Below, in pieces: positions 1-64,000 of a stretch of DNA of 64,000 nucleotides. Positions within the stretch are counted from its first letter, which is position 1. Each line of letters starts with the position of its first letter. The notes beneath the pieces are model-generated. The model was not told the DNA's origin. It searched no databases and worked only from the letters and a program-made list of their open reading frames with translations. The DNA comes from a virus. Lineage: Duplodnaviria > Caudoviricetes. The stretch spans positions 64,001 to 128,000 of the IMG/VR virus record IMGVR_UViG_3300033061_001635. One strand, written 5' to 3'. The translations under genes were made by a program, and so were the position numbers.

Positions 1-1
1 T

Positions 2-466
2 GTATACAATCCAGACTATAAAAATAGTAACCAGGGCCATTCGATAAAATTATTTTTTGATACTATATACAAAAAGTCTGATAATGTATTAATATTAAAT
101 AATGGAATTATATTAAAGAAAAAATGTTTGAATAAATCAATGCTTGGCAATGAATCTAAAATATTTATCTTAAATAAGAAAAAAGAAGAATTTAAATTAG
201 GTTGTTCATCATCCAAAAATTTAGACTATATTTTTTATGATTTACCAGAAAGTTGGTCGGAATGTATTTATTTAAACCAAATAAGTATCGAAGTTTTACA
301 GAAAATTATTGAGCACTCGTCAATTAATCAAATGTATCTTTTTGAAATTATAAACCAGGTAATAAGTCATAAAAATATTACTATAGAAAAAGAATATATT
401 GATAAAAAAATGATTATGAAAGTAAACACACCAAAAGACATACTTAAGGCTAGATATTATATATGA
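2..466 (+). CDS. 5'-truncated sugar/choline-phosphate nucleotidyltransferase-like protein (LicC/NTP_transferase fold, possibly degenerate)
   Basis: Frame is open from base 2: VYNPDYKNSNQGHSIKL...NVLILNNG...MYLFEIINQ...KVNTPKDI resembles LicC-type 'YNPDY..TN...S' and C-terminal 'EID...DL' motifs. The ORF-track start at 128 is internal. Confidence 0.55.
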   Translation, partial: VYNPDYKNSNQGHSIKLFFDTIYKKSDNVLILNNGIILKKKCLNKSMLGNESKIFILNKKKEEFKLGCSSSKNLDYIFYDLPESWSECIYLNQISIEVLQKIIEHSSINQMYLFEIINQVISHKNITIEKEYIDKKMIMKVNTPKDILKARYYI

Positions 467-1200
467 CAAAAAAATTATTAGTTCAAAATTTTAATACAAA
501 ATTTATTAAAAATACAATCTATTCAATTATAGATGATGTTACCATAATAAATACCGATATAGATAATAATTTATATAAATTATATTATCGTTATAATTTT
601 ACTCATACTATATTTGCTGCATCTCTGCTTTCTACAGAGATTACTCAATTTATTTCTGATTTCTCAGAATCTGTAAAAGTCTTTTTGTATCATGATACAT
701 TTATTGATGATGCTGCTAGTATTTTATCTAATACTAATATTACACACATAGTAAATGATAACTATACTAGTGATAAATATAATATTATTAATATTAATCC
801 ATATATAATTAATACAAATTTATTTAATAAAGATGGACAAAGTGAAGCTCGTAATAATTCTATTGTAGGTTTTTTAGATCACTATAATTTTATACCAAAT
901 CATTTAAATAATTATTTATACCCAAAAACAAAATTACCAATTAAGATATTTAATGCTGTTAATTCTGAACATCATCAAAATTTAGGATTGGTTAATGACT
1001 TTGAAAAATCACAATTATTAAAATCTAATAAGTATTACTTGTCATTAGACTATGAAAAAGACTATTCTATAGAAGCACAGGCTTGTGGGGCAATAATTGT
1101 AAACCCAGATCAACTGTCTATTATAAATAATGTATCCTACACTGATCATCCTGAAATAATGGATCACAAACAATTTATTATAGAAAGAATTCTAGTATGA
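463..1200 (+). CDS. Glycosyltransferase (GT-B/GT4)-like protein, divergent
   Basis: ATGA overlap with upstream gene; C-terminal 'YSIEAQACGAIIV' matches the GT4 'EAxACG' motif. Confidence 0.45.
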   Translation: MTKKLLVQNFNTKFIKNTIYSIIDDVTIINTDIDNNLYKLYYRYNFTHTIFAASLLSTEITQFISDFSESVKVFLYHDTFIDDAASILSNTNITHIVNDNYTSDKYNIININPYIINTNLFNKDGQSEARNNSIVGFLDHYNFIPNHLNNYLYPKTKLPIKIFNAVNSEHHQNLGLVNDFEKSQLLKSNKYYLSLDYEKDYSIEAQACGAIIVNPDQLSIINNVSYTDHPEIMDHKQFIIERILV

Positions 1201-1655
1201 CAGATATTGGCTTTGTTCTATTAAAGATGAATAATGATAAAATTTATGATGATATTTTACAGACAATAAAAGAGTTTGAAAATAATTATCCAAATAATCA
1301 AATGGTTATTTTTAATAGCTATTCTGAAAAAATAAACACATACAATTTACCAATATTACATTTAAATCAATCTCAGTTTTTAAAAGGAACTTTGATAATA
1401 TTTGATCTGCCTAGTATTATAGTTACTAATAAATTTCCCAATATTAATAAAAGAATACTATTTGCTAATAATATTCCATGGCAAAATAATACACAAACCA
1501 CATATTCAGAATGGCTATCGTTATACGATCAAGACAACTTAGACATTATAACTTCTTCAAAAGAATTATATGACATATATAATATATGCTGGAAAGAACC
1601 CCTAGGTATTTGCGAAGGATTCAAATATGAAAACGTCAAAAAATTCATACAATAA
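1197..1655 (+). CDS. Hypothetical protein (possible Rossmann-like GT-B half)
   Basis: 152-aa ORF translationally coupled (ATGA) to the previous gene. Confidence 0.6.
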   Translation: MTDIGFVLLKMNNDKIYDDILQTIKEFENNYPNNQMVIFNSYSEKINTYNLPILHLNQSQFLKGTLIIFDLPSIIVTNKFPNINKRILFANNIPWQNNTQTTYSEWLSLYDQDNLDIITSSKELYDIYNICWKEPLGICEGFKYENVKKFIQ

Positions 1656-2424
1656 ATTATCAGATGCTGAGAAGAAAGATCTGATAGAACAATGGTATAT
1701 TGTTAATAAACTTAGTTTTGCCGATATAGCTACTAAATTTGATACATATGCTAATAAAATACGAAGAGATGCTAAAAAATTTAATCTAGAAATAAGAGAT
1801 AAATCTAAAGCTCAAAAAAATGCTTTGACAACAGGAAAGCACAATCATCCAACAAAAGGACAAACAAGATCAGAATCTACAAAACAAAAGATAGGTTTTG
1901 GAGTAATGCAGTCGTGGGACGGCCTAACTGAAAAAGAATTAGAAGACAGAAAAGAGAAAGCAAAATTAAATTGGGAAAAATTAGATAATAATGTAAAAAT
2001 TAATATGCAACAATCAGCAATAAAAGCTGTGAGAGAAACTAGCAAGACAGGATCCAAATTAGAAAAATTTATACATAAAAAGTTATTAAGCCTGGGGTAT
2101 CAGGTTCAGTTTCATAAAGAGCAATCTTTGATAACTACCAAGTTGCAAATTGATATTTTTCTACCTACTATAAATACGGCCATCGAAGTTGATGGGCCTT
2201 CACATTTTGAGCCAGTATGGGGCGAAAAAAGTTTAGCAAGAAATATTGGATATGACCAAAAGAAAGAAGGATTAATAACTGGTAGAGGATGGCACTTAAT
2301 AAGAATTAAACAATTAAAAGATTATTCTCCAACAAGAGCATCCGAGGTTATTACTAAATTGATTCCGATCTTAGAAAGATTATCAAAGGAAACTGTACCA
2401 CAAAAAATTAATATAGAGGATTGA
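1627..2424 (+). CDS. DUF559/Vsr-like endonuclease with N-terminal HTH and NUMOD3-like motif (homing-endonuclease-like architecture)
   Basis: HTH-like 'LSFADIATKFDTYANKIRR'; NUMOD3-like 'KGQTRSESTKQKIG'; nuclease 'SKLEKF...QIDIFLP...AIEVDGPSHF...DQKKE...GWHLIRI'. Confidence 0.75.
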   Translation: MKTSKNSYNKLSDAEKKDLIEQWYIVNKLSFADIATKFDTYANKIRRDAKKFNLEIRDKSKAQKNALTTGKHNHPTKGQTRSESTKQKIGFGVMQSWDGLTEKELEDRKEKAKLNWEKLDNNVKINMQQSAIKAVRETSKTGSKLEKFIHKKLLSLGYQVQFHKEQSLITTKLQIDIFLPTINTAIEVDGPSHFEPVWGEKSLARNIGYDQKKEGLITGRGWHLIRIKQLKDYSPTRASEVITKLIPILERLSKETVPQKINIED

Positions 2425-2429
2425 TTATT

Positions 2430-3158
2430 ATGGCTAAAAAGGAAAAGATAGAGAAAATGGAAGAAACTAATAACGTTGTGGAAACAAAAAAGATCCCAAA
2501 TACGACCGATTTGGAATGGACCGATTATGTATTAAGCTTATTATCTGATGATGAAAAAATTAATGGCAATCCCACAACAGATGGATTAAGGAGAATATTT
2601 GAAATAGCATTAAATTGCAGAGTAGTAGCCTCAACCTCAAATGTTGTACAATCTCCTGATCCAAACAACGAAAAAAGAGCAACCGTGGTTCATACGCTAT
2701 GTTATTATTTAAACGATTTGACTCCTGAGACCAGTCATTTAAATATGGTAACTGTGGATGGCGCAGCGGACGTTTATTGGGGTAATTGTGACAAGGTTTA
2801 TAGGAACCATCCGGTGGCCGTGGCAGAAACAAGAGCAGAAGGACGATCTTTACGAAGAGCGCTTAAGCTAAGAAAAGTTGTGGCTGCTGAAGAATTGGCC
2901 AAAGATATTGAAGATAATCCAGATAATGCTAGTGTTTCTAAGATTAGTAATAATCAGATTAATTTTATTGACGTTATGGCACAAAGACTTAATATAAGTG
3001 TGGTTAAGCTATTTAAAAATAATCAATTGCCCGTAGATAATGTTTATTCTATGTCTCATGATGATGCTGTTAATATAATTAGATTATTATCTAAGTATCA
3101 ACAGAATATATCAGAGATTTCGGATGACATTATGGGTTACTCTAGTGACTGGAAATAA
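2430..3158 (+). CDS. Rad52/Sak-like single-strand annealing protein (putative)
   Basis: 'AVAETRAEGRSLRRAL' resembles the Rad52/22-family helix; C-terminal 'ISNNQINFI' helical motif is common in phage annealases. ATG at 2430 preferred because GAGGA lies at 2416-2420. Confidence 0.55.
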   Translation: MAKKEKIEKMEETNNVVETKKIPNTTDLEWTDYVLSLLSDDEKINGNPTTDGLRRIFEIALNCRVVASTSNVVQSPDPNNEKRATVVHTLCYYLNDLTPETSHLNMVTVDGAADVYWGNCDKVYRNHPVAVAETRAEGRSLRRALKLRKVVAAEELAKDIEDNPDNASVSKISNNQINFIDVMAQRLNISVVKLFKNNQLPVDNVYSMSHDDAVNIIRLLSKYQQNISEISDDIMGYSSDWK

Positions 3159-3160
3159 AT

Positions 3161-3481
3161 ATGAAAGTTTTATACAAAGCGAGTGATAAGCTAACATTTG
3201 AACTAGAAGGCTCTGGACAAAAAGAAATTTTTAAAGAGCTAGCACTAATACAAGAAATTTTTGCAGAAGAAAAGTGTGGATTATGTGGTAGTCATAATTT
3301 ACGATTCATTGTTAGGAACGTAGAAGGAAATGATTATTATGAAATTCGCTGTGCAGACTGTGGTGCTATCTTAGCATTTGGCCAACATAAAAAGGGCGGA
3401 ACACTATTTCCAAAACGCAAAGATGACGAAGGAAATAATTTACCCAATAAAGGTTGGCACAAGTGGACAGCGAAAGCTTAG
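3161..3481 (+). CDS. Small Zn-ribbon protein
   Basis: CGLC and CADC pairs; directly follows the annealase. Confidence 0.65.
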   Translation: MKVLYKASDKLTFELEGSGQKEIFKELALIQEIFAEEKCGLCGSHNLRFIVRNVEGNDYYEIRCADCGAILAFGQHKKGGTLFPKRKDDEGNNLPNKGWHKWTAKA

Positions 3482-3789
3482 TCTTCTTTAGTCCATTTTA
3501 ATTCAGGACATTCTTGATCCTTAAAAAATAGTTTATTCATATAGTTTAAATTTCGAGTAATAATACAGTCACATTTAGTACATGTGTTGTTATTAAAAAA
3601 CTCGCAAGTATTACATACAGAATATCTTTTTTCTACTTGATCATTAGTGCATAAATTATCCACCCCAGATGGTTTATGAATCATACATGGAAATATGGGG
3701 GGATATCCGTCCTCTGTTATTATTCTTAATCCACAATTTAAGCACTGATATTCATTATTATGAAAGTTGATAAAATTACATAGGGCCAT
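3478..3789 (-). CDS. Small Cys-rich (metal-binding) protein, last gene of the tail operon
   Basis: CLNC, CNTC, CTKCDC and CP..KW motifs. ATG at 3789 overlaps the end of the upstream gene (ORF track gives 3807). Confidence 0.7.
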   Translation of the reverse strand: MALCNFINFHNNEYQCLNCGLRIITEDGYPPIFPCMIHKPSGVDNLCTNDQVEKRYSVCNTCEFFNNNTCTKCDCIITRNLNYMNKLFFKDQECPELKWTKED

Positions 3790-6700
3790 ATGAGCTATCA
3801 TATTCAAAAGGTATTAATTCCCATGGGAATCCAGTAACTATGGAATCTGTTTTATTCTCTATCCTGTCAACACTGCCAAAAAAAGATCTAAAAATCATTT
3901 CATTTTGTAATTTGAAAAAATCTGGCAATGGTGCATATTGTAGTTGATTATTTTGTATATTAAGAGCATACCACACATAAAAACTATTATTTATCGGTTC
4001 TGGCATATCACCAAAATCAGTAGGTATATCTGGTTTACCTACTCCTTGTCTATAGTTATTCGTTGTTCCGGGACGATATATTGTTGTTAATCTATCTACG
4101 CCACGCAATAGTCTTGGTATTTTTTTTACCATTACCGATATATTATTTTGATCGAATAGATTTACAGTTGCTGCTATTGTAGTTGGCTTTCCCGTTCTGT
4201 CGCCATCTTGTAGTAAGCCAATTCCTCCAGGACTACCGTTGCTACCATTGCAAGGCGGCATACCCGGCAAACTAACAGTATCAATAGTTTCAGGAGCAGG
4301 AGTATAGTTCTGTACTGGTATCTTATATGTTTCTTGGACTATGACGATTATTTCTTCATTGGGTAATGCATCTTGAAATGCATCCCGATAAAAGGTTTGG
4401 TCTCCATTAATATTAAAGGTTCTTTTTTTTACAATCTCTTTCCAAGAACTAATAGCCGATCCATATTCAGATTGTATTCTAGTCATTTCTTGATTAACAA
4501 ATGCTTCATCAACAGTATACGTATAATCCTGACCCTGAATGCTTGGACCACTATTCTTAAAGGTCATGTTTTCTCCTTGCATATCTGATGGGGCCTTAGC
4601 ATTACAAACATTATCATTAGCATTCCGTGACTGAGTCATACCATAGTTTGAAACTTTACAACTATAGGCAGTTTTTACTAATACTTTTGGGTTTGCTTCA
4701 TAATCCGGGAAACATCCTTGATTAGGATCTAAATTAATCCAATAGTGATTTTCGTTTAATTTTTTGTATTCTATGGATATAGGCCCAGTACCAGATATTA
4801 CGGGTCCGTATTTTGGTAAAACATCAGTATTAATTTTTAATGGATGAGCATCTGGTAAACTTGATCTTAAAGTAGGGATGTTATTTATTAATACTGTTTG
4901 ACTTCTTATAAGATCAGCAATATCGTACTCCTCCTGATATAGCTGTTCCATTTTATTAAAAGTATTTTTTTTATGACAATTTGTAAATGATGTAGTCGTT
5001 CTAGAATCACAAGATCCAGAATCGGCAGGCAACGAATTATAATGTTGAACAATATATTTTAAATTATCAGATGCTAAAATAGTAGATGTTCGATCAGGCT
5101 TCCCAACAATATTATCTAATGATGTTTGTATGCCAGTATTTGTAATCAGATTGAACCTGTCTTTTAATGTTGTTAATTCAGAGCTGGTAATGCTTCCAAT
5201 TGGTATATGATTATAATAATCTCCTTCTACCTCTAGTATGCCACTTTGAACTCCAGTAGGCAAGGTTTGATTATAGTATGTACGAATAATAGATATATTT
5301 TTAGGCATATCGTTATATGCTGATGATAAATTAAGATTTTCAAATATTGCCTGTTCTTTTTCTCCTGATGCAATAATTACAACTTCTCGATTTAATTTTT
5401 CTGTTCTATAAAGCAATGGCTTAACGAATTCATCTTTGCTATACGAATATCCATAAGTTTTGCTTGCGAACCACGCTGGAGACGGGGTTAAATTAGTTAT
5501 GCTTTCGTTTATAGTCCCAGTGCCTGATGGTTGAAATAATGTAATTTTAGCATGTTTAATTTTGTCGTTCTCATGGTTATTTAATATTTCCGAAATATTT
5601 TTTAATTTATTACTACAAATATTATTTGATAATACATTCTTTTCTAAAAATATTGAAGCATCACCATATGATCCTATGGAATTGCATGTAGATTGCAAAT
5701 CAATAGTATCGTTTATCGTTTTACTAGTATTATTTAAGCCCCATATATTATATTTGTTTTTGACTTTGTCTTGAACTGTTGTTTCGTTTTTATAAGTTAA
5801 AAATATAGTATCATTATCATTAGGACACATGATATCATAGCCCGACTGTATAGGGCTAGACATTACAAATACTGAATTATAAGTATTATTTTGCAATATT
5901 AAAGCTTTTTTAGCTATTGTATTAGATAAGGTTGTTGTTCCAGACATCAGAATAATAGAATCATTATAACTAAAAATATCATATGGTATTCTTCCAGACA
6001 TGGTTATCATTTTATTCCCGCTAATATCAACATTAATAATATCATTATGCCAAAACTGTTGAGTAGAACTACCAAAAGACAAAACTGCATTTTGACTCAA
6101 ATATAAATTAGCTTTATTGAGATTTTCAAATTTATTACTGGTATTGTTGGCATTTGTAATTAGTGCAGCGGTTTGACCAGCTAAATATAATCCACTATTA
6201 ACTATATCATATAAAATATCACCACTGTTAACAACTGTATTGTTGTAAGAGTTTGGGGGATTTAAAGCAGTACCATCAGAAACCCCTGATATATTTTTAA
6301 TAAATTTGGGATCTATTAATTCTTTATATGATGTAATTTTTTTATATGTAAATTTTCCAAAGTTGTTATGTCTAGATAATCTAACAAATTTATATTGATT
6401 ATTTTTTAATATTGGAGTATTATGATATTTAAAAATGCTCGCCTCGGCAGTATGCCATAAAGAAGTAGGTGTTTTAAAATTTAATAGAATTTTTTCAGAA
6501 GACCCGAACGGATATTTTTTATAGTCAGGCATCCATACGTCTTTACCTTCGTTTTCTAATTCTGTAGCATATGATGTTGCTCTTAAAAATGATATTATAG
6601 CTGAGTAAGCTGCATCATTATTTATTCCCGCAATACCAGCTAAAACTCCAACAGCACCCATACCTCCCATTGCTCCGGCAGCAGCAGTAGAAGTCATTAT

Positions 6701-9700
6701 AGCAAGAATAGCCCAGCTTGGAAATTGTGGAGGCTTTTGCACAGTTATTGATCCAGTAGGATCATTGTCTGGACTAGAGCACATATTTTCATCCGATATG
6801 CAACAGTGGGGAGCATTATAATTTGCCAAAGGCAATAAGTGTTTATATGCACTTAAATCTGCAATAAAACTATGTCCATTATATATTAAACCTTTTTTAT
6901 AATCTATTAATGATAAAACATCACTATTTCCATAGGATGTTAAACTAGGTTTAGTTTCTGGTACAAAGTCTCTTTCTTTTTCGGTATGTAATATCAGTTC
7001 CCAACTACATAAAGAGTTTGATATTAAGCTAGATTTTGATATATTTTTGACCGTTTCAAACTCAGATAAATATTGAGCATTAATTGTATTATCTCGTGGA
7101 ACCATATCATCTTCTTCATCTAAAACCATTATATTTAGTTTAAATTTTGTTTCACCATCTAACGAGCCTGAAACACATGATGATGTGGGAGTGTTTCTAA
7201 ATAAAGAATCTGAAACAAATTTATTAAAAGTATTATTACTAATATTTAAATTATTTAATTTTATTATTGAGGAATGATAACAGGCTTGTCTATCAGAAAA
7301 CCCCGTTGCTGCTGTAGTTGGTAAAACTTCGTGATTATTTTGACAAATTGTTTGTTTTGATCTTATTGGATCTAGGAGATAAGAATATTCAGAACCAGAT
7401 GCTGCGCTATAATAGTTTTGAGAATTAACTATTTCGTATGGAGAGTTATGTTTTGAGGCGTGGTCTGAGAATTTAATACTAAAATTATATCCATTATTAT
7501 ATAATGTTTCCTGATTTAATAAAACTAATTTAAAATTACTATTATCTAGTCCAGATACGCTATTAAAGTTTAATAAATTCTTGAGATAGTCATTTAATCC
7601 AGAATTTGATAAAATATTAATTTTACTCTGATTATATGTATAGTCTCCAAAAAATACATTCTGATTTATGGTTTGATTAATAAAATCCTTACTTCTTAAT
7701 AGTAAAGGAGAATCTGTAGCTTCTGCTCTGGCGGCTTTTTCTTTTGAGTCATATTCTACATCCAACCATACTATAAGGTTTTTAGTATTAACATAATTTA
7801 AAAAATTTAATTTAACTTCAATATCTTTAATGCTTAAATTATTAATTTTTGGAATTCTCTTATTTTTTGATCCGACAACACTAGAAAATGGTCCTGTTAC
7901 TGCAAATTTATAATATGAAGTATCTATTTCTTGCATATATTCAAACTCGTCATTAACTACTGGATTATTATTAGAATATAAAGATTCGTAATCTTTTGGT
8001 TCTCCCTTATTTAGTATTCTATAGCCATGACTACCATTAAAGATGCTTAAATCAATGTCCGCATAGTTTTTATGTAGTTGATTTGCAGCGTCCGTTCCTG
8101 CACAACACTCCCAACGAACTCCATCTGAAATTGATAACGATATTGTACTAGACAATATTTTAGGTATTGTCTGATTTGCAACTAAGTCTGATTGATTAGA
8201 TTTTAATCTATCTATTTTTGGTCCTATGAAACTGAAAGAGTCACGACCACCAGGATTGAATTTTAGTACGGATGATTTATTCGCATGAGCAGAATATAAC
8301 CTGCCGCTATGTGGTATCCATCCGCTGGCAGGATGAAATATTCCTTTAATAAAAGGCATTTTTAAACCAGAGCCATCTAACTGTATAGACTTTTGCATAC
8401 AAATTATATTTGGCTGATTTAAAGGATGTCCGGTAACATGTGGTAATATAGTAGGATTATTACTAACTATAGGACTAGGAACATTGGGCAAAGCTGTATT
8501 TTCTGATGGTTTGGTTAGACCAGTAACATTTATTCCTAGAGAGTCTAAAAAAGATCTACTATATCCACCATAACTTTTAATTGGTGGAGCAAATTTAGTA
8601 GATATTTGAGGGAAACTATAAGTGCTAGAGTGGCCCTCCTTTACAGTATCAACGCTTTTATACCCATTCCATTCTGGTCGATATACATATTTTTCTAGCT
8701 CAAAACTACCCCCAGCGCCCTCCTGTCCAGAATACTTATTCTGTCTTAATGTAACATTGCGATTGACATCCGTTTCTCCACCATTTAGATACTGATTGCT
8801 TTTTTCTACAGTAATTTTAGGATAATACATACTCAAACACTGAGAGCATTTAGGATCATCTGTTCTTATTCTTTCAAGATATATGCTGTAAAGTTTACCT
8901 GTGGTATTATTTGGCTTATATTGAATACTAAGTACTGGACTATTTCGTAGTGTAAATGTATTACTAAAGTCAAAAACACATTCTGATCCCATATTGTTTA
9001 TTTCCGATAGCATTGTTGTACCTAATCCCAAATTACCCAATGATCTTCTTGTCGCACAGTTTGTTTGTATTGGAAGAAAAACTCCAGCAATATTATTAAT
9101 TGCAATTTGATTAAATTTAATAGTATTACATAGTATATTGTCTTTATCAATGACCAAAGGAGCTGGCCATTGATTAATTGCTATAGGACTTATCCAAGAT
9201 TTAGATGTTGGATCCCAATATTTGCCATATTGCGCTTCATTATTCAAATTTTTCCCATCAACAACATAAAATGTTTTGTATTTAGTAAATGAACCAAATG
9301 GCGTAGATGCTGTACATTTGATAGTATATTTTCCGGTATATTCTGGATAAAACTGAGTTTTATGTCCAAATCCTGTCGCATTTCGATAGTCTGTGCCCTG
9401 AAAATTTGTTCCAAAATATCCCGTCCTGCCGCCAACCTGTTCCCAAACAAAAGACATAGACTGTTCTAGATATGAGTCGGGTAATCCAATAACATCACTT
9501 TGCGGAGTCCCAAGATCGTGACCAACAACTCGATCAAAACTGTTCAACATGATACCTACAAGTTCTATGCCATTATCATCATTATTTTCGTTACGTATTC
9601 CTTGTATTCCTTTAAATGTCCGAACCTGTAATGGTGGAGAGCCATCCTCCCCATCGTTATATAAATTAGATATATGAGTAGCGTATGGATCAGAATTCAA

Positions 9701-11404
9701 TTTTATTTGAGCATTTAGATCAACCTGGGCATAATAAATATTATCCGGATTATTTAATGCCATTGTTACTTCTGGTTTATATTCAGTATCGTCCGCTCTA
9801 TAGAATTTTTGAACATATCCTGAATATGCAATATATGGTTTAAAAACAGAAGATTGACCATAAGTATTAAAAGAGGGCCTTGCAGTATTGTATAAAGGTA
9901 TTTGTATCAATAGTGATGCGTCATTAGTGTTAGTAATATTTATCAAATTCTGTCTTGTATCAAATACTGTAGAAATAACAGTGTTATCAAATGTTATAGT
10001 TTGATTATTGTATAATGTTAGACTATTAAAAGGATCCATTTGACCAGATAATGTTTTATCACAATAATACTCGATATTTTGGAATATGGATATTGCACGG
10101 TTATCCACTTTTAACTTATCGGTTTTTACTGTAAAGGTAGTATCAGTAGTAATATTAGCATAAGATCCATATTTTTGAAATAATTTATAAAATAGATCAT
10201 TTTGATTTCTAATTACATTATTATGAATTGTATTTTTAGAAAATTTCGTGTCTAGATATAATGAATCATTAGGAACAGTAGAAATGGTTTTTTGTAATTG
10301 TGTGCTAATATTTATCAATAATGTGTTTAATAGGGCCTGTGATGCGGCCGCATTAGCAAATGCTACCGTGTTGACATACTGTGTTATAAGATTCCTTATA
10401 GGAGTAGTATCTAGGGCCTTAATAGAGAATTCAGTAATAAACGGACTAGTACTTAGAGCATGAGCCAACGAACGATATAGTCTAGATCTTCTTAAATTCT
10501 TTGGTTTAATATTTCTTTCTTCATCTAGTGTTATAATTCTATATATTAAATTATAGCTTTTGTATAATGAAGACGATATGTAAGATTTAGGGGGTATATT
10601 ATTAGTTGATGAAAGAGTCACGTCCTCTGTATTATCATAATAAAAAAAACAATCTCCATCCGGAATCCAAAAGGTAGGATTTAAATTATTATCTTTGGTG
10701 GTGGTCTCTGTATCTTTTTCTTTATGAGCTAACTTAAAGGTTGCAGTTGATGATGCTTCCACTATGGAAGTATTTGCTTCAGCATTAAACGTCCAAACAT
10801 CATTTTGAAAAATTTTACTAGGATTACTAATGTCATATAATTTATTATCGTTTAATTTAATATATATTTTATCAGTACCGGTTGATGGTGTTAATCTGGA
10901 ACCATTAGGGAATTTATCAAGAGTTTGCGCTTTACCATCCATAATATTTGGATTATCTGAGAAATTATTATATCTATACCAACATAAAATTCCATAACAT
11001 AAATAATATGGTATATTAGAGCTATTTATTATCCAATCTATACTCATATTAGCAGTATTAGAAAATGATTTAAAATTACCAGTAAAACTATAAAAATTTT
11101 CTATACCTAATCTGCAACTCTTTAAATTAGGATTAGAGTTGTGATAGCTTCCATATGATGATAATAACTTTGTATTAATATTAGTATCATTATTAATAAA
11201 GATTGGTTGCCAAACATCTAATAAGGTACTATTAGCAGCCAAAGAATTTAACGTACTATATTTTGATGTTAAGTTACCAGCAAGACCAGAATCATAATTT
11301 AATTGATTATTAGAGTTCAAACTGAATGGTAGCAGATCATCTGATAATGAGTGCTTAAGCACATTACAGTAATCACTATTATCTAATAATATAGGTTTAA
11401 ACAT
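3776..11404 (-). CDS. Very large (2542 aa) virion/tail-tip protein with PKD-like and proprotein-convertase P-domain-like segments and one hydrophobic stretch
   Basis: 'FVWEQVGG...FYPEYTGKYTIKCTASTPFG' (PKD/Ig-like); 'IKDIEVKLN...NLIVWL...FSD.A...LCSWELIL' (P-domain-like with insertions); location in tail module. Confidence 0.6.
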   Translation of the reverse strand: MFKPILLDNSDYCNVLKHSLSDDLLPFSLNSNNQLNYDSGLAGNLTSKYSTLNSLAANSTLLDVWQPIFINNDTNINTKLLSSYGSYHNSNPNLKSCRLGIENFYSFTGNFKSFSNTANMSIDWIINSSNIPYYLCYGILCWYRYNNFSDNPNIMDGKAQTLDKFPNGSRLTPSTGTDKIYIKLNDNKLYDISNPSKIFQNDVWTFNAEANTSIVEASSTATFKLAHKEKDTETTTKDNNLNPTFWIPDGDCFFYYDNTEDVTLSSTNNIPPKSYISSSLYKSYNLIYRIITLDEERNIKPKNLRRSRLYRSLAHALSTSPFITEFSIKALDTTPIRNLITQYVNTVAFANAAASQALLNTLLINISTQLQKTISTVPNDSLYLDTKFSKNTIHNNVIRNQNDLFYKLFQKYGSYANITTDTTFTVKTDKLKVDNRAISIFQNIEYYCDKTLSGQMDPFNSLTLYNNQTITFDNTVISTVFDTRQNLINITNTNDASLLIQIPLYNTARPSFNTYGQSSVFKPYIAYSGYVQKFYRADDTEYKPEVTMALNNPDNIYYAQVDLNAQIKLNSDPYATHISNLYNDGEDGSPPLQVRTFKGIQGIRNENNDDNGIELVGIMLNSFDRVVGHDLGTPQSDVIGLPDSYLEQSMSFVWEQVGGRTGYFGTNFQGTDYRNATGFGHKTQFYPEYTGKYTIKCTASTPFGSFTKYKTFYVVDGKNLNNEAQYGKYWDPTSKSWISPIAINQWPAPLVIDKDNILCNTIKFNQIAINNIAGVFLPIQTNCATRRSLGNLGLGTTMLSEINNMGSECVFDFSNTFTLRNSPVLSIQYKPNNTTGKLYSIYLERIRTDDPKCSQCLSMYYPKITVEKSNQYLNGGETDVNRNVTLRQNKYSGQEGAGGSFELEKYVYRPEWNGYKSVDTVKEGHSSTYSFPQISTKFAPPIKSYGGYSRSFLDSLGINVTGLTKPSENTALPNVPSPIVSNNPTILPHVTGHPLNQPNIICMQKSIQLDGSGLKMPFIKGIFHPASGWIPHSGRLYSAHANKSSVLKFNPGGRDSFSFIGPKIDRLKSNQSDLVANQTIPKILSSTISLSISDGVRWECCAGTDAANQLHKNYADIDLSIFNGSHGYRILNKGEPKDYESLYSNNNPVVNDEFEYMQEIDTSYYKFAVTGPFSSVVGSKNKRIPKINNLSIKDIEVKLNFLNYVNTKNLIVWLDVEYDSKEKAARAEATDSPLLLRSKDFINQTINQNVFFGDYTYNQSKINILSNSGLNDYLKNLLNFNSVSGLDNSNFKLVLLNQETLYNNGYNFSIKFSDHASKHNSPYEIVNSQNYYSAASGSEYSYLLDPIRSKQTICQNNHEVLPTTAATGFSDRQACYHSSIIKLNNLNISNNTFNKFVSDSLFRNTPTSSCVSGSLDGETKFKLNIMVLDEEDDMVPRDNTINAQYLSEFETVKNISKSSLISNSLCSWELILHTEKERDFVPETKPSLTSYGNSDVLSLIDYKKGLIYNGHSFIADLSAYKHLLPLANYNAPHCCISDENMCSSPDNDPTGSITVQKPPQFPSWAILAIMTSTAAAGAMGGMGAVGVLAGIAGINNDAAYSAIISFLRATSYATELENEGKDVWMPDYKKYPFGSSEKILLNFKTPTSLWHTAEASIFKYHNTPILKNNQYKFVRLSRHNNFGKFTYKKITSYKELIDPKFIKNISGVSDGTALNPPNSYNNTVVNSGDILYDIVNSGLYLAGQTAALITNANNTSNKFENLNKANLYLSQNAVLSFGSSTQQFWHNDIINVDISGNKMITMSGRIPYDIFSYNDSIILMSGTTTLSNTIAKKALILQNNTYNSVFVMSSPIQSGYDIMCPNDNDTIFLTYKNETTVQDKVKNKYNIWGLNNTSKTINDTIDLQSTCNSIGSYGDASIFLEKNVLSNNICSNKLKNISEILNNHENDKIKHAKITLFQPSGTGTINESITNLTPSPAWFASKTYGYSYSKDEFVKPLLYRTEKLNREVVIIASGEKEQAIFENLNLSSAYNDMPKNISIIRTYYNQTLPTGVQSGILEVEGDYYNHIPIGSITSSELTTLKDRFNLITNTGIQTSLDNIVGKPDRTSTILASDNLKYIVQHYNSLPADSGSCDSRTTTSFTNCHKKNTFNKMEQLYQEEYDIADLIRSQTVLINNIPTLRSSLPDAHPLKINTDVLPKYGPVISGTGPISIEYKKLNENHYWINLDPNQGCFPDYEANPKVLVKTAYSCKVSNYGMTQSRNANDNVCNAKAPSDMQGENMTFKNSGPSIQGQDYTYTVDEAFVNQEMTRIQSEYGSAISSWKEIVKKRTFNINGDQTFYRDAFQDALPNEEIIVIVQETYKIPVQNYTPAPETIDTVSLPGMPPCNGSNGSPGGIGLLQDGDRTGKPTTIAATVNLFDQNNISVMVKKIPRLLRGVDRLTTIYRPGTTNNYRQGVGKPDIPTDFGDMPEPINNSFYVWYALNIQNNQLQYAPLPDFFKLQNEMIFRSFFGSVDRIENKTDSIVTGFPWELIPFEYDSSYGPM

Positions 11405-11430
11405 TGTATTCGTCCTTTTAACTTAATCTA

Positions 11431-14400
11431 TTATTGTTTTATAGAAGTTAATGTCCATTGACTGTCTATAAAAGAAAAAACTCCTATTTCATTCGTTGGA
11501 GTAGCAAATCCAAGGGGGTTAACATAGTTTACAGTAGATGTTGGAATAACATTACTTCTACGACTGGGAGTATATAATAAATTCAATAACACTTGATTTG
11601 AGCTTATGATTTTCCCCGTTGTTGTTATAACAGGCTTGCTCACTGGCTCATAAAATCCTGTTTTTGAATTATATCTACAGAGCAGTTTTGTTCCTTTTGG
11701 AGCACAGTATCCTGTTTTATCTTTAATATATATTAATCTCCTATATCCTTGGAGTAAAGGCTCGCTACTATATTCTATGTCATCAAAGAATCCTCTTGTC
11801 ACATATGTTTCATTAAAGTCTGGTTGTTTTATTAAATCCTCTTCTAATACAGCATAGATCATTCTGTATATATATTTTTTCTTTGTTTTTTTAGCAATAA
11901 ATTCATCTAAAGTAATAATATCATTAGAATTAGTAATTATATAGGGCGGATCAATTTCTTCTGCTCCTCCTCCTCCAGACCACACCCTTCTTTCTTCATC
12001 CCAGAACAAATCAATAGGACCGACCTTCCATAAGTCTGGTCTTTCGGCCCAATTTAGATAAAATTCATCTAATTTAACTTTATCTGACCATTTACCACCA
12101 CTAAATGTTTGAGTTTTGCTAATGATACTGCCTTTATATCCAACAAATGGTCCATCAGCACCAGGATCAGTTCCTCCATCAACATTATAATTGTCTTTAA
12201 TTTCAAATGAAGTAACTATAGTGTCTTTGCTAAACGTAGCAGGCAGGTAGGTTAATTCCTCTTCGTTGATAGTTTTAACATAATCAGCATTATTATATGT
12301 AAATTGCTCGCCATTAGAAAGATCTTTATAAGCCTTTGCTGTTCCATTAACTTTGATCAGTTGAAATCTTTTTGGTCTTCCATACAGATCAACAGCCACA
12401 GGCTCATCAGCAGCATTAGGAACAGGATATCCATCAGCATCATATCCCCAAGAATGTAATACTAATGGGCCTCTCAATCCAAAAAATCTTTGATTATTTT
12501 CATGTACGATTGTATTTGAAGGGTCTCCTCTTTTTTGTCTTTGACGATATAATCCACTATCTTTACTATAATAATCTAAATTATAAGGACTTGTGCTCTT
12601 ATTAATATTTTTGCTAATTTCTAAATAATATCCTTGTTTGTTTGGAGGAACTGATCCTCTACCAACAATTTCTATAGAATGTCTTGATCTGTCTCGGAAT
12701 ACTCGTCCTCCAGGAATTGAAGACGTTAAATCACCATGTTTTTTGTCTGGATGAACGCCGCTATAATTTTGGATATTAGCATTTTTGAATTCTCCATGAG
12801 GAACCACTATAGGATTAAGAGTAATAAGATTGATTGGAATTGTTTCATTATTTCCAACAGAAAGTTTAGCATTAAGTCTATTAGACCAATCCGTACATTT
12901 ATCACATGCTACACTCAGATTGGGCACAATAGTTTTTGTAGCAGAACCATACTGAGATATTTTGAATTTTCTAACCTTAGTACCTTTGCAAAATGGACAA
13001 AATGCAGTATTGTGTAAAGAATAAGCAAAAGTTGAATTTTTAAATGTAGGATAAAAAGATATTGGAGATAATAATCCATCTAAACTCATTGCTGATTGCA
13101 TTCCATAATCTTTTTGCAACTGATTTTCTACTTCTTTTCTTTCATATAGCCCAACAGTTGTTGTTATTCTACCAATATTCTTCAATAGTGGGGATGACGT
13201 TCCAGCGGTTAACGAAAAATTATTGTTACTATCTAAACCAGGATCTCCGCTAGATCTTGTTAGTTCCCATGAGGTTACATTATTTGATCTTGTTCCAAGA
13301 GTATTAAGGGCTGGACTATTAGCATAAGAAAAATCCTCTATATAATCCGGAGTTCTGGTAGGTTCGTGGATTAATGGTGATGCTTGACCTATTAATACTG
13401 TTGTGGGGCTCCATCCAAATAACTTGGATGCAAAATCATTGCTTCCAAATTGAGCTTGATTTAATCTTTCTTGTAGTAGATTCTCTCTTTCTTTATTCAT
13501 CATGTCATTAACATCTTGACGAACTTTAGCTATTTGTTTTCCTCTATATAAATTAGCTCTATTAATTTTCTTTATTCTATCAGTTTCTATTTTATTAAAA
13601 GCTCCTAGTTTTCGAGTATATGTTCTAAAAGTATAAGTACATGATATTCCTTGTTGTCCAACGCTAGTCTGTATGGATGTGACAATTGGTCCTTCGACAA
13701 AATTAGGACGTTGTCTTAAGTCTATAAGTCTATATTGATAATCAAAAGAACCATCCACACTGTTAGGATATGATATATACTGAACACCAGGTATATAATT
13801 TAAATTTATAGATGGAATAGTTGCTAATCCTTTAACGTCTTTTCCTGTAACTTCGCAATCTTTAATTTCTGCGGGGAGATATTTAACTCCAGTATTGGCA
13901 TTAATGATATTAAAATTTCCACCAAGATCCCACAGGGGCAATCCTGGCATTTCTAATTGGGCAGTTTCCAAAACTGATTGATAATTGGCTCGTCCTTCTA
14001 TCTCATTAAATGCTGCAATATCCATATAATGCATTCCGCCATAATTCCACGGAACAAATTCTTCATTAAAATCGATATCAACAGACGTGATCAGATTGTT
14101 CAAAGCCTGTTTAGCTTTCTCTATAGTGATTGCTGTTGTATTCGTTCTGGTGCAACTAACTAGAGATCCGTTAGCAACAGTTTGTTTTATTGTAAAACCT
14201 GTCGGGAACAGTCCAGTTGTTCCAGGAAAACATTGATTAAGAGGATAATTTGTCCAGGGTCCGTATGTGAATTGATTTGATTTAATTGGTATACCAGCAA
14301 AAAATGGATGGGCCGCTTTAGGAGCAAGCTCAACATTGTTGGCGGTATGATTAGAAGAAACAGTATATAATCCCAAAAAATAAGGATTTGCAACATCAGA

Positions 14401-17400
14401 TATAACAGCAGGACTAATATAGTTATACATAAATCCAATCCAAGCCCAATCCCAACTATCCTTTTGGGTACTTTTCATATAGATCATCAGATCTTCTGCC
14501 GCAACATTAGCTATAACTGTTCTGTTAGGATCTTTGGAATTTTCTTCACTAGTCATATTAATATTAACACCAGGAGAATCTATTAAGATTCTAGGATCTC
14601 GTGGAACCCAATTTTGCCCTACTATATTTTGAGGATTTAAAAATGCAAAATCTTCATCAACTGTTGTAGAAAGAAATAATTTTGATCTGGGTAAAATGTT
14701 TCCTGTATCAGTAATTAGTCTGTTCCAAGCATCATAAGACGGAAGATTAATATTAAGCTGAAGCTTACTAAGACTTGCTGACTCACCATACATTTGTGCC
14801 AAAACAGTAGCTGGAGTTGCTTGGTATTGTTGATCTATCACAACATAATCTTCTGAATTTAAAGAAGAATAATCTATAGAAGGAAATACGTAACTATTTG
14901 TGCAAGTTGTTGTTTTTGCTTCAAATAATGTTAGCCAGTTATTATAGCTAAAATAAGGATTAGCTTCTACGGTCTTCAGTTCATTTGTAGTATCGGCATT
15001 AGCGGCCAAACACTTTGCTTGTCTAACATAATCATAGTTATAATTATTATTATATCCTAATATGGGTTTGATCTTTCCTTGATCATCAGACAAAGTCATC
15101 CATTCTAAACCTCCAACAGTAAAAGCATCGTCAATAATATTTCCATACTCTTCCCAAGCTCCATCATTAGTTGGTTGATAATTATATTTTAATCTTCCAC
15201 CTCCTGCGAAAACGTAACCATAACCATTTCTTGTTGGAAATGCTACTCCTGCTGATGTATAGTCTTTATAGCCACCAAGAGAATCAGCATAAACCATATA
15301 TTTTTTACCATAATACTTAGCAATTTGTGTAATAAATTGATGTATTAATTTTAAATCTTGCATTGCTTTTTCTTGAATATATTGACTACCATCAGTTTTG
15401 TCAGGATGATATATTGTTGGATATAAATCGTCTCCTCCAATATTAGACCCCAAAAGTTTCCAATACCAATCTGTTTCTTCGAATGCTATTTTTTGAGCAT
15501 CTGCCACACTAAGAGACGGGTAACTACTCTTTAACTTATTTCTAGTATCAATATAATATGCTCGTCTAACCATTTCTATAATATCTGGTTTGTACGTTTT
15601 AGATAAAGAATATACAAGAAAGTTATCAAATCCCGCTAATGCTGCTCTAATTTCGCTCTCTGTTAATACAAAATATTCAACAGGATCGTATGTTGTTATG
15701 AATCCAGCATTATCAACAACACTGTTAGCAGCAGGGTTCGCAGGAGTAAACGTATAAGGCATATCAAAAGTATAATTTCCTTGATTATTAACAACTGAAT
15801 TAGCTTCTAAATAAAGTCTTGTGAGTGGAAGATTTAATGTTGGTAATTCTGATGTTCTTATCACCACGGCAGTTTGTCCTGTCCAAGAATCAAACCATAC
15901 AGGCCTTATTTCTCTAAGTTCATTAACAGCATCTTTATCAGTTCCTATTTTTACTCCTATTCTATTATCATTCACAAAACCAAAAAACGGACATATTGTG
16001 TCTAAAAATAATGGTATCCATCTGCCGCTAGATGGTATAGTAATAGAATGGCTAATTTTAAAAGAATTAAGATAATTGCCATTATTAACAGCAATACTAC
16101 TATTTAGTTCATTTGTTTTCCAATCGGTATCTTCCGTAGTAAACGGATTTGTTATTACCATTTCATTCTGATCATTGATAATCTGAACAAAACTTTGAGC
16201 CAATTGATTACTAGTTCCTATATAATCATTTAATAGTTTGTTGCGTGTTGATGTAAAATTTGGAAATCTAACTTTACCATGTCCATATTGGTAATTAAGA
16301 GGAGAAGCTGGCGCGTTATTTACATTGCTTTCGTTTATTGGATTTTGCAAGCTAAAATAATTAACAAACTCTTTAGTACGAGGATTCATTACAAAGTTAT
16401 TTTGACTATATGCTAATCTATAGCTTTTAACTTGATATAATCGTTGTTGTTGTCCTCCAACTAATAAACATCTACTAGGAGTATCATTTTTTTCTTTTCC
16501 AAAAGAATGAGAAGATATTCGATATCCATCACATTCTAAACTTTTGATAGTATTTTCTATTACTGCTGGATGAGGCTGTTTTAATCTTGATATTGTTTTA
16601 ACTTTAATAACATTATATAATCTACCAGTATAAGTTATAGGATCCATTTCTATATTAAAATCATTACCAGATTGTTCTCCTATGATATTTAAAAATTCAG
16701 TTATGCTTAATGATGGTTCATTAATTCTGAAACTGTCCGGAAATCTTTTAATTGTTCTGTTAGCATCAGCCCAATAAACATCATTTAAATCTAATACAAA
16801 TTGACATCTAGTATCATTATTATTAACCATATGTAGAAAATTTTGAGGATAAACTATACCAAAAGTATAACAAGATGTTGTATTATAAATACTAGCAATT
16901 GGCGACTCTTGTTGCATCATTTTTGATATGATACGACCAAAAGGAGAAAATGCTCTTTTTATAGCATAGGCTTCGCGGCCAGTAACAATAGTATCTAATT
17001 TGTGAGTACTATTATGAGTTGTTGAAGTTAATGCCATTAATGCTTGTAATATGCTATTAACACTAATTCCAGATTCGTTACTATGAGCTCCTCCGAAACT
17101 GTTGTATCCTAGAGATTCTAAAAAGCCGTAAATATTAAAAATATTTGGCATAGCTCCTTCGTACAATTGAGTTTTAGTAAAATCTATTCCTTGAGATAGC
17201 AAATAATTTCCAGGAGCACCATAGATTGTGGTCGGTGAAGCTGATTTTTTTCCAAAAATTGATCCGCCATAACTATTTAAAATCATCATACAGGAATTGA
17301 GTATTGACTGAGGGCCGTTAATTATAACGGTAAATCGTCTTCCTCCACTACTAGTATCTTTGGTCCATGACTGAACAAATCCTCCAAATGTAAAATTACC

Positions 17401-17922
17401 CATTTTAAAATAAACAGGAACATCAATAATATCATATCTATAATCGGGGTGTGCTGCATCTGTTGGGCCCGGCGTGTCTACTGTTCCGTCGGGCTTGATC
17501 CTAGTTTTGTGTCCTATGAACCCTGGGTCGGGTCTTTTCCAATATCTTGACTGTAACCCAACATCACTTAATTGATAATATACTTTTCCCTTTACTATTC
17601 TATTTTCTACTGGAGTATTTGTTGATGCAACACCTCCTGTGTATTTGTCCACAAAACAACTTATTCCGGCGCAACCATCAAAATGACCAACGCTGGTATC
17701 GTCAGAACCTTGAAACTGCATATAGCTGGATCCATCTGAATCTTTTCTAGCCACGTTGTCAGGATCACAAAGCCATGATAATTCGTCTTCTATAAGATTA
17801 ACAGTTAATTGAGATGGTTGAGTTCCCCATCCCATATTTGTGGAAAAACTTGATACACTAGCTCCTAAGAATAGTGTTTGAGCAATAGGCTTATCTGTTC
17901 CTGAGCACGGTACTGTTGGCAT
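11431..17922 (-). CDS. Large (2163 aa) tail tip / baseplate-hub-like protein
   Basis: Position downstream of TMP and fibres; beta-rich N-terminus 'FLGASVSSFSTNMGWG...LTVNLIED'; hub-like 'VTSIQTSVGQQGISCTYTFRT' followed by a coiled coil; CPFC...CDKC Zn ribbon. Confidence 0.5.
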   Translation of the reverse strand: MPTVPCSGTDKPIAQTLFLGASVSSFSTNMGWGTQPSQLTVNLIEDELSWLCDPDNVARKDSDGSSYMQFQGSDDTSVGHFDGCAGISCFVDKYTGGVASTNTPVENRIVKGKVYYQLSDVGLQSRYWKRPDPGFIGHKTRIKPDGTVDTPGPTDAAHPDYRYDIIDVPVYFKMGNFTFGGFVQSWTKDTSSGGRRFTVIINGPQSILNSCMMILNSYGGSIFGKKSASPTTIYGAPGNYLLSQGIDFTKTQLYEGAMPNIFNIYGFLESLGYNSFGGAHSNESGISVNSILQALMALTSTTHNSTHKLDTIVTGREAYAIKRAFSPFGRIISKMMQQESPIASIYNTTSCYTFGIVYPQNFLHMVNNNDTRCQFVLDLNDVYWADANRTIKRFPDSFRINEPSLSITEFLNIIGEQSGNDFNIEMDPITYTGRLYNVIKVKTISRLKQPHPAVIENTIKSLECDGYRISSHSFGKEKNDTPSRCLLVGGQQQRLYQVKSYRLAYSQNNFVMNPRTKEFVNYFSLQNPINESNVNNAPASPLNYQYGHGKVRFPNFTSTRNKLLNDYIGTSNQLAQSFVQIINDQNEMVITNPFTTEDTDWKTNELNSSIAVNNGNYLNSFKISHSITIPSSGRWIPLFLDTICPFFGFVNDNRIGVKIGTDKDAVNELREIRPVWFDSWTGQTAVVIRTSELPTLNLPLTRLYLEANSVVNNQGNYTFDMPYTFTPANPAANSVVDNAGFITTYDPVEYFVLTESEIRAALAGFDNFLVYSLSKTYKPDIIEMVRRAYYIDTRNKLKSSYPSLSVADAQKIAFEETDWYWKLLGSNIGGDDLYPTIYHPDKTDGSQYIQEKAMQDLKLIHQFITQIAKYYGKKYMVYADSLGGYKDYTSAGVAFPTRNGYGYVFAGGGRLKYNYQPTNDGAWEEYGNIIDDAFTVGGLEWMTLSDDQGKIKPILGYNNNYNYDYVRQAKCLAANADTTNELKTVEANPYFSYNNWLTLFEAKTTTCTNSYVFPSIDYSSLNSEDYVVIDQQYQATPATVLAQMYGESASLSKLQLNINLPSYDAWNRLITDTGNILPRSKLFLSTTVDEDFAFLNPQNIVGQNWVPRDPRILIDSPGVNINMTSEENSKDPNRTVIANVAAEDLMIYMKSTQKDSWDWAWIGFMYNYISPAVISDVANPYFLGLYTVSSNHTANNVELAPKAAHPFFAGIPIKSNQFTYGPWTNYPLNQCFPGTTGLFPTGFTIKQTVANGSLVSCTRTNTTAITIEKAKQALNNLITSVDIDFNEEFVPWNYGGMHYMDIAAFNEIEGRANYQSVLETAQLEMPGLPLWDLGGNFNIINANTGVKYLPAEIKDCEVTGKDVKGLATIPSINLNYIPGVQYISYPNSVDGSFDYQYRLIDLRQRPNFVEGPIVTSIQTSVGQQGISCTYTFRTYTRKLGAFNKIETDRIKKINRANLYRGKQIAKVRQDVNDMMNKERENLLQERLNQAQFGSNDFASKLFGWSPTTVLIGQASPLIHEPTRTPDYIEDFSYANSPALNTLGTRSNNVTSWELTRSSGDPGLDSNNNFSLTAGTSSPLLKNIGRITTTVGLYERKEVENQLQKDYGMQSAMSLDGLLSPISFYPTFKNSTFAYSLHNTAFCPFCKGTKVRKFKISQYGSATKTIVPNLSVACDKCTDWSNRLNAKLSVGNNETIPINLITLNPIVVPHGEFKNANIQNYSGVHPDKKHGDLTSSIPGGRVFRDRSRHSIEIVGRGSVPPNKQGYYLEISKNINKSTSPYNLDYYSKDSGLYRQRQKRGDPSNTIVHENNQRFFGLRGPLVLHSWGYDADGYPVPNAADEPVAVDLYGRPKRFQLIKVNGTAKAYKDLSNGEQFTYNNADYVKTINEEELTYLPATFSKDTIVTSFEIKDNYNVDGGTDPGADGPFVGYKGSIISKTQTFSGGKWSDKVKLDEFYLNWAERPDLWKVGPIDLFWDEERRVWSGGGGAEEIDPPYIITNSNDIITLDEFIAKKTKKKYIYRMIYAVLEEDLIKQPDFNETYVTRGFFDDIEYSSEPLLQGYRRLIYIKDKTGYCAPKGTKLLCRYNSKTGFYEPVSKPVITTTGKIISSNQVLLNLLYTPSRRSNVIPTSTVNYVNPLGFATPTNEIGVFSFIDSQWTLTSIKQ

Positions 17923-17925
17923 ATA

Positions 17926-19866
17926 TTAATGATCCAGGTAAGATTTGGCTGATGTACATTGCTGATAAATCCAACCAACTGTTCTAACGTATCTTCCGCT
18001 ATTTGGTTCCCATTGTTGATTATCCTGAGTAAGATAAGCTTGGCCGGCCATATTTGTTCTGGTATTAGCGCTTCCAAATATATTAGCTATTCTATCTCCA
18101 AATGGCTTAAATCCTTCTATCATTCCTGACACAGTTCTGTATATTGTTCCACCAGTCCACAAAGGACAATCCGAATGAGTAATAAAAAATCCATTCATAC
18201 TAGTTGGAGGAACAACTCCAAGTTCTATCGTAATTGTTTTTTTAGCAGATGTTGTGGTATTTAAGGACTGTAGTACGGGACCAAGTGCTCTTCCTAATAC
18301 GAAAGCTTCTCCAATAACAGCAGTTGGTCCAGTATCGTCCATTGATACATTTTCATACAATACTCCACTAATAATAGTAAATTTATTATGAAATTGATAA
18401 CTATAAGATATGGATCCTTTTTTAACATTATGTGTTTCAGATGTTGCTATTGGTATAATATTTAATACATTATGTTTAGAATAAATAGGATTATTTGGTG
18501 GTTGAGGAGGATTAGTGGGCGTTCCAACATATCCTTTGTTTCTATCATGTATACAATTCATTCCTATGCAAGCTCTGCGATATAAATACGGTTTAACGTC
18601 ATTAATCCATCCACTCAATGCATTTTGATATTTACTAGCTTTTATTACGGCATAAGGCGAAGCGGTATTTGCTGTTTGATTAGATTCTATTGTTGGCACA
18701 GGTACAAATGCCAGATCTTTTAATAGTCCTGATCCTATGCTAAAGTCCAATTTAATCGGATTGCCACTTCCGCTAACATAAGGAACTCCTGTTATATTAG
18801 AGCTAGCAATATTTAATCCTCTAATTTCTCCCTGTACACTAACAGTATGAATATATTTATCATCAGTTGTAGTTTCTATAGTATAATCCTCAATGAATGA
18901 TATTCCTGTTGGCATGCCTAACCAAGTGTCTGTTATTTCATATTTTGCAGAATGAATATCAAAATTTATAGCTCTTAAATGATTATATAAATATCCTTTA
19001 CCAACACCCATAGGAGTCCAAAAAGGAGAAGGAGAAGAGAATACCGAGCTAGCTCTTCCTTCTACCCACTTTTTGGCCTCATGAAAAGCGGAAACTGCTA
19101 AGGCAGGATATCTATCAAGAGGAATGGTAGATCCTATAGGATTACAAGACCCTGTGCCAGAGGGTATGCCAACGGCACTGATTGTACGAGATACTTTAAA
19201 TTGTGGTATATTCCGGTAATTTATATCATAAGTAGCTGTTGGAGTTGCTCCAACTGGTTGCGCACTACTTCGTCCTGCTGCTGCCTGTATAATTTTTGGA
19301 TTATCTTTTTCAACTTTATGAGTTATATTTATTTTATCATCAGCATAAACATAGTCTTCTAATGGTTCAATACTCCAATTATCACTATATGATTTTACAT
19401 ACCATCCGCTATATCCTGGTTCAAGATACTCTAATGTTGCTGAATAATCAGCGGTATTTACCCAATTATCATTTGTTTTAGTAAAATCTAAACTAACAAA
19501 TCTTACTCCACTAGCACTATATATATCAGCATTGTCACAGGTTATCTTAAAAAGTCCACAAGAATCTGGTTTAAAAATATTTTTAATTTTTTGTATACCC
19601 TCCATCACATTTTTAATACCACTATTTTTTACAATTTTACCCATAACTGTAATTTTATTATTAATAACTAATGGCTCTCCAATGTCATTTCTTTCAACGT
19701 TAGCTGAAAGCTCAACCATAGGAGTTGGTCCAGCAGCATCATGTATTCCGCTACCATTAAAATAAACAATAACGGATCTGGTTGATGCAGGCGCGCCTGG
19801 ACTTTGTATAAATACTTGGTTATCTTCACTAATTTTACTATTTAATATATCCAAAGAATAAACCAT
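17926..19866 (-). CDS. Tail structural protein (distal-tail/tube-fold-like, putative)
   Basis: 646-aa beta-rich ORF with internally repeated character, immediately upstream of the hub-like gene; AAAGGA RBS. Confidence 0.45.
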   Translation of the reverse strand: MVYSLDILNSKISEDNQVFIQSPGAPASTRSVIVYFNGSGIHDAAGPTPMVELSANVERNDIGEPLVINNKITVMGKIVKNSGIKNVMEGIQKIKNIFKPDSCGLFKITCDNADIYSASGVRFVSLDFTKTNDNWVNTADYSATLEYLEPGYSGWYVKSYSDNWSIEPLEDYVYADDKINITHKVEKDNPKIIQAAAGRSSAQPVGATPTATYDINYRNIPQFKVSRTISAVGIPSGTGSCNPIGSTIPLDRYPALAVSAFHEAKKWVEGRASSVFSSPSPFWTPMGVGKGYLYNHLRAINFDIHSAKYEITDTWLGMPTGISFIEDYTIETTTDDKYIHTVSVQGEIRGLNIASSNITGVPYVSGSGNPIKLDFSIGSGLLKDLAFVPVPTIESNQTANTASPYAVIKASKYQNALSGWINDVKPYLYRRACIGMNCIHDRNKGYVGTPTNPPQPPNNPIYSKHNVLNIIPIATSETHNVKKGSISYSYQFHNKFTIISGVLYENVSMDDTGPTAVIGEAFVLGRALGPVLQSLNTTTSAKKTITIELGVVPPTSMNGFFITHSDCPLWTGGTIYRTVSGMIEGFKPFGDRIANIFGSANTRTNMAGQAYLTQDNQQWEPNSGRYVRTVGWIYQQCTSAKSYLDH

Positions 19867-19884
19867 ATTTGTCCTTTCGATCCT

Positions 19885-21180
19885 TTAAGCTACTGACACC
19901 CATATTTTGGGTGATATTGTTCTTTGAGTCCAAGATATTCCATTTGATGATGTAAGAGCAGTCGATGATTCATCACCAATCATTATGAATCCATTTTTAT
20001 AAACTAAATCATTCCAATTAGTTCCATATATTGAATATTCAGTATAAGATACCCCATTATTTGTTGAAACGGCAACATATCCGCTATTACTAAATATAAC
20101 AATATTGTTATTACCATAAACTGCTTTTTTCCATAATCTCTGATTAGGTAAAAGATTACTGCTAGTCCAGTTAATCCCATTAGAAGAAGTTAAAACTGTT
20201 CTCGAATCTGATGCTACAGCAATAAACTTATTATTAACAAACGATAAGCTTTGCCAATCTTCACCAGTGCCAACAGACGCCTGATTCCAATTAATTCCGT
20301 CAGAACTCGTTGCGACAACATCGGATTGTGAAGCTAATATAACATACGCGCCGTTCCCATAAGCTGCTCCTGCCCAATTTGACACTATTGGCAAAGTTAT
20401 TTCAGACCAATTTATTCCATTAGATGATATTGCCCCAACGGATGACGATGATGATAATATTATATATTTATTATTACCAAAAAGTATTTTAGTACATAAA
20501 TTATTGAAATTGCTCAATAGCTGGCCAGTAGAATTTGTTCCATCGGCAGATATATAAGATGCTGTCCATAATGTTCCATTGGTTGATTTATTTAATTTAT
20601 TACTGTTATAAGCACATGCTACATATTGATTAGATCCATATGTTATACTGGTCCAATTTAAACTATCAGCCATAGTATGATCAATCCATGATTCTCCATT
20701 ATTTGTACTTACTGTTGCCGAATTTCCTAGTGATATTACTACAGCTTTATCTCTGGTATTATTATTTGTTACAGTTGGAGTTGGAGTATTTGTTCTAGTA
20801 GCCGTGGGAGTAGTAGTCTTTGTAATAGTATTCGTAGGAGTTGTTGTATTTGTAATGCTCGGCGTTGGGGTGGATGTTTGTGTTCCGGTAGGCGTTTTGG
20901 TTGGAGTAACTGTAGGAGTTTGAGTTTTTGTTGGTGTTTTTGTTTGAGTTGGCGTAGGAGTATGAGTTAGTCTTGGTATAACTGTAGAATTTGGTGGCTC
21001 ATATAGTATTGTATTTTTTGATAGCAATTTTCCTGTAAAATTATATCCTTTATAATATATTGAAATATTATTATTGTTATAGATATTGCCATCATATATC
21101 ATCTGTCCAATAGGCAGAAGGTATCTTGTAGCACTAACTGTTGGAGTAACTGTATTAGTTGGGGTTGGCGTACTCACCAA
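19885..21180 (-). CDS. Thr/Pro-linker plus BNR/Asp-box-like beta-propeller protein (adhesin/decoration)
   Basis: (TP)n tract, then repeated 'S.NG..W' and 'W..I.YG...YV' blades; AAGGAG RBS (start TTG 21180 or GTG 21177). Confidence 0.7.
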   Translation of the reverse strand: MVSTPTPTNTVTPTVSATRYLLPIGQMIYDGNIYNNNNISIYYKGYNFTGKLLSKNTILYEPPNSTVIPRLTHTPTPTQTKTPTKTQTPTVTPTKTPTGTQTSTPTPSITNTTTPTNTITKTTTPTATRTNTPTPTVTNNNTRDKAVVISLGNSATVSTNNGESWIDHTMADSLNWTSITYGSNQYVACAYNSNKLNKSTNGTLWTASYISADGTNSTGQLLSNFNNLCTKILFGNNKYIILSSSSSVGAISSNGINWSEITLPIVSNWAGAAYGNGAYVILASQSDVVATSSDGINWNQASVGTGEDWQSLSFVNNKFIAVASDSRTVLTSSNGINWTSSNLLPNQRLWKKAVYGNNNIVIFSNSGYVAVSTNNGVSYTEYSIYGTNWNDLVYKNGFIMIGDESSTALTSSNGISWTQRTISPKIWVSVA

Positions 21181-21213
21181 TGATCTCCTTGTATTAAGTC
21201 CTTATTCATGATA

Positions 21214-23838
21214 TTATAGGAAAGAATCACGACTGTCGCATTCTGACGATCTGATTTCCCAAAAGCCTAGAGAATTGATAGGATATTGAGTTAGCATCGG
21301 TCCTGATCTCCATGAACTAAATATTGATGAAGCATAATAAAATATTGATGTGCCAGCATTGTTTGTTAATTCCCACCTAGAAGACGTTCCATTATAAAAT
21401 AATTTATAACTCAAGTTGTCGCCTGATTTATAATATATATTTCCTGATCTAATATATTTTCCTGATAATATATCAACATTATTAGATGCATCTATAAAAT
21501 TACAAGCATAAATAGAAGTTGTTGGTTCAGTAGGGGTTGTGGTATTGGTTGCTGTTAGGCTTGGAGTAGGTGTTTTTGTTTTGGTAACAGTTCTTGTTGG
21601 AGTAGGAGTACTAGTACTAATTGGGGTTTTAGTAGGTGTTACTGTTATTGTCGGAGTCATGGTATTTGTAGGAAGTGGCGTTCTGGGTAATCTAGTAAAG
21701 CATGAGTTACTCGATTTCTGACAAGTTACCAAATGAGTCTTCTCTTCAACCATTAAAGAACCATTATTCTGTATTAGTTGTGAGCTTAATACCACAGCCA
21801 AAACACTAGAATATCTAGTAATTGGGACTAATATCGTTTCTGATGTCTTAGATGCTATAAAATTAATCGTACTGGTAGGCAAAAAAGCATCATACTTATC
21901 TGGTTTAGTAATAGATAAATTAAGAGTATAAGAGTCTCCAACTCTTAAGTCATTAAAAACAATAGGCTGTATCTGGTTAATAAGTCTTGGACCTTCGCCG
22001 TATTGATCGTAATCAGAGCAAGATGGTTGTGTGTCTGATTGTGTTGCATATTTAAAATATCCACTATACACTGGTCCCGCTGTAAATTTGTTTAAACTAA
22101 AATAAGCACTTTTATACCATTCATTTATATTTGGTAAAAAGTATTTTGCGTTAGATGATCTAACCAGTCCACTATTAGCAGATATTCCTCCATCGTAAGA
22201 TGTTGCTGTAAAATTATAGACTCCAGTGTTTGTGATTAAAGAACTATTATCAGAGACTTTATTGTGCAGCCAATTGCAGTATCTTGCTGCCATAGGCCAT
22301 GTAATAAATACAGCAGGTTTATCACGCATATATCTTTTTACTGCATATTTTTGACCAGCATTATTGCCTGGAGTATATGAAATACCCCCTCTATCCGAAT
22401 CCATCAAATATGTATATAATATTCCGGTAGAAGACGTAGCATTTTGATTATATCCATTATCATAAGATTCTAATTGAATCTGATCTCCCAGAGGATCAAC
22501 AGTATTCAAAAAATTTACATAATCTTGATTTGTAATTTGAAAAGCTTCAGCTTTATAGCCAGTAGCAACGGCACCAACCGAACAGCTTGTTCCACCACAC
22601 ATATCAGTAAATTTTGGAAAAAATATATTATTATTATATGCATCTCTAATTAGGGTCGTTTGACCAAAATTAGAATTTAATTCTGTATTTATACTATACC
22701 ATGTTTGATTATCATAGCTGTGTCCATAAAGTACACTATTACTATAGTCGAAGGTTGTTTGTAAAGTTCTTCCGGCGGCATCTCCAGTAATTTTAGCTCC
22801 TGTGATATATACTGGATTTTGTCCCACCATCGTTGGAGTTAAATCAAAACAATATAAAAATCCAAACCTAGTTGTTGCATAAAGATATCCTTTGGTGGAA
22901 CTACCAGAGATAGAAATATCTCCAAATTGATTATCATAAAGATTTGGTAGAATAGGAATAGCCGGTAGAGTAAAAGAAGTAAAGCTATTACCACTAACAG
23001 CAAGTCCATTATTTGGTACTGAGGTAAAAGATATTTTGCTTAAGACACCTGTAGATTCAGACATAAACCAATAACCGCCTGACCCACTAATATTATTCCA
23101 ATATGAAGCATTATATATGGGTTTAGTAATATAGCTACTCCAATTAGAAACTCCTGTAATATTAGTTAGCGATGGAGTATTATTAACATTATAGTTTATT
23201 TTAACAGAGTATAGTCCTGATCCATTATTGCCTGCTATTCCAAATGGCAACGATCCCGAACCATAATACATAAATAGTAAATGATTTGTCTGATTATTGT
23301 AAGCAAGAGCATTGCTTCCTGTCGGAAGTGAAAGAACAGTGCTCATGATTTTTACAATCTGCTGAGAATCTGGCTGAACTCTCCATATGGTATTATCTTT
23401 ATCAATACCATAAATATTACCCTTTGAAATATTTTTAGATTGATTATTTTGGCCAGAAATTGTTACAAAGTTTGATAGATTTAATGGATTGGTATATGAG
23501 AATACTCTGAATCCATTTTCATTAGTTGCATTTAAGCTATTATATAAAGAAGGATCATTTAGTCCTGGTCTGGTATATTGACCATAGTTGTCACTACTAA
23601 TACCAGAAGCATTGGTGGACCAAGATCCGCCATACGCTACTCTACTAAAAACATATTCATTATCTCCTCCCAAATATGTTTGTTCTTCAGTCCATTCTAG
23701 AACATTCCCTCCCTGATCATAGGTTCCCCAAAAACTTGGATCTCCATTTTGACCAACACTACTAACATTGCCATTAAAATTGTTCCATGATACACATTTA
23801 TTATAATTTGCAGTATTTAATCCTGAAATAGTAGCCAT
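21214..23838 (-). CDS. Circularly permuted FGE-sulfatase (C-type lectin fold) domain protein with inserted propeller-like domain and Thr/Pro linker
   Basis: N-terminal 'GTYDQGGNVLEW...GGSW...NGFRV'; later 'ITNQDYVNFLN...KPAVFITWPMAARYCNWLHN...LPNINEWYKSAY...YATQSD'. Confidence 0.75.
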   Translation of the reverse strand: MATISGLNTANYNKCVSWNNFNGNVSSVGQNGDPSFWGTYDQGGNVLEWTEEQTYLGGDNEYVFSRVAYGGSWSTNASGISSDNYGQYTRPGLNDPSLYNSLNATNENGFRVFSYTNPLNLSNFVTISGQNNQSKNISKGNIYGIDKDNTIWRVQPDSQQIVKIMSTVLSLPTGSNALAYNNQTNHLLFMYYGSGSLPFGIAGNNGSGLYSVKINYNVNNTPSLTNITGVSNWSSYITKPIYNASYWNNISGSGGYWFMSESTGVLSKISFTSVPNNGLAVSGNSFTSFTLPAIPILPNLYDNQFGDISISGSSTKGYLYATTRFGFLYCFDLTPTMVGQNPVYITGAKITGDAAGRTLQTTFDYSNSVLYGHSYDNQTWYSINTELNSNFGQTTLIRDAYNNNIFFPKFTDMCGGTSCSVGAVATGYKAEAFQITNQDYVNFLNTVDPLGDQIQLESYDNGYNQNATSSTGILYTYLMDSDRGGISYTPGNNAGQKYAVKRYMRDKPAVFITWPMAARYCNWLHNKVSDNSSLITNTGVYNFTATSYDGGISANSGLVRSSNAKYFLPNINEWYKSAYFSLNKFTAGPVYSGYFKYATQSDTQPSCSDYDQYGEGPRLINQIQPIVFNDLRVGDSYTLNLSITKPDKYDAFLPTSTINFIASKTSETILVPITRYSSVLAVVLSSQLIQNNGSLMVEEKTHLVTCQKSSNSCFTRLPRTPLPTNTMTPTITVTPTKTPISTSTPTPTRTVTKTKTPTPSLTATNTTTPTEPTTSIYACNFIDASNNVDILSGKYIRSGNIYYKSGDNLSYKLFYNGTSSRWELTNNAGTSIFYYASSIFSSWRSGPMLTQYPINSLGFWEIRSSECDSRDSFL

Positions 23839-23853
23839 GTAATTCCTTTTATA

Positions 23854-26800
23854 TTATGTTGCACATTCATTTGGTCCACATTTTAGACCAAGATAATCAT
23901 TAGCTTCTATTCCATTATTTTCATTGAATAGTCTAAATCTAACAACACCCTCATCATAATTACTCAAGGATGTATTAGCAATCCCCATAACAACTCCTGA
24001 GCCATTTTTGGTGAATGTCATGTAGCCACTAGATGGTTGATTAAATGTAACATTAGTTGTTAATGATGAGAATTCATATTTATATCTATCGCTAGAAGAT
24101 GCTCCCTTAATATCAACAAGCATTAATCTGGTTCCAGAACAGCATGATCCTAGGTCTAATAATGGACCACCAGATATTGCCACGGAAACAGGATTGTTTG
24201 GTACGCAATCATTACACTCTATCTTATAGTCTTTACCATAGGCTATAGACTGTGGGCATCCAGATTGTTGCACACTAATATTTACCATAACGAATTCTGT
24301 TCGATTTTTATTATATAAACTATTTGTTCTATACTTGAGTATAACGTCTTTAGTATTCATGGCGCATTCACCACTTGGGAAACAAAACCCAACATCAGTA
24401 TAGATTACTTTATTATCTTGGGTTGCAATAAATGATCCACTTTGTGGAGTTATCACTACTGGCCAATTACTATCTAGGTAATTAACAGTATATTCATATT
24501 TTTCTCCCACTAGTAATCCAGAAGCTTTGGTTCTTAAAGAGAAAGCTCCCTGTGAAACACTATTTAACGTAATTCCATCATTACTTCCTATAACAGTGCC
24601 GCCATCAGTACTTAACGGGGGATTATAACTAATCTCTAATCCTCCTATATTATTAGTCATAGTTAATAATGATGCATTACTATATACTTTTGACAATCCA
24701 GGAGCTGCTAATGGCTCAACCTCAAGAATAAAATTCACAAATTTAGTAAATGCTAGCTCATTATTTGTTGTTTGACACACAGAGTCTAAATCATAAGAGA
24801 GAACACTAGTATTAACATTATTAGGACATAATCCTGTGGATTTACAAAATTGAATGGACGTGGGTATTTCATAAACACTAGCATTTCTAATAATTCCACT
24901 GGTAGGATATACTATAGACGGCCAATTTGCATCTAAAGATTTGTATTTATATGTATAAACAATATCTGGTAGTAGATTTTTGATGATGGGAGTAATATTA
25001 TAAGAATCACGGAAACTAATTCCTCCAGTTGCAGGGATTCCTGATATGGTTACTTTTGGCAAGCAATCTTCGCTATCGCACTTTATAGAAAATACATTAC
25101 TAAATGCTTCAGCTTCTGGTAAATTACTATTTAGTGCTTTTACTTTTGCTCTAACATTAAATTGTTTACGATTTGGACTATCAGAGGTATATGTATATGG
25201 TAATACATATAAGCTATCAGTAGGACATAGTCCTGTAGAATAGCATATATCATAATATATAGTAGCTTCACCAGAGGTATTGGGAGAGACCAATGTTCCA
25301 CTAATCGGATTAACTATCATCGGCCAGTTATTTTTAACAGACTCTAGAACATAAGAATATTCAATGCCTGGAACTAGACCTTTTAAATTTAATTTAACAT
25401 TATTATTTGCATTAGCTTTTGAAGGATTATTAACAATTGATGTTTTGAATTCAGCAGATAAAGGATTTAAGCAACCAGAGCATAAAATTGTTATTTCATT
25501 ACTGTATACAGTTTGTAGTCCTGGTAAATTTGGAACTAATTCTAACTTAACTTTAGTAACTTTAGATAACGATGCAAGCCTATATTGACTATCATTTGCT
25601 AATGTATAATTTAATACATTTTTTGATCCTGTTGGGCATATTCCTGTTCCTGCGCAAAAAGAGATCTCTACGGGTATATCAAAACTTGTACTACTGATAA
25701 TATTACCGCTGATCGGGTTCAATATTGTTGGCCAATTACTATCTAGTCCAATAAATCGATATTTATACTCTACTCCCTCCAATAAATTAATGCCCGATAT
25801 AGAAAATCTTTTAGGGTTTATATCATCAAGAACGATAGTGTCTGCCATTCCAATCTCTGGATCAGGTATACAGTTAGAACATCTAATTAATGACTCGTTA
25901 CTATAAACTGTTGGTAGATCATCGTCAACAGGATCAAATTCAACCTGGAATTTACTAGACTTCTGCAATGAACCTAAAGTAAATTGATTATATGATGTTA
26001 CTGCGCTATATGGTAGAATATTTTTATTACCATTTGGACAAATTCCTGTTGATGCACAAAAGGCTATTGACAAAGCAATATCGCATGTTGCACTATTTAC
26101 TATAGTACCACTCATTGGATTAATAACAGTAGGCCAATTACTATCAATAGATAATACTTTATATTTATATGATGTATTTGGTGATAAATCAGTTCCAACC
26201 ATATTTATGGTAGCAGTATTGCTGGGCCCTACTGTAACATCTCTTGGAACTTGAATAACAGGTGCAGAAATACAATCGTCACATTTGATTATTGCTTCAT
26301 TGCTATATACTGTTGCTAAGTCATTGTTTAATGGTAATACTGGATCTATTTCTAATCTAATTTTTGCAAATTTATTTAAAGATCCAAAATTAAATTGCTT
26401 TTTTGATCCTGCACTATATGGCAATATATTTGGACTGCCGTTCGGACATACCCCGGTAGTTTGACAAAAAGAAGTAGATACAGATAATGTATGGCTACTA
26501 ACTGAACTAATTATTCCGCTTATGGGACTGATACTAACAGGCCAATTAGCATCTAAACTAACAAACTTATATCGGTATTCTGAAGTTGGTGAAAGATTGT
26601 TAACGGGAACATTAAATAGACCCTCGTTATTATTATTTACAATAACATTTGGTATAGTAGCAGTTGGCTGATCGATGCAATCATTACAGGTTACAATATA
26701 AGCATTGCTATTTACTGATGGAATATCATATCCAACAGCAGTAACTTCTGCTTTAAATCTTGCAACTTTATTATTGCAATTTGTGGCTGCTGTATATGTT

Positions 26801-28239
26801 AGAACATTAGCACAACCATTTGGACAAAGTCCTGTAGATTGACATAATGTAATAGAGGCTGGAACAGTATGGGTTATACCGCCTCCATTATTCCTTATGA
26901 TACTTCCACTTAGTGGGTTTATAATGGCTGGCCAATTACTATCAATATTTTTAAATACATACTGATATTCAATTCCAGGAACCATATTATCTATTTGAAG
27001 ATCAAAAGCCGCATAGTTTCCATCACCAAAAGATAAAGCAGTACTGGATGGTAATCTAGCCTTTAGTAATGGTAGGCAGTCGTTACAAACCGCTACAATA
27101 TCATTACTATAAGCAACAGGAGTAGCATAGGCGTTTTGGTTCAAAGACATTTTGAACCTGGATTGTTTTTTTATAGAATTAAGAGCAACGCTTGATGATC
27201 TTAGGTTTGTGTACGGCATAATTCCAGGACTACCGCTTGGACATAATCCTGTAGCAGTACAAAAGGTTGCTACAACAGGTATTCTCATAGAGTCTGAGGT
27301 GGCCACAACACTACCAGACTGTGGAGACAATATGAGTGGCCAATTTCCATCAAGACCAGCAAAAGAATAATTATATCTTTCTCCAATAACAAGATTATTG
27401 ACTGTTACTTCAAACTCATTATTACTATGGTTGCTTCCTATATTAACAAAATTAGGAGACAGTATCTGTATTGATGGTATGCAATCTAAGCAAGTTGCAG
27501 CAAAAGATCCAGCAACTTTATTTTGGAATGTGTCATCATTTGGCACTAAAGACACATTAACAAGGGAATAAGGATCTTCACTAAATCTTCTATTTTCTAT
27601 ATTCTGATAATTTATTATAGAAGGATCTGTGCTTGGACAAGCTCCTGTAGACGGACAGAAAGATAGTAGTCCATTAATAGTAAAATCAGAAGACGAAGTT
27701 GTAATTATTCCTGATCTTGGTGTTATCTTTAGAGGCCAATTGCCTCCTCCTCCGTTCAAGAAATAAGTATATTCTTGATTTGGAATTAAACCAGTACATT
27801 TAATATTAAATGTCTTTGAGTTCCCATCCTCTTTTGTTAATGATAGATCACCATTACCATTATTAAAAGATAAAGACAATGGAGGAATACATTGATCGCA
27901 CTGCACTATGCAGGGATGAGTGTATAAAAGTTCATTAGAGCTATTATCTCTGATTTCTAAGTCTAGTACGGTATACAAACTTTTATTGTTTAGATCTAAT
28001 CCGGGTGCAATAAGGCTATTTTCTGGAACATTATAAAATACGTTAGGGTCAGATTCTGGGCATTCTCCAGAATTCGAACAAAAATAAGCATATGACTTAA
28101 CACTATTAGGAAAAAACACTCCGGACAATGGAGATACTCTAACTGGCCAGTTTCCACCATTATTCTTAAAAATAAATTTATATTTTGTGTCCGGATCAAA
28201 TCCACTTACTTGAACATTTATTGCTTGGATAGTTGACAT
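23854..28239 (-). CDS. Cys-rich tandem-repeat protein (10 clear ~130-aa Ig-like repeats plus one degenerate)
   Basis: Repeat signature L.P...Y.Y.....NWP....P.SG ... FC..TG.CP ... C.DC. Confidence 0.8.
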   Translation of the reverse strand: MSTIQAINVQVSGFDPDTKYKFIFKNNGGNWPVRVSPLSGVFFPNSVKSYAYFCSNSGECPESDPNVFYNVPENSLIAPGLDLNNKSLYTVLDLEIRDNSSNELLYTHPCIVQCDQCIPPLSLSFNNGNGDLSLTKEDGNSKTFNIKCTGLIPNQEYTYFLNGGGGNWPLKITPRSGIITTSSSDFTINGLLSFCPSTGACPSTDPSIINYQNIENRRFSEDPYSLVNVSLVPNDDTFQNKVAGSFAATCLDCIPSIQILSPNFVNIGSNHSNNEFEVTVNNLVIGERYNYSFAGLDGNWPLILSPQSGSVVATSDSMRIPVVATFCTATGLCPSGSPGIMPYTNLRSSSVALNSIKKQSRFKMSLNQNAYATPVAYSNDIVAVCNDCLPLLKARLPSSTALSFGDGNYAAFDLQIDNMVPGIEYQYVFKNIDSNWPAIINPLSGSIIRNNGGGITHTVPASITLCQSTGLCPNGCANVLTYTAATNCNNKVARFKAEVTAVGYDIPSVNSNAYIVTCNDCIDQPTATIPNVIVNNNNEGLFNVPVNNLSPTSEYRYKFVSLDANWPVSISPISGIISSVSSHTLSVSTSFCQTTGVCPNGSPNILPYSAGSKKQFNFGSLNKFAKIRLEIDPVLPLNNDLATVYSNEAIIKCDDCISAPVIQVPRDVTVGPSNTATINMVGTDLSPNTSYKYKVLSIDSNWPTVINPMSGTIVNSATCDIALSIAFCASTGICPNGNKNILPYSAVTSYNQFTLGSLQKSSKFQVEFDPVDDDLPTVYSNESLIRCSNCIPDPEIGMADTIVLDDINPKRFSISGINLLEGVEYKYRFIGLDSNWPTILNPISGNIISSTSFDIPVEISFCAGTGICPTGSKNVLNYTLANDSQYRLASLSKVTKVKLELVPNLPGLQTVYSNEITILCSGCLNPLSAEFKTSIVNNPSKANANNNVKLNLKGLVPGIEYSYVLESVKNNWPMIVNPISGTLVSPNTSGEATIYYDICYSTGLCPTDSLYVLPYTYTSDSPNRKQFNVRAKVKALNSNLPEAEAFSNVFSIKCDSEDCLPKVTISGIPATGGISFRDSYNITPIIKNLLPDIVYTYKYKSLDANWPSIVYPTSGIIRNASVYEIPTSIQFCKSTGLCPNNVNTSVLSYDLDSVCQTTNNELAFTKFVNFILEVEPLAAPGLSKVYSNASLLTMTNNIGGLEISYNPPLSTDGGTVIGSNDGITLNSVSQGAFSLRTKASGLLVGEKYEYTVNYLDSNWPVVITPQSGSFIATQDNKVIYTDVGFCFPSGECAMNTKDVILKYRTNSLYNKNRTEFVMVNISVQQSGCPQSIAYGKDYKIECNDCVPNNPVSVAISGGPLLDLGSCCSGTRLMLVDIKGASSSDRYKYEFSSLTTNVTFNQPSSGYMTFTKNGSGVVMGIANTSLSNYDEGVVRFRLFNENNGIEANDYLGLKCGPNECAT

Positions 28240-28258
28240 TATTTCCTCTTTATTTTTA

Positions 28259-29074
28259 TTAAGTACAATTTGATGGCGTGTTAATTGATATGTCTACGCT
28301 TCTTGCAGTCGATTTTGATTGACAATCAGAACAATAAAATTTAGCTATATTACTATCATGAACAACATCAGGATACTCTGTGTCAGAATATGATAGTCTA
28401 ATAGTAACTTCAGGATTATACCAATGCAATTTTGGATGATTATTAATTGAATAGTTTAAAACTCCATATCTGCCATTATAACAAACCCCTGTATTCTGAC
28501 AGAATCCAGCGTCTATGTTCAATATCACTGGATTGGCCGGTGTTCCACCGCTACCAGAATGGAAATATCCTGTTGGCGAAGAAACAACAAATGGCCAATT
28601 GGCATCTAAAGAGTATATAGAATATTGGTATGTTTTTTGCGGAGTAAGATTAATAAATCTAGTACTCAAATTTGTTTCGTCATTCGTAGTCAACAATGTC
28701 TGGGAGGCTGTTATCTCGGCTTTTGGTAGACTATAATTAGAGCTTAATTTAAATGCAGAACTTTGATAAACCTTTGTTGGATCTCTTACTAGATTAAAAT
28801 CAATAACGATATTACTAAAATAATCATCTCCTACAGTACAAAAGTGTTCTGTGCAAGCAAGATATCCTTCATAATTTTCATCACAACTATTTTTAGTTGG
28901 ACAAAAATAAGCAGAAGCAGATATGGTTCCGCTGGTACTGGTCGAAGAAAATATTCCACTAATAGGAGTTATGGTTATGGGCCAATTAGAACTTATGCTT
29001 TTGAAAGTATAGTTATACTTTTCATTAGGTTTTAAATTGGTCAATGTTGCAGTAACGTCTTTTGGATTTGGCAT
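28259..29074 (-). CDS. Two-repeat member of the same NWP/Cys repeat family
   Basis: 'SNWPITITPISG..FCPTKNSC' and 'DANWPFVVSSPTG..FCQNTGVC..CSDC'; GAGG RBS. Confidence 0.75.
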   Translation of the reverse strand: MPNPKDVTATLTNLKPNEKYNYTFKSISSNWPITITPISGIFSSTSTSGTISASAYFCPTKNSCDENYEGYLACTEHFCTVGDDYFSNIVIDFNLVRDPTKVYQSSAFKLSSNYSLPKAEITASQTLLTTNDETNLSTRFINLTPQKTYQYSIYSLDANWPFVVSSPTGYFHSGSGGTPANPVILNIDAGFCQNTGVCYNGRYGVLNYSINNHPKLHWYNPEVTIRLSYSDTEYPDVVHDSNIAKFYCSDCQSKSTARSVDISINTPSNCT

Positions 29075-29108
29075 TATAATACCTCAAAACATATGGTAAT
29101 CAATGGTT

Positions 29109-29116
29109 AATACACC
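29109..29116 (-). promoter_or_regulatory. Candidate phage late-promoter motif GGTGTATT
   Basis: Intergenic, 35 nt upstream of ATG 29074; same motif in two other intergenic gaps. Confidence 0.45.
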
Positions 29117-29141
29117 ATATTAGATTGTTAAATTTGATCAA

Positions 29142-30131
29142 TTATTCTGTTATTTTAAAACTAATATCTGGCAAAGATGGTGTCGTATTAGGGTTCGAAG
29201 TGGCATATTTTAATATAATATAATCACTATATACAGTATTATCATTTAGGCAATCATCACATTTAAGTGATGCTCTAATGATTACTCTATAGTCGATACT
29301 GGATCGCCAAAGAATAGGATAATCAGGTGTTGTATATGGATTCAATATTTCTGGATAAGAATCACAGGCACCAGATGCACAAAATACTAATCGGTTAGTT
29401 ACAGATGATATATCTTCTATTGTGTCTAATGTATTTTTACCAGTAGTTAATGTGCCAGAAGGTTTTCCAACAAAATAGGTTGGCCATTCAGCATCAATAA
29501 CATCAACACTATAGGTGTAGTTTTTATAAGATTGTAATCCAGTAACGGCTATATTAAAACTATAAATATTATTAGTCGCATTAAGCGAATTAGGTATAAT
29601 GGCTTGGGCGCTAATTGGCTCATTACTAGCAGTACCTACTTCAGATCCTTGAACAACAGAAGGAACAACAACTGGATCATTTTCTGAAGATGCTATAGAA
29701 GCAGATGGATAGGACATTACTGTTAAATTAGAAACAGGGATTGTTGAAGTTATTATTCTTATAGAAGGTAGATTCTGTATATCATCTATAAATCCTTCTA
29801 GTGGACCTCCAGCTGCTGGAATATTTATTGGTAGTTGTGCAGATTCTCTCATTATGAAATAATACGATTCTCTGGGTTGTAATGATACAAGAGTAGAGGC
29901 TGGGTCTGGTTGATAAGTCTTAACTCCATTCTGAACCGATAATAGTTTTGTCCAGAAGGCCGGGACTGCTCCATTGGAAGGATTTTGACTTGCATATATA
30001 GTGCTAACAGATTGTAATAGTTTATTAAAATTTACTAATTGATCCGGAGTCAAATTTGATGATTGACCAGTTAAATTTAATGGATTTTGTCCAGCATAGT
30101 GTGTTATACATAATGGACTATTTATTATCAT
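29142..30131 (-). CDS. Virion-associated protein with one NWP/Cys-type repeat
   Basis: 'GLQSYKNYTYSVDVIDAEWP...PSGTL...FCASGAC...KCDDCL'. Confidence 0.65.
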   Translation of the reverse strand: MIINSPLCITHYAGQNPLNLTGQSSNLTPDQLVNFNKLLQSVSTIYASQNPSNGAVPAFWTKLLSVQNGVKTYQPDPASTLVSLQPRESYYFIMRESAQLPINIPAAGGPLEGFIDDIQNLPSIRIITSTIPVSNLTVMSYPSASIASSENDPVVVPSVVQGSEVGTASNEPISAQAIIPNSLNATNNIYSFNIAVTGLQSYKNYTYSVDVIDAEWPTYFVGKPSGTLTTGKNTLDTIEDISSVTNRLVFCASGACDSYPEILNPYTTPDYPILWRSSIDYRVIIRASLKCDDCLNDNTVYSDYIILKYATSNPNTTPSLPDISFKITE

Positions 30132-30173
30132 AATAGACTCTTTTAATAATGAAGTTTATATAACTGTAATTGA

Positions 30174-30181
30174 TATACACC
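30174..30181 (-). promoter_or_regulatory. Candidate phage late-promoter motif GGTGTATA
   Basis: Intergenic, 43 nt upstream of ATG 30131. Confidence 0.45.
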
Positions 30182-30182
30182 C

Positions 30183-31076
30183 TTATATATTCGTGACAGG
30201 AGTAAACATGTGACCAACTGTTCCTCCAACAACGACTGATGAAATAAAAGGTATACTCTGTGGCTGATTGTCATCCAAAAGAGAAAAATCTTTTAAAGGC
30301 AGCATAATCACAGAATCATAACTGTCTCCCATATTATTTGGGATAAATTGGGCTAATATTTTATTGTTTATTGAATATGTCCAATTATTAGATTGATCTA
30401 ATATAGTATATTTGGGATATTTATGTAAATTAATTCCTATACATTCTGATTTTGTTATTGTGAAACTTCCAGAATATTCATTTTTATTTAATTTAGGATT
30501 ATTAATAGAAGATTCAATTAGTCCAGCTGTAGGAGCTACATTCAACTCAAATGTAAAAGGATCTATATTTTTCCCTATTTTTATACTAAGAGTGTCTGGT
30601 ATTGATGGATTGGTTAAAGTGTCTCCTTCTGTTACCAATGACGGAGCCAATTGATTAGATTCTGACATCACAAATAGTCTGCCACCATTAGGACCATAAT
30701 TAGCAGGAGTTTCAGCTAAAATCTTTCCATTAATAGAGAAAGATGTATTGACAGGAGAACAATTAACCAAGATATAGTCTGTATGAACAATAACATTAGA
30801 GATATCTTTTATTTGTAATCTAATTAAAATTTTTGTATATATCTTATGAGACAATTTTCCTTTTGCTATTGCTGTGATGGGACTATTATTTGACCCGCTT
30901 ATTGCGTAAGAAGAAGGAGTAAAAGTAATATCTGTTAAAACATTATCTGGTATAATATTAGTAGTGCTAAAATAGCAAATGTATTCTTGATGTAAACTCA
31001 AAGAGCTTGGAGACGGAAAAGTTAATATAATACCATTTTCTAAATTATTTATATTAGTATTGAATTCGTTAATCAT
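30183..31076 (-). CDS. Hypothetical virion-associated protein
   Basis: 297-aa beta-rich ORF in the fibre cluster. Confidence 0.6.
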   Translation of the reverse strand: MINEFNTNINNLENGIILTFPSPSSLSLHQEYICYFSTTNIIPDNVLTDITFTPSSYAISGSNNSPITAIAKGKLSHKIYTKILIRLQIKDISNVIVHTDYILVNCSPVNTSFSINGKILAETPANYGPNGGRLFVMSESNQLAPSLVTEGDTLTNPSIPDTLSIKIGKNIDPFTFELNVAPTAGLIESSINNPKLNKNEYSGSFTITKSECIGINLHKYPKYTILDQSNNWTYSINNKILAQFIPNNMGDSYDSVIMLPLKDFSLLDDNQPQSIPFISSVVVGGTVGHMFTPVTNI

Positions 31077-31080
31077 AGTA

Positions 31081-31611
31081 TTACACGCACTGTATTGTTA
31101 TTAGTTTTTCAATAATTTTTTGACTAATATCTGTTCTTGATACTGAAAACTTGAAAATACTAGTTGATTGTTGTGGATTAGGTATAGATAAAGTAACACG
31201 AACAGAAACCTTTGATTGAGTTATTCCAGTATCTGTATATGTACTATAAACAGGTTCAGATATAGCTATATTACCAACAGAAGAATTATTCGTTAGTTCT
31301 ACAAATTCAAAAGAGTAATCGGTAAAATCGTTTATTATGGGTAGAACTTCAAATTCCAGAGCATCACCAGTGCTGCAAAAGTTACTAATTAAATTTGTAC
31401 TTACTAGCGAAGATTTATAGTATAATCTAGCATCTGTTGATAGAGTGTTACTAGGACAAACAATTTTACCAGACCATTCTATTATTGATCCATCAGTAAG
31501 TTTGGAATATAATTTACCAGTTTTACTATTCATAACTAATTCACCAATGCTCACCTGATCTGGGCCAGGGAACCCTAGGCTTGTTTCATCTCTTTTTAAT
31601 AAAATTTTCAT
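31081..31611 (-). CDS. Small fibre-type protein with Mtd/hyaluronidase-like N-terminal attachment motif
   Basis: 'MKILLKR....P.PDQVSIGELVMNSKTGKLY'; true start at 31611 inferred from TAATG overlap with the upstream stop (ORF track 31650). Confidence 0.6.
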   Translation of the reverse strand: MKILLKRDETSLGFPGPDQVSIGELVMNSKTGKLYSKLTDGSIIEWSGKIVCPSNTLSTDARLYYKSSLVSTNLISNFCSTGDALEFEVLPIINDFTDYSFEFVELTNNSSVGNIAISEPVYSTYTDTGITQSKVSVRVTLSIPNPQQSTSIFKFSVSRTDISQKIIEKLITIQCV

Positions 31612-34600
31612 TAACACACTCCTGTAAATAATACCATACCAAAGTCCCAATTAGAAAAACTACTATCTATTGTATCAAATGGCGCTCCAGGATTTGTTCC
31701 AGAAACGTAGGAGTAAGCAAATGCGCTTTGATTATTTAAACTATTATAATTATTCCAAGCAGAAACTCTATAATAATAATCTAAACTAGAACTTGTTCCA
31801 TATATGGTTTCTGACGTATCATCTATTAAATTAGACGTATTATTATAATCCTGCCATGTTAAACCCTTATCTGTTGACTCTTGAATAGTATAGCCTATAA
31901 TTGCAGATCCTCCAGCATCGCTTGCCGACCAACTTAATGCAATACTTGATGTATTATTCTCATTAAAAGTTCTAGTATATATTATGTTATTTACGGCTTT
32001 TGGAGCAGATGATGCTGGGGTGACTGCTGAAGAATTCTGTGAAAACGGCCCGACTCCAACATTATTTTGCGCCGCAACCCTAAAACGATATGTGTTTAAA
32101 GAAGACAGTCCTAAAATTGAACAATGAGTAGAATTACTTAGGGCCCTATTTAAAGTATAATTACCCACAGGCAATCTTGTCCATGTTGAACCAGAATCTA
32201 AAGAAAATTCTAATATATAAGTTAGTATTGAGGCTCCACCATTACTTTGAGGAGCTGTCCAAACTAAAGAGACCTCTCCATTACCAATACCATTACCTTG
32301 TGTAACTGCTAGATTTTGAGGAGCAGTGGGGGTTGTATAATTAGCTGTTGGGATTTGTGAAACTATTTTACCATTACGATCTAAAGTTAAAAATGCATTT
32401 GCTATGTATTTGCCAGTATTATTTATACTTGGGGCGGGTCTTAAATATATATTTTCAGATACTATTTCAGATGCGTAAGCAATACCATTTACGGTTAAAT
32501 CCGAATATAAATAACCATAGCCCGTTACTGTTATATTACCAACTTCATATGTTCCTGTTGCTAATGAGCCTAAAATATACGGGGTATCAGTATTAATAGT
32601 AGTCTTAGATTTTGTATCATGAGACCATCCTGATGCAGTTGACTTGGCCCTGTCTAAGAATGTAGTAAAAGATATTCCACCATAAGCATTGCCATTCAAT
32701 GCATTATTAATTTTTGGATATAAATATAGTCCTGGTTCACCAGTATTAGCATAAGCCCTTATTCCCTGATCAAAAGTAGTTATAACTTTATTATTGATTA
32801 TAGAAGAAGTTGATGATGATAATACATTTCCAGCAATGTCTATTTGCTCAAGGTTTATATATTGTAGCTTTTTAGCTCTTATTCCACTTGATTCTATTAT
32901 ACCAAGACTAACTAGTGCTGGCACATCAGAGTTAGCTGATCCAACCATAATATTGTTTGAATACAACCAACCACCAACTGTTAAGCTTGCTGGAACGTCA
33001 CTTTGTTGTTGAAAAATTACATTTTTCCCAGATGGTACAGTAAATAGATTTGATGTATTGACTCCTACCCTTGATCCACTAGCTTGTACAAATAAAGCGG
33101 GATTATCATTTAATCCATATATTTCAAAATTTGTATCTTTTTTTGATGTATTAAATACTGTACTTAGGTTGGGCCTAATGCTCAAAATGTGTGATGTTGA
33201 GTCAGAAGTTTCATTGTCTGCATATCTAAAAAGACTTAAATATCCACCTTTAGTAATAGACTTTACAGTAATATCATTGGTATCACTAAAAGGCATAGCC
33301 GTATCTAATAGCATTTCTGTAATTTGATTGCCGCCATTTAATGTAATACCGTCTACATTTCTATAATAATTAGCGCCTGATAAACTAATTACTATTTGAT
33401 CATCAATAGAAAATTCATTCGAACTAATTGGATTTGCTAATATGACTTGTCTCAAACACACCGTAGCTGATGTTGGAGAATATGTATTCCATGTTATATC
33501 TTTTTGTGTTAAGAAATAATCACCTATATTATAAATGCCAGTTACTGCACCATTAGATGTTGTACTAAGTATTTTATTCGATGGAATAGGTAAATTTAGT
33601 GATCCATTTCTATTAACTGTTATCTGACTATTAACAATTTTGCCACTAGATATTGTTAACAATCCACTTTGAGATAAACTACTAACATAAATGTTTGGGG
33701 AAGTTATATTTTGAGAATTAATTGTGTTTAAATATGAAACACCAGTTATTGTTACTATTTGAGATGATATGGTGGTTGACGATGATCCTACTGCTATCTG
33801 ATTTGATTCGTTGGTTAGCGTTATATCTCCATTATTATTAATGCTAATTTGATTGTTTGGGTATCCTAAAGTAGTATTTTCAACACTAGTATTGAGTGTT
33901 TTTACTCCTGTGCTTCCTGATACGACTATTAAATCAATTGCGCCTCTTTCAGATCCATGAGATGAATTTACTGCTCTAGCTTCTATTTTTCCATAATTTG
34001 TTTGAATGCCAGAAGAATTAGATCCGGCTAATTGTAGTCTTGATATTGTAGTATTAACAGGAATATTAGTTGATGGCTTATAATATAAAGTAATATTTGT
34101 GGGATAAGTTGAGGCTCTATTTTCTAGTCTAATACCCTCTTGACAACTTTGACATAGATTATTAACTATATGTAATAATGTTGATGGTCTTACTCCTGAT
34201 GGCATATTAATGCCTAATTTACCATCATAGGAGAAAAATAAATTCCTATTATCTGTACCGCTACCATAAACTATAAAATCATTGGATGCATTATTCTTAT
34301 TGAATAGAAAATTATTCGTTCCTGATGTTGCAAGAACAGAGTTGGCGTCATTGAGATTATCGGCGCCTAATAATAGAGCTTGTCCACTAGCATTGGAGTA
34401 CCAATATGCTTGTGATGATCCGAAGGTTGTATTATCATATTTGTATTGTAAAGAATAATTAGCACCAACAGGATTAGATAACATTGATACTGAATCATTT
34501 TCAGATAATGACTGTATATTAGCAGACTCTGATATTTTGTTTAGTACTACCCAATCCTCGCCAGTAGAAACCAGTCTGATATAATTATTGCTACCCACAA

Positions 34601-35129
34601 GAACAGTTAATACTCTATCGTTATAATCTCTAATAGTTAAAGCATTAGATGATTGTATTACTTTAAATTCTAGAAAAATATCTTTTTTAGACGGACTCGG
34701 CAATGTTAAAGAAACATCTCCATTAGAAGTATCTACTAAATATATAGCACTTATATTATCTAATATTGAGCTATGATCTAATATAATAACATTATTTAAT
34801 AGTGTATCAAAATAACTTTGATTAGCAAAAACATAAAATTCATTACCAGAATCTGGAAAGAAAACTGATTTATTATCATTAGAAGATGATGAAATCGAAT
34901 TTCTTTTAACGGAGATATTACCAGCGCCATCAAATACTATTTCTCCAACACCAGTTTCAAAATATTGATAAGATATATTTCTTGCTATATAAGGTATATA
35001 AAAACCAACATGAGTAGAATTTAATGAATTATAATTTTTCAGTTTTGATAAAATTTTAAAATGATCATTTTCTATAGTAAATGAAAATCCAACATTATCA
35101 AATACTTTTATTATTTTATTATTTATCAT
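31611..35129 (-). CDS. Tail fibre-like protein with two C-terminal fibronectin type III domains
   Basis: Fibre motifs 'YLVDTSNGDVSLTLP', 'GKLGIN...PSTLLHIV', 'RVGVNT'; FN3 'PTAPQNL...LVWTAP..NGG..I..Y...YRFRVAAQNNVGVGPFS' plus a second copy. Confidence 0.75.
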   Translation of the reverse strand: MINNKIIKVFDNVGFSFTIENDHFKILSKLKNYNSLNSTHVGFYIPYIARNISYQYFETGVGEIVFDGAGNISVKRNSISSSSNDNKSVFFPDSGNEFYVFANQSYFDTLLNNVIILDHSSILDNISAIYLVDTSNGDVSLTLPSPSKKDIFLEFKVIQSSNALTIRDYNDRVLTVLVGSNNYIRLVSTGEDWVVLNKISESANIQSLSENDSVSMLSNPVGANYSLQYKYDNTTFGSSQAYWYSNASGQALLLGADNLNDANSVLATSGTNNFLFNKNNASNDFIVYGSGTDNRNLFFSYDGKLGINMPSGVRPSTLLHIVNNLCQSCQEGIRLENRASTYPTNITLYYKPSTNIPVNTTISRLQLAGSNSSGIQTNYGKIEARAVNSSHGSERGAIDLIVVSGSTGVKTLNTSVENTTLGYPNNQISINNNGDITLTNESNQIAVGSSSTTISSQIVTITGVSYLNTINSQNITSPNIYVSSLSQSGLLTISSGKIVNSQITVNRNGSLNLPIPSNKILSTTSNGAVTGIYNIGDYFLTQKDITWNTYSPTSATVCLRQVILANPISSNEFSIDDQIVISLSGANYYRNVDGITLNGGNQITEMLLDTAMPFSDTNDITVKSITKGGYLSLFRYADNETSDSTSHILSIRPNLSTVFNTSKKDTNFEIYGLNDNPALFVQASGSRVGVNTSNLFTVPSGKNVIFQQQSDVPASLTVGGWLYSNNIMVGSANSDVPALVSLGIIESSGIRAKKLQYINLEQIDIAGNVLSSSTSSIINNKVITTFDQGIRAYANTGEPGLYLYPKINNALNGNAYGGISFTTFLDRAKSTASGWSHDTKSKTTINTDTPYILGSLATGTYEVGNITVTGYGYLYSDLTVNGIAYASEIVSENIYLRPAPSINNTGKYIANAFLTLDRNGKIVSQIPTANYTTPTAPQNLAVTQGNGIGNGEVSLVWTAPQSNGGASILTYILEFSLDSGSTWTRLPVGNYTLNRALSNSTHCSILGLSSLNTYRFRVAAQNNVGVGPFSQNSSAVTPASSAPKAVNNIIYTRTFNENNTSSIALSWSASDAGGSAIIGYTIQESTDKGLTWQDYNNTSNLIDDTSETIYGTSSSLDYYYRVSAWNNYNSLNNQSAFAYSYVSGTNPGAPFDTIDSSFSNWDFGMVLFTGVC

Positions 35130-35160
35130 TTAATGATACCTTATGAATATACAAATGTTG

Positions 35161-38100
35161 TTATGCTGTTCGTCCTATAATACTTTGTTTAGCGGCACTA
35201 TTCATGCCTCCCTCAAACACAGTTTTGTCGTATTGCATATGAGAATCTTGGGAGATATTTTTTGCGTTAATAGAAGTCTGGTCATATATTTTCTGTTCCA
35301 TATTGCCCTTTATGCTGTCTAAACCAATGTGGTGAAGTGATGTCGTTTGCGTAACATTAGCAGATAGTGATGTTGGTATAGCATTCGCGTGTTCTCCAAA
35401 TTGAGCCGTGGCAGTTTGGAACGTGTCGATAGATGATGATAAACTTTTTTGTGCAGAATTAAACTGTTCCGTAAAATTGGCCCCAATTTGCTCTGTGTAT
35501 TCATTGAACTGACCAATAGCATTTGTAACAGCATCCTGTATGGACGATGCTATATTAGCCGTATCTATACTAACATTATTAGATACACCACCAGAGGAAG
35601 ATGCTGTTTGTTTGAGGGTTTGTCCCGCATTAGAAATAGGCGCCAATTGCGCCAGCTGTGAGGTTCCACCAGCAGCAAGATATTTCGGACCGGCTATGCC
35701 TCCATTGGCCAAATAATTAACAATTCCACCTCTATTAAAGTGACCACTATTAATAGCATTAAGGATAGGCATATGCTTTTGGCTAGATTCTCTATTGACT
35801 ACAAATTCTCCCGGAGTCAACATGGCTGGAACATTATCCGTTCCAGATGCTCCAATAAGAGCACCATTATTAGCATAAATTAAGCCACCAGAACTATGAT
35901 CTTTGGCTTTTTCGTCATGCTGTTCTAGTCCTGTTTTATATGCATGGGTAGCTACGTGATTTCCAAGATCTGGAACATATAATGGAGAATGGGTTTGTCC
36001 TATTCTTGAATAATCTCTGAGAGAGTAAGACTTTCTAGGTCCCAAAACCATAGGATCATGTACAACGCGCGTTGTTCCTGGCATATCAGCAAATCTTGAT
36101 TCTACTTGACTATTCTTCATTTTTGTAATTGGTGAGCTCTTCTTAAGGGCGTTTTCTACTTGTTTTTTTGCGATTTCTCTCTGAGCAGCATATGCCATTT
36201 GTTCATCAGGGGTCATTTGAGCAATTTCTTTTGCTGGTTTAAAAGTTTGTTCGCTAAATTTTGTTACAACATCAGCTCCGGTGACCATATCAGCAGGGGC
36301 GCTTCTACCTGGATGAAGAACTGGGGCAGCTGACTGATTAGGCAATAATTCATTACTTAATTGAGATGTTAATGAGTCATCGAATAGGCTCTTAGAATTA
36401 TCTATCAAAGACTTATCTACCTTACTTTTTACTACATAAGCTTCGCCTCCGGTGGCCACATACGAATCTCTCGCATAAATAACCGGAACTTGTGGTGCGT
36501 CATGATGAAATGATCCTACGCTTCCGTGTCCAGCTCCTCCTCTATTGATATCCGAGGCATTTTCTGCCATTCTGGCTATAGCAGCATCTCTCATAGCTGA
36601 CTGTGGAATTGGTTCACTAGCGCCAAGATTACCGGTATTTCTAAATTTATTGTTAGGATCAAGATGCCAATCTCCACTTGTTCCGGAATGAATGTCGGTT
36701 GTTTCTGATCCCATATGTGCAAATGCAGCATCTCTTGGAGACATTCCGTGAGGAACAGCCGTTTCAGAGGCTATTCTAGCTGCTGCTATCGCAGCATCGC
36801 CTGAAGTTATCTGTATAGCTCTTCCAGTTTGAGCCATAGTCTCTGAACCAATTCCTTTTCCAATCCCCTCAACAGCTGATCCTGCGAGTCTTCTTACTCC
36901 TTGTGCAGCCTGATCTACATGAGTAAGTCCTACTTCAGTTGCGGCGCCAATCGGATCGGCAACTTTTCCAAGATTAGAAAAACCAGCACCTATTCTAGCT
37001 CCTCCTAGTGCTCCTACACCAGCAACCATAGCGGCCTGATTGGCAAGTGCGCCTGTGCCAACTTCTGCTGGTCCTTCTCTGAATTTTGTTCCATCAGCAT
37101 ATGTTAATGTTGTTGTTGGTTCTAACTCAGATTCTGGTAATACAACATGAGCCAAACCTTGTCCCATAAATATGGCTGCTCTCTCTGGTAAATTCAATAA
37201 AGTTCTACCCTGATTATCATAATATTCTTTGGATTGATCAAAATAATTACCAACCATACTTTCTGTTCTAGCTTCTGATACCGGCTTTTCTCCCGCCCTT
37301 TCCCCATAATTTCTTTGATAATGTAGACCAGCAGTAACGTCAGCGCCACTGGCCCCTCCCATAAACTGAGCAGTTCCTGATGCCAATCTATCTGCCTCTA
37401 ATTGTTCACCCATAAACCTTTCGGTCATTTGTCCTAGCACACCAGCAGAATCATACGATGACAATGCATCATTTGATCTTTGTTCTTTGTCTGATTTGCC
37501 TCCTTTAGCTAGATAATTTACCGGTCCTCCTTTACTATATCCAAATGGTCTAGTCAAATATGCTTGTCTATCATCCATTTGTCCAAATGGTCTTGTTAGA
37601 TATAATTCTTTTTGACGTTGATAAATCTGGCGTTCTTCTTTTTGACTTTGGTAAATCTGGCGTTCTTCATCTGTAATTATTCCATCTTTATTTAGATCTT
37701 CATCTTTGTCAATATTAGTTCCTGCTTTGCCACCATCGGCTAAATAATTTATCTTACCTCCTTTACTTTTATTGATAGAATGTAATAATCCCAAATTCTC
37801 CTTTGTTGACTTTGCATTAACAACAAACTCACCAGGGGTCAGCATCGCAGGAACAGTATCGGTTCCTTTTGGTGAAAAATCAATTAATTGTCCATTTTCA
37901 GCATATATCAATCCTCCGCTAGCTCTTCTGGCTGGTTTTCTGACCTTGGCTTGGTCTTTAGATTGAGATCCAAATAATCTGCCAATAGAGTCAGCAGCAA
38001 GTCCTGCCAAAGCTCCTGTTGTGCCATATTTTTTAGCAAAATTAACTGCACTGCCCAACATAGATTTTGGAGTTTGGGTCTGGAATGGTTGATCATCTGC

Positions 38101-41100
38101 ATAGCCCATGGTGCGATTGTATTGCTTTAATGCTCTGTTATATGATGGATTGTCTGTTGGTTTTTGACGCAAAGACGCCGAAACAGCAGCCTCTTCTTCA
38201 ACAAAAGCCTTTTGCATTGATTCAACTATAGATGGCTCAATAGGCTTAGAGGTTCCTCTAGTAGCTTGGCGAGCCCTAATGTATTCATCAAATGACCTGG
38301 CTCTATCAGCAGCACCACTAACTAATGGAGCATACTCTTTTGGTAGATTTTTTACTACTCCAGGAGTTAATAATCCAGCATCTTCTAATGCTCCTATGGC
38401 ATCAGAGGCTGCATGAAATCCTTCATGATTTAATGCAAAAGCATCATCTGCTAATTTTATATTTATTTGTCCACCAATACCAACACCTTCATCTAGAACA
38501 TCTGGCATAAAGTTTCCTCTCGGTTTTAGTCCCGGAGTGACTTCCGCATTATTTTTAGACTTTTCTACAAACTCAACTATTCTTTTTGCTAAAAACTTTT
38601 CTCCTTGAGAAGTAAGTTTGTATTGTCCACTAGTTGTTCGTCCAGATGATTTAAGATCTAACATTTCTGGTTCCATGGCCTTGGCTGCCCTGGCATTTAA
38701 TGTAGCAGAGTCTCCTCCTCCAAAACCATATTCTGTGCCCCGCATGGGTTGAGCAGACATCGCAGTTTTCTTAACCGACTCAACCACAGATTTGCCCGCT
38801 TTTCTAGTTTGCTGGTCTATGCTCTCCCATAGCCTCGCTTCTTCTGCGTCATTGAGCTTTTCAGTTATATTGTATCTGGATTCATCTAAAGCTTGCTTCA
38901 TATCTCTGTCTATAGCTGATTCTGCTTTAGCTTGTTCTGTTGCTCTTTGTCTTTGTGATTTTTGTCCACCAAGAATACCTTGTCCTCTACCACTTAATTG
39001 TTCAGCAGTTCTTGCGCTATTTGCCATGGAAACTATTCCAGACGTTATTTGAATAAGATCAATAGCGTCTTGAGGAGTTGATTCTCTCTTCATAACTCGT
39101 CCAGCAATATCGGGAACTTTTCTAAGAGATGCTCCAGCGGTAACTACTCCAACAGGAGTAAGCATACTAGCGGCAGTAACTCCAATAGCTGTTACATCTC
39201 CTGGTTCGGATGTTCTTAAATAGTTTGTTCCGTCACTAAATAATACATTACCATTTTTATCAGCATATTGTATAGGTCCATGCTTCTGAATCATTTCCTG
39301 CAAATCTTGATCTTTTTGAATTCTGTCTAAAGTTTGAACAGAGAGTGCTCCGGTTCCTCCTTGAGAAAAAATTATAGGAGGAACACCACCACTATCTTTC
39401 CATAAAGGATTTGTTGTCTGAGAATCTAAAGGAGGTAATATTTCTGCATCTGTTAGTGGACCAGCCAACATAGGATCTACGCCAAGCGACACAGCATCTG
39501 CTTTAGTTAACTTAGTTTTTGTTTTAGTCTCTTTAGATGTCTCTCTAGAAGCTTCAAATCTGTCTCTGGCTGATAATCTAGCAACATTTTTGCCGTCCGC
39601 AGCAATTTCCGTACCAGATGTGTGTCTTTCAGATCCGTCAAGTTTAAATCCTGTTGCGTAGTCTAGTAGTCCTGACATAAAATCAGAAACCGCTGCATCT
39701 CTTTCTTTAGTTCTTTTTGTTCTATCTGAGCCAACCATTTCTGGCGGAAGTGTGGAGTCAAATAGTTCTGAACCAAATAGCTTAGGTTTATCGGCACCAT
39801 ATTTTTTAAATAAATCTCCAGCTTTTTTAGCTTCAAAATAATCTTCAGCATTTTTATAAGATTCGCCAGCCCAGCGTTCTCCGTCTGGCTTATTAACGCC
39901 TCTTCCAAGTCCTATCGGATTTGACCCAGCACTGGCCCTGCCAGTAGAACCAAACTCAACCTGAGCATGTCTTAATTGCTGTAGTCGTTTCTCTCTTTCT
40001 TTATCGCTTATACCCTCTTCTTGAGAATGTTGTCTATATACGTCTATAATTTTTTTGCCTTCGTCTATAGCAAATTGTACTTTTCTTGCTGACTCTTGTG
40101 CTGTTGCTGTTCTGGAGGAAGTTGCCTGCTGAGCAACAGCAGCCGTTTGGGCTTCTTGATTGGCTGTTGGCTGAGTTGTAGTTGGCGATAAGGGTTCTTG
40201 TGTATTAACAGGTTGTGATTTTGTTGTATTAACCGGTGAAGTTCCGGAAGATGTATTAAGTGGTTTGCCATCTTTGTCCAGACCCATAGTAAATAATTTC
40301 TGTTGCGCTATCTGACGAGCCATGGCAGCCGTATTGTTAGGATCATTAGCCAAAGTAACCCAGTCCTTTGTTGCAAATTTACTAAAATCTGCATCTCCTA
40401 TATCATCGCCTGTTGTTCCATCTGCTTTTGGATATTTTCCTGTTGTAGTAGAAATAGTTGGTTTAGTAACAGCAGCCATCTGTTGATTTGTCTGTGTTTT
40501 TGCTAATTGGCCTGATGAAGAATTAAGCATGCCACCAGAGGGGTTTGGTAATAATAATTCAGTATTAGGATTAATAGTATTTGGAACATTTTTATAAGGT
40601 GGAGGCAGAATCAAATCAGCAACATTTTGAGTTGATCTTGATCCTTCCATTTTAAACATCTTACCTCTTGGAGATGTCCCATCAGGATAATATAACATTC
40701 CTGATTTTAGTAGTGATTTTTCTTTTCTCTCTCTGATTTCTGGTCTGAATCTAGATAAGTAGGCTTGTTGTCTTTCGTATCTTATTTGTCCTTTAGCTCT
40801 GTCTAGCATTTCTTTTCTTGTGTTAATGCCGCTAGATTTAGTTGTCTTATGTAATGATCTTAGATTTTGATACTCTGTTTCTTCCTCTTCTGTTCTAGAT
40901 TTTGATCCTTTGAGCCATAAACTTTTTCTTCTACTATATTGTTTACCCATGCCCAATTTGAATTCCTTCATGTCTATTGCATCATCTTTGTTCAAATCAA
41001 AATCAGAAAAATATTTAGTAAATTCTTTTTTATCTAGTAAATTATTTTTGTTTTTATCAAACTGTGTAAAGTCAGATACTAATCCTACTTTGTCAAAATA

Positions 41101-44100
41101 TCCAGAATTAATAGACTGTAATAATGGTAAGTGTTTTTGTGTAGACTTAGAATTGATAACAAACTCTCCAGGACTCAACATAGCAGGAACAGTATCCGTG
41201 CCCTTAGGCTTGAAATCAATAAGTTTTCCATTACTAGCATATATTAATCCTCCAGATGATCTGGCTACAGGAGGAGCAGCAACAGCCACCCCAGGATTTA
41301 CTATGTTGTTACCAGCAGCATCCTTTCCTATGTTCGCATCCTTCATATTTCCTTCAACACTTGCTCTTAAATCATCAATACTAATACGTAAATTATCATT
41401 AGAATCTTTTAGTATAGATTGTGATTCCGCTAATTCGCCCTGTCCCTTTGTCGCGCTTGAACGTAAACCCACGGACTCTAAATATCTTTCAGCAGCCTTT
41501 TGCATACTAGGGTCTGTTTTACGATCTTGTAAAGCAGCCAATGACTGTTGAACTAATGGATTATTGGCCATTCCACTTTCTATAGCCATTTGTTTCGTTA
41601 ATTGTAGTTGTTGTTTTTGGAAATATTCGGCTACTGCTTGATCAACATCTACTCCCGGTTTTCCTTGATTCTGAGCATATTGATTTCTTATTTGTAGTTC
41701 TTGAGCAGCTTTTACTCCGGGATCTTGTGATAAGGCTAACGTTTCTTTTCTTTGATTAGCAAGAACAGTATTCCCAGCCCTAGTAGCTTCTCTTACATTC
41801 CCTGTTTTAAATAAAGCTTCATTAAATGCTTTTCTAGCATCTCTTTGATTATATGGACTATTTAATCCACCAGAAAGATTTCGTTGCAGTCTAATAAAGC
41901 TTTGATTAAGCTTATCTGCTTCTTCTGGAGTATTGGTCAATAATTGATTAACAAAATTTTGTCTATTATTTTGTAATTCTGAAGTATGTTGAAGATCACT
42001 GAATGCTTTATCTACTAATTCTGTACTATTAGCAAGCATATCTAATGCTTCTCTATTATTTTGCAATTGATCATCTAATTTATTAAGCTGTTCAACATTG
42101 TTACGCAAAGCGTCTTTATCTGTAAGAGTACCCTGTTGTTTTTGTAAAGTATCTCTTTGTTGAGAAAGTCTTATTTGTCTGTTCTGAATGCCTTGGACAG
42201 TTGTTTCTCCGCCAGCTAAATTACTAACATCTCCCATGATTCTATTGCTTTTCTCATTATATGTTTCACCATATCCGCTTAAGATTTCTCTTAAGTTCAT
42301 ATTACCTTCGTTAGAGATGTCTCTCGATTTTCTAAAATAGTTTTGAGCTTCTTTAGCTGCTTTGCTAGCTTCGTTCAGTCCTTTTGCAAATTTATCTAAT
42401 GCTCCTTCTTTAAAAGAAGACAAGTTTTTAACAGAATCTAATAATTTTTTACCAAAATCACCCAAAATATTCGTACCATCTTCTAATTCTTTTCTAAATT
42501 CTGATACTTGCATAGTATTATCAGCATTATTTTCTTTGGCTTTCTTAGCCATGTTTTCAATTTTAGCAGTTGATATCTGTTTCAATTCGTCTTTTTGCTG
42601 TCTAGATAAATTAGGATTATTTTCTATTTCATTTTTAGCAGTATCAACTGCTGCTTTTTTAAGTTCATCTACTCCTGAGCCAGCACTCTTGTCTAAAACA
42701 GTTGCTATACTTTGTGTAATATTTTTGGGTATATTTTGTTGTAATTGAGCACCACCAATTAATTGTTTTCTAATTCCAGCATCTAATCCCGCTGTGGCAG
42801 ACTCTAATGCTTTAGTAAATTCTTCTTCAGAGTATGCATTAGGATTATCTAGAATATTTTTTTCTCTTAATTTTGGACCAGAAACTTTAGACTCTCCACG
42901 TAATGATGATGCATATTGGGTCGTTGCCTCTACCCTAGCATCAGACTCAAATGATATTTTATTAACAGACTCATTTACTATGTCTGCTATTTTATCAAAA
43001 CTAGCAGCCAATCGTCGTCCAGCTTTATCTGCAAGATCCATAGCTCTTGCTAATTTTGCGCTTTCTTGAGAAGCTTTTGCTAATTCATCATTAGCTAAAA
43101 ATTCATCTTGTGCTGCTTTACCAACGATAGTTTCTTTACCTTGTTCCCCAGCAGACATATATAGAGCTAATTTTTTAGGATCAGATAAAATCATGCCTTT
43201 TAAAGATTCTCTAACTATATTTCCAGCTTCATTACTGGGATCCATGATTTGATCATTACTGAATCCTTTTGAATAAAGTCTTTCTAAATCTCCGTATCCA
43301 GTATTGGCTATTTTTTGGTAATTTTCTAATTCTTTTTGAGCATCAACGCTTGCCTCTTCCGTACCATAAGAGCCTTTTTTGGATTTTGCAACTGTTACTG
43401 GATCAAGGTCTTGGTAGTATGGATTCATGCCAACGCCAATTTCTCCAATGCCTAATAATATTCCTCTACCAAAATCTGTCCAATTACGATCATTTTCTGC
43501 TTTATTTTTTCCAGCTGTTGCTGTATCTGCTGTACTTTCTATAGCGGTATCTGTTAAGGCCTTAACCGACGATGCTGTTTTTGCTCTCAAATCAACATTA
43601 TTAACATCCTTACTTAATTTTTCCAAAGCATTTGATAGACTATCACTAGCAGCAGATAATTTGTCATTTAATAAAGATCTTGTCATTTCTTGGGCAGCTT
43701 TTTTCGCTGTTCCAGAAAAATCAAATGCAGCATCAGCACCAGCATACAATGCTGTGCCTATAGCAGCAGCGGCCCCTAGCATAGGATTGATAGCGGCTAA
43801 TTGTGCTGATGTTGTTAAGCCTACAGATAGTGTTGTTGCTGCTTTGTCTATTCTAGCCCCTGCATCTGCTGCTTTTATTTTTCCCTTATCTGTTTTAGTA
43901 TCAAATAATGCTGATGATATATTTTGGCCTTGCCCAGCAACCAACCCCGCGGCCAACCCAACGTCACCAAGTCCTCGCTGCATACTTCTTCCTAAATTAC
44001 CAGTAAAATATCTTTCTCTAAATGCTCTATTAATAGGACTATTTCTAGTATCCATTAATCCAGCAGCCCCAACGCCTCGCTCTCCTCTCATTTTAGCTAA

Positions 44101-47100
44101 GTCATTTATAGCTTCTCTTCGCTTACTCACCTCTTCTTGTGCTAATTTTTTAGCCTCTTCTGCTGAAGCTACACTAATGCCTCTAATAGTTCCAGCATTT
44201 TTATATTCTTCCATCCTCGTAGCTATTAACTGCTGATCCATTTGTCTGAGGGTTTTTCTATCTCTCATAGAATCAGAAATATATTTTTGAATATCATTAC
44301 CGCTAATATTTAGATTTTTTAATTCACTTGCTGTTATATTGCCTTTTATACCAGTAGAAGTTTGTGTTCCAGTAGCCACTGTTGTAGCTCTAGAAAAAGC
44401 TTGTGTCTTAATATCATTTAATTCAGAAGATATAGCCTGTGCAACCTGATCAGCTAAGTCTGATGCAGCTATTGGTTGTTTGGACGATGATACTATATCA
44501 GCTTCTATAGCCTTTTTTCTTTTATCTATTAATCGTTGCTCTTCTTTTTCTGCTAAAGATAATATTTTTTGTTGTGTAGCTCCTGATCCTAGTTTTTTAC
44601 CAACTGAACTTTCTTTAAATCCAGATTCTAAAAATTGACGCTTAGTAACATCAATAAGTCCCTTATTTCTGATATTAGATAATGCTTTTTCGGCTTCTAT
44701 AATCTTATCTATAGATGCTCCACTGATTTTTAGTCTTTCTAAATCTTTGTTCCCTGCATCCAATACAGCTTTTATAGATAGTTGTTTATTTTCATTCAAT
44801 AAACGATTTAAATATTTCATGCCGTCTCCGGCATCATAAAGAGTGTCCACAAATGCTTTTGTATCTTGCAAAATAGATGGATCTACTGCTATTGTACTAG
44901 TATCGATTGAGTTTGGACGATTGCTCGTAATATTCTGTGTTTTTCCTAAATAACTTGTTATATTTTGCAATCCAGAAAGAACACTATCTACGCCACCACC
45001 AAAAGCAAATTTTTGTACTCCTCCTACAATTCCTCCTTTATTATATCCTTGTATTTTGTCTGCTTTATTTAATTGATGTAATTTATTATATCCTATTTTT
45101 TTAGCAGCGTTCTTATTAACAACAAATTCACCAGGAGTTAATAGTGCTGGCACCGTATCTTCTGAAGATAGTCCCGTATTTCCTCCTGATGCAAATTTTC
45201 TGATACTTCCGCCACCATTCCGAGATAAAAATGATAGTTGCTGGGCTTTAATATGCTCAGCATATTTTGGATCATTCATATTTATAACATCTGGACTATT
45301 AATCAAATCCGCAGACTTGTTATAGCCACTTTGAAGAATCCATGCCGGATCACTAGGTGGTGGCCAAGTTTCTTTTCTTCCATATAGTTTAGGATCAAGA
45401 TAGCTATGATTTTTAGTCCATTGACTTGGATCAAGGGGAGTTTTCTTTACATCTGAGCGATTATTAAAATAGTATGACCAAACAGATTTTGCAGATTCAC
45501 TCACTTGATTTCTGTCTGATGTTAACATACTTCCAGCAGCAGTGGCAGCTTCCATTACTATGTCATATAATCTTGGACCATATCCTTGGGTTGCTTTTGA
45601 TAAACCAACAGTAAATAAATTGCCGGTTGCTTTTTTAGCGCTAACAAAACCTTGTCTATCGTTATTTTTAAAGTATGTCGCCGTTATTTCAGATCCATCA
45701 GATCGTAATCCTATTTTGCTATAATTTTTAGGTTTTTTCTCTTGTGATTTTTGTAAACCGGTTACGCCAGCAGCCCCTATAGATCTTTCTGGCATTCCTG
45801 CTGTTAAACCAGCACCCTGAAAAGTCCTAGCAATAGAATCAGCAGAACCATACATAGAACTTATCAAACTAGACATGTCAGTGTCTTCTAATCCTAATGC
45901 CATACCTCCATCAGCATATTTAGGTAAAGTTTTATAAAAATCTGGATTCAGTCCACTCTCCCCAAAAGCCTGAGATAAAAGCTCAATAGCTCCTTTATTG
46001 TTTTCTACAGCGGCCGACAATAAAACGGGAATTAGTTCATTTTTACCCAAATCCCATTGTGTCGCACCAAGAGTGCTAAAAAGGTTTTGAGATACATTAT
46101 TTTTTTTCGTTATTTTTTTAACAGAGTCATGGGCTTCTGCTATAAAATTTCCAGAATATGGACTCTTGCTTGTTGCTGTTGGGAAAAAATGCTCAAGTCT
46201 ATAATCTTTTGGTCCTGCCCACTCGGCATTCTTTGGATCTTTATACCATTTTTCAACAGCATCTTTACGCTTTAATAAGCTTTCATGCAGTTTATCTATA
46301 ATTTCAGGATGATTATCATATAAATGTCCTTGAATATCATGAAAAGACTCATGAGCAAGAACACCTTTATGAAGTCCTCCTGCTGTTTTTATAGTATCAT
46401 CATTGCCTTCAAATAGTATTCGCTGATCAACAAATTGTTTAAGTGCCTTATATTCATCTTCTGGTAATTTACTTTTATATTTTTCAAGATTATGTCTAAG
46501 AACCTTGGGCATTAATCCACCCTGATAAAATGCTCCTGTTTGTTCTTCTGGGGGAGCCTTTTCAGATTTTCCCAACAGTATTGACATCACACTGCTTTTA
46601 CTTTTTTCAGCAAGACTTCTTCCTGGTATAAAATCAATAGGTTCTGCTTGACCAGATGGCATTTTAAGATAGCCATCAGATGTTAACATTTCTTTTGGTA
46701 GAATACTTGCTAATATTGACTTGTATTCTTCTTCAACTTTACCACCTTTAGCAAAGGTATAATGTATCGCTTCGTGCCCCTGGCCCTTCAATCGCATTAT
46801 TGTTTCTAAATTATCGTCAATCATCTTTTGATAACCGGTAATCTTCTTATTTTGCGGACCGTTTGATCCTCTAATTTTAGATTCCGGAATGGGTAATCCT
46901 AGATTTTGTAAGGTCTGAGCTAAAATACCGGTTTGATTAGGATTTCTGGCTGATAAAATACTAACGTTGTCTATTAAAGATGGCTCTTGTTTTAATGCTT
47001 CTGATAAGTGTTGTCCTAGGGGTGTAAGCTTGCCTTTCTTTAACATCTCTTGAACCAAAGGCATATCGTCTTTTCTTGATAAATCTAGTTTACCATCAGG

Positions 47101-50100
47101 AAGTCTAATTTCTCCACCAGTAACCAGAGTATCATCAAAATCAAAAACCATTTCTTTAAATGGGCCGGTCGAGTTATTGTTTGGGAATATTTCTCCATAC
47201 TTTTTAAGTAGTCCGCCGCCTGATAATTTCTGAACCATCTTATCATTCTTTGGTTCTGGTATTCCATATTGTGCTCTAAAATATTTTTGAAATTCTTCAA
47301 CAGCCTTGCCTCTACTATTACTATCTATTGTTCTTTTAACTTCTGTTGGAATATTAGGATCAATACCAAATATTTTTGCCGCTTTAGGTCCGATGCCCAT
47401 TGGAAAGTCGATTGGACGAGTTCTTAAAGCATCGTCCAATATGGTAGCATCTGCTGATCCAAAAATTTGTTCTAGTAAAGCCCCTTCAATATTTCCTTGT
47501 CCTAATGTTTCTCTTTGTTTTTTAGTTAATTCTTTAGGAGTAATACCAAGAAGTTTTGATGCTCCTTGTACTATTTCTGCTGTTTGTCCACTAAGATAAT
47601 CAATAACATTTTGGAATTCTGTTGGTAATCCTCTTTGTACTATGGAGGCATTTATTGACCTGTCTTTGCCGGACGAATCGGTGCCAAGATTCCAAGTTTC
47701 TGGACCTAATAATCCAGTATATCCTAATGGATTTAATCCTACTAAACCTAATTGTGTCGATGACAAAACAGCATTTGTTGTATCTTTTAATGCTGTTGCT
47801 TTTTGAGTTCCTTGTGATTGTTTAAATTTATCTATTAAGTAATCTCTTGTTCTTGTATAGTAAGCTAATTTATCTGCTTTAGTTTCTGGTCTAAATGCAG
47901 AATTCCAATATTTTAATTTGCCACCTTCAGCAGTATCAGATACTGTTTTTCCTGAGAATGGGCCAAAACTTGAATCATTTGGTAATCTTTCAGATCCAAA
48001 TCTTTTTAATATCTCTGTTCCTTGAGCTGGTAATATTCCAGAAGATTTTTTAACAGCTGTTTCTGTAGCTACTTTTGCTAAAATAGCTTGTTGTATAGCG
48101 GAAGATGGACCAGTTGGAGATGATGATGAATCAGTATCAAATCTTAGTCCATATTTTGCAGGATCGCTGGTTGCTAACTGTCTAAGAAGGCGATATGGTT
48201 CAAATGATTTTTTAGTTTCTAGTTTTTTCTTTTTATCTTTTAAGGACCGATAAAGCTCTAGTTGAGCAGCATACTCTTTGTCTGTCTCTGCTTTTTTATT
48301 ATCTGCGCGAGTTATTCCTGTTGCGGCCAACTGCTGGTCTATACCGGATACTTCTTCTTTGTATGCTGCTTCTGCTTGTTCTATTAGTGTTGGCAATACG
48401 TTGGATCTGTTCTGTAGTTGAACCATATTGTTTTTTAATAATGAAAATACCGAGGGGGAAACAACTTGTTGAAGACCCTCTAGATTTCCATTTAATACTA
48501 AATCCCTAACTTGTGTTCCACTTATTCCGCCTGTTCTTTTTAGATTAGAGACTCCATATCCTGCTTTTTTATATTTCTCCATTTGCTTTTCTGTCTTGTC
48601 TGCAACAAAAGCCATGCTTCCTTCACCAGCTAATGTAATCTGTCTACGACCATCCTTTTCTCCCATATCAAAAGCTAAAGGAACACTCATATCTCCAAAT
48701 GCCTTTGGTAGAACAGAGGCCCCCTTAGATCCGAATCCTGCTTTGGCCAGTGCTAATCTAAAATCTTTATCAAATACTGCTGTTCTATAATTTTCAGAAT
48801 CTACAGCCTCATCGGATCCGACTAATGCTATAAAGTCTTCATAGGGTATGCCAGCAGCTTTGGCTGCTTCCATCATAGATTCGTGACCTACTGTTGTTGG
48901 AGCAAATCCTCCCCAAGTTAATCCTATTTTTTTCTTAGTTGCTTCTACTAGTTCATTTCCTGTTTTACGACGTAATCCACCGTCGTCTTTTCGTCCTAAT
49001 ACTACTGATTTAGAACCTATTCTATCTTCTAATAAAGCTTCTTCTTTTGCCGTGTCTAATGGAGCCCCTGTTGTGCTACCAGCTGTTCTACCAAATAATC
49101 CAACACCACTAACGTCCCTCATTGTTCTTTGTTTAAGAATTCTATCTTTTTCTTCTTTTGTAGTAGACGATAATGTATAAGCTCTATCTACTTCCTGTAA
49201 CATACCCTCTAACTTATCCTGAGAAACTGTGCTTGTAAGCAACATAACTTCTGAAGCTTTAGTTATATCTTCTGGGGTTAGGATAGGGAAGCGATTTGTT
49301 TGTCGTAGTGTTCCGTTATCGTTGGATCCTCTTCCGGTAACAATACTACTTTTACCAGCTCCGGCCACGCCATATAGTGCTTTTAGAGAGTTTAAACTTT
49401 TTTCTTTTCTGGCTTTGATGGCTAGATCAGTTAAATACTCCGTATAATTTCTTGGTCCATCAACACCGGCTTTTTTCATAGCCTGTTCAATAACTTGGGC
49501 ATTTGCTGGATCATTAATTACATCAAAATCAATATATCCTAAATTTCTTGTAACCTTACCACCATCTGTATATTGTTGTCTTTGAATTCCAGCACTACCT
49601 AATAATTCATTTAGAGTAGAGTCTAATATTCCCTCCATATTAGAATCTAGCATTGGTCGTTTTTGAATTAGAGTTGTTAAAAATTCTTCTTTACCATTAT
49701 CTTCTGCTTTATTTATAACATCTTGCTTAACTCCGCCCTTTAATAGTAAGTCAGTAATTTTAGGATTTATTGGTCGATATTCACGAGCATTTTTCTTTTT
49801 TTCAGCTTCAAAATATAATGCTGATCCTTCTTTAGAAACTTCAGGATTGTCCGATCTTCCCGTTCTTATCGTATCTCTTCTTAAATTGCTTAATACGCTA
49901 TTAAGCATGTTGTTTTTATAGCTACGACCATATACAACATCGGCGCTATTATATCCGCCATCTTTCTCTGTTAGAGCATCAAAAGCATCAGCCAATCCAT
50001 CATTATCACCAGAGAATAATTGACTTACTCTATTTCTATATTGATCAAAAGCGCCTGATGATTGTGTCCTTATTGAATTTAATAATTGATGTGTTAATTC

Positions 50101-53100
50101 ATGATATAATGTATTTTTTTCTTGATTTGGGAAATATCTGGTGCTACTTAAACCCACTGTTCCTCGTCCGGTAGTTTCGGTAATTTCTTTTTTAGCCGCC
50201 ATTGCTGCTTTTCTAGCATAAGCTTGTTTATCTTTCACTTTAGATATTTGCATAGTTAATGCAGATTTTTCATCATAAGCCTTTTTAAATGCAGCATCAT
50301 CAATTGAAAAAGATCCATCATCAAAAGTTTTTGTTGGCGTTTTCATTATCTTCTTAATTTCTTTTTCTTTTTCCTCCCATAATTTTTGATAGCCATATAG
50401 ATCTTGTTCATCGGCCGTGGTGAACCCATACTGAGATAAATCTAACTTATCAAAATCTCTAGCGCCATAAGGATTTGCATAAAAAGTACCACGAGAACTA
50501 ACGTTTTGTCCTACTCCACCAAAATCAATATTTTGTGGTAAAACTTTAGACAAATCCTGTTCTGGTAAACCTATATATTTAGCAAAATTTGCTAGATCGC
50601 CCACTAAATCATTTCGTCTAATTTTAGTCTTAAACAAACTTTCAAATTTTTTGCGATCAAAAGCTTGTGACTTAAAATGTTCAGCAACTGCATTCTGATC
50701 AACATTTATTCTTTCATCTTTTGGATATTGATCCCACGCTAATGATACTTGTTCATCATTTAACTTCTTTTCCATTTCTTTAACATAAGCGTTCGTAATG
50801 CGCTTGGGAAATTTGGTTTGTCCTGTACCGAATGGGGTTGATTCTGCTTTTCCTCCGGCCATGAATCTTTGAATTCTTCCTCCAAGATTTTTTTTATCAA
50901 ACTTTTTTGGATCTTGTTCAATTAATCTTTTATTCTGCTTACCCTCTGGTAATGACAGATACTCTGCCTTAGTTATAGTTTCTGCTCGCTTCGGTCCTGT
51001 ACCAGAATATGAAAAACCTAATCCTTTATCTATTAAGTTCTGTTTTAGATTATCGTCAACAAAAAGCGGTCTCCCACTACGTTCTTTATCTGTCTGTTGA
51101 CTATATCCTTTAGTAAAATTCTCTGTTACATTTTTACCTTTTGTATATTGTGTTTCAGTTAATTTTTTTGCTTCAAGAGCAAGATTTTTTTTCCATTTTT
51201 GGTTACTTCTCATTTCAAATGTATCAACTCCGACAAGTCTACTACTAGTATCATATGCCGAAGTTTTTGGTGTGAACTTTACTACTGGACTGTCTCCGTC
51301 GTAAACATGGTCAACAACCACATTTAATGGCTCTGGGGCTTTTCCTCCACCGCCAAATCTTTGTCTTTTATTTGATTTTCCTGCTCTTATACTTCCACCA
51401 CCCCCATACTTATTCATATTATGAAGATTATCTGATCCTATAGTTTCAACAGCTTTCTTTCTTATAACAAATTCTCCTGGCTCTAACATTGCTGGTACAG
51501 TATCTCCACTGCCAGTACCAGGAACAACACCACCTCGTGCAAATTTTCTTATAACTCCGCCATTAGCTTTACCATCTGGTCCTCTTTTAACTCCTGTGGT
51601 AAATCCTGTAGTAAATTCTGTTAATGCTTTAAATCCCTTAAATGCTGCAAGAACTGCTAATGCTGGAAGAATTCCTTTAACGGCGTCTGCTACTTTTATC
51701 AAACCGCTAGTTAAAGATAATGCACCTCTAACTAAACTCTGAAATCCTTTAGATTGACCTATCTCACGAAATAGTGAGAAAAATTCTTCACGAACTTTGC
51801 TTATTTGATTTGCTAAACTAAGTTGTGCTGTAGCAGCATCTTTAGCCAGAGATGCCTGTCCTTGTTGTGCAACCTTTAATGCCTGCTGGGTCACAGTGAA
51901 TTGTTGAATAAGAGGAATAACTTTGCCAATTTGACGAAATCCACCAAGTTCTTCAACTATTCTGGAAAAATCTAAACTTCTAGGATCTATCTTGCCTAGT
52001 CCTTTGCTTAATAATTCAACGGCTTTATATGCTCCAACAAATTTACCTTCTGTGTCTGTTAGATTAACACCAAACTCTTTTAGCGCATCTATTGTTGTTC
52101 CTCTTTGAACACGAGTAAATATTGTCCGCAATCCAGTAGCAATAGTTTCAGCACTTTCACGACTAGTTGCTCTAATACTAGTAAATACCGAAATGAATTC
52201 ATTTAAAGCGTCTTTTCCTTCGCTTACTCCTTTGCTCGCAGTAGCAAATACGCTACCTGTTCTTTGTACAGCCGTAATGATGTCGCTGGATTCTACTGCG
52301 AATCTTGCGGCAACAGCATTAACTGCTCCTAATGATGCCTCCAAATCATTAGCGCTAATACCAAACTGTCTCATTATAGCAATACTGCCTTCGACAGTCT
52401 CATTCATATTATCGAATGATGGAGCTAAGCTACTAAGAGCTAAAGCCTTTAGAGCTTTCTCAGTTTCTCTAGCACTCAAACCAGCCTGAGCTAATGTTGA
52501 TGCTACTTGAGTTAACTCTTTAGAACTAACACCAAATTCTACAGCTAAATTAGTAATTTGAGATTGCAGTTTGGATAATCCAGCAGCAGATTCACCAGTA
52601 ACTTGTTGTAGCTTTACAAGTTCTTTATCATAATCAATAAAAGCTTGTATACCATTATTTATACTATTGGTTACGCCATATATAACGCTTGTAACAGCAC
52701 TAAATGCAACGAATCTTCTAACTGCTAAACCAGCCTGTTTACCGAATTCCTGCATCTCTGTTGCGGCATTTTGCAATCCTCCAGATGTTGATGAGGATAC
52801 TTTATTTAATTTAGCAATTGCTGACGAAGTTTGATTAATTTGTTGAGGGACATTGTTAATTTTAACAGAATTTACGCTATTACCAAAAGCCTTTATTGCT
52901 GATGTGGCAGCATTGGCTGATTTGACAGTTGAGGCAAAATTAGCATTTAGAACTTTTAATGAAGACGATAATGCTGCAACATTTTTTGATGCTGCCGGAT
53001 CAAGTTTAAACTGTACGTTTGCATTAAGAGTGCCAAGATCTTTTTTAATCTGAGCAGCTATTTGCTTAACGTTTGTTGGACCTTTAAGATTCAACTGTGC

Positions 53101-53121
53101 TGTTAGGTTAAAAGTTGCCAT
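35161..53121 (-). CDS. Giant (5986 aa) tail tape measure protein with multiple embedded enzymatic cassettes
   Basis: TP901-like TMP core at about aa 150-420 ('FIDYDKELVKLQQVTG...FGVSSKEL...LAQAG'); position after tube and chaperone genes; Ala/Gln/Lys-rich helical tracts; repeated DTVPAML.PGEFV motif typical of TMPs. Confidence 0.9.
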   Translation of the reverse strand: MATFNLTAQLNLKGPTNVKQIAAQIKKDLGTLNANVQFKLDPAASKNVAALSSSLKVLNANFASTVKSANAATSAIKAFGNSVNSVKINNVPQQINQTSSAIAKLNKVSSSTSGGLQNAATEMQEFGKQAGLAVRRFVAFSAVTSVIYGVTNSINNGIQAFIDYDKELVKLQQVTGESAAGLSKLQSQITNLAVEFGVSSKELTQVASTLAQAGLSARETEKALKALALSSLAPSFDNMNETVEGSIAIMRQFGISANDLEASLGAVNAVAARFAVESSDIITAVQRTGSVFATASKGVSEGKDALNEFISVFTSIRATSRESAETIATGLRTIFTRVQRGTTIDALKEFGVNLTDTEGKFVGAYKAVELLSKGLGKIDPRSLDFSRIVEELGGFRQIGKVIPLIQQFTVTQQALKVAQQGQASLAKDAATAQLSLANQISKVREEFFSLFREIGQSKGFQSLVRGALSLTSGLIKVADAVKGILPALAVLAAFKGFKALTEFTTGFTTGVKRGPDGKANGGVIRKFARGGVVPGTGSGDTVPAMLEPGEFVIRKKAVETIGSDNLHNMNKYGGGGSIRAGKSNKRQRFGGGGKAPEPLNVVVDHVYDGDSPVVKFTPKTSAYDTSSRLVGVDTFEMRSNQKWKKNLALEAKKLTETQYTKGKNVTENFTKGYSQQTDKERSGRPLFVDDNLKQNLIDKGLGFSYSGTGPKRAETITKAEYLSLPEGKQNKRLIEQDPKKFDKKNLGGRIQRFMAGGKAESTPFGTGQTKFPKRITNAYVKEMEKKLNDEQVSLAWDQYPKDERINVDQNAVAEHFKSQAFDRKKFESLFKTKIRRNDLVGDLANFAKYIGLPEQDLSKVLPQNIDFGGVGQNVSSRGTFYANPYGARDFDKLDLSQYGFTTADEQDLYGYQKLWEEKEKEIKKIMKTPTKTFDDGSFSIDDAAFKKAYDEKSALTMQISKVKDKQAYARKAAMAAKKEITETTGRGTVGLSSTRYFPNQEKNTLYHELTHQLLNSIRTQSSGAFDQYRNRVSQLFSGDNDGLADAFDALTEKDGGYNSADVVYGRSYKNNMLNSVLSNLRRDTIRTGRSDNPEVSKEGSALYFEAEKKKNAREYRPINPKITDLLLKGGVKQDVINKAEDNGKEEFLTTLIQKRPMLDSNMEGILDSTLNELLGSAGIQRQQYTDGGKVTRNLGYIDFDVINDPANAQVIEQAMKKAGVDGPRNYTEYLTDLAIKARKEKSLNSLKALYGVAGAGKSSIVTGRGSNDNGTLRQTNRFPILTPEDITKASEVMLLTSTVSQDKLEGMLQEVDRAYTLSSTTKEEKDRILKQRTMRDVSGVGLFGRTAGSTTGAPLDTAKEEALLEDRIGSKSVVLGRKDDGGLRRKTGNELVEATKKKIGLTWGGFAPTTVGHESMMEAAKAAGIPYEDFIALVGSDEAVDSENYRTAVFDKDFRLALAKAGFGSKGASVLPKAFGDMSVPLAFDMGEKDGRRQITLAGEGSMAFVADKTEKQMEKYKKAGYGVSNLKRTGGISGTQVRDLVLNGNLEGLQQVVSPSVFSLLKNNMVQLQNRSNVLPTLIEQAEAAYKEEVSGIDQQLAATGITRADNKKAETDKEYAAQLELYRSLKDKKKKLETKKSFEPYRLLRQLATSDPAKYGLRFDTDSSSSPTGPSSAIQQAILAKVATETAVKKSSGILPAQGTEILKRFGSERLPNDSSFGPFSGKTVSDTAEGGKLKYWNSAFRPETKADKLAYYTRTRDYLIDKFKQSQGTQKATALKDTTNAVLSSTQLGLVGLNPLGYTGLLGPETWNLGTDSSGKDRSINASIVQRGLPTEFQNVIDYLSGQTAEIVQGASKLLGITPKELTKKQRETLGQGNIEGALLEQIFGSADATILDDALRTRPIDFPMGIGPKAAKIFGIDPNIPTEVKRTIDSNSRGKAVEEFQKYFRAQYGIPEPKNDKMVQKLSGGGLLKKYGEIFPNNNSTGPFKEMVFDFDDTLVTGGEIRLPDGKLDLSRKDDMPLVQEMLKKGKLTPLGQHLSEALKQEPSLIDNVSILSARNPNQTGILAQTLQNLGLPIPESKIRGSNGPQNKKITGYQKMIDDNLETIMRLKGQGHEAIHYTFAKGGKVEEEYKSILASILPKEMLTSDGYLKMPSGQAEPIDFIPGRSLAEKSKSSVMSILLGKSEKAPPEEQTGAFYQGGLMPKVLRHNLEKYKSKLPEDEYKALKQFVDQRILFEGNDDTIKTAGGLHKGVLAHESFHDIQGHLYDNHPEIIDKLHESLLKRKDAVEKWYKDPKNAEWAGPKDYRLEHFFPTATSKSPYSGNFIAEAHDSVKKITKKNNVSQNLFSTLGATQWDLGKNELIPVLLSAAVENNKGAIELLSQAFGESGLNPDFYKTLPKYADGGMALGLEDTDMSSLISSMYGSADSIARTFQGAGLTAGMPERSIGAAGVTGLQKSQEKKPKNYSKIGLRSDGSEITATYFKNNDRQGFVSAKKATGNLFTVGLSKATQGYGPRLYDIVMEAATAAGSMLTSDRNQVSESAKSVWSYYFNNRSDVKKTPLDPSQWTKNHSYLDPKLYGRKETWPPPSDPAWILQSGYNKSADLINSPDVINMNDPKYAEHIKAQQLSFLSRNGGGSIRKFASGGNTGLSSEDTVPALLTPGEFVVNKNAAKKIGYNKLHQLNKADKIQGYNKGGIVGGVQKFAFGGGVDSVLSGLQNITSYLGKTQNITSNRPNSIDTSTIAVDPSILQDTKAFVDTLYDAGDGMKYLNRLLNENKQLSIKAVLDAGNKDLERLKISGASIDKIIEAEKALSNIRNKGLIDVTKRQFLESGFKESSVGKKLGSGATQQKILSLAEKEEQRLIDKRKKAIEADIVSSSKQPIAASDLADQVAQAISSELNDIKTQAFSRATTVATGTQTSTGIKGNITASELKNLNISGNDIQKYISDSMRDRKTLRQMDQQLIATRMEEYKNAGTIRGISVASAEEAKKLAQEEVSKRREAINDLAKMRGERGVGAAGLMDTRNSPINRAFRERYFTGNLGRSMQRGLGDVGLAAGLVAGQGQNISSALFDTKTDKGKIKAADAGARIDKAATTLSVGLTTSAQLAAINPMLGAAAAIGTALYAGADAAFDFSGTAKKAAQEMTRSLLNDKLSAASDSLSNALEKLSKDVNNVDLRAKTASSVKALTDTAIESTADTATAGKNKAENDRNWTDFGRGILLGIGEIGVGMNPYYQDLDPVTVAKSKKGSYGTEEASVDAQKELENYQKIANTGYGDLERLYSKGFSNDQIMDPSNEAGNIVRESLKGMILSDPKKLALYMSAGEQGKETIVGKAAQDEFLANDELAKASQESAKLARAMDLADKAGRRLAASFDKIADIVNESVNKISFESDARVEATTQYASSLRGESKVSGPKLREKNILDNPNAYSEEEFTKALESATAGLDAGIRKQLIGGAQLQQNIPKNITQSIATVLDKSAGSGVDELKKAAVDTAKNEIENNPNLSRQQKDELKQISTAKIENMAKKAKENNADNTMQVSEFRKELEDGTNILGDFGKKLLDSVKNLSSFKEGALDKFAKGLNEASKAAKEAQNYFRKSRDISNEGNMNLREILSGYGETYNEKSNRIMGDVSNLAGGETTVQGIQNRQIRLSQQRDTLQKQQGTLTDKDALRNNVEQLNKLDDQLQNNREALDMLANSTELVDKAFSDLQHTSELQNNRQNFVNQLLTNTPEEADKLNQSFIRLQRNLSGGLNSPYNQRDARKAFNEALFKTGNVREATRAGNTVLANQRKETLALSQDPGVKAAQELQIRNQYAQNQGKPGVDVDQAVAEYFQKQQLQLTKQMAIESGMANNPLVQQSLAALQDRKTDPSMQKAAERYLESVGLRSSATKGQGELAESQSILKDSNDNLRISIDDLRASVEGNMKDANIGKDAAGNNIVNPGVAVAAPPVARSSGGLIYASNGKLIDFKPKGTDTVPAMLSPGEFVINSKSTQKHLPLLQSINSGYFDKVGLVSDFTQFDKNKNNLLDKKEFTKYFSDFDLNKDDAIDMKEFKLGMGKQYSRRKSLWLKGSKSRTEEEETEYQNLRSLHKTTKSSGINTRKEMLDRAKGQIRYERQQAYLSRFRPEIRERKEKSLLKSGMLYYPDGTSPRGKMFKMEGSRSTQNVADLILPPPYKNVPNTINPNTELLLPNPSGGMLNSSSGQLAKTQTNQQMAAVTKPTISTTTGKYPKADGTTGDDIGDADFSKFATKDWVTLANDPNNTAAMARQIAQQKLFTMGLDKDGKPLNTSSGTSPVNTTKSQPVNTQEPLSPTTTQPTANQEAQTAAVAQQATSSRTATAQESARKVQFAIDEGKKIIDVYRQHSQEEGISDKEREKRLQQLRHAQVEFGSTGRASAGSNPIGLGRGVNKPDGERWAGESYKNAEDYFEAKKAGDLFKKYGADKPKLFGSELFDSTLPPEMVGSDRTKRTKERDAAVSDFMSGLLDYATGFKLDGSERHTSGTEIAADGKNVARLSARDRFEASRETSKETKTKTKLTKADAVSLGVDPMLAGPLTDAEILPPLDSQTTNPLWKDSGGVPPIIFSQGGTGALSVQTLDRIQKDQDLQEMIQKHGPIQYADKNGNVLFSDGTNYLRTSEPGDVTAIGVTAASMLTPVGVVTAGASLRKVPDIAGRVMKRESTPQDAIDLIQITSGIVSMANSARTAEQLSGRGQGILGGQKSQRQRATEQAKAESAIDRDMKQALDESRYNITEKLNDAEEARLWESIDQQTRKAGKSVVESVKKTAMSAQPMRGTEYGFGGGDSATLNARAAKAMEPEMLDLKSSGRTTSGQYKLTSQGEKFLAKRIVEFVEKSKNNAEVTPGLKPRGNFMPDVLDEGVGIGGQINIKLADDAFALNHEGFHAASDAIGALEDAGLLTPGVVKNLPKEYAPLVSGAADRARSFDEYIRARQATRGTSKPIEPSIVESMQKAFVEEEAAVSASLRQKPTDNPSYNRALKQYNRTMGYADDQPFQTQTPKSMLGSAVNFAKKYGTTGALAGLAADSIGRLFGSQSKDQAKVRKPARRASGGLIYAENGQLIDFSPKGTDTVPAMLTPGEFVVNAKSTKENLGLLHSINKSKGGKINYLADGGKAGTNIDKDEDLNKDGIITDEERQIYQSQKEERQIYQRQKELYLTRPFGQMDDRQAYLTRPFGYSKGGPVNYLAKGGKSDKEQRSNDALSSYDSAGVLGQMTERFMGEQLEADRLASGTAQFMGGASGADVTAGLHYQRNYGERAGEKPVSEARTESMVGNYFDQSKEYYDNQGRTLLNLPERAAIFMGQGLAHVVLPESELEPTTTLTYADGTKFREGPAEVGTGALANQAAMVAGVGALGGARIGAGFSNLGKVADPIGAATEVGLTHVDQAAQGVRRLAGSAVEGIGKGIGSETMAQTGRAIQITSGDAAIAAARIASETAVPHGMSPRDAAFAHMGSETTDIHSGTSGDWHLDPNNKFRNTGNLGASEPIPQSAMRDAAIARMAENASDINRGGAGHGSVGSFHHDAPQVPVIYARDSYVATGGEAYVVKSKVDKSLIDNSKSLFDDSLTSQLSNELLPNQSAAPVLHPGRSAPADMVTGADVVTKFSEQTFKPAKEIAQMTPDEQMAYAAQREIAKKQVENALKKSSPITKMKNSQVESRFADMPGTTRVVHDPMVLGPRKSYSLRDYSRIGQTHSPLYVPDLGNHVATHAYKTGLEQHDEKAKDHSSGGLIYANNGALIGASGTDNVPAMLTPGEFVVNRESSQKHMPILNAINSGHFNRGGIVNYLANGGIAGPKYLAAGGTSQLAQLAPISNAGQTLKQTASSSGGVSNNVSIDTANIASSIQDAVTNAIGQFNEYTEQIGANFTEQFNSAQKSLSSSIDTFQTATAQFGEHANAIPTSLSANVTQTTSLHHIGLDSIKGNMEQKIYDQTSINAKNISQDSHMQYDKTVFEGGMNSAAKQSIIGRTA
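35660..35900 (-). repeat. TMP linker module copy 5 (SSGGLIYANNG...GTDNVPAMLTPGEFVVN...FNRGG..YLANGG..YLAAGG)
   Basis: Read directly from translation; approximate bounds. Confidence 0.85.
37495..37930 (-). repeat. TMP linker module copy 4 with EF-hand-like loop and two short tandem duplications
   Basis: ASGGLIYAENG...GTDTVPAMLTPGEFVVN...YLADGG; DLNKDGIITDEE; EERQIYQ.QK x2; YLTRPFG x2; YSKGG..YLAKGG. Confidence 0.85.
40960..41270 (-). repeat. TMP linker module copy 3 followed by an EF-hand pair
   Basis: SSGGLIYASNG...GTDTVPAMLSPGEFVIN; then FDKNKNNLLDKKEF and FDLNKDDAIDMKEF. Confidence 0.85.
44990..45225 (-). repeat. TMP linker module copy 2
   Basis: NGGGSIRKFASGG...EDTVPALLTPGEFVVN...YNKGG...KFAFGGG. 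Confidence 0.85.
45290..45730 (-). other. GNAT acetyltransferase-like cassette within TMP
   Basis: 'ATQGYGPRLYDIVME...LTSDRNQVSESAKSVWSY' resembles GNAT motif A and the 'S..A..VW' helix of phage GNATs. Confidence 0.6.
45930..46730 (-). other. Zincin-like (HExxH) cassette within TMP
   Basis: 'GVLAHESFHDIQ' with downstream 'NELI'. Confidence 0.55.
46765..47165 (-). other. HAD-superfamily phosphatase-like cassette within TMP
   Basis: Motif I 'MVFDFDDTLV', motif II 'ILSAR', Lys 'NKK', motif IV 'MIDDN'. Confidence 0.75.
47270..47520 (-). other. PD-(D/E)xK nuclease-like cassette within TMP
   Basis: 'GNIEGALLE...RPIDFP...PTEVKRT'. Confidence 0.4.
48430..48940 (-). other. HIGH-superfamily nucleotidyltransferase (cytidylyl/NMN-adenylyltransferase-like) cassette within TMP
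   Basis: 'IGLTWGGFAPTTVGHESM' (T/HxGH) and 'GISGTQVRDLV' (ISxTxxR). Confidence 0.75.
48970..49400 (-). other. P-loop kinase-like cassette within TMP
   Basis: Walker A 'LYGVAGAGKSS'; lid-like 'RILKQRTMR'. Confidence 0.6.
49590..50840 (-). other. Zincin-like (HExxH) cassette within TMP
   Basis: 'KNTLYHELTHQL' with downstream 'KEEFLT'. Confidence 0.6.
51000..51330 (-). other. Thermonuclease (SNase-like) cassette within TMP
   Basis: 'VDHVYDGDS...RLVGVDTFE...ALEAK...DKERSGRPL...NLIDKGLG' versus canonical DGDT / RL.GIDAPE / D.YGR.L / LV..GLA. Confidence 0.75.
51340..51570 (-). repeat. TMP linker module copy 1
   Basis: ANGGVIRKFARGGVVPGTGSGDTVPAMLEPGEFVIR...KYGGGG...RFGGGG. Confidence 0.85.
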
Positions 53122-53150
53122 AATATTATCCTATAAAGAATTAACGATCC

Positions 53151-53196
53151 AAAAAAATATTCCCAACCACAAGGATAAACTCATGGTTAGGAATAT
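53151..53196 (-). terminator. Intrinsic (rho-independent) terminator between chaperone gene and TMP
   Basis: Minus strand AUAUUCCUAACCAUGAG-UUUAUC-CUUGUGGUUGGGAAUAU then U-tract: 17-bp stem with 3 G-U pairs. Confidence 0.8.
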
Positions 53197-53222
53197 CTAT
53201 TAAATTAATACTATTAATCTTA

Positions 53223-54131
53223 TTATGAACTAACGGGTTCTGTGGATTCTGCAACAGTGCTTTTGGGTGGTTCAGAAACTGGGGGCTCTTTTGCTGTCTC
53301 TGTTTGTGCTGCTGTTGGTTCATCTTTTTTGTCTTCTTCTAAAATAATTGGATTTCCATTATCATCAAGGAACGGCTGAGGGTCAACCAGATAGTCTCCA
53401 TCAGAATTTACCTTGTTGCCATATTTATCAACAAAATTCCCTTCTTCATCTATGAATCTGCCACTTTCATCTACTAGCCTACCTTCAGCATCAACAAGTC
53501 TACCTTTTTTATCAACAAGTCGCAATTTATCATCAACAAATTTAAATTTCTTTAAGAATTTGTTTTCTGGCAGATTGCTTTCATAGTCATTATCCAATCC
53601 ATATAACATATTAGCCAAATTTTGCGCTCCTAACAAACCAACCTGATCGGTTGACCTATTAAGATAATCTTCCATATTATTAAAGTATGGTTGTTTAGTA
53701 TCATTATACACCACACAAACACTAACCAAATAATTAAACCTAGCATTATCAGCTTGACCTTCAGCACTATGATTATCTAAACTAGTTCTAACACTGATTA
53801 GATCTCGTATTTCATCTCTAATGCCCTTCATTTTAATAGCTAGGTCTTTGGCTTCATTTAAACTAAATCCACCCTTTGCTAGTCTTTTTTCACCGTCTAA
53901 AAGTTCTTTTTGTAAAGTGGTGAATTTAGCCTGTTTCTCATCATTCCATAAACCTTGATCTTCTAAAAGATCGTCTAACTTTGCTCTTACAACACTTTTG
54001 CTTTTTATAGCATCAGTAAAAGCTTGATTATAGACTTTTTGTGCTTCTCTTTGATCATTTAATGATGGTGTCTTGACAACAAATTCTTTTTCTGTACCGT
54101 CTATAGTAACCTTAAAATTTTTAGTTTTCAT
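53223..54131 (-). CDS. Tail assembly chaperone-like protein (paralog A) with 7-aa 'VD..GR' repeats
   Basis: Position just upstream of TMP; GGAG RBS; acidic tail; alignable by eye to 54418..55431. Confidence 0.6.
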   Translation of the reverse strand: MKTKNFKVTIDGTEKEFVVKTPSLNDQREAQKVYNQAFTDAIKSKSVVRAKLDDLLEDQGLWNDEKQAKFTTLQKELLDGEKRLAKGGFSLNEAKDLAIKMKGIRDEIRDLISVRTSLDNHSAEGQADNARFNYLVSVCVVYNDTKQPYFNNMEDYLNRSTDQVGLLGAQNLANMLYGLDNDYESNLPENKFLKKFKFVDDKLRLVDKKGRLVDAEGRLVDESGRFIDEEGNFVDKYGNKVNSDGDYLVDPQPFLDDNGNPIILEEDKKDEPTAAQTETAKEPPVSEPPKSTVAESTEPVSS

Positions 54132-54414
54132 ATTTATCTCCTATTTCCTTATTATTAAAATTATATGTTTGTTTAGTTTTATACGATCTATATAACATAG
54201 ATGATAGAGTCTCCAATGCTAATCTTATTTGTTTATTTCCATTATTCAAAATGGAATTTCTGGTATACTCCCAAAGGTCTATATATTCTTGCTGATCTGG
54301 TCCTGGTTCTTCCCACAAATGACCAAAAGATTGTTCGAATCTTGCTAATGAACCTATCATAGTTGTTTTTAATCGTGTTTCGATTTCAGTAATTAGTTGT
54401 TGTTGATAATCCAT
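54121..54414 (-). CDS. Hypothetical protein in chaperone cluster
   Basis: 97-aa ORF tightly packed between neighbours; AGGA RBS. Confidence 0.7.
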   Translation of the reverse strand: MDYQQQLITEIETRLKTTMIGSLARFEQSFGHLWEEPGPDQQEYIDLWEYTRNSILNNGNKQIRLALETLSSMLYRSYKTKQTYNFNNKEIGDKYEN

Positions 54415-54417
54415 AAA

Positions 54418-55431
54418 TTAATTCCTATTTTTAGCCTCTTTTTGAATATCTGGTAATTCTGTATGTTCTATATGTTGATATTTATTAATTACATGTTCTC
54501 TGTGAGCAATATCCATCATTGCTTCATCAGAATTCATTGACATAACTTCTTGGATGCCCTCCTCAGAATCTGTAAAAATAAATACTTCTTGTGCTTTACC
54601 CAATTTATTATTTGTTTTTAATATATCATCTTGTTTCTTTGATTTTTCTATTGCTCTGCGTTGTATTATCATCCATCCATCAAGCATATCATCATCGCTG
54701 ATAACGTTATCTGTAGGTTTTTCGGGATGCTCATATACACTGTCATACATCATGCTATAGCTGACTATAGTTAATTGTTCTTCTGTCCATTCTGATACTG
54801 CATTTTTAAATATGTTAGTTTTTCCAACATTCCACAAAGATCTCCACAAATCAGATTTAGCGATTTTTCTATAATCTGATACAGAAAGTCCGTGCTTGTC
54901 TATTTCTGATACAATATTAGTAAATTTATTTAATGAATTGTTTAATGATTTGAATTTGTCAAAAGCTTTTTTACCATTATGGTAAATAGTATTAACCATT
55001 ATGAATTCATTTTTTATACTTTCAGCATATCCCTCTAGTGTTTGCATATAGTATGTTTGTTTGATTCCGTTTAGCTGTCCTAGTCTGGATCTTATATTAT
55101 TTAATTGTAATTTTGTTCTATTTGTTAGCTTTGCATTAAGTCTATTGTTATATAATGATACTTTAAGATTATCTATTTCTTTTTCTGATTTTTTCATAAA
55201 TGCTGTCATCTCAGATTCCCACACTCCCATATACTGCATATATTTATCTAAATTCTCTAATCTGATCCATTCATTATATTTTTCATCATTAATAATAGAT
55301 TCATAAATTAAATGAGCTTTATATTTTAATATTGGTTTAGGAAATGTCAATACATATTTTCTCTTATTATAAGAAAATAATAATTTTCCAGACAATATTC
55401 TATATACATCCCTCTCTAATTCTTGCACCAT
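54418..55431 (-). CDS. Tail assembly chaperone-like protein (paralog B, with C-terminal extension)
   Basis: Between tube genes and TMP; N-terminal half similar to 53223..54131; C-terminal 'YDSVYEHPEKP...DDDMLDGW'. Confidence 0.6.
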   Translation of the reverse strand: MVQELERDVYRILSGKLLFSYNKRKYVLTFPKPILKYKAHLIYESIINDEKYNEWIRLENLDKYMQYMGVWESEMTAFMKKSEKEIDNLKVSLYNNRLNAKLTNRTKLQLNNIRSRLGQLNGIKQTYYMQTLEGYAESIKNEFIMVNTIYHNGKKAFDKFKSLNNSLNKFTNIVSEIDKHGLSVSDYRKIAKSDLWRSLWNVGKTNIFKNAVSEWTEEQLTIVSYSMMYDSVYEHPEKPTDNVISDDDMLDGWMIIQRRAIEKSKKQDDILKTNNKLGKAQEVFIFTDSEEGIQEVMSMNSDEAMMDIAHREHVINKYQHIEHTELPDIQKEAKNRN

Positions 55432-55440
55432 ATCATTATA

Positions 55441-55602
55441 TTATTTTTCCATATTATCCTTAGGACTATTTACTAATTTACTTTTGAGCGCCAAGATTTC
55501 TCCGTCCTTAATTTTGATTTGTTCCTGGAGATTTTCTAAAAACTTTTGAGCATGATACATATCTGTATACAATTTTCCTATTATTTGAAATAATTCATCC
55601 AT
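55441..55602 (-). CDS. Small 53-aa coiled-coil protein missing from the ORF track (MDELFQIIGKLYTDMYHAQKFLENLQEQIKIKDGEILALKSKLVNSPKDNMEK)
   Basis: ATG 55602 with AGGA just upstream, TAA at 55441-55443; fills the intergenic gap. Confidence 0.7.
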   Translation of the reverse strand: MDELFQIIGKLYTDMYHAQKFLENLQEQIKIKDGEILALKSKLVNSPKDNMEK

Positions 55603-55668
55603 TTTAATCCTAAATCCTTGTTCTTATTCTATAAATTCCTAATTACCATTAAATTAAATATAATTTTA

Positions 55669-56781
55669 TTATACTGCTGGTACGACCGAGTAACTGCCGG
55701 TGGCTCTCACATAAAAATCATTATAATTTCTGAAACCATAAGTAATAGTAAGATTTCCACCACCAGTGTCACCACCAGCATAATTAACAGATGTTAGTTT
55801 ATTACCAGAGCCTAAAAAGAACTGTAAACTATTATTATCTGAAGTAGGACTACCACTACCACAAATTTTTAATCTAATGGGGAATTCGGTTAGGTTATTA
55901 TAGTTAACACCACAGCCGCTACTAAATATAAAATCATTTGCGGTAATATAGTCTCCAACCTGACCAATAATTTCAAATTCACTAGTAACTTCAACTGGGA
56001 AAGTAGCATATCTATAGTAAGGAGCCAACTGACCAAGTTCATTAATTTGTTCACGACCAAGATTTGCTGCTATTGTTATATTCTGTAAGTATAAATCAAC
56101 ATCAGTACCAGTTGGCAAACCACCACTTTTAAATACTCCATCAAATCCTGTTGGCAGTACCGACTCGCTAATATTTATATACTGTCTACGAGCTAATTTA
56201 TTAGCTGTTTTATTTATTGTTGCAGCTGTCATGGTTGTCATAGTGTCAGTATTGTTCTTGGCCCATTTTTTATTATTTCCAACTAATGTGATTTCTTCAG
56301 TAGCATTTCCATCTACTGGGAAAGTATAGTTTAAACTGGATAAATACATTGGTTCGCATAAAACCCAATCGGTTGTTGTGCTACTAACTGTAGACTTAGT
56401 ATCACTATATATTCCTAGTCTAAAATCTACAGTATTAAAAGCTAGCCCAGCGAAACCTTTAGTTTTAAGTTGTGTTGAGTCGGTGAAACTTGTAGTATTA
56501 GCTCCTCCAATACCGCCCTCTCCACCCATAGCCATTAAATATAGAGGACATGTACCGTCTAGGGCTTTATTAATAGTAACTTCAACTTCTGGAGTATTTT
56601 CGCTAATAGCATAAATATCTATAGCTCCTAATTGGAAAGCCTGCTCAGTAGATAGCGTATTATTGAATCCTACGCTCTGAACACCTTGAGGCTGATACCA
56701 TGACCCATACTTATTGCCTGTTGTTCCAGGCTTTAATTGAGCTATCTGTGAGCCGTAAAAAATTCTATTATTATTACCCAT
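55669..56781 (-). CDS. Major tail tube protein-like, paralog 3
   Basis: Position before chaperones/TMP; AGGAG RBS; motifs shared with the two upstream genes. Confidence 0.7.
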   Translation of the reverse strand: MGNNNRIFYGSQIAQLKPGTTGNKYGSWYQPQGVQSVGFNNTLSTEQAFQLGAIDIYAISENTPEVEVTINKALDGTCPLYLMAMGGEGGIGGANTTSFTDSTQLKTKGFAGLAFNTVDFRLGIYSDTKSTVSSTTTDWVLCEPMYLSSLNYTFPVDGNATEEITLVGNNKKWAKNNTDTMTTMTAATINKTANKLARRQYINISESVLPTGFDGVFKSGGLPTGTDVDLYLQNITIAANLGREQINELGQLAPYYRYATFPVEVTSEFEIIGQVGDYITANDFIFSSGCGVNYNNLTEFPIRLKICGSGSPTSDNNSLQFFLGSGNKLTSVNYAGGDTGGGNLTITYGFRNYNDFYVRATGSYSVVPAV

Positions 56782-56806
56782 TTAAAAACTCCTATTTAAT
56801 TGATGT

Positions 56807-58039
56807 TTAGTTTATTAATGTACCAGTGGCATAAGCTGTGCCATTATGGCTAAGATATTTGGCATAAGAGCCCACAGGAATAACATTGAACTTATTAAAG
56901 GTTTGATAGCTATATGTAACAGTAGCATTACCGCCACCAGTATCTCCTCCCGTATAATTAACTGATGTTAATCTATTCTTTTCTCCAAGATCTATATATA
57001 AAGCATCAGCATTTGTTGCTCCACAAACCTTGATAACAATTTCTTCGTTAGGAGTATTGCTATAGTTTGTTTCACATGTGGCAGCGCTCATTGGTTGATC
57101 TTCATTATCATAAACCATAAAATCATTAGCATCGATATAATCACCAGATACTGATACTAATTCAAATTCGCTAGTAACCTCAATAGGAAATGTGGTATAT
57201 TTGTAATATGGACCAAAAAATCCTAATTCATTAATATTTTCTCTATTAAGAGAAGCGCTAACTGTTATATTTTGCACCTTTGGCGTATCGTCTTTACCAT
57301 TAACTTGGCGCTTGTATGGAACTAATATTCCAGTTGGTAACATGGTAGCATTAGGATAGGATGTGAGTTTATTAGTTGTTTCGTCTCTTGCTGTTGTTAA
57401 AGCAACATTAGCTCCAGTTATTGAAACATGCTGTCTTCTAACAACAAGACTTGCTAATTCTCCAAGATCATCAGCAGCTGCTCCGCCGGGAACGGTAACT
57501 GAACCACCCCATATCTTTCTACTACCAGCCAATGTTACTTGCTCAGTAGCATTTCCATCAACAGGGAAGGTAAAAGATACGCTATTCAAATACATTCCAG
57601 AGCATAAAGTGTGATGGTTCAAGGTTCCACTAGCTTTAGAATCAGTATCTTTAGAAACAGCGAATCTAACATTAACCATATTTGTTGCTACCTCAGTAAT
57701 ATCTTTATTTATAGATACTAGATCGGTTGCGTCGGTCCATGCTGTGCATAAAGAATACAGAGGGGCTGTTCCGTCTACTAATTTAGATAACGTTACCTCA
57801 ACTTCTGGAGACGTTTCTACTTGAGTATAGATAGATAATGTTCCAAGTTGAGAAACTGGCTCAGTATTAAATGTTGTGCTTATACCAGCACTTTGTAAAC
57901 CCAATGGCTGAATCCAGTCTGGATATGATATATAATGACTAGGATTCCTATAATTTATAGGTTGAAAATTTCCAGTAGATACTGGTTGAAGATTGATACT
58001 TTGTGTAGCATAAAAAATTCTTTTATTAAGATTACCCAT
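56807..58039 (-). CDS. Major tail tube protein-like, paralog 2
   Basis: Shared motifs RIFY, GLQS.G, PEVEVT, FPVDGNATE, RE.INELG, FPIEVTSEFE, LTSVNY.GGDTGGGN. Confidence 0.7.
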   Translation of the reverse strand: MGNLNKRIFYATQSINLQPVSTGNFQPINYRNPSHYISYPDWIQPLGLQSAGISTTFNTEPVSQLGTLSIYTQVETSPEVEVTLSKLVDGTAPLYSLCTAWTDATDLVSINKDITEVATNMVNVRFAVSKDTDSKASGTLNHHTLCSGMYLNSVSFTFPVDGNATEQVTLAGSRKIWGGSVTVPGGAAADDLGELASLVVRRQHVSITGANVALTTARDETTNKLTSYPNATMLPTGILVPYKRQVNGKDDTPKVQNITVSASLNRENINELGFFGPYYKYTTFPIEVTSEFELVSVSGDYIDANDFMVYDNEDQPMSAATCETNYSNTPNEEIVIKVCGATNADALYIDLGEKNRLTSVNYTGGDTGGGNATVTYSYQTFNKFNVIPVGSYAKYLSHNGTAYATGTLIN

Positions 58040-59234
58040 TATAAATATCTCCAGTATTTAATTCTAGTGTGGAAGTTGATGATGTAGAGCTATTGATATT
58101 TTGAACATTAACTGTATTATTAGCATCAGTAATAGTCAATCCCACAGCATATGTGCCACTAGCATCTATTTTAAAATCATTGAAATTTCTAAAACTATAC
58201 GTTACTGTGGCATTTCCACCACCAGTATCTCCACCAGCATAATTAACTGCTGTTAATGTATTTTTTGAGCCAAGATCAAAAGTCATACTATTATTACCAT
58301 TTCTATGATCAAAATCACAAATGGCTAATCTAATAGTTTTGTATGCTAAATTAGTTTTAGATGTTCCGCAAAAACTATCACCACTAAAGTCTTTGAAATC
58401 TAAACCATCGCCGTCTTCTGCAATAATTTCAAATTCGCTAGTAACTTCAATTGGGAAAGTTGCATATCTGCAATATGGACTAAATTTACCCAGCTGATTG
58501 ATACTTTCTCTTCCAAGATTAGCGCTCATGGTAATATTTTGAAGGTGAGGCAGTTTTGAAGGGTTGTATGTTGGACCACCAATTCCTCCCGTTCCAACAG
58601 GAAGCGTGGATCCTTGGATATTAAAATATTGTCTACGTAAAATTCCACTACTACTTGATGGTCTTACTCCATTCATTACTTTTCCTTGAGTAAAGGTGTC
58701 ACCAACTGATGGGCCCGACGTATTCACGCCAGCATAGTTGTGGTTCCATCGTTTATTATTTCCGACAAGTGTAATTTCTTCGGTAGCATTTCCTTCTACT
58801 GGTAATGTATAATTAAAACTAGATAAATACATTCCTGTGCATACAACATATGAAGCTGCTGAATTCTCTGTGAATTGATTATTATCTTCATAAATTCCTA
58901 GACGAAAATGAACTCTATTATTTGATAATGACACTAAACTAGCATTTTTAGCACTTCCTATTCCACCTCCACCTCCCATTGCCATTAAATACAAAGGACT
59001 GGTACTATCTATTACTTTGTTAATAGTCACTTCAACTTCTGGCACAGTTTCAACGTTGTCATATATTTCTACAGTTCCTAATTGAAAAGTTTGTTCTCGG
59101 TTAAAATTTGTTGTCATGCCAACGCTTTGGACACCTAGAGGATTATACCAATAGGCTGATTTCTGAGATCCATCAGCATTACATGGTCTTAATTGAGCAA
59201 CCTGAGAAGCATAATAAATTCTGTTGTTCGGCAT
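58032..59234 (-). CDS. Major tail tube protein-like, paralog 1
   Basis: Same motifs; GGGAG RBS; preceded by candidate promoter. Confidence 0.7.
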   Translation of the reverse strand: MPNNRIYYASQVAQLRPCNADGSQKSAYWYNPLGVQSVGMTTNFNREQTFQLGTVEIYDNVETVPEVEVTINKVIDSTSPLYLMAMGGGGGIGSAKNASLVSLSNNRVHFRLGIYEDNNQFTENSAASYVVCTGMYLSSFNYTLPVEGNATEEITLVGNNKRWNHNYAGVNTSGPSVGDTFTQGKVMNGVRPSSSSGILRRQYFNIQGSTLPVGTGGIGGPTYNPSKLPHLQNITMSANLGRESINQLGKFSPYCRYATFPIEVTSEFEIIAEDGDGLDFKDFSGDSFCGTSKTNLAYKTIRLAICDFDHRNGNNSMTFDLGSKNTLTAVNYAGGDTGGGNATVTYSFRNFNDFKIDASGTYAVGLTITDANNTVNVQNINSSTSSTSTLELNTGDIYNG

Positions 59235-59270
59235 TGTAAACTCCCGTGAAATAGGATGTATATTTTATAG

Positions 59271-59278
59271 AATACACC
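59271..59278 (-). promoter_or_regulatory. Candidate phage late-promoter motif GGTGTATT
   Basis: Intergenic, 37 nt upstream of the first tube gene ATG 59234. Confidence 0.5.
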
Positions 59279-59284
59279 AAATAC

Positions 59285-60037
59285 TTAGTAATAAATTATA
59301 TTGTTTTGTTCGTTCTTTATCGAATCCAATAAGCTATGTGAAATTTCTTTGGCAACCGTATAATTATCAAAACTCATGCAAAATTTATGTAAAGTATCTT
59401 GGTTTTCAATCATGGCTATCATGGGTTTTTGATATAATATTACATTATTATTAATATTCATTATATCTGTATTTAATTGATCAATTCTACTACCATCATA
59501 CACCAAAAAATAATAACTGTTATTCATTTTAGCATTTGTGGATAAAATATGACTAATAGCATCGTCTATTATTATATCATATAAAAAATTATGAGCTTTC
59601 CACTTAGATTTTTGCATTAAGGAGTTGCAGATGTCATTATGTTTTTCTGGTAAAAATGGCCTAAATGACCTTGATCTGAACATAAAAGATATTGCAACTG
59701 GCGGAATATCTAAGTTGGATAGTTTGGCAATAATATTATCAAAATCAATAGAAGAATCAGAGCAGTCGATTAGCACATATAATCTGACCGAAGAATTAGC
59801 ACTTATCATTTCCTCCAAAGCGCCATCTGTAAAATTTTCTTCATATTGATTATATATATTTTGAGAAAAACCATATCTACAAGCATAATTTTGAATATGA
59901 TTATATCCCTTATCATCAACAGATATTTCTTTAATATCCATAATTTTAGAAATAATATCTTTGGAACATCCTTTTAATATATTTGAATTATCGAGAGGAG
60001 TAGCAAACATGCATTCACAACATTTTGTATTTACCAT
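59285..60037 (-). CDS. Hypothetical protein with N-terminal Cys cluster
   Basis: 250-aa ORF; KCCEC...GC...AC; AAGGA RBS. Confidence 0.65.
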   Translation of the reverse strand: MVNTKCCECMFATPLDNSNILKGCSKDIISKIMDIKEISVDDKGYNHIQNYACRYGFSQNIYNQYEENFTDGALEEMISANSSVRLYVLIDCSDSSIDFDNIIAKLSNLDIPPVAISFMFRSRSFRPFLPEKHNDICNSLMQKSKWKAHNFLYDIIIDDAISHILSTNAKMNNSYYFLVYDGSRIDQLNTDIMNINNNVILYQKPMIAMIENQDTLHKFCMSFDNYTVAKEISHSLLDSIKNEQNNIIYY

Positions 60038-60048
60038 AAATATTCCTT

Positions 60049-60693
60049 TTATAAATATTGTTCGATATTAGTTTGTATAATTTTATATATATTATCTTCT
60101 ACGCTATTAATAGCTCTGGTAGTCCAATTATTGTCTTCTGTTCCCGCAAATTCTGATGGAACTTTCCACGATCCGCTTGAGGGTTTCATAATAGCCATTC
60201 CAGATCTAGAATATGAAAAATTACCATAAACAACCTCATAATCTCGTACTATTATTTCATTTCCTCCGTATAATAACCATTCTAACCAAGGAAGTATATA
60301 TCCTTTATTGTCATCTGAAACAGTAGCTATACTTGAAGATATAACTCCGTTCATATCGTCGGATTTCATCATAGTTATAGTAAATCCGCCTATTATACTA
60401 TTTGACGATATTTTTGTGTTTGAATTTTTAACATCTAAAGTTTCTATTAATGCATCTATTACTAGAGGTATTGATCCTGGATTTGATATCCCAAACTCTG
60501 CTTTTAATGTTCCTGCCATTAAAGAAGAATATTCTGGTTGAGACCGCAATGCTTCTGCTATTAAGAACTTAATTTCATTAGAAATAATTTTAATTGATTT
60601 ACTTAGGGCATTATCAATAACCTTTTTAATTTCAATCAGTATCAAGTCCTTAATTTTACTATCTGTTTCTAGTAAAGTTAAAGATATTTTCAT
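60049..60693 (-). CDS. Neck / tail-completion-type protein (putative)
   Basis: Synteny; 'LPWLEWLL..G', 'NNWTTRAI'; start 60693 inferred from ATGA overlap with upstream stop (ORF track 60711). Confidence 0.5.
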   Translation of the reverse strand: MKISLTLLETDSKIKDLILIEIKKVIDNALSKSIKIISNEIKFLIAEALRSQPEYSSLMAGTLKAEFGISNPGSIPLVIDALIETLDVKNSNTKISSNSIIGGFTITMMKSDDMNGVISSSIATVSDDNKGYILPWLEWLLYGGNEIIVRDYEVVYGNFSYSRSGMAIMKPSSGSWKVPSEFAGTEDNNWTTRAINSVEDNIYKIIQTNIEQYL

Positions 60694-61211
60694 TTTCTTT
60701 TCCACATACAAATGATATAGGCATTGTCTCCTAGTCCAGCGAGTTCAGGATCTCCGTATCTTTCATATATAAAATTACCATATTTATTAATAGTATTATC
60801 CACCACTAATTCTGTAGCATTTCTTATTTTGGATAATAATTCAATTTTACATATTGTCTGAACCATTCCATTGGGAATATTCAATGTTTTTGATGACCAA
60901 TTTAACCAATGCTTGCTATCAAAAATACAAGCCAAATAGACGATTTCTGTACCAATATTAGATTGTATCATTCCCATACCCATACAAACAGGACAAATAG
61001 TTCCTTCGGTAAATACAACTGGTCCTGTTTCATTATATTTATTAGTAGATAATTGTGATATACTATCAAAAATACAATTATTACAATATATAGGACTATT
61101 AGTTCCTGTGTATCTCAAAGTACATGGTACAGTTAGACCACTGCTGTCTAATAGCATATTAATACTATCTTTATAAAGATTTTTAAATTCGGCACCAAAT
61201 AAATTATGCAT
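60690..61211 (-). CDS. Head-closure/adaptor-like protein with inserted Zn ribbon (putative)
   Basis: CNNC...CPVCMG; beta-rich; position in neck cluster. Confidence 0.5.
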   Translation of the reverse strand: MHNLFGAEFKNLYKDSINMLLDSSGLTVPCTLRYTGTNSPIYCNNCIFDSISQLSTNKYNETGPVVFTEGTICPVCMGMGMIQSNIGTEIVYLACIFDSKHWLNWSSKTLNIPNGMVQTICKIELLSKIRNATELVVDNTINKYGNFIYERYGDPELAGLGDNAYIICMWKRK

Positions 61212-61212
61212 T

Positions 61213-61407
61213 TTATATATAAACTATATCTGAGGATGTTGTGTCTTTAATATCAATTAATGATTCAATAACCGACCCATATAATGTTGTGCTGGTATTT
61301 GATATGTAAATAGTTTTACTAATTAAGTCTATAAAATTTACAGATAAATCTTTTTGATAAATTTCTAATGCTACTTTTGCAATATTGGTTTGTAATGTTA
61401 TATTCAT
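61213..61407 (-). CDS. Hypothetical protein
   Basis: 64-aa ORF coupled to neighbours (TAATG overlap). Confidence 0.5.
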   Translation of the reverse strand: MNITLQTNIAKVALEIYQKDLSVNFIDLISKTIYISNTSTTLYGSVIESLIDIKDTTSSDIVYI

Positions 61408-61640
61408 TATGATAATAACTTTTTAGGCTCTCCTGCTAATCCCGGACCGGCTGGAGCATACGGAGCATTCTCGTTAATTATTGCTTGTATACACAACTGA
61501 GCCCATGATTCTGCTTCGGCTGCTGATGACCATGCTGTTCCATTTGGCCAATCCGGCTGATATATAATTGGTTCTGGTCTATCATCAGAATATATCTTAA
61601 CACAAAAATTATTAGCATCTATTGAATAAGTTAAATTCAT
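61407..61640 (-). CDS. Small hypothetical protein (fibre-associated type)
   Basis: AAGGAG RBS; 'YQPDWPNGTAWSSAAEAESWA'. Confidence 0.7.
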   Translation of the reverse strand: MNLTYSIDANNFCVKIYSDDRPEPIIYQPDWPNGTAWSSAAEAESWAQLCIQAIINENAPYAPAGPGLAGEPKKLLS

Positions 61641-61654
61641 TTATTTCTCCTTAA

Positions 61655-63916
61655 TTATGTAAGATTAATCCAATTATAGTCAGCTATTGATCTTTGAGTC
61701 CAGTTAATTCCATTTGTTGATGTTAATACTGTGGTAGTGCTTCCTATAATAATAAAAGTATTATTTTTGTAAATGATTTTATTCCATGGTCCATTTAATA
61801 CTATATTACTAGTCCAATTTATTAGATCATTAGATACTATAATATTAGCTAAATTATATCCTATAGCAACATAAGTATTATTCCCATATGCTATAGATTT
61901 CCATCCTGCAGATTCGGGCAGGTTGGCCGTTGTCCATGATGTGCCGTTTGCGCTGTATGCTATTTTATTGGTTTGTGCAGCAACTATAGCAAATTTATTT
62001 CCATAAATAATATCATTCCAATTATTGGTACTGGGCAAAGATCTTTGTGTCCATGTTATACCATCAGCAGATGTTGCAATGGTTGCTGAATTATAATTCA
62101 TTGCTACAAAAATACCATTACCATAAGCACAACCATTCCAGCTAGATGAAGACGGAGCATTTGGCCCACCAATAAAAATTTGGAACGGTAATGTAAATTT
62201 TGTCCAATTTAACCCGTCTGTTGATATTATTCCATTTGCAGAAGCATTTGCCAATATGATAAATTTATTATTAGCATAAGCTATACATGTCCATTGATTA
62301 TTAACATTTGTCACATTGAAATTTCTGCTAGTCCATGTTATACCATTTGTTGAAAATTCGTAATCTGAACTACCATATGCACAAGCAATAAATTTAGAAT
62401 CTCCATAAGCCACGTCTTTCCATGATCTGGTTGCTGTTAAATTATTAACAGACCATGATGATCCATTATTATCACTTAATGCTATTACATTAGAGTTATC
62501 TGCAATTGCTATAAAATTATTTACAATATTAGTTAGTGTTGTACTAGAAGTAATGGTTGGCGTAGGAGTGGCGCTCAATGTTGGGGTAGACGTTAGCGTA
62601 GGAGTGGCGCTCAATGTTGGGGTAGACGTTAGCGTAGGAGTGGCGCTCAATGCTGGGGTAGATGTTAGCGTAGGAGTGGTGCTCAATGCTGGGGTAGATG
62701 TTAGCGTAGGCGTGGCGCTCAATGCTGGGGTAGATGTTAGCGTAGGAGTGGCGCTCAATGTTGGGGTAGATGTTAGCGTAGGAGTAGATGTTAGTACTGG
62801 AGCATCTCCACTTGTGGATGTTGGAGTTGGCGTTTTTGTAGGAGTAGGCGTTAAACTCTTAGTTGGAGTTGGAGTATTTCCGGTTGTGGATGTTGGTGTT
62901 GGAGTAGATGTTGGCGTAGCAGCACCGCCAGATGTTGGAGTTGGAGAGTTTGTCACCGACGGTGTTGATTGTGTGTTGTGATAAGGCAATATTTCTATAG
63001 ACCATCTTACTATTCCATTATATAAGGTACTGCTAAGCGTATTTAATTCACCCAATGATGTATCAATAATAGTAAAATAATTATGTTGAAATTCTTCTAC
63101 TAATTGTGGATAGTTTTTCCCATTAGGATTAATTGCTCCATATTTGTCTAATCCAAACGATAATGTTTTAGCCACAGCATCAGAATCATAAAGATGAAGA
63201 ACTTTATCTTTTTGTGCTATCAATATATCTATAATGGTATTTCTTTGAGTAGCAGACTGTGCAAAAATATGAAGAAATATTTCTTGAGTCCAAATATTTT
63301 CTGTCGTACCTAATTCATACGGTTTGAGTTTGGTGCTAGGAGCTAACTCTAGAATGATTGCTGGTAATTGAACTCTATGAATAGAGGTTATGGCATAGTC
63401 GCCGTTTGCTTTATAATTTGAAGGAGTATATGTTTCTTTTTGTACTTCTTTCCACCAAATAGAATCGCTAGCTTTATATGTTTGTATATATCTATAAGAA
63501 TAACTAGCAATAACAGAGCTAGATGATGATACTGCATTATTAAATTTTATTTGTCCAAGGGGATAGTTGACAGAATATCCGTATCCTCCGCTGCCTGTCG
63601 GTGCTGGTAAGAAAATATTATTTAGATATAATCCAGAAAATGATGATGGAACTGTATCATTATAGACTACTCCTGATTCATATACCCAATCTTTGCGAAT
63701 AGACTGCCATAGCCTGCTTCCTGCTACTGTTGGATCTGGTGCTAATTTAAGAACATGAAATCCGAACGCACCGGATATTGCAGGAGAAGGATTTGGCACA
63801 TTAACAAAGCCACCTATGTTTAAAAAAGACCAATCTAAAAATGATTTTAGATTATCTTCTAATAAAGAAATTTTATCTTTTTGAGTAATAGATCTGACAT
63901 TATGAAATTGGGTCAT
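61655..63916 (-). CDS. Tail terminator/neck-like domain fused via Thr/Pro linker to BNR-like beta-propeller
   Basis: N-terminal ~310 aa with terminator-like 'VQLPAIILE...PYELG...IFLHIFA....RN.I.DIL'; (TP)n linker; C-terminal propeller similar to 19885..21180. Confidence 0.6.
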   Translation of the reverse strand: MTQFHNVRSITQKDKISLLEDNLKSFLDWSFLNIGGFVNVPNPSPAISGAFGFHVLKLAPDPTVAGSRLWQSIRKDWVYESGVVYNDTVPSSFSGLYLNNIFLPAPTGSGGYGYSVNYPLGQIKFNNAVSSSSSVIASYSYRYIQTYKASDSIWWKEVQKETYTPSNYKANGDYAITSIHRVQLPAIILELAPSTKLKPYELGTTENIWTQEIFLHIFAQSATQRNTIIDILIAQKDKVLHLYDSDAVAKTLSFGLDKYGAINPNGKNYPQLVEEFQHNYFTIIDTSLGELNTLSSTLYNGIVRWSIEILPYHNTQSTPSVTNSPTPTSGGAATPTSTPTPTSTTGNTPTPTKSLTPTPTKTPTPTSTSGDAPVLTSTPTLTSTPTLSATPTLTSTPALSATPTLTSTPALSTTPTLTSTPALSATPTLTSTPTLSATPTLTSTPTLSATPTPTITSSTTLTNIVNNFIAIADNSNVIALSDNNGSSWSVNNLTATRSWKDVAYGDSKFIACAYGSSDYEFSTNGITWTSRNFNVTNVNNQWTCIAYANNKFIILANASANGIISTDGLNWTKFTLPFQIFIGGPNAPSSSSWNGCAYGNGIFVAMNYNSATIATSADGITWTQRSLPSTNNWNDIIYGNKFAIVAAQTNKIAYSANGTSWTTANLPESAGWKSIAYGNNTYVAIGYNLANIIVSNDLINWTSNIVLNGPWNKIIYKNNTFIIIGSTTTVLTSTNGINWTQRSIADYNWINLT
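62560..62793. repeat. 36-bp coding tandem repeat, 6 copies plus an 18-bp half
   Basis: Unit gcgtaggagtggcgctcaatg(t/c)tggggtaga(c/t)gtta, encoding LTSTP(T/A)LSATPT on the minus strand. Confidence 0.95.
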
Positions 63917-63953
63917 TTAATATACTGACCGCCCTTCTGATTTATTATTTAGG

Positions 63954-64000
63954 TTAGGGCTGATACGTTACTATTAGTTTCCATCCATCGATGTAACCTG
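63954..64000 (-). CDS. 3' end of an upstream gene running off the window (...GYIDGWKLIVTYQP*), resembling a P-domain C-terminus
   Basis: Open frame to TAA at 63954-63956; 'G.I.GW.L' motif. Confidence 0.4.
   Translation of the reverse strand, partial: GYIDGWKLIVTYQP

Follow-up and report, generated by a model that had tools for sequence, protein, structure and literature searches.

Here we describe a tape measure protein (TMP) encoded by a tailed phage that is uncultured, comes from an aquatic setting and has a genome of about 175 kb. In this TMP a conserved scaffold is combined with swappable enzyme-like cassettes; we put at roughly 0.6 the probability that this TMP, on leaving the tail before the DNA, delivers those enzymes into the host. 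The protein carries at least eight enzyme-like modules, and the same scaffold, fitted with differing modules, is used by thousands of related uncultured aquatic phages. The gene was analysed within a window of 64,000 nucleotides (positions 64,001 to 128,000 of IMG/VR record IMGVR_UViG_3300033061_001635). Nucleotide coordinates refer to this window, residue numbers refer to the TMP, and the TMP, its segments and the neighbouring tail genes are all encoded on the minus strand.

An intact tape measure gene within a tail module

The TMP gene (35161..53121) is a genuine, intact gene. It consists of a single uninterrupted frame of 5,986 aa plus stop, open over 17,958 nt at a genomic GC content of ~35%, and the identical 5,986-aa protein is recorded in JGI/IMG, Logan and ENA (3 contigs, three assembly sources), which bears out the length given in the original prediction. 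An assembly chimera or annotation artefact might be suspected from the internal repeated motifs of a metagenomic contig, and from a near-private stretch of raised GC at aa 4050-5700. We hold this to be extremely improbable, since the frame is open at such length and low GC, the same protein was obtained from three sources, and the same architecture recurs in hundreds of independently assembled relatives. Moreover, the repeated motifs share 67-84% DNA identity without any long exact repeat, so that misassembly through them is unlikely.

The protein is a TP901-type TMP within a conserved tail-module gene order. PF10145 (PhageMin_Tail) matches aa 188-380 with an E value of 1.7e-21 (77.5 bits, cut-off 33.2) and eleven PHROG tape-measure families match within aa 18-600; these matches mark the N-terminal core, aa 1-520 (51562..53121), which shows 47-97% identity among the loci compared. 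A second helical tract, low in proline and aromatic residues, extends over aa 2713-3949 (41275..44985). By a crude composition test on these residues, aa 1-500 and 2701-3900 contain 0-3% proline (4% in one block) and mostly 2-8% aromatics, which looks as expected for extended helical tracts. Both a TP901-like core and helical tracts at about aa 1-520 and 2710-3950 had been proposed earlier, and these data agree with both proposals. Residues 3350-4000 are common to ~90 of 119 relatives in a coverage profile and occur, at ~25% identity, in the short TMPs of the clade as well, while the C-terminal end, aa 5823-5986 (35164..35655), is common to 15-56 of the 119.

Upstream of the TMP, two genes of 302 and 97 aa (53223..54414) occupy the tail-chaperone position, their function being taken from position only, and an order in which genes for ~345, 100 and 290-300 aa precede the TMP is kept in four related loci (L002-L005). 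Further upstream, a 370-aa protein (55669..56781) is tail tube-like by its ESM Atlas features, with a score of 0.98 to a tail tube cluster in which 71% of members carry PF18906; HMM and PDB comparisons gave no confirmation of it, and the sheath (PF04984) and tube (PF18906) HMMs returned no matches. Downstream of the TMP lies a tail protein of 1,172 aa that contains fn3 domains (31611..35129; PF00041, E 1.5e-12; PHROG minor tail protein), equivalents of which come after the TMP in relatives. Megablast and tblastn found no match among GenBank phages. Contigs returned by a genome scan had been binned into MAGs spanning ~10 unrelated phyla, and we therefore draw no inference about the host.

Enzyme-like cassettes along the protein

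All motifs named in the original prediction (SNase, three HExxH, P-loop, HIGH, PD-(D/E)xK, HAD, GNAT and EF-hands) occur in the protein, and 25-86 non-redundant relatives, at identities down to 24-36%, keep the catalytic residues without change or almost so. Such conservation supports purifying selection on these residues in independent globular cassettes. The predicted folds fared less evenly. When the proposed AlphaFold check was applied to the segments, confident models were obtained for cassettes C, D, E and H only (pLDDT about 85-95) and partly for the GNAT module, with low pLDDT for the SNase-like cassette B, the PD-(D/E)xK region of cassette F (about 55) and the HAD-like cassette G. The nucleotidyltransferase, P-loop kinase and GNAT assignments stand, with fold-level evidence from the models; the SNase, HAD and PD-(D/E)xK identities are suggested by conserved motifs only, and the HExxH modules matched no known peptidase family.

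The most conserved cargo block joins a zeta/PNK-like kinase to an NMNAT/PPAT-class nucleotidyltransferase. The first of these, the P-loop kinase-like cassette D, aa 1187-1395 (48937..49563), combines a Walker A motif (GVAGAGKS, aa 1251-1258) with a predicted kinase-type P-loop fold. Cassette E, aa 1396-1650 (48172..48936), is a HIGH-type nucleotidyltransferase followed by a helical tail, in which the motifs (H/T)xGH (TVGH, aa 1410-1413) and ISxTxxR (ISGTQVR, aa 1533-1539) occur together with the predicted Rossmann-like fold of the PPAT / NMNAT / TmcAL superfamily; T1410-x-G1412-H1413 and I1533-S1534-x-T1536-x-x-R1539 are kept in 76-80 of 80 relatives. In comparisons of the C, D+E and F profiles with PDB sequences, the only solid match was MJ0951 (3gmi; E 0.002), on the nucleotidyltransferase. 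Cassette I, aa 2406-2629 with a core at aa 2465-2605 (45235..45906), shows a predicted GNAT fold and the beta4-alpha3 pyrophosphate-binding motif (GYGPRLY, aa 2513).

Three further cassettes are candidates by their residue patterns. Cassette B, aa 596-765 (50827..51336), contains D608, D610, R628, D633 and E636, invariant in 25/25 relatives, and R684, kept in 24/25, which correspond to the SNase catalytic and Ca-binding set (equivalents of D21, R35, D40, E43 and R87); the Pfam SNase match is sub-threshold (E 0.07 here, 0.008 in the related locus L021), a precomputed PF00565 match exists in one relative, and the model has a pLDDT of 30-53. In cassette F, aa 1651-1968 (47218..48171), the C-terminal part contains an E...PD...ExK pattern, the residues of which are kept in 31-36 of 36 relatives (E1884 in 34, D1905 in 36, E/D1927 in 35 and K1929 in 35). 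The small HAD-like cassette G, aa 1969-2126 (46744..47217), carries HAD motifs I, II and IV as DFDDT (aa 1994-1998), S2057 and DD (aa 2102-2103), with D1994, D1996, T1998, [ST]2057 and D2102-D2103 invariant in 40/40 relatives; it has no Pfam match.

Two further cassettes are orphan HExxH modules. Module 1, cassette C, aa 766-1186 (49564..50826), has its motif at H1007, E1008 and H1011; across 53 relatives these H-E-H residues never vary, nor does an acidic cluster further downstream. Module 2, cassette H, aa 2127-2405 (45907..46743), keeps H2257, E2258, H2261, Q2264 and E2362 in 28/28. The models (pLDDT about 90 for C, about 85-95 for H) both place the motif helix behind a small sheet, and hhalign found no relation between the two beyond HExxH. 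Fold, PDB-sequence and Pfam searches matched neither to a known fold or peptidase family, with trace Pfam matches only (M91, E 0.02; M78, E 0.21), and because no known peptidase family matched, the label "peptidase" is a guess. Cassette C has just 42 matches among 1.84 billion representatives, nearly all of them giant TMPs; its ESM Atlas features gave no usable match, the one lead being a faint one to a cluster with LPD23 in 18% of its members.

Pfam returned almost no matches for 12 cargo regions, for relatives of C and H (E up to 10) or for relatives of B and G. The fold searches used two models of ~1,050 residues, the result lists of which were filled by the nucleotidyltransferase and the GNAT, respectively; because one domain filled each list, the missing fold matches for C, H, F, G and B are no evidence of new folds.

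Beyond the second helical tract lies a pair of EF-hands with canonical loops (aa 4022-4033 and 4042-4053; 40897..41085). The loop pattern has four matches in the protein (aa 3906, 4022, 4042 and 5142) against 0.55 expected by chance, and the EF-hand Pfam match is sub-threshold in the TMP and significant in relatives (E 2.5e-09). The match at aa 3906 falls inside the helical tract. Variable region 1, aa 4076-5061 (37939..40896), is partly low-complexity and present in ~1-15 of 119 relatives, mostly 1-4; it holds the third HExxH (aa 4899; 38413-38427), which thus lies within a stretch that almost no relative has. Variable region 2, aa 5131-5737 (35911..37731), is Gly/Ala-rich with a GC of 0.41 and contains the EF loop at aa 5142. 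Private, partly low-complexity sequence totals about 1,600 residues of the TMP. A glycine-zipper Pfam match was seen in a cassette of one relative.

Relatives, cassette exchange and the junction motif

At E <= 0.001 the TMP matches 203 protein clusters with lengths of 3,292-10,476 aa (3,511-7,724 aa among the matches listed, 120 of the 203 clusters), and in IMG/VR a relative is encoded in 481 stretches. The N-core also occurs in 2,179 shorter proteins, and complete short TMPs of ~1,960-3,300 aa are located on contigs of 130-226 kb, so that TMP lengths in the clade run from about 1,960 to 7,720 aa. What the clade shares is a scaffold made of the N-core, the second helical tract, the C-terminal end and several punctuation motifs of ~60 aa.

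That related phages would keep the scaffold and vary the cassettes had been proposed as a check, and the comparison bore this out. The coverage profile across the 119 relatives sets conserved stretches apart from variable ones, relatives differ in cassette order, and cassette C lies anywhere between positions 121 and 4,530 of the proteins that carry it. In a relative (P0002) with a scaffold 94-97% identical to that of the present TMP, cassette C is absent precisely between the two junction motifs, and cassette I and all sequence beyond aa 4203 are replaced. This pattern shows cassettes gained, lost and reordered right at the junction motif, which we attribute to recombination.

The junction at the cassette boundaries reads [FYL]-A-x-G-G, with the full consensus GG-x-[VI]-[QK]-[KR]-[FYL]-A-x-GG. 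It occurs 23 times in the TMP against 7.9 +/- 2.8 expected, stands at the homology breakpoints aa 754, 1188, 1974, 2125, 2399, 2636 and 2716, and its count grows with protein length (r = 0.80). It is also present within the punctuation motif, a structural-looking element with the pattern GG..IYA.NG.L....GTDTVPAMLTPGEFVV... and five copies in the TMP. Copy M1, aa 521-595 (51337..51561), is accompanied by Gly-rich linkers, reads GG-x-I-R-K-F-A-x-GG ... D-T-V-P-A-M-L-x-P-G-E-F-V and is matched by PHROG TMP families; M2, M3 and M4 lie at aa 2630-2712 (44986..45234), aa 3950-4012 (41086..41274) and aa 5062-5130 (37732..37938), and M5, at aa 5738-5822 (35656..35910), is combined with tandem junction motifs. 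A homotrimer prediction for the motif scored 0.02, and its profile gave nothing solid against PDB sequences.

The cassettes so exchanged form a large pool, with at least 226 cassette clusters among 72 TMPs, nearly all Pfam-dark. A comparison of 140 representative cassette pieces with Pfam (E <= 0.001) returned EF-hand, glycine-zipper and three chance-looking helical matches only; one relative carries a significant PF03496 ADP-ribosyltransferase domain (E 7e-10), which, together with the invariant catalytic residues and the confident models of C, D, E and H, speaks for enzymes over spacers. A search for stand-alone cassette genes found none, and a near-length search with the P-loop plus nucleotidyltransferase gave only 3 contig fragments. 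As far as these searches reach, the cassette families are almost confined to the TMPs of this clade.

Delivery, competing readings and known systems

TMPs sit in the lumen of the tail tube and exit at infection, and some carry muralytic domains. Since a conserved scaffold is here combined with enzyme-like modules, the TMP leaving ahead of the DNA is probably also an enzyme carrier into the host; because TMPs fill the tube and are expelled before the DNA, entry of the cassettes into the cell would coincide with the very start of infection. Their passage through the tube would be in non-native or compact form. This counts against the model: as folded domains of 150-420 aa, in at least three chains, the cassettes should be too large for a lumen of ~4 nm, and the model therefore depends on unfolded or compact transport followed by refolding. 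Once in the host they would regain their folds and serve as a set of enzymes, brought in by the virion, that modify the host or counter its defences, and the Gly-rich C-terminal part may form a membrane conduit, as in other TMPs. We infer that the protein enters the virion at full length and is ejected, and that the cassettes refold and are active; their targets, and any cutting at the junctions, belong to the inferred part as well.

A more far-reaching version, which we entertain as possible and put forward tentatively, is that the TMP is a recombining "effector cartridge", in which a fixed scaffold and a grammar of junctions, made up of [FYL]-A-x-GG and the punctuation motif PAMLTPGEFVV, would hold a TMP-only pool of hundreds of orphan enzyme families, swapped between phages and injected ahead of the genome. 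If so, TMP length would be uncoupled from tail length, and folded-domain cargo would have to cross the tail tube in a non-native state.

The strong enrichment of the junction motif at every cassette boundary, together with the HExxH modules embedded in the TMP, could instead point to a polyprotein precursor that is cut at [FYL]-A-x-GG, before or during assembly, by those modules or by a phage protease. The helical parts alone would then measure the tail, and the freed enzymes would end up at other sites in the virion or do their work late, in the cell that produces the phage. TMP processing does occur in other phages. Iyer et al. proposed that polyvalent proteins are self-processed by their own metallopeptidase domains (PMC5512222). 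Nevertheless, we regard such a precursor as unlikely. Among the best 120 of the 203 relative clusters, 27 are without any HExxH and keep the junctions, which rules out the HExxH modules as a universal processing protease; a search of the genome for Gly-Gly proteases turned up neither a clan-CE (C48) nor a C39 member, the sole protease signal being a weak S78 prohead-protease match (59780-59923); the junction also stands inside the structural-looking punctuation motif, and the cassettes were not found as separate genes.

Two other readings give the cassettes a different role. In model phages tail length is set by TMP length, and with most cassettes lacking a recognisable family, the protein might be a very long ruler, its cassettes adding length for a tail of 0.5-0.9 micrometre and its enzyme-like features being relics or aids to folding and packing. 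This strikes us as rather improbable, given active-site residues that are invariant at only about 24-40% identity, confident models that are globular and not helical, and a roughly four-fold range of TMP length in one clade, the other tail genes of which are conserved; gain and loss of cassettes between near-identical phages is also hard to square with a tuned tail length. Alternatively, the cassettes might act at the envelope or in the periplasm and aid penetration, like classic muralytic TMP domains. To our knowledge the known TMP enzyme domains are indeed muralytic, and SNase-like and zincin-like modules and Ca-binding EF-hands could work extracellularly. Yet the most conserved cargo is of the kinase and adenylyltransferase class, accompanied by GNAT and HAD modules, with a need for ATP or acetyl-CoA and cytoplasmic substrates, and scanning the full TMP with Pfam and PHROG brought up no lysozyme, transglycosylase or M23 family; an envelope role is distinctly improbable on these grounds. 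The requirement of kinase, nucleotidyltransferase and GNAT chemistry for ATP or acetyl-CoA in turn indicates the cytoplasm, as assumed for delivery into the host.

Delivery of the cassettes, if it occurs, would make this the richest known example of enzymes that a phage loads in advance for the opening seconds of infection, and the vehicle would be the tail lumen, so far credited only with cell-wall enzymes. The protein raises the questions of how globular proteins are stored in and passed through a 4-nm tube, of whether the "one residue, 1.5 angstrom" ruler rule holds when over half of a TMP is non-helical, and of how the host is affected by kinase/adenylyltransferase, GNAT, HAD and nuclease modules carried in the virion, with immunity centred on nucleotides or NAD as an obvious candidate. 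A large reservoir of enzyme families known only from the TMP context is exposed, and the short junction motif could be a natural insertion site for engineered phage-tail cargo.

No paper describing a TMP of this kind was found in the literature; we see it as a variation on two known themes, enzyme-bearing TMPs and the polyvalent effectors of virions. TMPs with embedded enzymes include those of mycobacteriophage TM4 and its relatives (Rpf-like or peptidase motifs), Pb2 of T5, and those of staphylococcal phages (transglycosylase and M23). The present protein resembles them in its PF10145 chassis, its place in the tail module, its globular enzyme domains within a ruler and its expected exit at infection. 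Whereas they carry one or two muralytic domains, it has at least eight putative cassettes of cytoplasm-type chemistry, and it differs further by a dedicated junction and punctuation grammar and by cassettes shuffled across a clade of ~1,960-7,720 aa.

Virion-packaged multi-effector proteins have also been described (PMC5512222, PMC9503650; polyvalent proteins also in PMC7824862). They are likewise very large and virion-associated, with unrelated effector domains strung together (zincin-like, GNAT, nuclease and kinase; ART in one relative here), encoded by late genes, and a role at the start of invasion has been proposed for them. The mark of polyvalent proteins, a combination of several unrelated effector or enzyme domains in a large virion or late-gene product, recurs here as at least eight enzyme-like cassettes in a structural gene. 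The link drawn in the original prediction accordingly holds by analogy for the multi-domain architecture; the hallmark MPTase family (PF18818) and the LPD domains had no Pfam match in the TMP or its relatives at E up to 10, the faint LPD23 lead being the only trace. The polyvalent proteins are described as packaged in the head or as fusions with MuF, portal or virion RNAP, in a paper that makes no mention of tape measure proteins (PMC5512222); the cassette families of the present TMP, in contrast, are essentially private to its clade.

Contractile injection systems (CIS) have TMP-related modular effectors of the Sle1 type (PMC13277306, PMC11126660). Here too a TMP-derived loading platform sits in a tail-like tube and an exchangeable functional domain rides on it. 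The Sle1-type effectors, however, are cargo of bacterial CIS in which just one functional domain sits at the C terminus and a partner protein supplies the CIS effector core domain, whereas the present protein is a true phage TMP with many internal cassettes. The Thermus phages P23-45 and P74-26 have TMPs of about 5,000 aa and tails of ~0.8 micrometres, and these TMPs are regarded as rulers for long tails. They are comparable in length to the present TMP, over half of which consists of globular or variable cassettes.

The tape measure gene and its relatives

The tape measure protein (TMP) is encoded by a single unbroken ORF of 5,986 aa on the minus strand of the window (35161-53121; residue i corresponds to window position 53121-3(i-1)), within a parent IMG/VR virus record of 175,133 bp that is complete according to CheckV and of which the window comprises bases 64001-128000. 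Residues 188-380 match PF10145 (PhageMin_Tail) at E 1.7e-21, and matches to eleven PHROG tape-measure families lie at aa 18-600. Since the identical 5,986-aa protein occurs on three contigs from different sources (JGI/IMG, Logan, and ENA), and the repeated motifs inside the gene share only 67-84% DNA identity without a long exact repeat, an assembly chimera is very unlikely. The original prediction of a giant TMP ORF carrying enzyme motifs was thus borne out: the ORF is intact, its core is matched by PF10145 and PHROG families, and the motifs are conserved in relatives.

When the search was limited to proteins of 3,292-10,476 aa, E <= 0.001 was reached by 203 clusters, of which 120 were listed; these span 3,511-7,724 aa, almost all with PF10145 and many on contigs of 145-247 kb. 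The N-terminal TP901-type core (N-core) was also found in 2,179 shorter proteins at E <= 1e-30; some of these seem to be complete TMPs of ~1,960-3,300 aa, encoded on 130-226 kb contigs. In IMG/VR, 481 stretches encode a relative. The gene order around the TMP is conserved, with ~345 aa, ~100 aa, and ~290-300 aa proteins upstream and large fn3-bearing tail proteins downstream. Nothing similar was found among GenBank phages. Copies in GTDB genomes occur in lake and ocean MAGs that represent about ten unrelated phyla and bear the labels Alphaproteobacteria, Chitinophagia, Thermoplasmatales, SAR202, Verrucomicrobiales, Flavobacteriales, Saccharibacteria, Gemmataceae, Micavibrio, and others (loci L106-L123); these are evidently mis-binned phage contigs contaminating the bins, from which no host can be inferred.

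Scaffold, junctions, and mobile cassettes

The N-core (aa 1-520) is followed by a ~60-aa punctuation motif (M1) and a series of globular cassettes: B, SNase-like (aa 596-765); C, HExxH module 1 (aa 766-1186); D, P-loop (aa 1187-1395); E, nucleotidyltransferase (aa 1396-1650); F, with an E..PD..ExK pattern close to its end (aa 1651-1968); G, HAD-like (aa 1969-2126); H, HExxH module 2 (aa 2127-2405); and I, GNAT (aa 2406-2629). Motif M2 separates cassette I from a second helical tract (aa 2713-3949), after which come M3 and an EF-hand pair, a private variable region with a third HExxH (aa 4076-5061), M4, an EF loop with a Gly/Ala-rich variable region (aa 5131-5737), and finally M5 and the C-terminal end. 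By a crude test of composition only, proline and aromatic residues are scarcer in both helical tracts than in the cassettes. The GC content is 0.41 at window positions 36000-40000, coinciding with the private Gly/Ala-rich variable regions, against 0.33-0.36 in the remaining gene and genome.

A comparison of related TMPs, proposed with the original prediction, revealed the anticipated conserved scaffold with variable cassettes in the coverage profile, in cassette order, and in a close relative (P0002). Coverage of the protein by 119 relatives is near-complete at aa 1-560, 1190-1650, and 3350-4000 and at every punctuation motif, falls to 25-60% over cassettes B, C, F (part), G, H, and I, and shrinks further to 1-4 relatives over the greater part of aa 4050-5050 and 5200-5700. 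Cassette C lies ahead of D/E in this protein and in L006, L012, and L002 but behind them in L019, L022, L003, L004, and L008; in an exhaustive HMMER search, its position within the host proteins ranged from residue 121 to residue 4,530. P0002 is 97% identical at aa 1-758 and 94% at aa 2642-4203; it lacks cassette C, the gap extending exactly from one flanking junction motif to the other, carries a different cassette at the position of I, and is unrelated past aa 4203 save for punctuation motifs. Other relatives display patchwork identity (61% beside 89%, 48% beside 94%), which is the signature of recombination among TMP genes.

The junctions follow a short motif: [FYLMW]-x-x-G-G occurs 23 times in the protein, whereas 2,000 shuffled versions give 7.9 +/- 2.8 and never more than 19, and it coincides with homology breakpoints at aa 754, 1188, 1974, 2125, 2399, 2636, and 2716. 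The logo derived from the 120 giant relatives reads GG-x-[VI]-[QK]-[KR]-[FYL]-A-x-GG-x-V, with a median of ~27 copies per protein and a correlation between count and length of r = 0.80. Cutting 72 non-redundant TMPs at junctions yielded 657 pieces in 226 clusters, mostly singletons. The punctuation motif starts with the junction words (GG.IYA.NG.L....GTDTVPAMLTPGEFVV....L..L..IN), is present in five copies here and 1-8 in relatives, occurs also in PHROG TMP families outside this clade, and is modelled by AlphaFold2, at low confidence, as a beta-hairpin plus helix.

Processing of the TMP at the junctions is a possible but less likely role for them; against it, 27 of the 120 relatives have no HExxH, and no Gly-Gly-type protease was found in the genome. 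The sole match to prohead protease PF04586 in the genome is weak and below the cut-off (59780-59923, E 0.014), and the 250-aa minus-strand ORF that contains it (59285-60037) is likely a head-maturation protease.

Conserved active sites

In alignments of non-redundant relatives with minimum identities of 24-36%, the predicted catalytic residues of cassettes B-I are invariant or nearly so: D608, D610, R628, D633, and E636 of SNase-like B (25/25); H1007, E1008, and H1011 of C (53/53); K1257, D1285, and D1312 of the P-loop cassette (86/86); TxGH and ISxTxxR of the nucleotidyltransferase (about 80/80); E1884, D1905, E/D1927, and K1929 of the PD-(D/E)xK pattern in F (34-36/36); DxDxT, S/T, and DD of HAD-like G (40/40); H2257, E2258, H2261, Q2264, and E2362 of H (28/28); and GYGP..LY of the GNAT (48-51/51). 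AlphaFold2 gave a mean pLDDT of 82 for aa 596-1650 (alignment A14), near 90 for C, D, and E and only 30-53 for B, and of 57 for aa 1651-2725 (alignment A15), near 90 for H, 65-80 for I, and poor for F and G. Structure searches returned no match for C or H, which is no evidence of new folds because other domains of the models filled the result lists; the two modules are unrelated to each other.

Sequence-level family membership is weak for all cassettes. Among 140 cassette pieces of relatives, EF-hand and glycine-zipper families alone matched at E <= 0.001, apart from three chance-looking helical matches. A search of 1.84 billion representatives gave only 42 matches to cassette C, with few exceptions giant TMPs or fragments thereof, and no stand-alone relatives of similar length were found for the kinase and nucleotidyltransferase block. 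Some TMPs of the clade (P0064 and one member of A3) contain a Pfam-significant ADP-ribosyltransferase domain (PF03496, E 7e-10). In the most divergent relatives (L004:12122-13600 and L024) Walker A reads G-A-A-A-N-R-K-S-S, having lost the Gly before Lys and kept the Lys and two Ser, and this P-loop site may have changed or be in decay. Where this protein has its GNAT cassette, the majority consensus of 13 full-length relatives shows one with Y-H-G-S and G-Y-G-Q-G motifs.

Proposed delivery at infection and the surrounding tail module

Architecture, cassette mobility, active-site selection, and three folds (nucleotidyltransferase, P-loop kinase, and GNAT) are directly supported. With a probability of about 0.6, we consider the TMP a chassis whose variable enzyme array enters the host ahead of the DNA. 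Of the original prediction, a multi-effector TMP delivering some nine or more enzymes at infection, the evidence upholds the architecture and the likeness of the cassettes to enzymes; delivery and function we infer. As established TMP biology would suggest, the protein would reside in the tube lumen and be expelled at infection; its cassettes would then act in the cytoplasm, given that the kinase, adenylyltransferase, and GNAT chemistries need ATP or acetyl-CoA. A lumen of ~4 nm should be too narrow for three or more chains with folded domains of 150-420 aa, so the cargo would be stored unfolded or compact in the tail. In our simple volume estimate, three chains take up at least 0.5 angstrom of tube length for each residue position, compared with 1.5 angstrom for a helix, so that the tail of this phage would measure roughly 0.5-0.9 micrometres. 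The conserved kinase and NMNAT/PPAT-class pair resembles NadR in its component parts, and a nucleotide or NAD-related role would be an attractive possibility.

It is established that TMPs can contain one or two muralytic domains, and the idea of TMP cargo is here joined to that of polyvalent effectors. Polyvalent virion proteins similarly bring together ARTs, zincins, GNATs, nucleases, and kinases, but the descriptions place them in the head or as fusions to MuF, portal, or RNAP (PMC5512222; PMC9503650; PMC7824862), whereas the carrier here is a TMP; the paper defining them nowhere mentions tape measure proteins (PMC5512222). Actinobacterial contractile injection systems have modular effectors derived from the TMP (PMC13277306). 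No TMP with many enzymes was described in the papers found by full-text literature search. To the two known ideas this protein and its relatives add a grammar of junctions and punctuation, the shuffling of cassettes, TMP-private cassette families, and lengths that vary four-fold inside a single clade.

Several neighbouring genes likewise lie on the minus strand. The 302-aa protein in the tail-chaperone position (53223-54131), without a family match, has a helical N-terminal half and, in its C-terminal part, about six short repeats D-x-x-G-[RN]-[LF]-[VI]-D followed by an acidic, Pro-rich tail. A 370-aa protein (55669-56781) is tail-tube-like by ESM Atlas features (score 0.98) and matches one cluster with PF18906 and one Phi812 tail tube cluster; the tube HMM PF18906, PDB sequences, and a sheath HMM had no match in the genome. 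The tail module continues downstream with further very large ORFs of 2,542, 2,163, and 1,461 aa (3776-28239), which may be fibre or baseplate giants; a PHROG scan of the latter two gave no match. In the relative L004, RCC1, Laminin_G, fn3, and FG-GAP repeats are present in the neighbouring giants.

Follow-up and report, generated by a model that had tools for sequence, protein, structure and literature searches.

A recurrent glycine-rich joint borders exchangeable cassettes in a giant tape measure protein

The window analysed here, a stretch of 64,000 nucleotides of a Caudoviricetes virus (positions 64,001 to 128,000 of IMG/VR record IMGVR_UViG_3300033061_001635), encodes a giant tape measure protein (TMP) in which a recurring [FY]xxGG motif marks the borders of exchangeable cassettes. 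It is nearly certain that this motif is the core of a longer, TMP-specific joint, GG-x-[VI]-Q-[KR]-[FYL]-A-x-GG-x-V. We tentatively suggest, at somewhat less than even odds, that the joint is used for maturation cleavage of the TMP.

Organization of the TMP and its first variable region

The TMP belongs to the TP901/PhageMin_Tail type, with the core domain (PF10145) near its N-terminus, at aa 188-380 (E 2.1e-21, 77 bits versus a cut-off of 33). Its 547 relatives range from 3292 to 10476 aa. Most of the neighbouring genes have no family match; downstream, a 1172-aa ORF with FN3 domains has a match to a minor tail protein in PHROG (E 2e-5). The TMP and the elements of its first variable region are located as follows, residue i of the TMP beginning at nucleotide 53121-3(i-1) of the window.

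35161..53121, minus strand: giant TMP, 5986 aa, a single uninterrupted ORF
50884..51342, minus strand: cassette S1 (aa 594-746), SNase-like
50851..50883, minus strand: joint J1 (aa 747-757), GGRIQRFMAGG; breakpoint peak at aa 753
49573..50850, minus strand: cassette S2 (aa 758-1183), HExxH at aa 1007
49558..49584, minus strand: joint J2 (aa 1180-1188), QRQQYTDGG; breakpoint peak at aa 1182
47227..49557, minus strand: cassette S3 (aa 1189-1965), Walker-A kinase-like and HIGH nucleotidyltransferase-like, then a second sub-block
47212..47238, minus strand: joint J3 (aa 1962-1970), MVQKLSGGG
46756..47211, minus strand: cassette S4 (aa 1971-2122), HAD-like
46741..46767, minus strand: joint J4 (aa 2119-2127), IHYTFAKGG; breakpoint peak at aa 2126
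45919..46740, minus strand: cassette S5 (aa 2128-2401), HExxH at aa 2257
45904..45927, minus strand: joint J5 (aa 2399-2406), LPKYADGG
45217..45903, minus strand: cassette S6 (aa 2407-2635), putative GNAT (the name given in the first-pass annotation)

From the RFGGGG of GEFV unit 1 (described below), the region runs through aa 594-746, GGRIQRFMAGG, 758-1183, QYTDGG, 1189-1965, KLSGGG, 1971-2122, TFAKGG, 2128-2401, KYADGG and 2407-2635 to GEFV unit 2. Every independently swappable cassette in it is linked by the joint, in one to three tandem copies and without a unit.

All the motif sites listed in the first-pass annotation were found in place, all in one ORF, and they bracket the cassettes as it had described. 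The domain names that it assigned fared less evenly. SNase stands at the Pfam threshold (PF00565, E 4e-4, 21.1 bits versus a cut-off of 21); S1 is found in 40 of 119 relatives, with the motif at its N-end in all 40. The nucleotidyltransferase of S3 is reduced to a weak, cytidylyltransferase-like fold (weak matches to PF01467 and PF16581), and the HAD of S4 to a DxDxT motif only, with neither a Pfam nor a PDB match. S2 matched no Pfam family and has an Atlas lead, as a lead only, to LPD1/LPD23 domains, and family searches with S6 gave no matches; the names GNAT and PD-(D/E)xK are thus both putative. The second sub-block of S3 begins after an S/P-rich linker (around aa 1667-1684) that does not carry the motif. 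S3 has 105 matches among 1.84 billion representatives, nearly all of them within TMP-like proteins of 1500-7300 aa.

The motif is enriched in TMPs and tied to homology breakpoints

Strict [FY]xxGG occurs 15 times in the TMP, versus 2.8 ± 1.6 expected (2000 shuffles, maximum 9), and 1678 times versus 270 across 120 giant relatives. Twelve of the 15 copies lie at cassette or unit borders; the remaining three, at internal positions (aa 2198, 4585, 4798), equal the number that chance predicts. Density reaches 2.5 per 1000 aa in the TMP versus 0.46 in the 181 further ORFs of the genome that are 80 aa or longer, and a scan of ORFs did not detect the motif in the other virion proteins of the genome. 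Some of the listed sites (KLSGGG, YLADGG, YLAKGG, YLANGG, YLAAGG) have L, not F/Y, at the third residue before GG, and thus the true consensus is hydrophobic-[A/S]-x-GG. Where the joint is repeated, up to three copies stand in tandem, at a period of 9 residues.

Association with cassette boundaries was assessed using BLAST homology breakpoints among the 120 giant relatives, a motif being counted as near when within 12 aa. By this measure, 945 of the 1678 motifs lie near a breakpoint, versus 183 ± 16 for circularly shifted motifs, and 846 of 2840 breakpoints fall at a motif, versus 162 ± 14. The association, about five times the null, persists when HSP gaps of 40 or 80 aa are closed. Of the [FY]xxGG sites, 53-56% are near a breakpoint, compared with 25% of [LMIV]xxGG, 14.5% of other GG pairs and 10.6% of randomly chosen positions. 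The aromatic position matters, since 53% of [FY]xxGG are at breakpoints versus 14.5% of other GG. Boundaries without the motif also exist, only 30-34% of breakpoints carrying one.

These controls bear on whether the motif is an artefact of chance or composition in a glycine-rich protein. Glycine does make up 8.9% of the TMP, and plain GG pairs are only mildly enriched (60 versus 48 ± 7); however, the strict motif exceeds expectation five- to six-fold in the TMP and its 120 relatives and is positionally tied to breakpoints, whereas plain GG is not. The shuffle, relative and breakpoint controls refute this reading, and we give it practically no weight. That the motif marks cassette boundaries, as originally claimed, is upheld by the breakpoints in 120 relatives and generalizes to hundreds; the motif is almost surely a boundary marker in TMPs.

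Relatives differ in the order and presence of cassettes, which are shuffled, and a given cassette is found behind varying neighbours, each time through GG-x-[VI]-Q-[KR]-[FYL]-A-x-GG. The joint peptide is kept over hundreds of junctions of unrelated cassettes. Glycine codon usage in the motif equals background and synonymous sites vary freely, which indicates selection on the peptide rather than on DNA; the joint thus very probably functions at the protein level.

The motif flanks a conserved unit of the TMP

Rather than being a free-standing signal, the motif forms both flanks of a small conserved unit of about 55 aa, here called the GEFV unit, with the pattern ...FAxGG-x-VPG-x-G-x-x-DTVPAMLTPGEFV-x-x-K-x-A-x-x-x-G-x-x-L-x-x-x-N-x-YAxGG. 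Five units are present in this TMP, two to nine in each relative and one in lambda-type TMPs. Both the flanking position and the 9-residue period had escaped the first-pass annotation. The units and the remaining parts of the TMP are as follows.

51343..51561, minus strand: GEFV unit 1 (aa 521-593, A-type), GGVIRKFARGG ... DTVPAMLEPGEFV ... KYGGGG ... RFGGGG
44992..45216, minus strand: GEFV unit 2 (aa 2636-2710, B-type), then tandem joints GYNKGGIVGGVQKFAFGGG; breakpoint peaks at aa 2635 and 2715
41272..44991, minus strand: conserved helical body (aa 2711-3950), common to nearly all relatives from about aa 3350
41077..41259, minus strand: GEFV unit 3 (aa 3955-4015, C-type), VAR-SSGGLIYA ... 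DTVPAMLSPGEFV
37942..41076, minus strand: variable region 2 (aa 4016-5060), rare among relatives, part with higher G+C
37729..37923, minus strand: GEFV unit 4 (aa 5067-5131, C-type), RR/ASGGLIY before it and NYLADGG at its end
37498..37539, minus strand: joint J6 (aa 5195-5208), YSKGGPVNYLAKGG
35914..37491, minus strand: variable region 3 (aa 5211-5736), found in 2-5 relatives
35665..35895, minus strand: GEFV unit 5 (aa 5743-5819, C-type), three tandem joints FNRGG, NYLANGG and KYLAAGG
35164..35661, minus strand: C-terminal 166 aa of the TMP, after GEFV unit 5

Variable region 2 starts with an EF-hand-like pair (weak match) and has HExxH at aa 4899. No Pfam family covers the GEFV unit and no PDB fold matched it. 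IMG/VR contains 568 confirmed unit stretches, and D, P, G, E and F of the consensus show little or no variation among 79 diverse copies. The unit is matched in 38 GenBank phage records, almost all within annotated TMPs; Douge gp16 has two matches, and the TMP of a lambda-like Burkholderia phage carries FSEGG / RAGGG ... GEFV ... HFATGG about 70-130 aa from its end. In AlphaFold2 models of tandem units, which are of low overall confidence, each core (pLDDT 66-77) is a hairpin plus two helices and the joints have pLDDT below 50; the folded core comprises only about 35 residues.

In other phages, the slot between two units is either empty or occupied: two units are adjacent in 8 sequences, and in 8 others an insert of 150-300 aa is located exactly after YAxGGxV and ends with [F/A][A/T]xGG. 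Since any insert elsewhere is single and placed exactly at the joint, the variable regions of this TMP are expanded insertion slots. Such a layout raises the question whether the motif is mainly an evolutionary trace. If cassettes enter and leave through recombination inside GEFV units or from one unit to another, every insertion would bring along or duplicate a unit flank, and the joint would be no more than a tolerated flexible linker. An empty slot indeed has one motif and a filled slot one per side, resembling duplication at an insertion site; cassette shuffling is extensive, and few relatives have the variable regions of higher G+C, which suggests that these were acquired recently. However, unit copies share 67-84% DNA identity with randomized synonymous sites and no long identical stretches, yet the peptide is preserved, whereas drift would be expected of a neutral linker. 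The importance of the aromatic position also speaks against this reading, which we regard as unlikely.

The joint as a candidate processing site

Better precedents for processing than the di-glycine proteases named in the first-pass annotation come from tail proteins of other phages. The lambda TMP, gpH, is cut in a glycine-rich region after tail assembly into gpH* and gpHC; about 14 kDa is lost and the fragment stays in the virion (PMC12617516). We found that gpH 731-783 is a GEFV unit, FATGG ... GEFV ... YATGG; its stretch 725-794 matches the unit profiles (A1, E 8.9e-5; A2, E 2.4e-9; each for a single target) and lies just C-terminal to the Pfam Tape_meas_lam_C domain (627-701). The gpH cut is thus beside or within this unit. 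Cuts at residues 710-737 would, by calculation, release 14.6-12.2 kDa; placed by mass, the gpH cut may thus be 10-25 residues upstream of FATGG. As in this TMP, the lambda unit is near the C-terminus (about 70-120 aa from the end), but lambda has a single unit and lacks cassettes. In relatives, a median of 146 aa separates the end of the last unit from the TMP C-terminus, the part that forms the tail-tip hub plug in lambda, T5 and Douge (PMC12617516, PMC10038345, PMC13033339).

T5 pb2 is cut after R1127, in R/AEGGMMY, and the body of the TMP is thereby parted from a C-terminal fragment with enzymatic and plug functions (PMC10038345). R1127 directly precedes the only AxGG of pb2 and is three residues before the sole GG of its last 730 residues. 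The site, PR/AEGGMMY, shares R-A-x-G-G-hydrophobic-hydrophobic-Y with RR/ASGGLIY of unit 4, unit 3 having AR-SSGGLIY; the likeness spans eight residues only, and in T5 the site is single and the GEFV core is absent. When pb2 was scored with a profile built from 486 unit starts, the best position was 1127-1134, with -3.0 bits, a value reached by 215 of 1000 shuffles; homology of the segment around the cut site with the units is thus not supported. TP901-1 Tal is likewise cut at a glycine-rich joint ahead of its catalytic domain, and Gly-to-Arg changes in the TP901-1/Tuc2009 site NGGGNSGGGD abolish the cut (PMC11409707). The parallel is a glycine-rich joint between the structural part and the catalytic domain of a tail protein; however, Tal is a tail-associated lysin with one site per chain and a motif without aromatic or basic position.

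By analogy with these systems, cleavage of the TMP at some or all joints, proposed in the first-pass annotation as the way in which individual effectors are released, is a tentative reading that falls somewhat short of even odds. Tandem joints, up to three in a row, exceed the need for one scissile site and count against it. Should the analogy with T5 be valid, the [F/Y/K/R] position would be the last residue before the cut, which would thus precede A-x-G-G and not follow GG.

Adenain is an Ulp1-like viral protease that recognizes GG-containing sites. Another such enzyme, pS273R of ASFV, cuts structural polyproteins at GG-containing sites into virion components (PMC12172490). The analogy with C39 and ubiquitin-like proteases drawn in the first-pass annotation fits poorly: a search of the complete 175-kb record for C39 (PF03412) found nothing at E <= 1, neither Ulp1/C48 (PF02902) nor Prok-JAB (PF14464) was matched in this genome, and in C39, Ulp1-like and JAB sites the hydrophobic residue is at a different distance from GG. 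A weak, sub-threshold S78 match is located at window positions 59285-60037. Embedded zincin-like peptidases (MPTases) have been invoked for polyvalent proteins, which may resemble this TMP, with its putative enzymatic domains, in combining many such domains in one virion-delivered polypeptide for which processing is predicted, but are head-packaged or conjugation proteins; the paper describing them gives no conserved junction motif and contains no mention of TMPs (Iyer et al. 2017, PMC5512222). Here, 58 of 120 relatives lack HExxH blocks, and no peptidase family in Pfam was matched.

Could the GEFV unit itself be the catalyst, a self-processing module that uses its invariant D and E to cut its own flanks and isolated joints in trans? 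Joints are always accompanied by units, D, P, G, E and F are conserved as described above, and gpH cleavage has no established catalyst (PMC12617516). On the other hand, the unit matches no peptidase or self-cleaving family in Pfam and no PDB fold, its folded core is small, and the T5 cleavage was reported to involve the host, going only by the title of Zweig and Cummings 1973 (in PMC10038345). We consider such catalysis highly improbable.

Alternatively, the joint may never be cut and may serve as a short linear motif for docking or registry, binding a common partner, for example a chaperone of tail assembly, the lumen of the tube or hub, or a copy of the motif on a sister chain, and keeping three or six very long chains in register with cassettes unfolded in the tail lumen. 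The 9-residue period with one to three tandem copies is expected for multivalent binding or short beta-structure, the peptide is strongly conserved across unrelated flanks, the low confidence of joints in the monomer model is typical of segments that fold on binding, and the motif is confined to the TMP. Against this, ordinary TMPs carry the motif only around a single C-terminal unit, although chaperones and tube contact the whole length, and no partner is identified. Moreover, lambda gpH 690-817 is not rigidly docked, since it is not resolved in the virion (PMC12617516). Docking is thus possible but rather doubtful.

Implications for tape measure proteins

Junction motifs at which a scaffold meets a swappable module are familiar from polymorphic toxins, namely, VENN in CdiA and DPxGL in Rhs, and the latter is a self-cleavage site too. 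Those proteins carry one C-terminal toxin with an immunity gene and a different motif, whereas this TMP has many internal cassettes in series and no immunity genes were seen.

In the reading that we favour, the joint would be an exposed flexible segment between folded parts, recognized by a common partner, and its most likely use would be in maturation of the TMP by proteolysis, once the tail is assembled or the protein ejected, in the manner of lambda gpH and T5 pb2; the protease may come from the host. Separate enzyme pieces would then be lined up in the tail lumen and would leave it ahead of the DNA.

Tape measure protein and its genomic context

The entire pattern of recurring [FY]xxGG motifs lies within one ORF.

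Window 35161-53121, minus strand: tape measure protein (TMP) ORF, 5986 aa

We assign this ORF as a TMP because PF10145 covers aa 188-380 of the predicted product (E 2e-21). With all 5986 residues as extended helix, it would correspond to a tail of about 900 nm. The source record is a complete 175,133-bp IMG/VR virus; megablast of the region retrieved no close DNA relative among GenBank phages, and the neighbouring genes have almost no matches in PHROGs. Public metagenomes contain 547 relatives of the TMP, ranging from 3292 to 10476 aa, many of which are labelled as TP901-family TMPs, on contigs of 100-250 kb; one originates from a Sphingobacteriia MAG. Downstream of the TMP gene, a run of very large ORFs on the minus strand (window 3776-35129; 1172, 1461, 874, 431, 646, 2163 and 2542 aa) presumably encodes tip and fibre proteins. 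Apart from FN3 domains and a PHROG minor-tail match in the 1172-aa product, the run is without annotation. The ORFs of 128-269 aa opposite the TMP gene are most likely spurious:

Window 40910-41551, plus strand: ORF antisense to the TMP gene
Window 42362-42748, plus strand: ORF antisense to the TMP gene
Window 43427-44236, plus strand: ORF antisense to the TMP gene

The motif marks homology breakpoints

The motif is confined to the TMP, where its density is 2.5 per 1000 aa versus 0.46 in the other 181 ORFs of the genome. Strict [FY]xxGG occurs 15 times, compared with 2.8 +/- 1.6 in shuffled sequences; 12 copies are located at borders and three are internal, the latter number being the chance expectation. 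Every site listed in the first-pass annotation exists in the TMP, several with L in place of F/Y, and the motif brackets the six cassettes of variable region 1 as had been described (S1, aa 594-746; S2, 758-1183; S3, 1189-1965; S4, 1971-2122; S5, 2128-2401; S6, 2407-2635). The consensus of this border motif, hereafter the joint, is GG-x-[VI]-Q-[KR]-[FLY]-A-x-GG-x-V in 1084 distinct isolated copies from relatives, with a period of 9 residues and one to three copies in tandem. The element is repeated about 20 times in the TMP and is present in lambda too.

BLAST homology breakpoints were called blind to the motif, from an all-against-all comparison of 120 giant relatives. Of the 1678 motifs, 945 have a breakpoint no more than 12 aa away, where circularly shifted motifs give 183 +/- 16, and 846 of the 2840 breakpoints are at a motif (162 +/- 14 expected). 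The association was little altered when HSP gaps of 40 or 80 aa were closed. The aromatic position matters, since 53% of [FY]xxGG copies are at breakpoints versus 14.5% of other GG; the share is 25% for [LMIV]xxGG and 10.6% for random positions. The main peaks in the TMP are at aa 585, 753, 1182, 2126, 2635, 2715, 4022, 5059, 5138, 5738 and 5825, all except aa 4022 falling at joints or unit edges. The earlier proposal that the motif marks cassette boundaries thus holds across the relatives, far above shifted controls: it is a real TMP-specific joint at cassette and unit borders. It is not at every boundary, as S3 divides without it near aa 1667-1684, at a linker rich in S and P.

A conserved unit flanked by joints

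Self-comparison of the TMP revealed five copies of a small conserved module of 60-85 aa, the GEFV unit:

Aa ~521-593, minus strand: GEFV unit 1, A-type
Aa 2636-2710, minus strand: GEFV unit 2, B-type
Aa 3955-4015, minus strand: GEFV unit 3, C-type
Aa 5067-5131, minus strand: GEFV unit 4, C-type
Aa 5743-5819, minus strand: GEFV unit 5, C-type

Every relative has 2-9 copies, the first starting near aa 523 and the last ending ~146 aa before the C-terminus, and 568 further GEFV stretches were confirmed in an IMG/VR scan. The units match no Pfam or NCBIfam model. The consensus of 79 diverse copies, GG-x4-FAxGG-x-VPG-x-GN-x-DTVPAMLTPGEFVIRK-x-AV-x3-GA-x2-L-x2-MN-x2-AxGG, indicates that both flanks of the unit are [FY]AxGG. 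Residues 725-794 of lambda gpH match the unit (FATGG ... GEFV ... YATGG) directly downstream of Pfam Tape_meas_lam_C (627-701), and the TMP of a lambda-like Burkholderia phage shows this arrangement 70-130 aa before its end. Thirty-eight GenBank phage records match the unit, almost all within annotated TMPs; Brevundimonas phage vB_BpoS-MaInes, Streptomyces phage Satis, Nodularia phage vB_NpeS-2AV2 and Burkholderia phage vB_SBP33 are among them. The joint flanks a conserved unit that this TMP shares with lambda-type TMPs. Mycobacteriophage Douge gp16 contains two GEFV copies, and the stretch with both is unresolved in the cryo-EM map (PMC13033339).

AlphaFold2 models of a single unit (79-sequence alignment; pLDDT 63) and of tandem units (pTM 0.51, overall pLDDT 61) are usable for local features only. 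In the tandem model each core combines two helices with a hairpin over VPAML/EFV (pLDDT 66-77), and the joints are below 50; these weak models fit joints that are exposed and flexible between small folded cores. A Foldseek search of the PDB with the tandem model found no related fold and nothing at E <= 0.001. Self-processing of the joints by the GEFV unit is, in our estimate, highly improbable.

At the DNA level, the unit copies share 67-84% identity over just 45 nt and contain no long exact repeats, and the codons of the 21 joints show the same GGT/GGA/GGC, GCN and Leu usage as the remaining gene. The joint peptide is conserved while its DNA varies and is thus under selection, which points to a function of the peptide and against a DNA recombination signal; with only 45-nt stretches at this identity and randomised motif codons, we rejected such a signal. 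It is improbable that the joint is mainly a legacy of recombination, persisting as a tolerated linker.

Insertion slot and cassettes

Other viral contigs contributed 16 TMP segments with two units each, and their alignment shows a slot between the units. The slot is empty in eight, where unit A abuts unit B (...NKYAxGGxV followed by VPALLTPGEFV); in the other eight it holds one insert of 150-300 aa, beginning exactly after YAxGGxV and ending with [F/A][A/T]xGG ahead of unit B. As aligned, inserts enter exactly at the joint. In this TMP, variable region 1 lies between the A-type unit 1 and the B-type unit 2 and is therefore an expanded A/B slot, each of its six cassettes being closed by a further joint copy. 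Units 3-5 form the third type (SSGGLIYAxNG ...) and bracket two more variable regions. In this alignment, the inserts of IMG/VR contigs L105, L106, L109, L112, L113, L119, L121 and L124 show, by eye, a common E-Q-[VL] ... D ... E-x-K pattern, which suggests a putative PD-(D/E)xK-type nuclease as common TMP cargo.

Among relatives, cassettes are present or absent and re-ordered (e.g. S1>S2>S3, S3>S2>S6, S4>S3). A given cassette can follow differing neighbours and is always entered via ...GGx[IV]QKFAxGG/KV... and exited via ...QKLAxGG/, after which differing blocks follow (slashes mark the borders). The domain names are confirmed in part: SNase is at the Pfam threshold, the matches to the cytidylyltransferase fold and EF-hand are weak, and HAD is called by its DxDxT motif only; GNAT for S6 and PD-(D/E)xK in S3 are putative labels. 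Sequence searches of the PDB with S3, S4 and S6 gave nothing usable.

Cassette S3 (window 47227-49557, aa 1189-1965), kinase-like and nucleotidyltransferase-like, has 105 matches among 1.84 billion representatives, nearly all within TMP-like proteins of 1500-7300 aa; a 598-aa protein without the motif (P0182) may be its free-standing relative. S2 (window 49573-50850, aa 758-1183), the first HExxH cassette, has no match in Pfam. Among the named ESM Atlas clusters closest to it in features (scores 0.82-0.89) are LPD1, LPD5 and LPD23, which are 'large polyvalent protein-associated domains'; this is to be taken as a lead only. An EF-hand-like pair (DKNKNNLLDKKEF ... DLNKDDAIDMKEF) immediately follows unit 3 (window 40957-41070, aa 4018-4055); the Pfam EF-hand matches there are weak (E 0.003-0.06), and some relatives have precomputed EF-hand families.

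The G+C content is 0.41 at window 36001-40000 versus 0.33-0.37 in the remaining TMP gene and genome. This segment encodes variable regions 2 and 3 and is common to just 1-9 of 119 relatives; the higher G+C and the rarity suggest recently acquired cassettes. Directly ahead of joint J6 (aa 5195-5208), tandem peptide repeats EERQIYQSQK / EERQIYQRQK are followed by two copies of YLTRPFG (window 37540-37665, aa ~5153-5194), and their DNA copies are 93% identical.

Possible processing at the joint

Cleavage of TMPs has been on record since 1974 for lambda and since 1973 for T5. The joint may be an exposed recognition segment between folded parts, and we consider its most likely use, with a probability of about 0.4, to be cleavage after assembly or ejection, by which the giant TMP would be split into individual enzymes lined up inside the tail lumen. 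The analogy to C39 and ubiquitin-like GG proteases, drawn previously, fails since C39, C48 and Prok-JAB peptidases are absent from the phage genome (175-kb record). The HExxH cassettes were rejected as a universal self-processing peptidase, being absent from 58 of the 120 relatives. The sole trace of a head protease in the genome is sub-threshold:

Window 59285-60037, minus strand: candidate prohead protease, 250-aa ORF; sub-threshold Peptidase_S78 match (E 0.014) and faint Zincin_1 match (E 0.07)

As the S78 match is sub-threshold and the motif is absent from other virion ORFs, an HK97-type prohead protease was set aside, and a cleavage site common with head maturation is unlikely. Judging by its title, a 1973 paper by Zweig and Cummings (cited in PMC10038345) suggests that the host takes part in T5 tail-protein cleavage, so that finding no peptidase in the phage genome counts only weakly against cleavage. 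A joint that stays uncut and acts in docking or registry is possible but rather doubtful.

Closer precedents come from tail biology. In lambda gpH, which loses about 14 kDa from its glycine-rich region, both the cleavage site and the catalyst were still stated as unknown in 2025, and residues ~690-817 are unresolved (PMC12617516). The glycine-rich region of gpH, 709-745, overlaps the first flank of the GEFV unit, and cuts between residues 710 and 737 would yield fragments of a calculated 14.6-12.2 kDa. In T5 pb2, cleavage after R1127 detaches from the body a 92-residue fragment, enzymatic and plug in function, that is retained in the tail (PMC10038345). The cut sequence is PR/AEGGMMY (slash, cut), and G1130-G1131 is the sole GG in the last 730 residues. 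C-type units start similarly, with RR-ASGGLIY (unit 4) and AR-SSGGLIY (unit 3), and 486 distinct unit starts give [K/Y/F/R]-[A/S]-x-GG-[VIL]-[VI]-Y. In this short resemblance R1127 aligns with the [FY] position of the joint, so that a cut would fall before A-x-G-G, not after GG. A profile of unit starts finds its best pb2 match exactly at 1127-1134, but with a score reached by 215 of 1000 shuffles, and T5 homology beyond the 8-mer is thus unsupported. In TP901-1 Tal, cleavage takes place at a glycine-rich joint that precedes the catalytic domain, and is prevented by Gly-to-Arg changes (PMC11409707).

Tentatively, [F/Y/K/R]-A-x-G-G might even be a general TMP processing code at which, once the tail is assembled, a host protease, a phage protease not recognised as such or the GEFV unit itself makes the cut. 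Lambda gpH would then be cleaved at this element, and giant TMPs would be polyproteins in the true sense, filling the lumen with up to ~10 separate enzymes that precede the DNA into the cell. We regard this extension as doubtful.

Relation to known systems and implications

The closest known cases are the glycine-rich region and processing of lambda gpH, the T5 pb2 cut, the glycine-rich site of Tal, polymorphic-toxin junction motifs and polyvalent proteins. The last (Iyer et al. 2017) follow the same logic, with many enzymes in one delivered polypeptide, but that paper makes no mention of TMPs and reports no junction motif. Our literature search found no prior description of the joint, the GEFV unit, the slot or giant modular TMPs, which is not proof of absence.

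The joint provides a concrete conserved sequence element, found in lambda too, for the question of TMP cleavage. The slot between two GEFV units gives a rule for where foreign domains can enter a TMP, useful for understanding and engineering protein delivery through phage tails, and the several hundred giant TMPs constitute a family that lets natural cassette swapping be traced. Should the joint stay uncut, it would be a new short linear motif with a partner yet to be found; if it is cleaved, these tails would be multi-enzyme delivery magazines.
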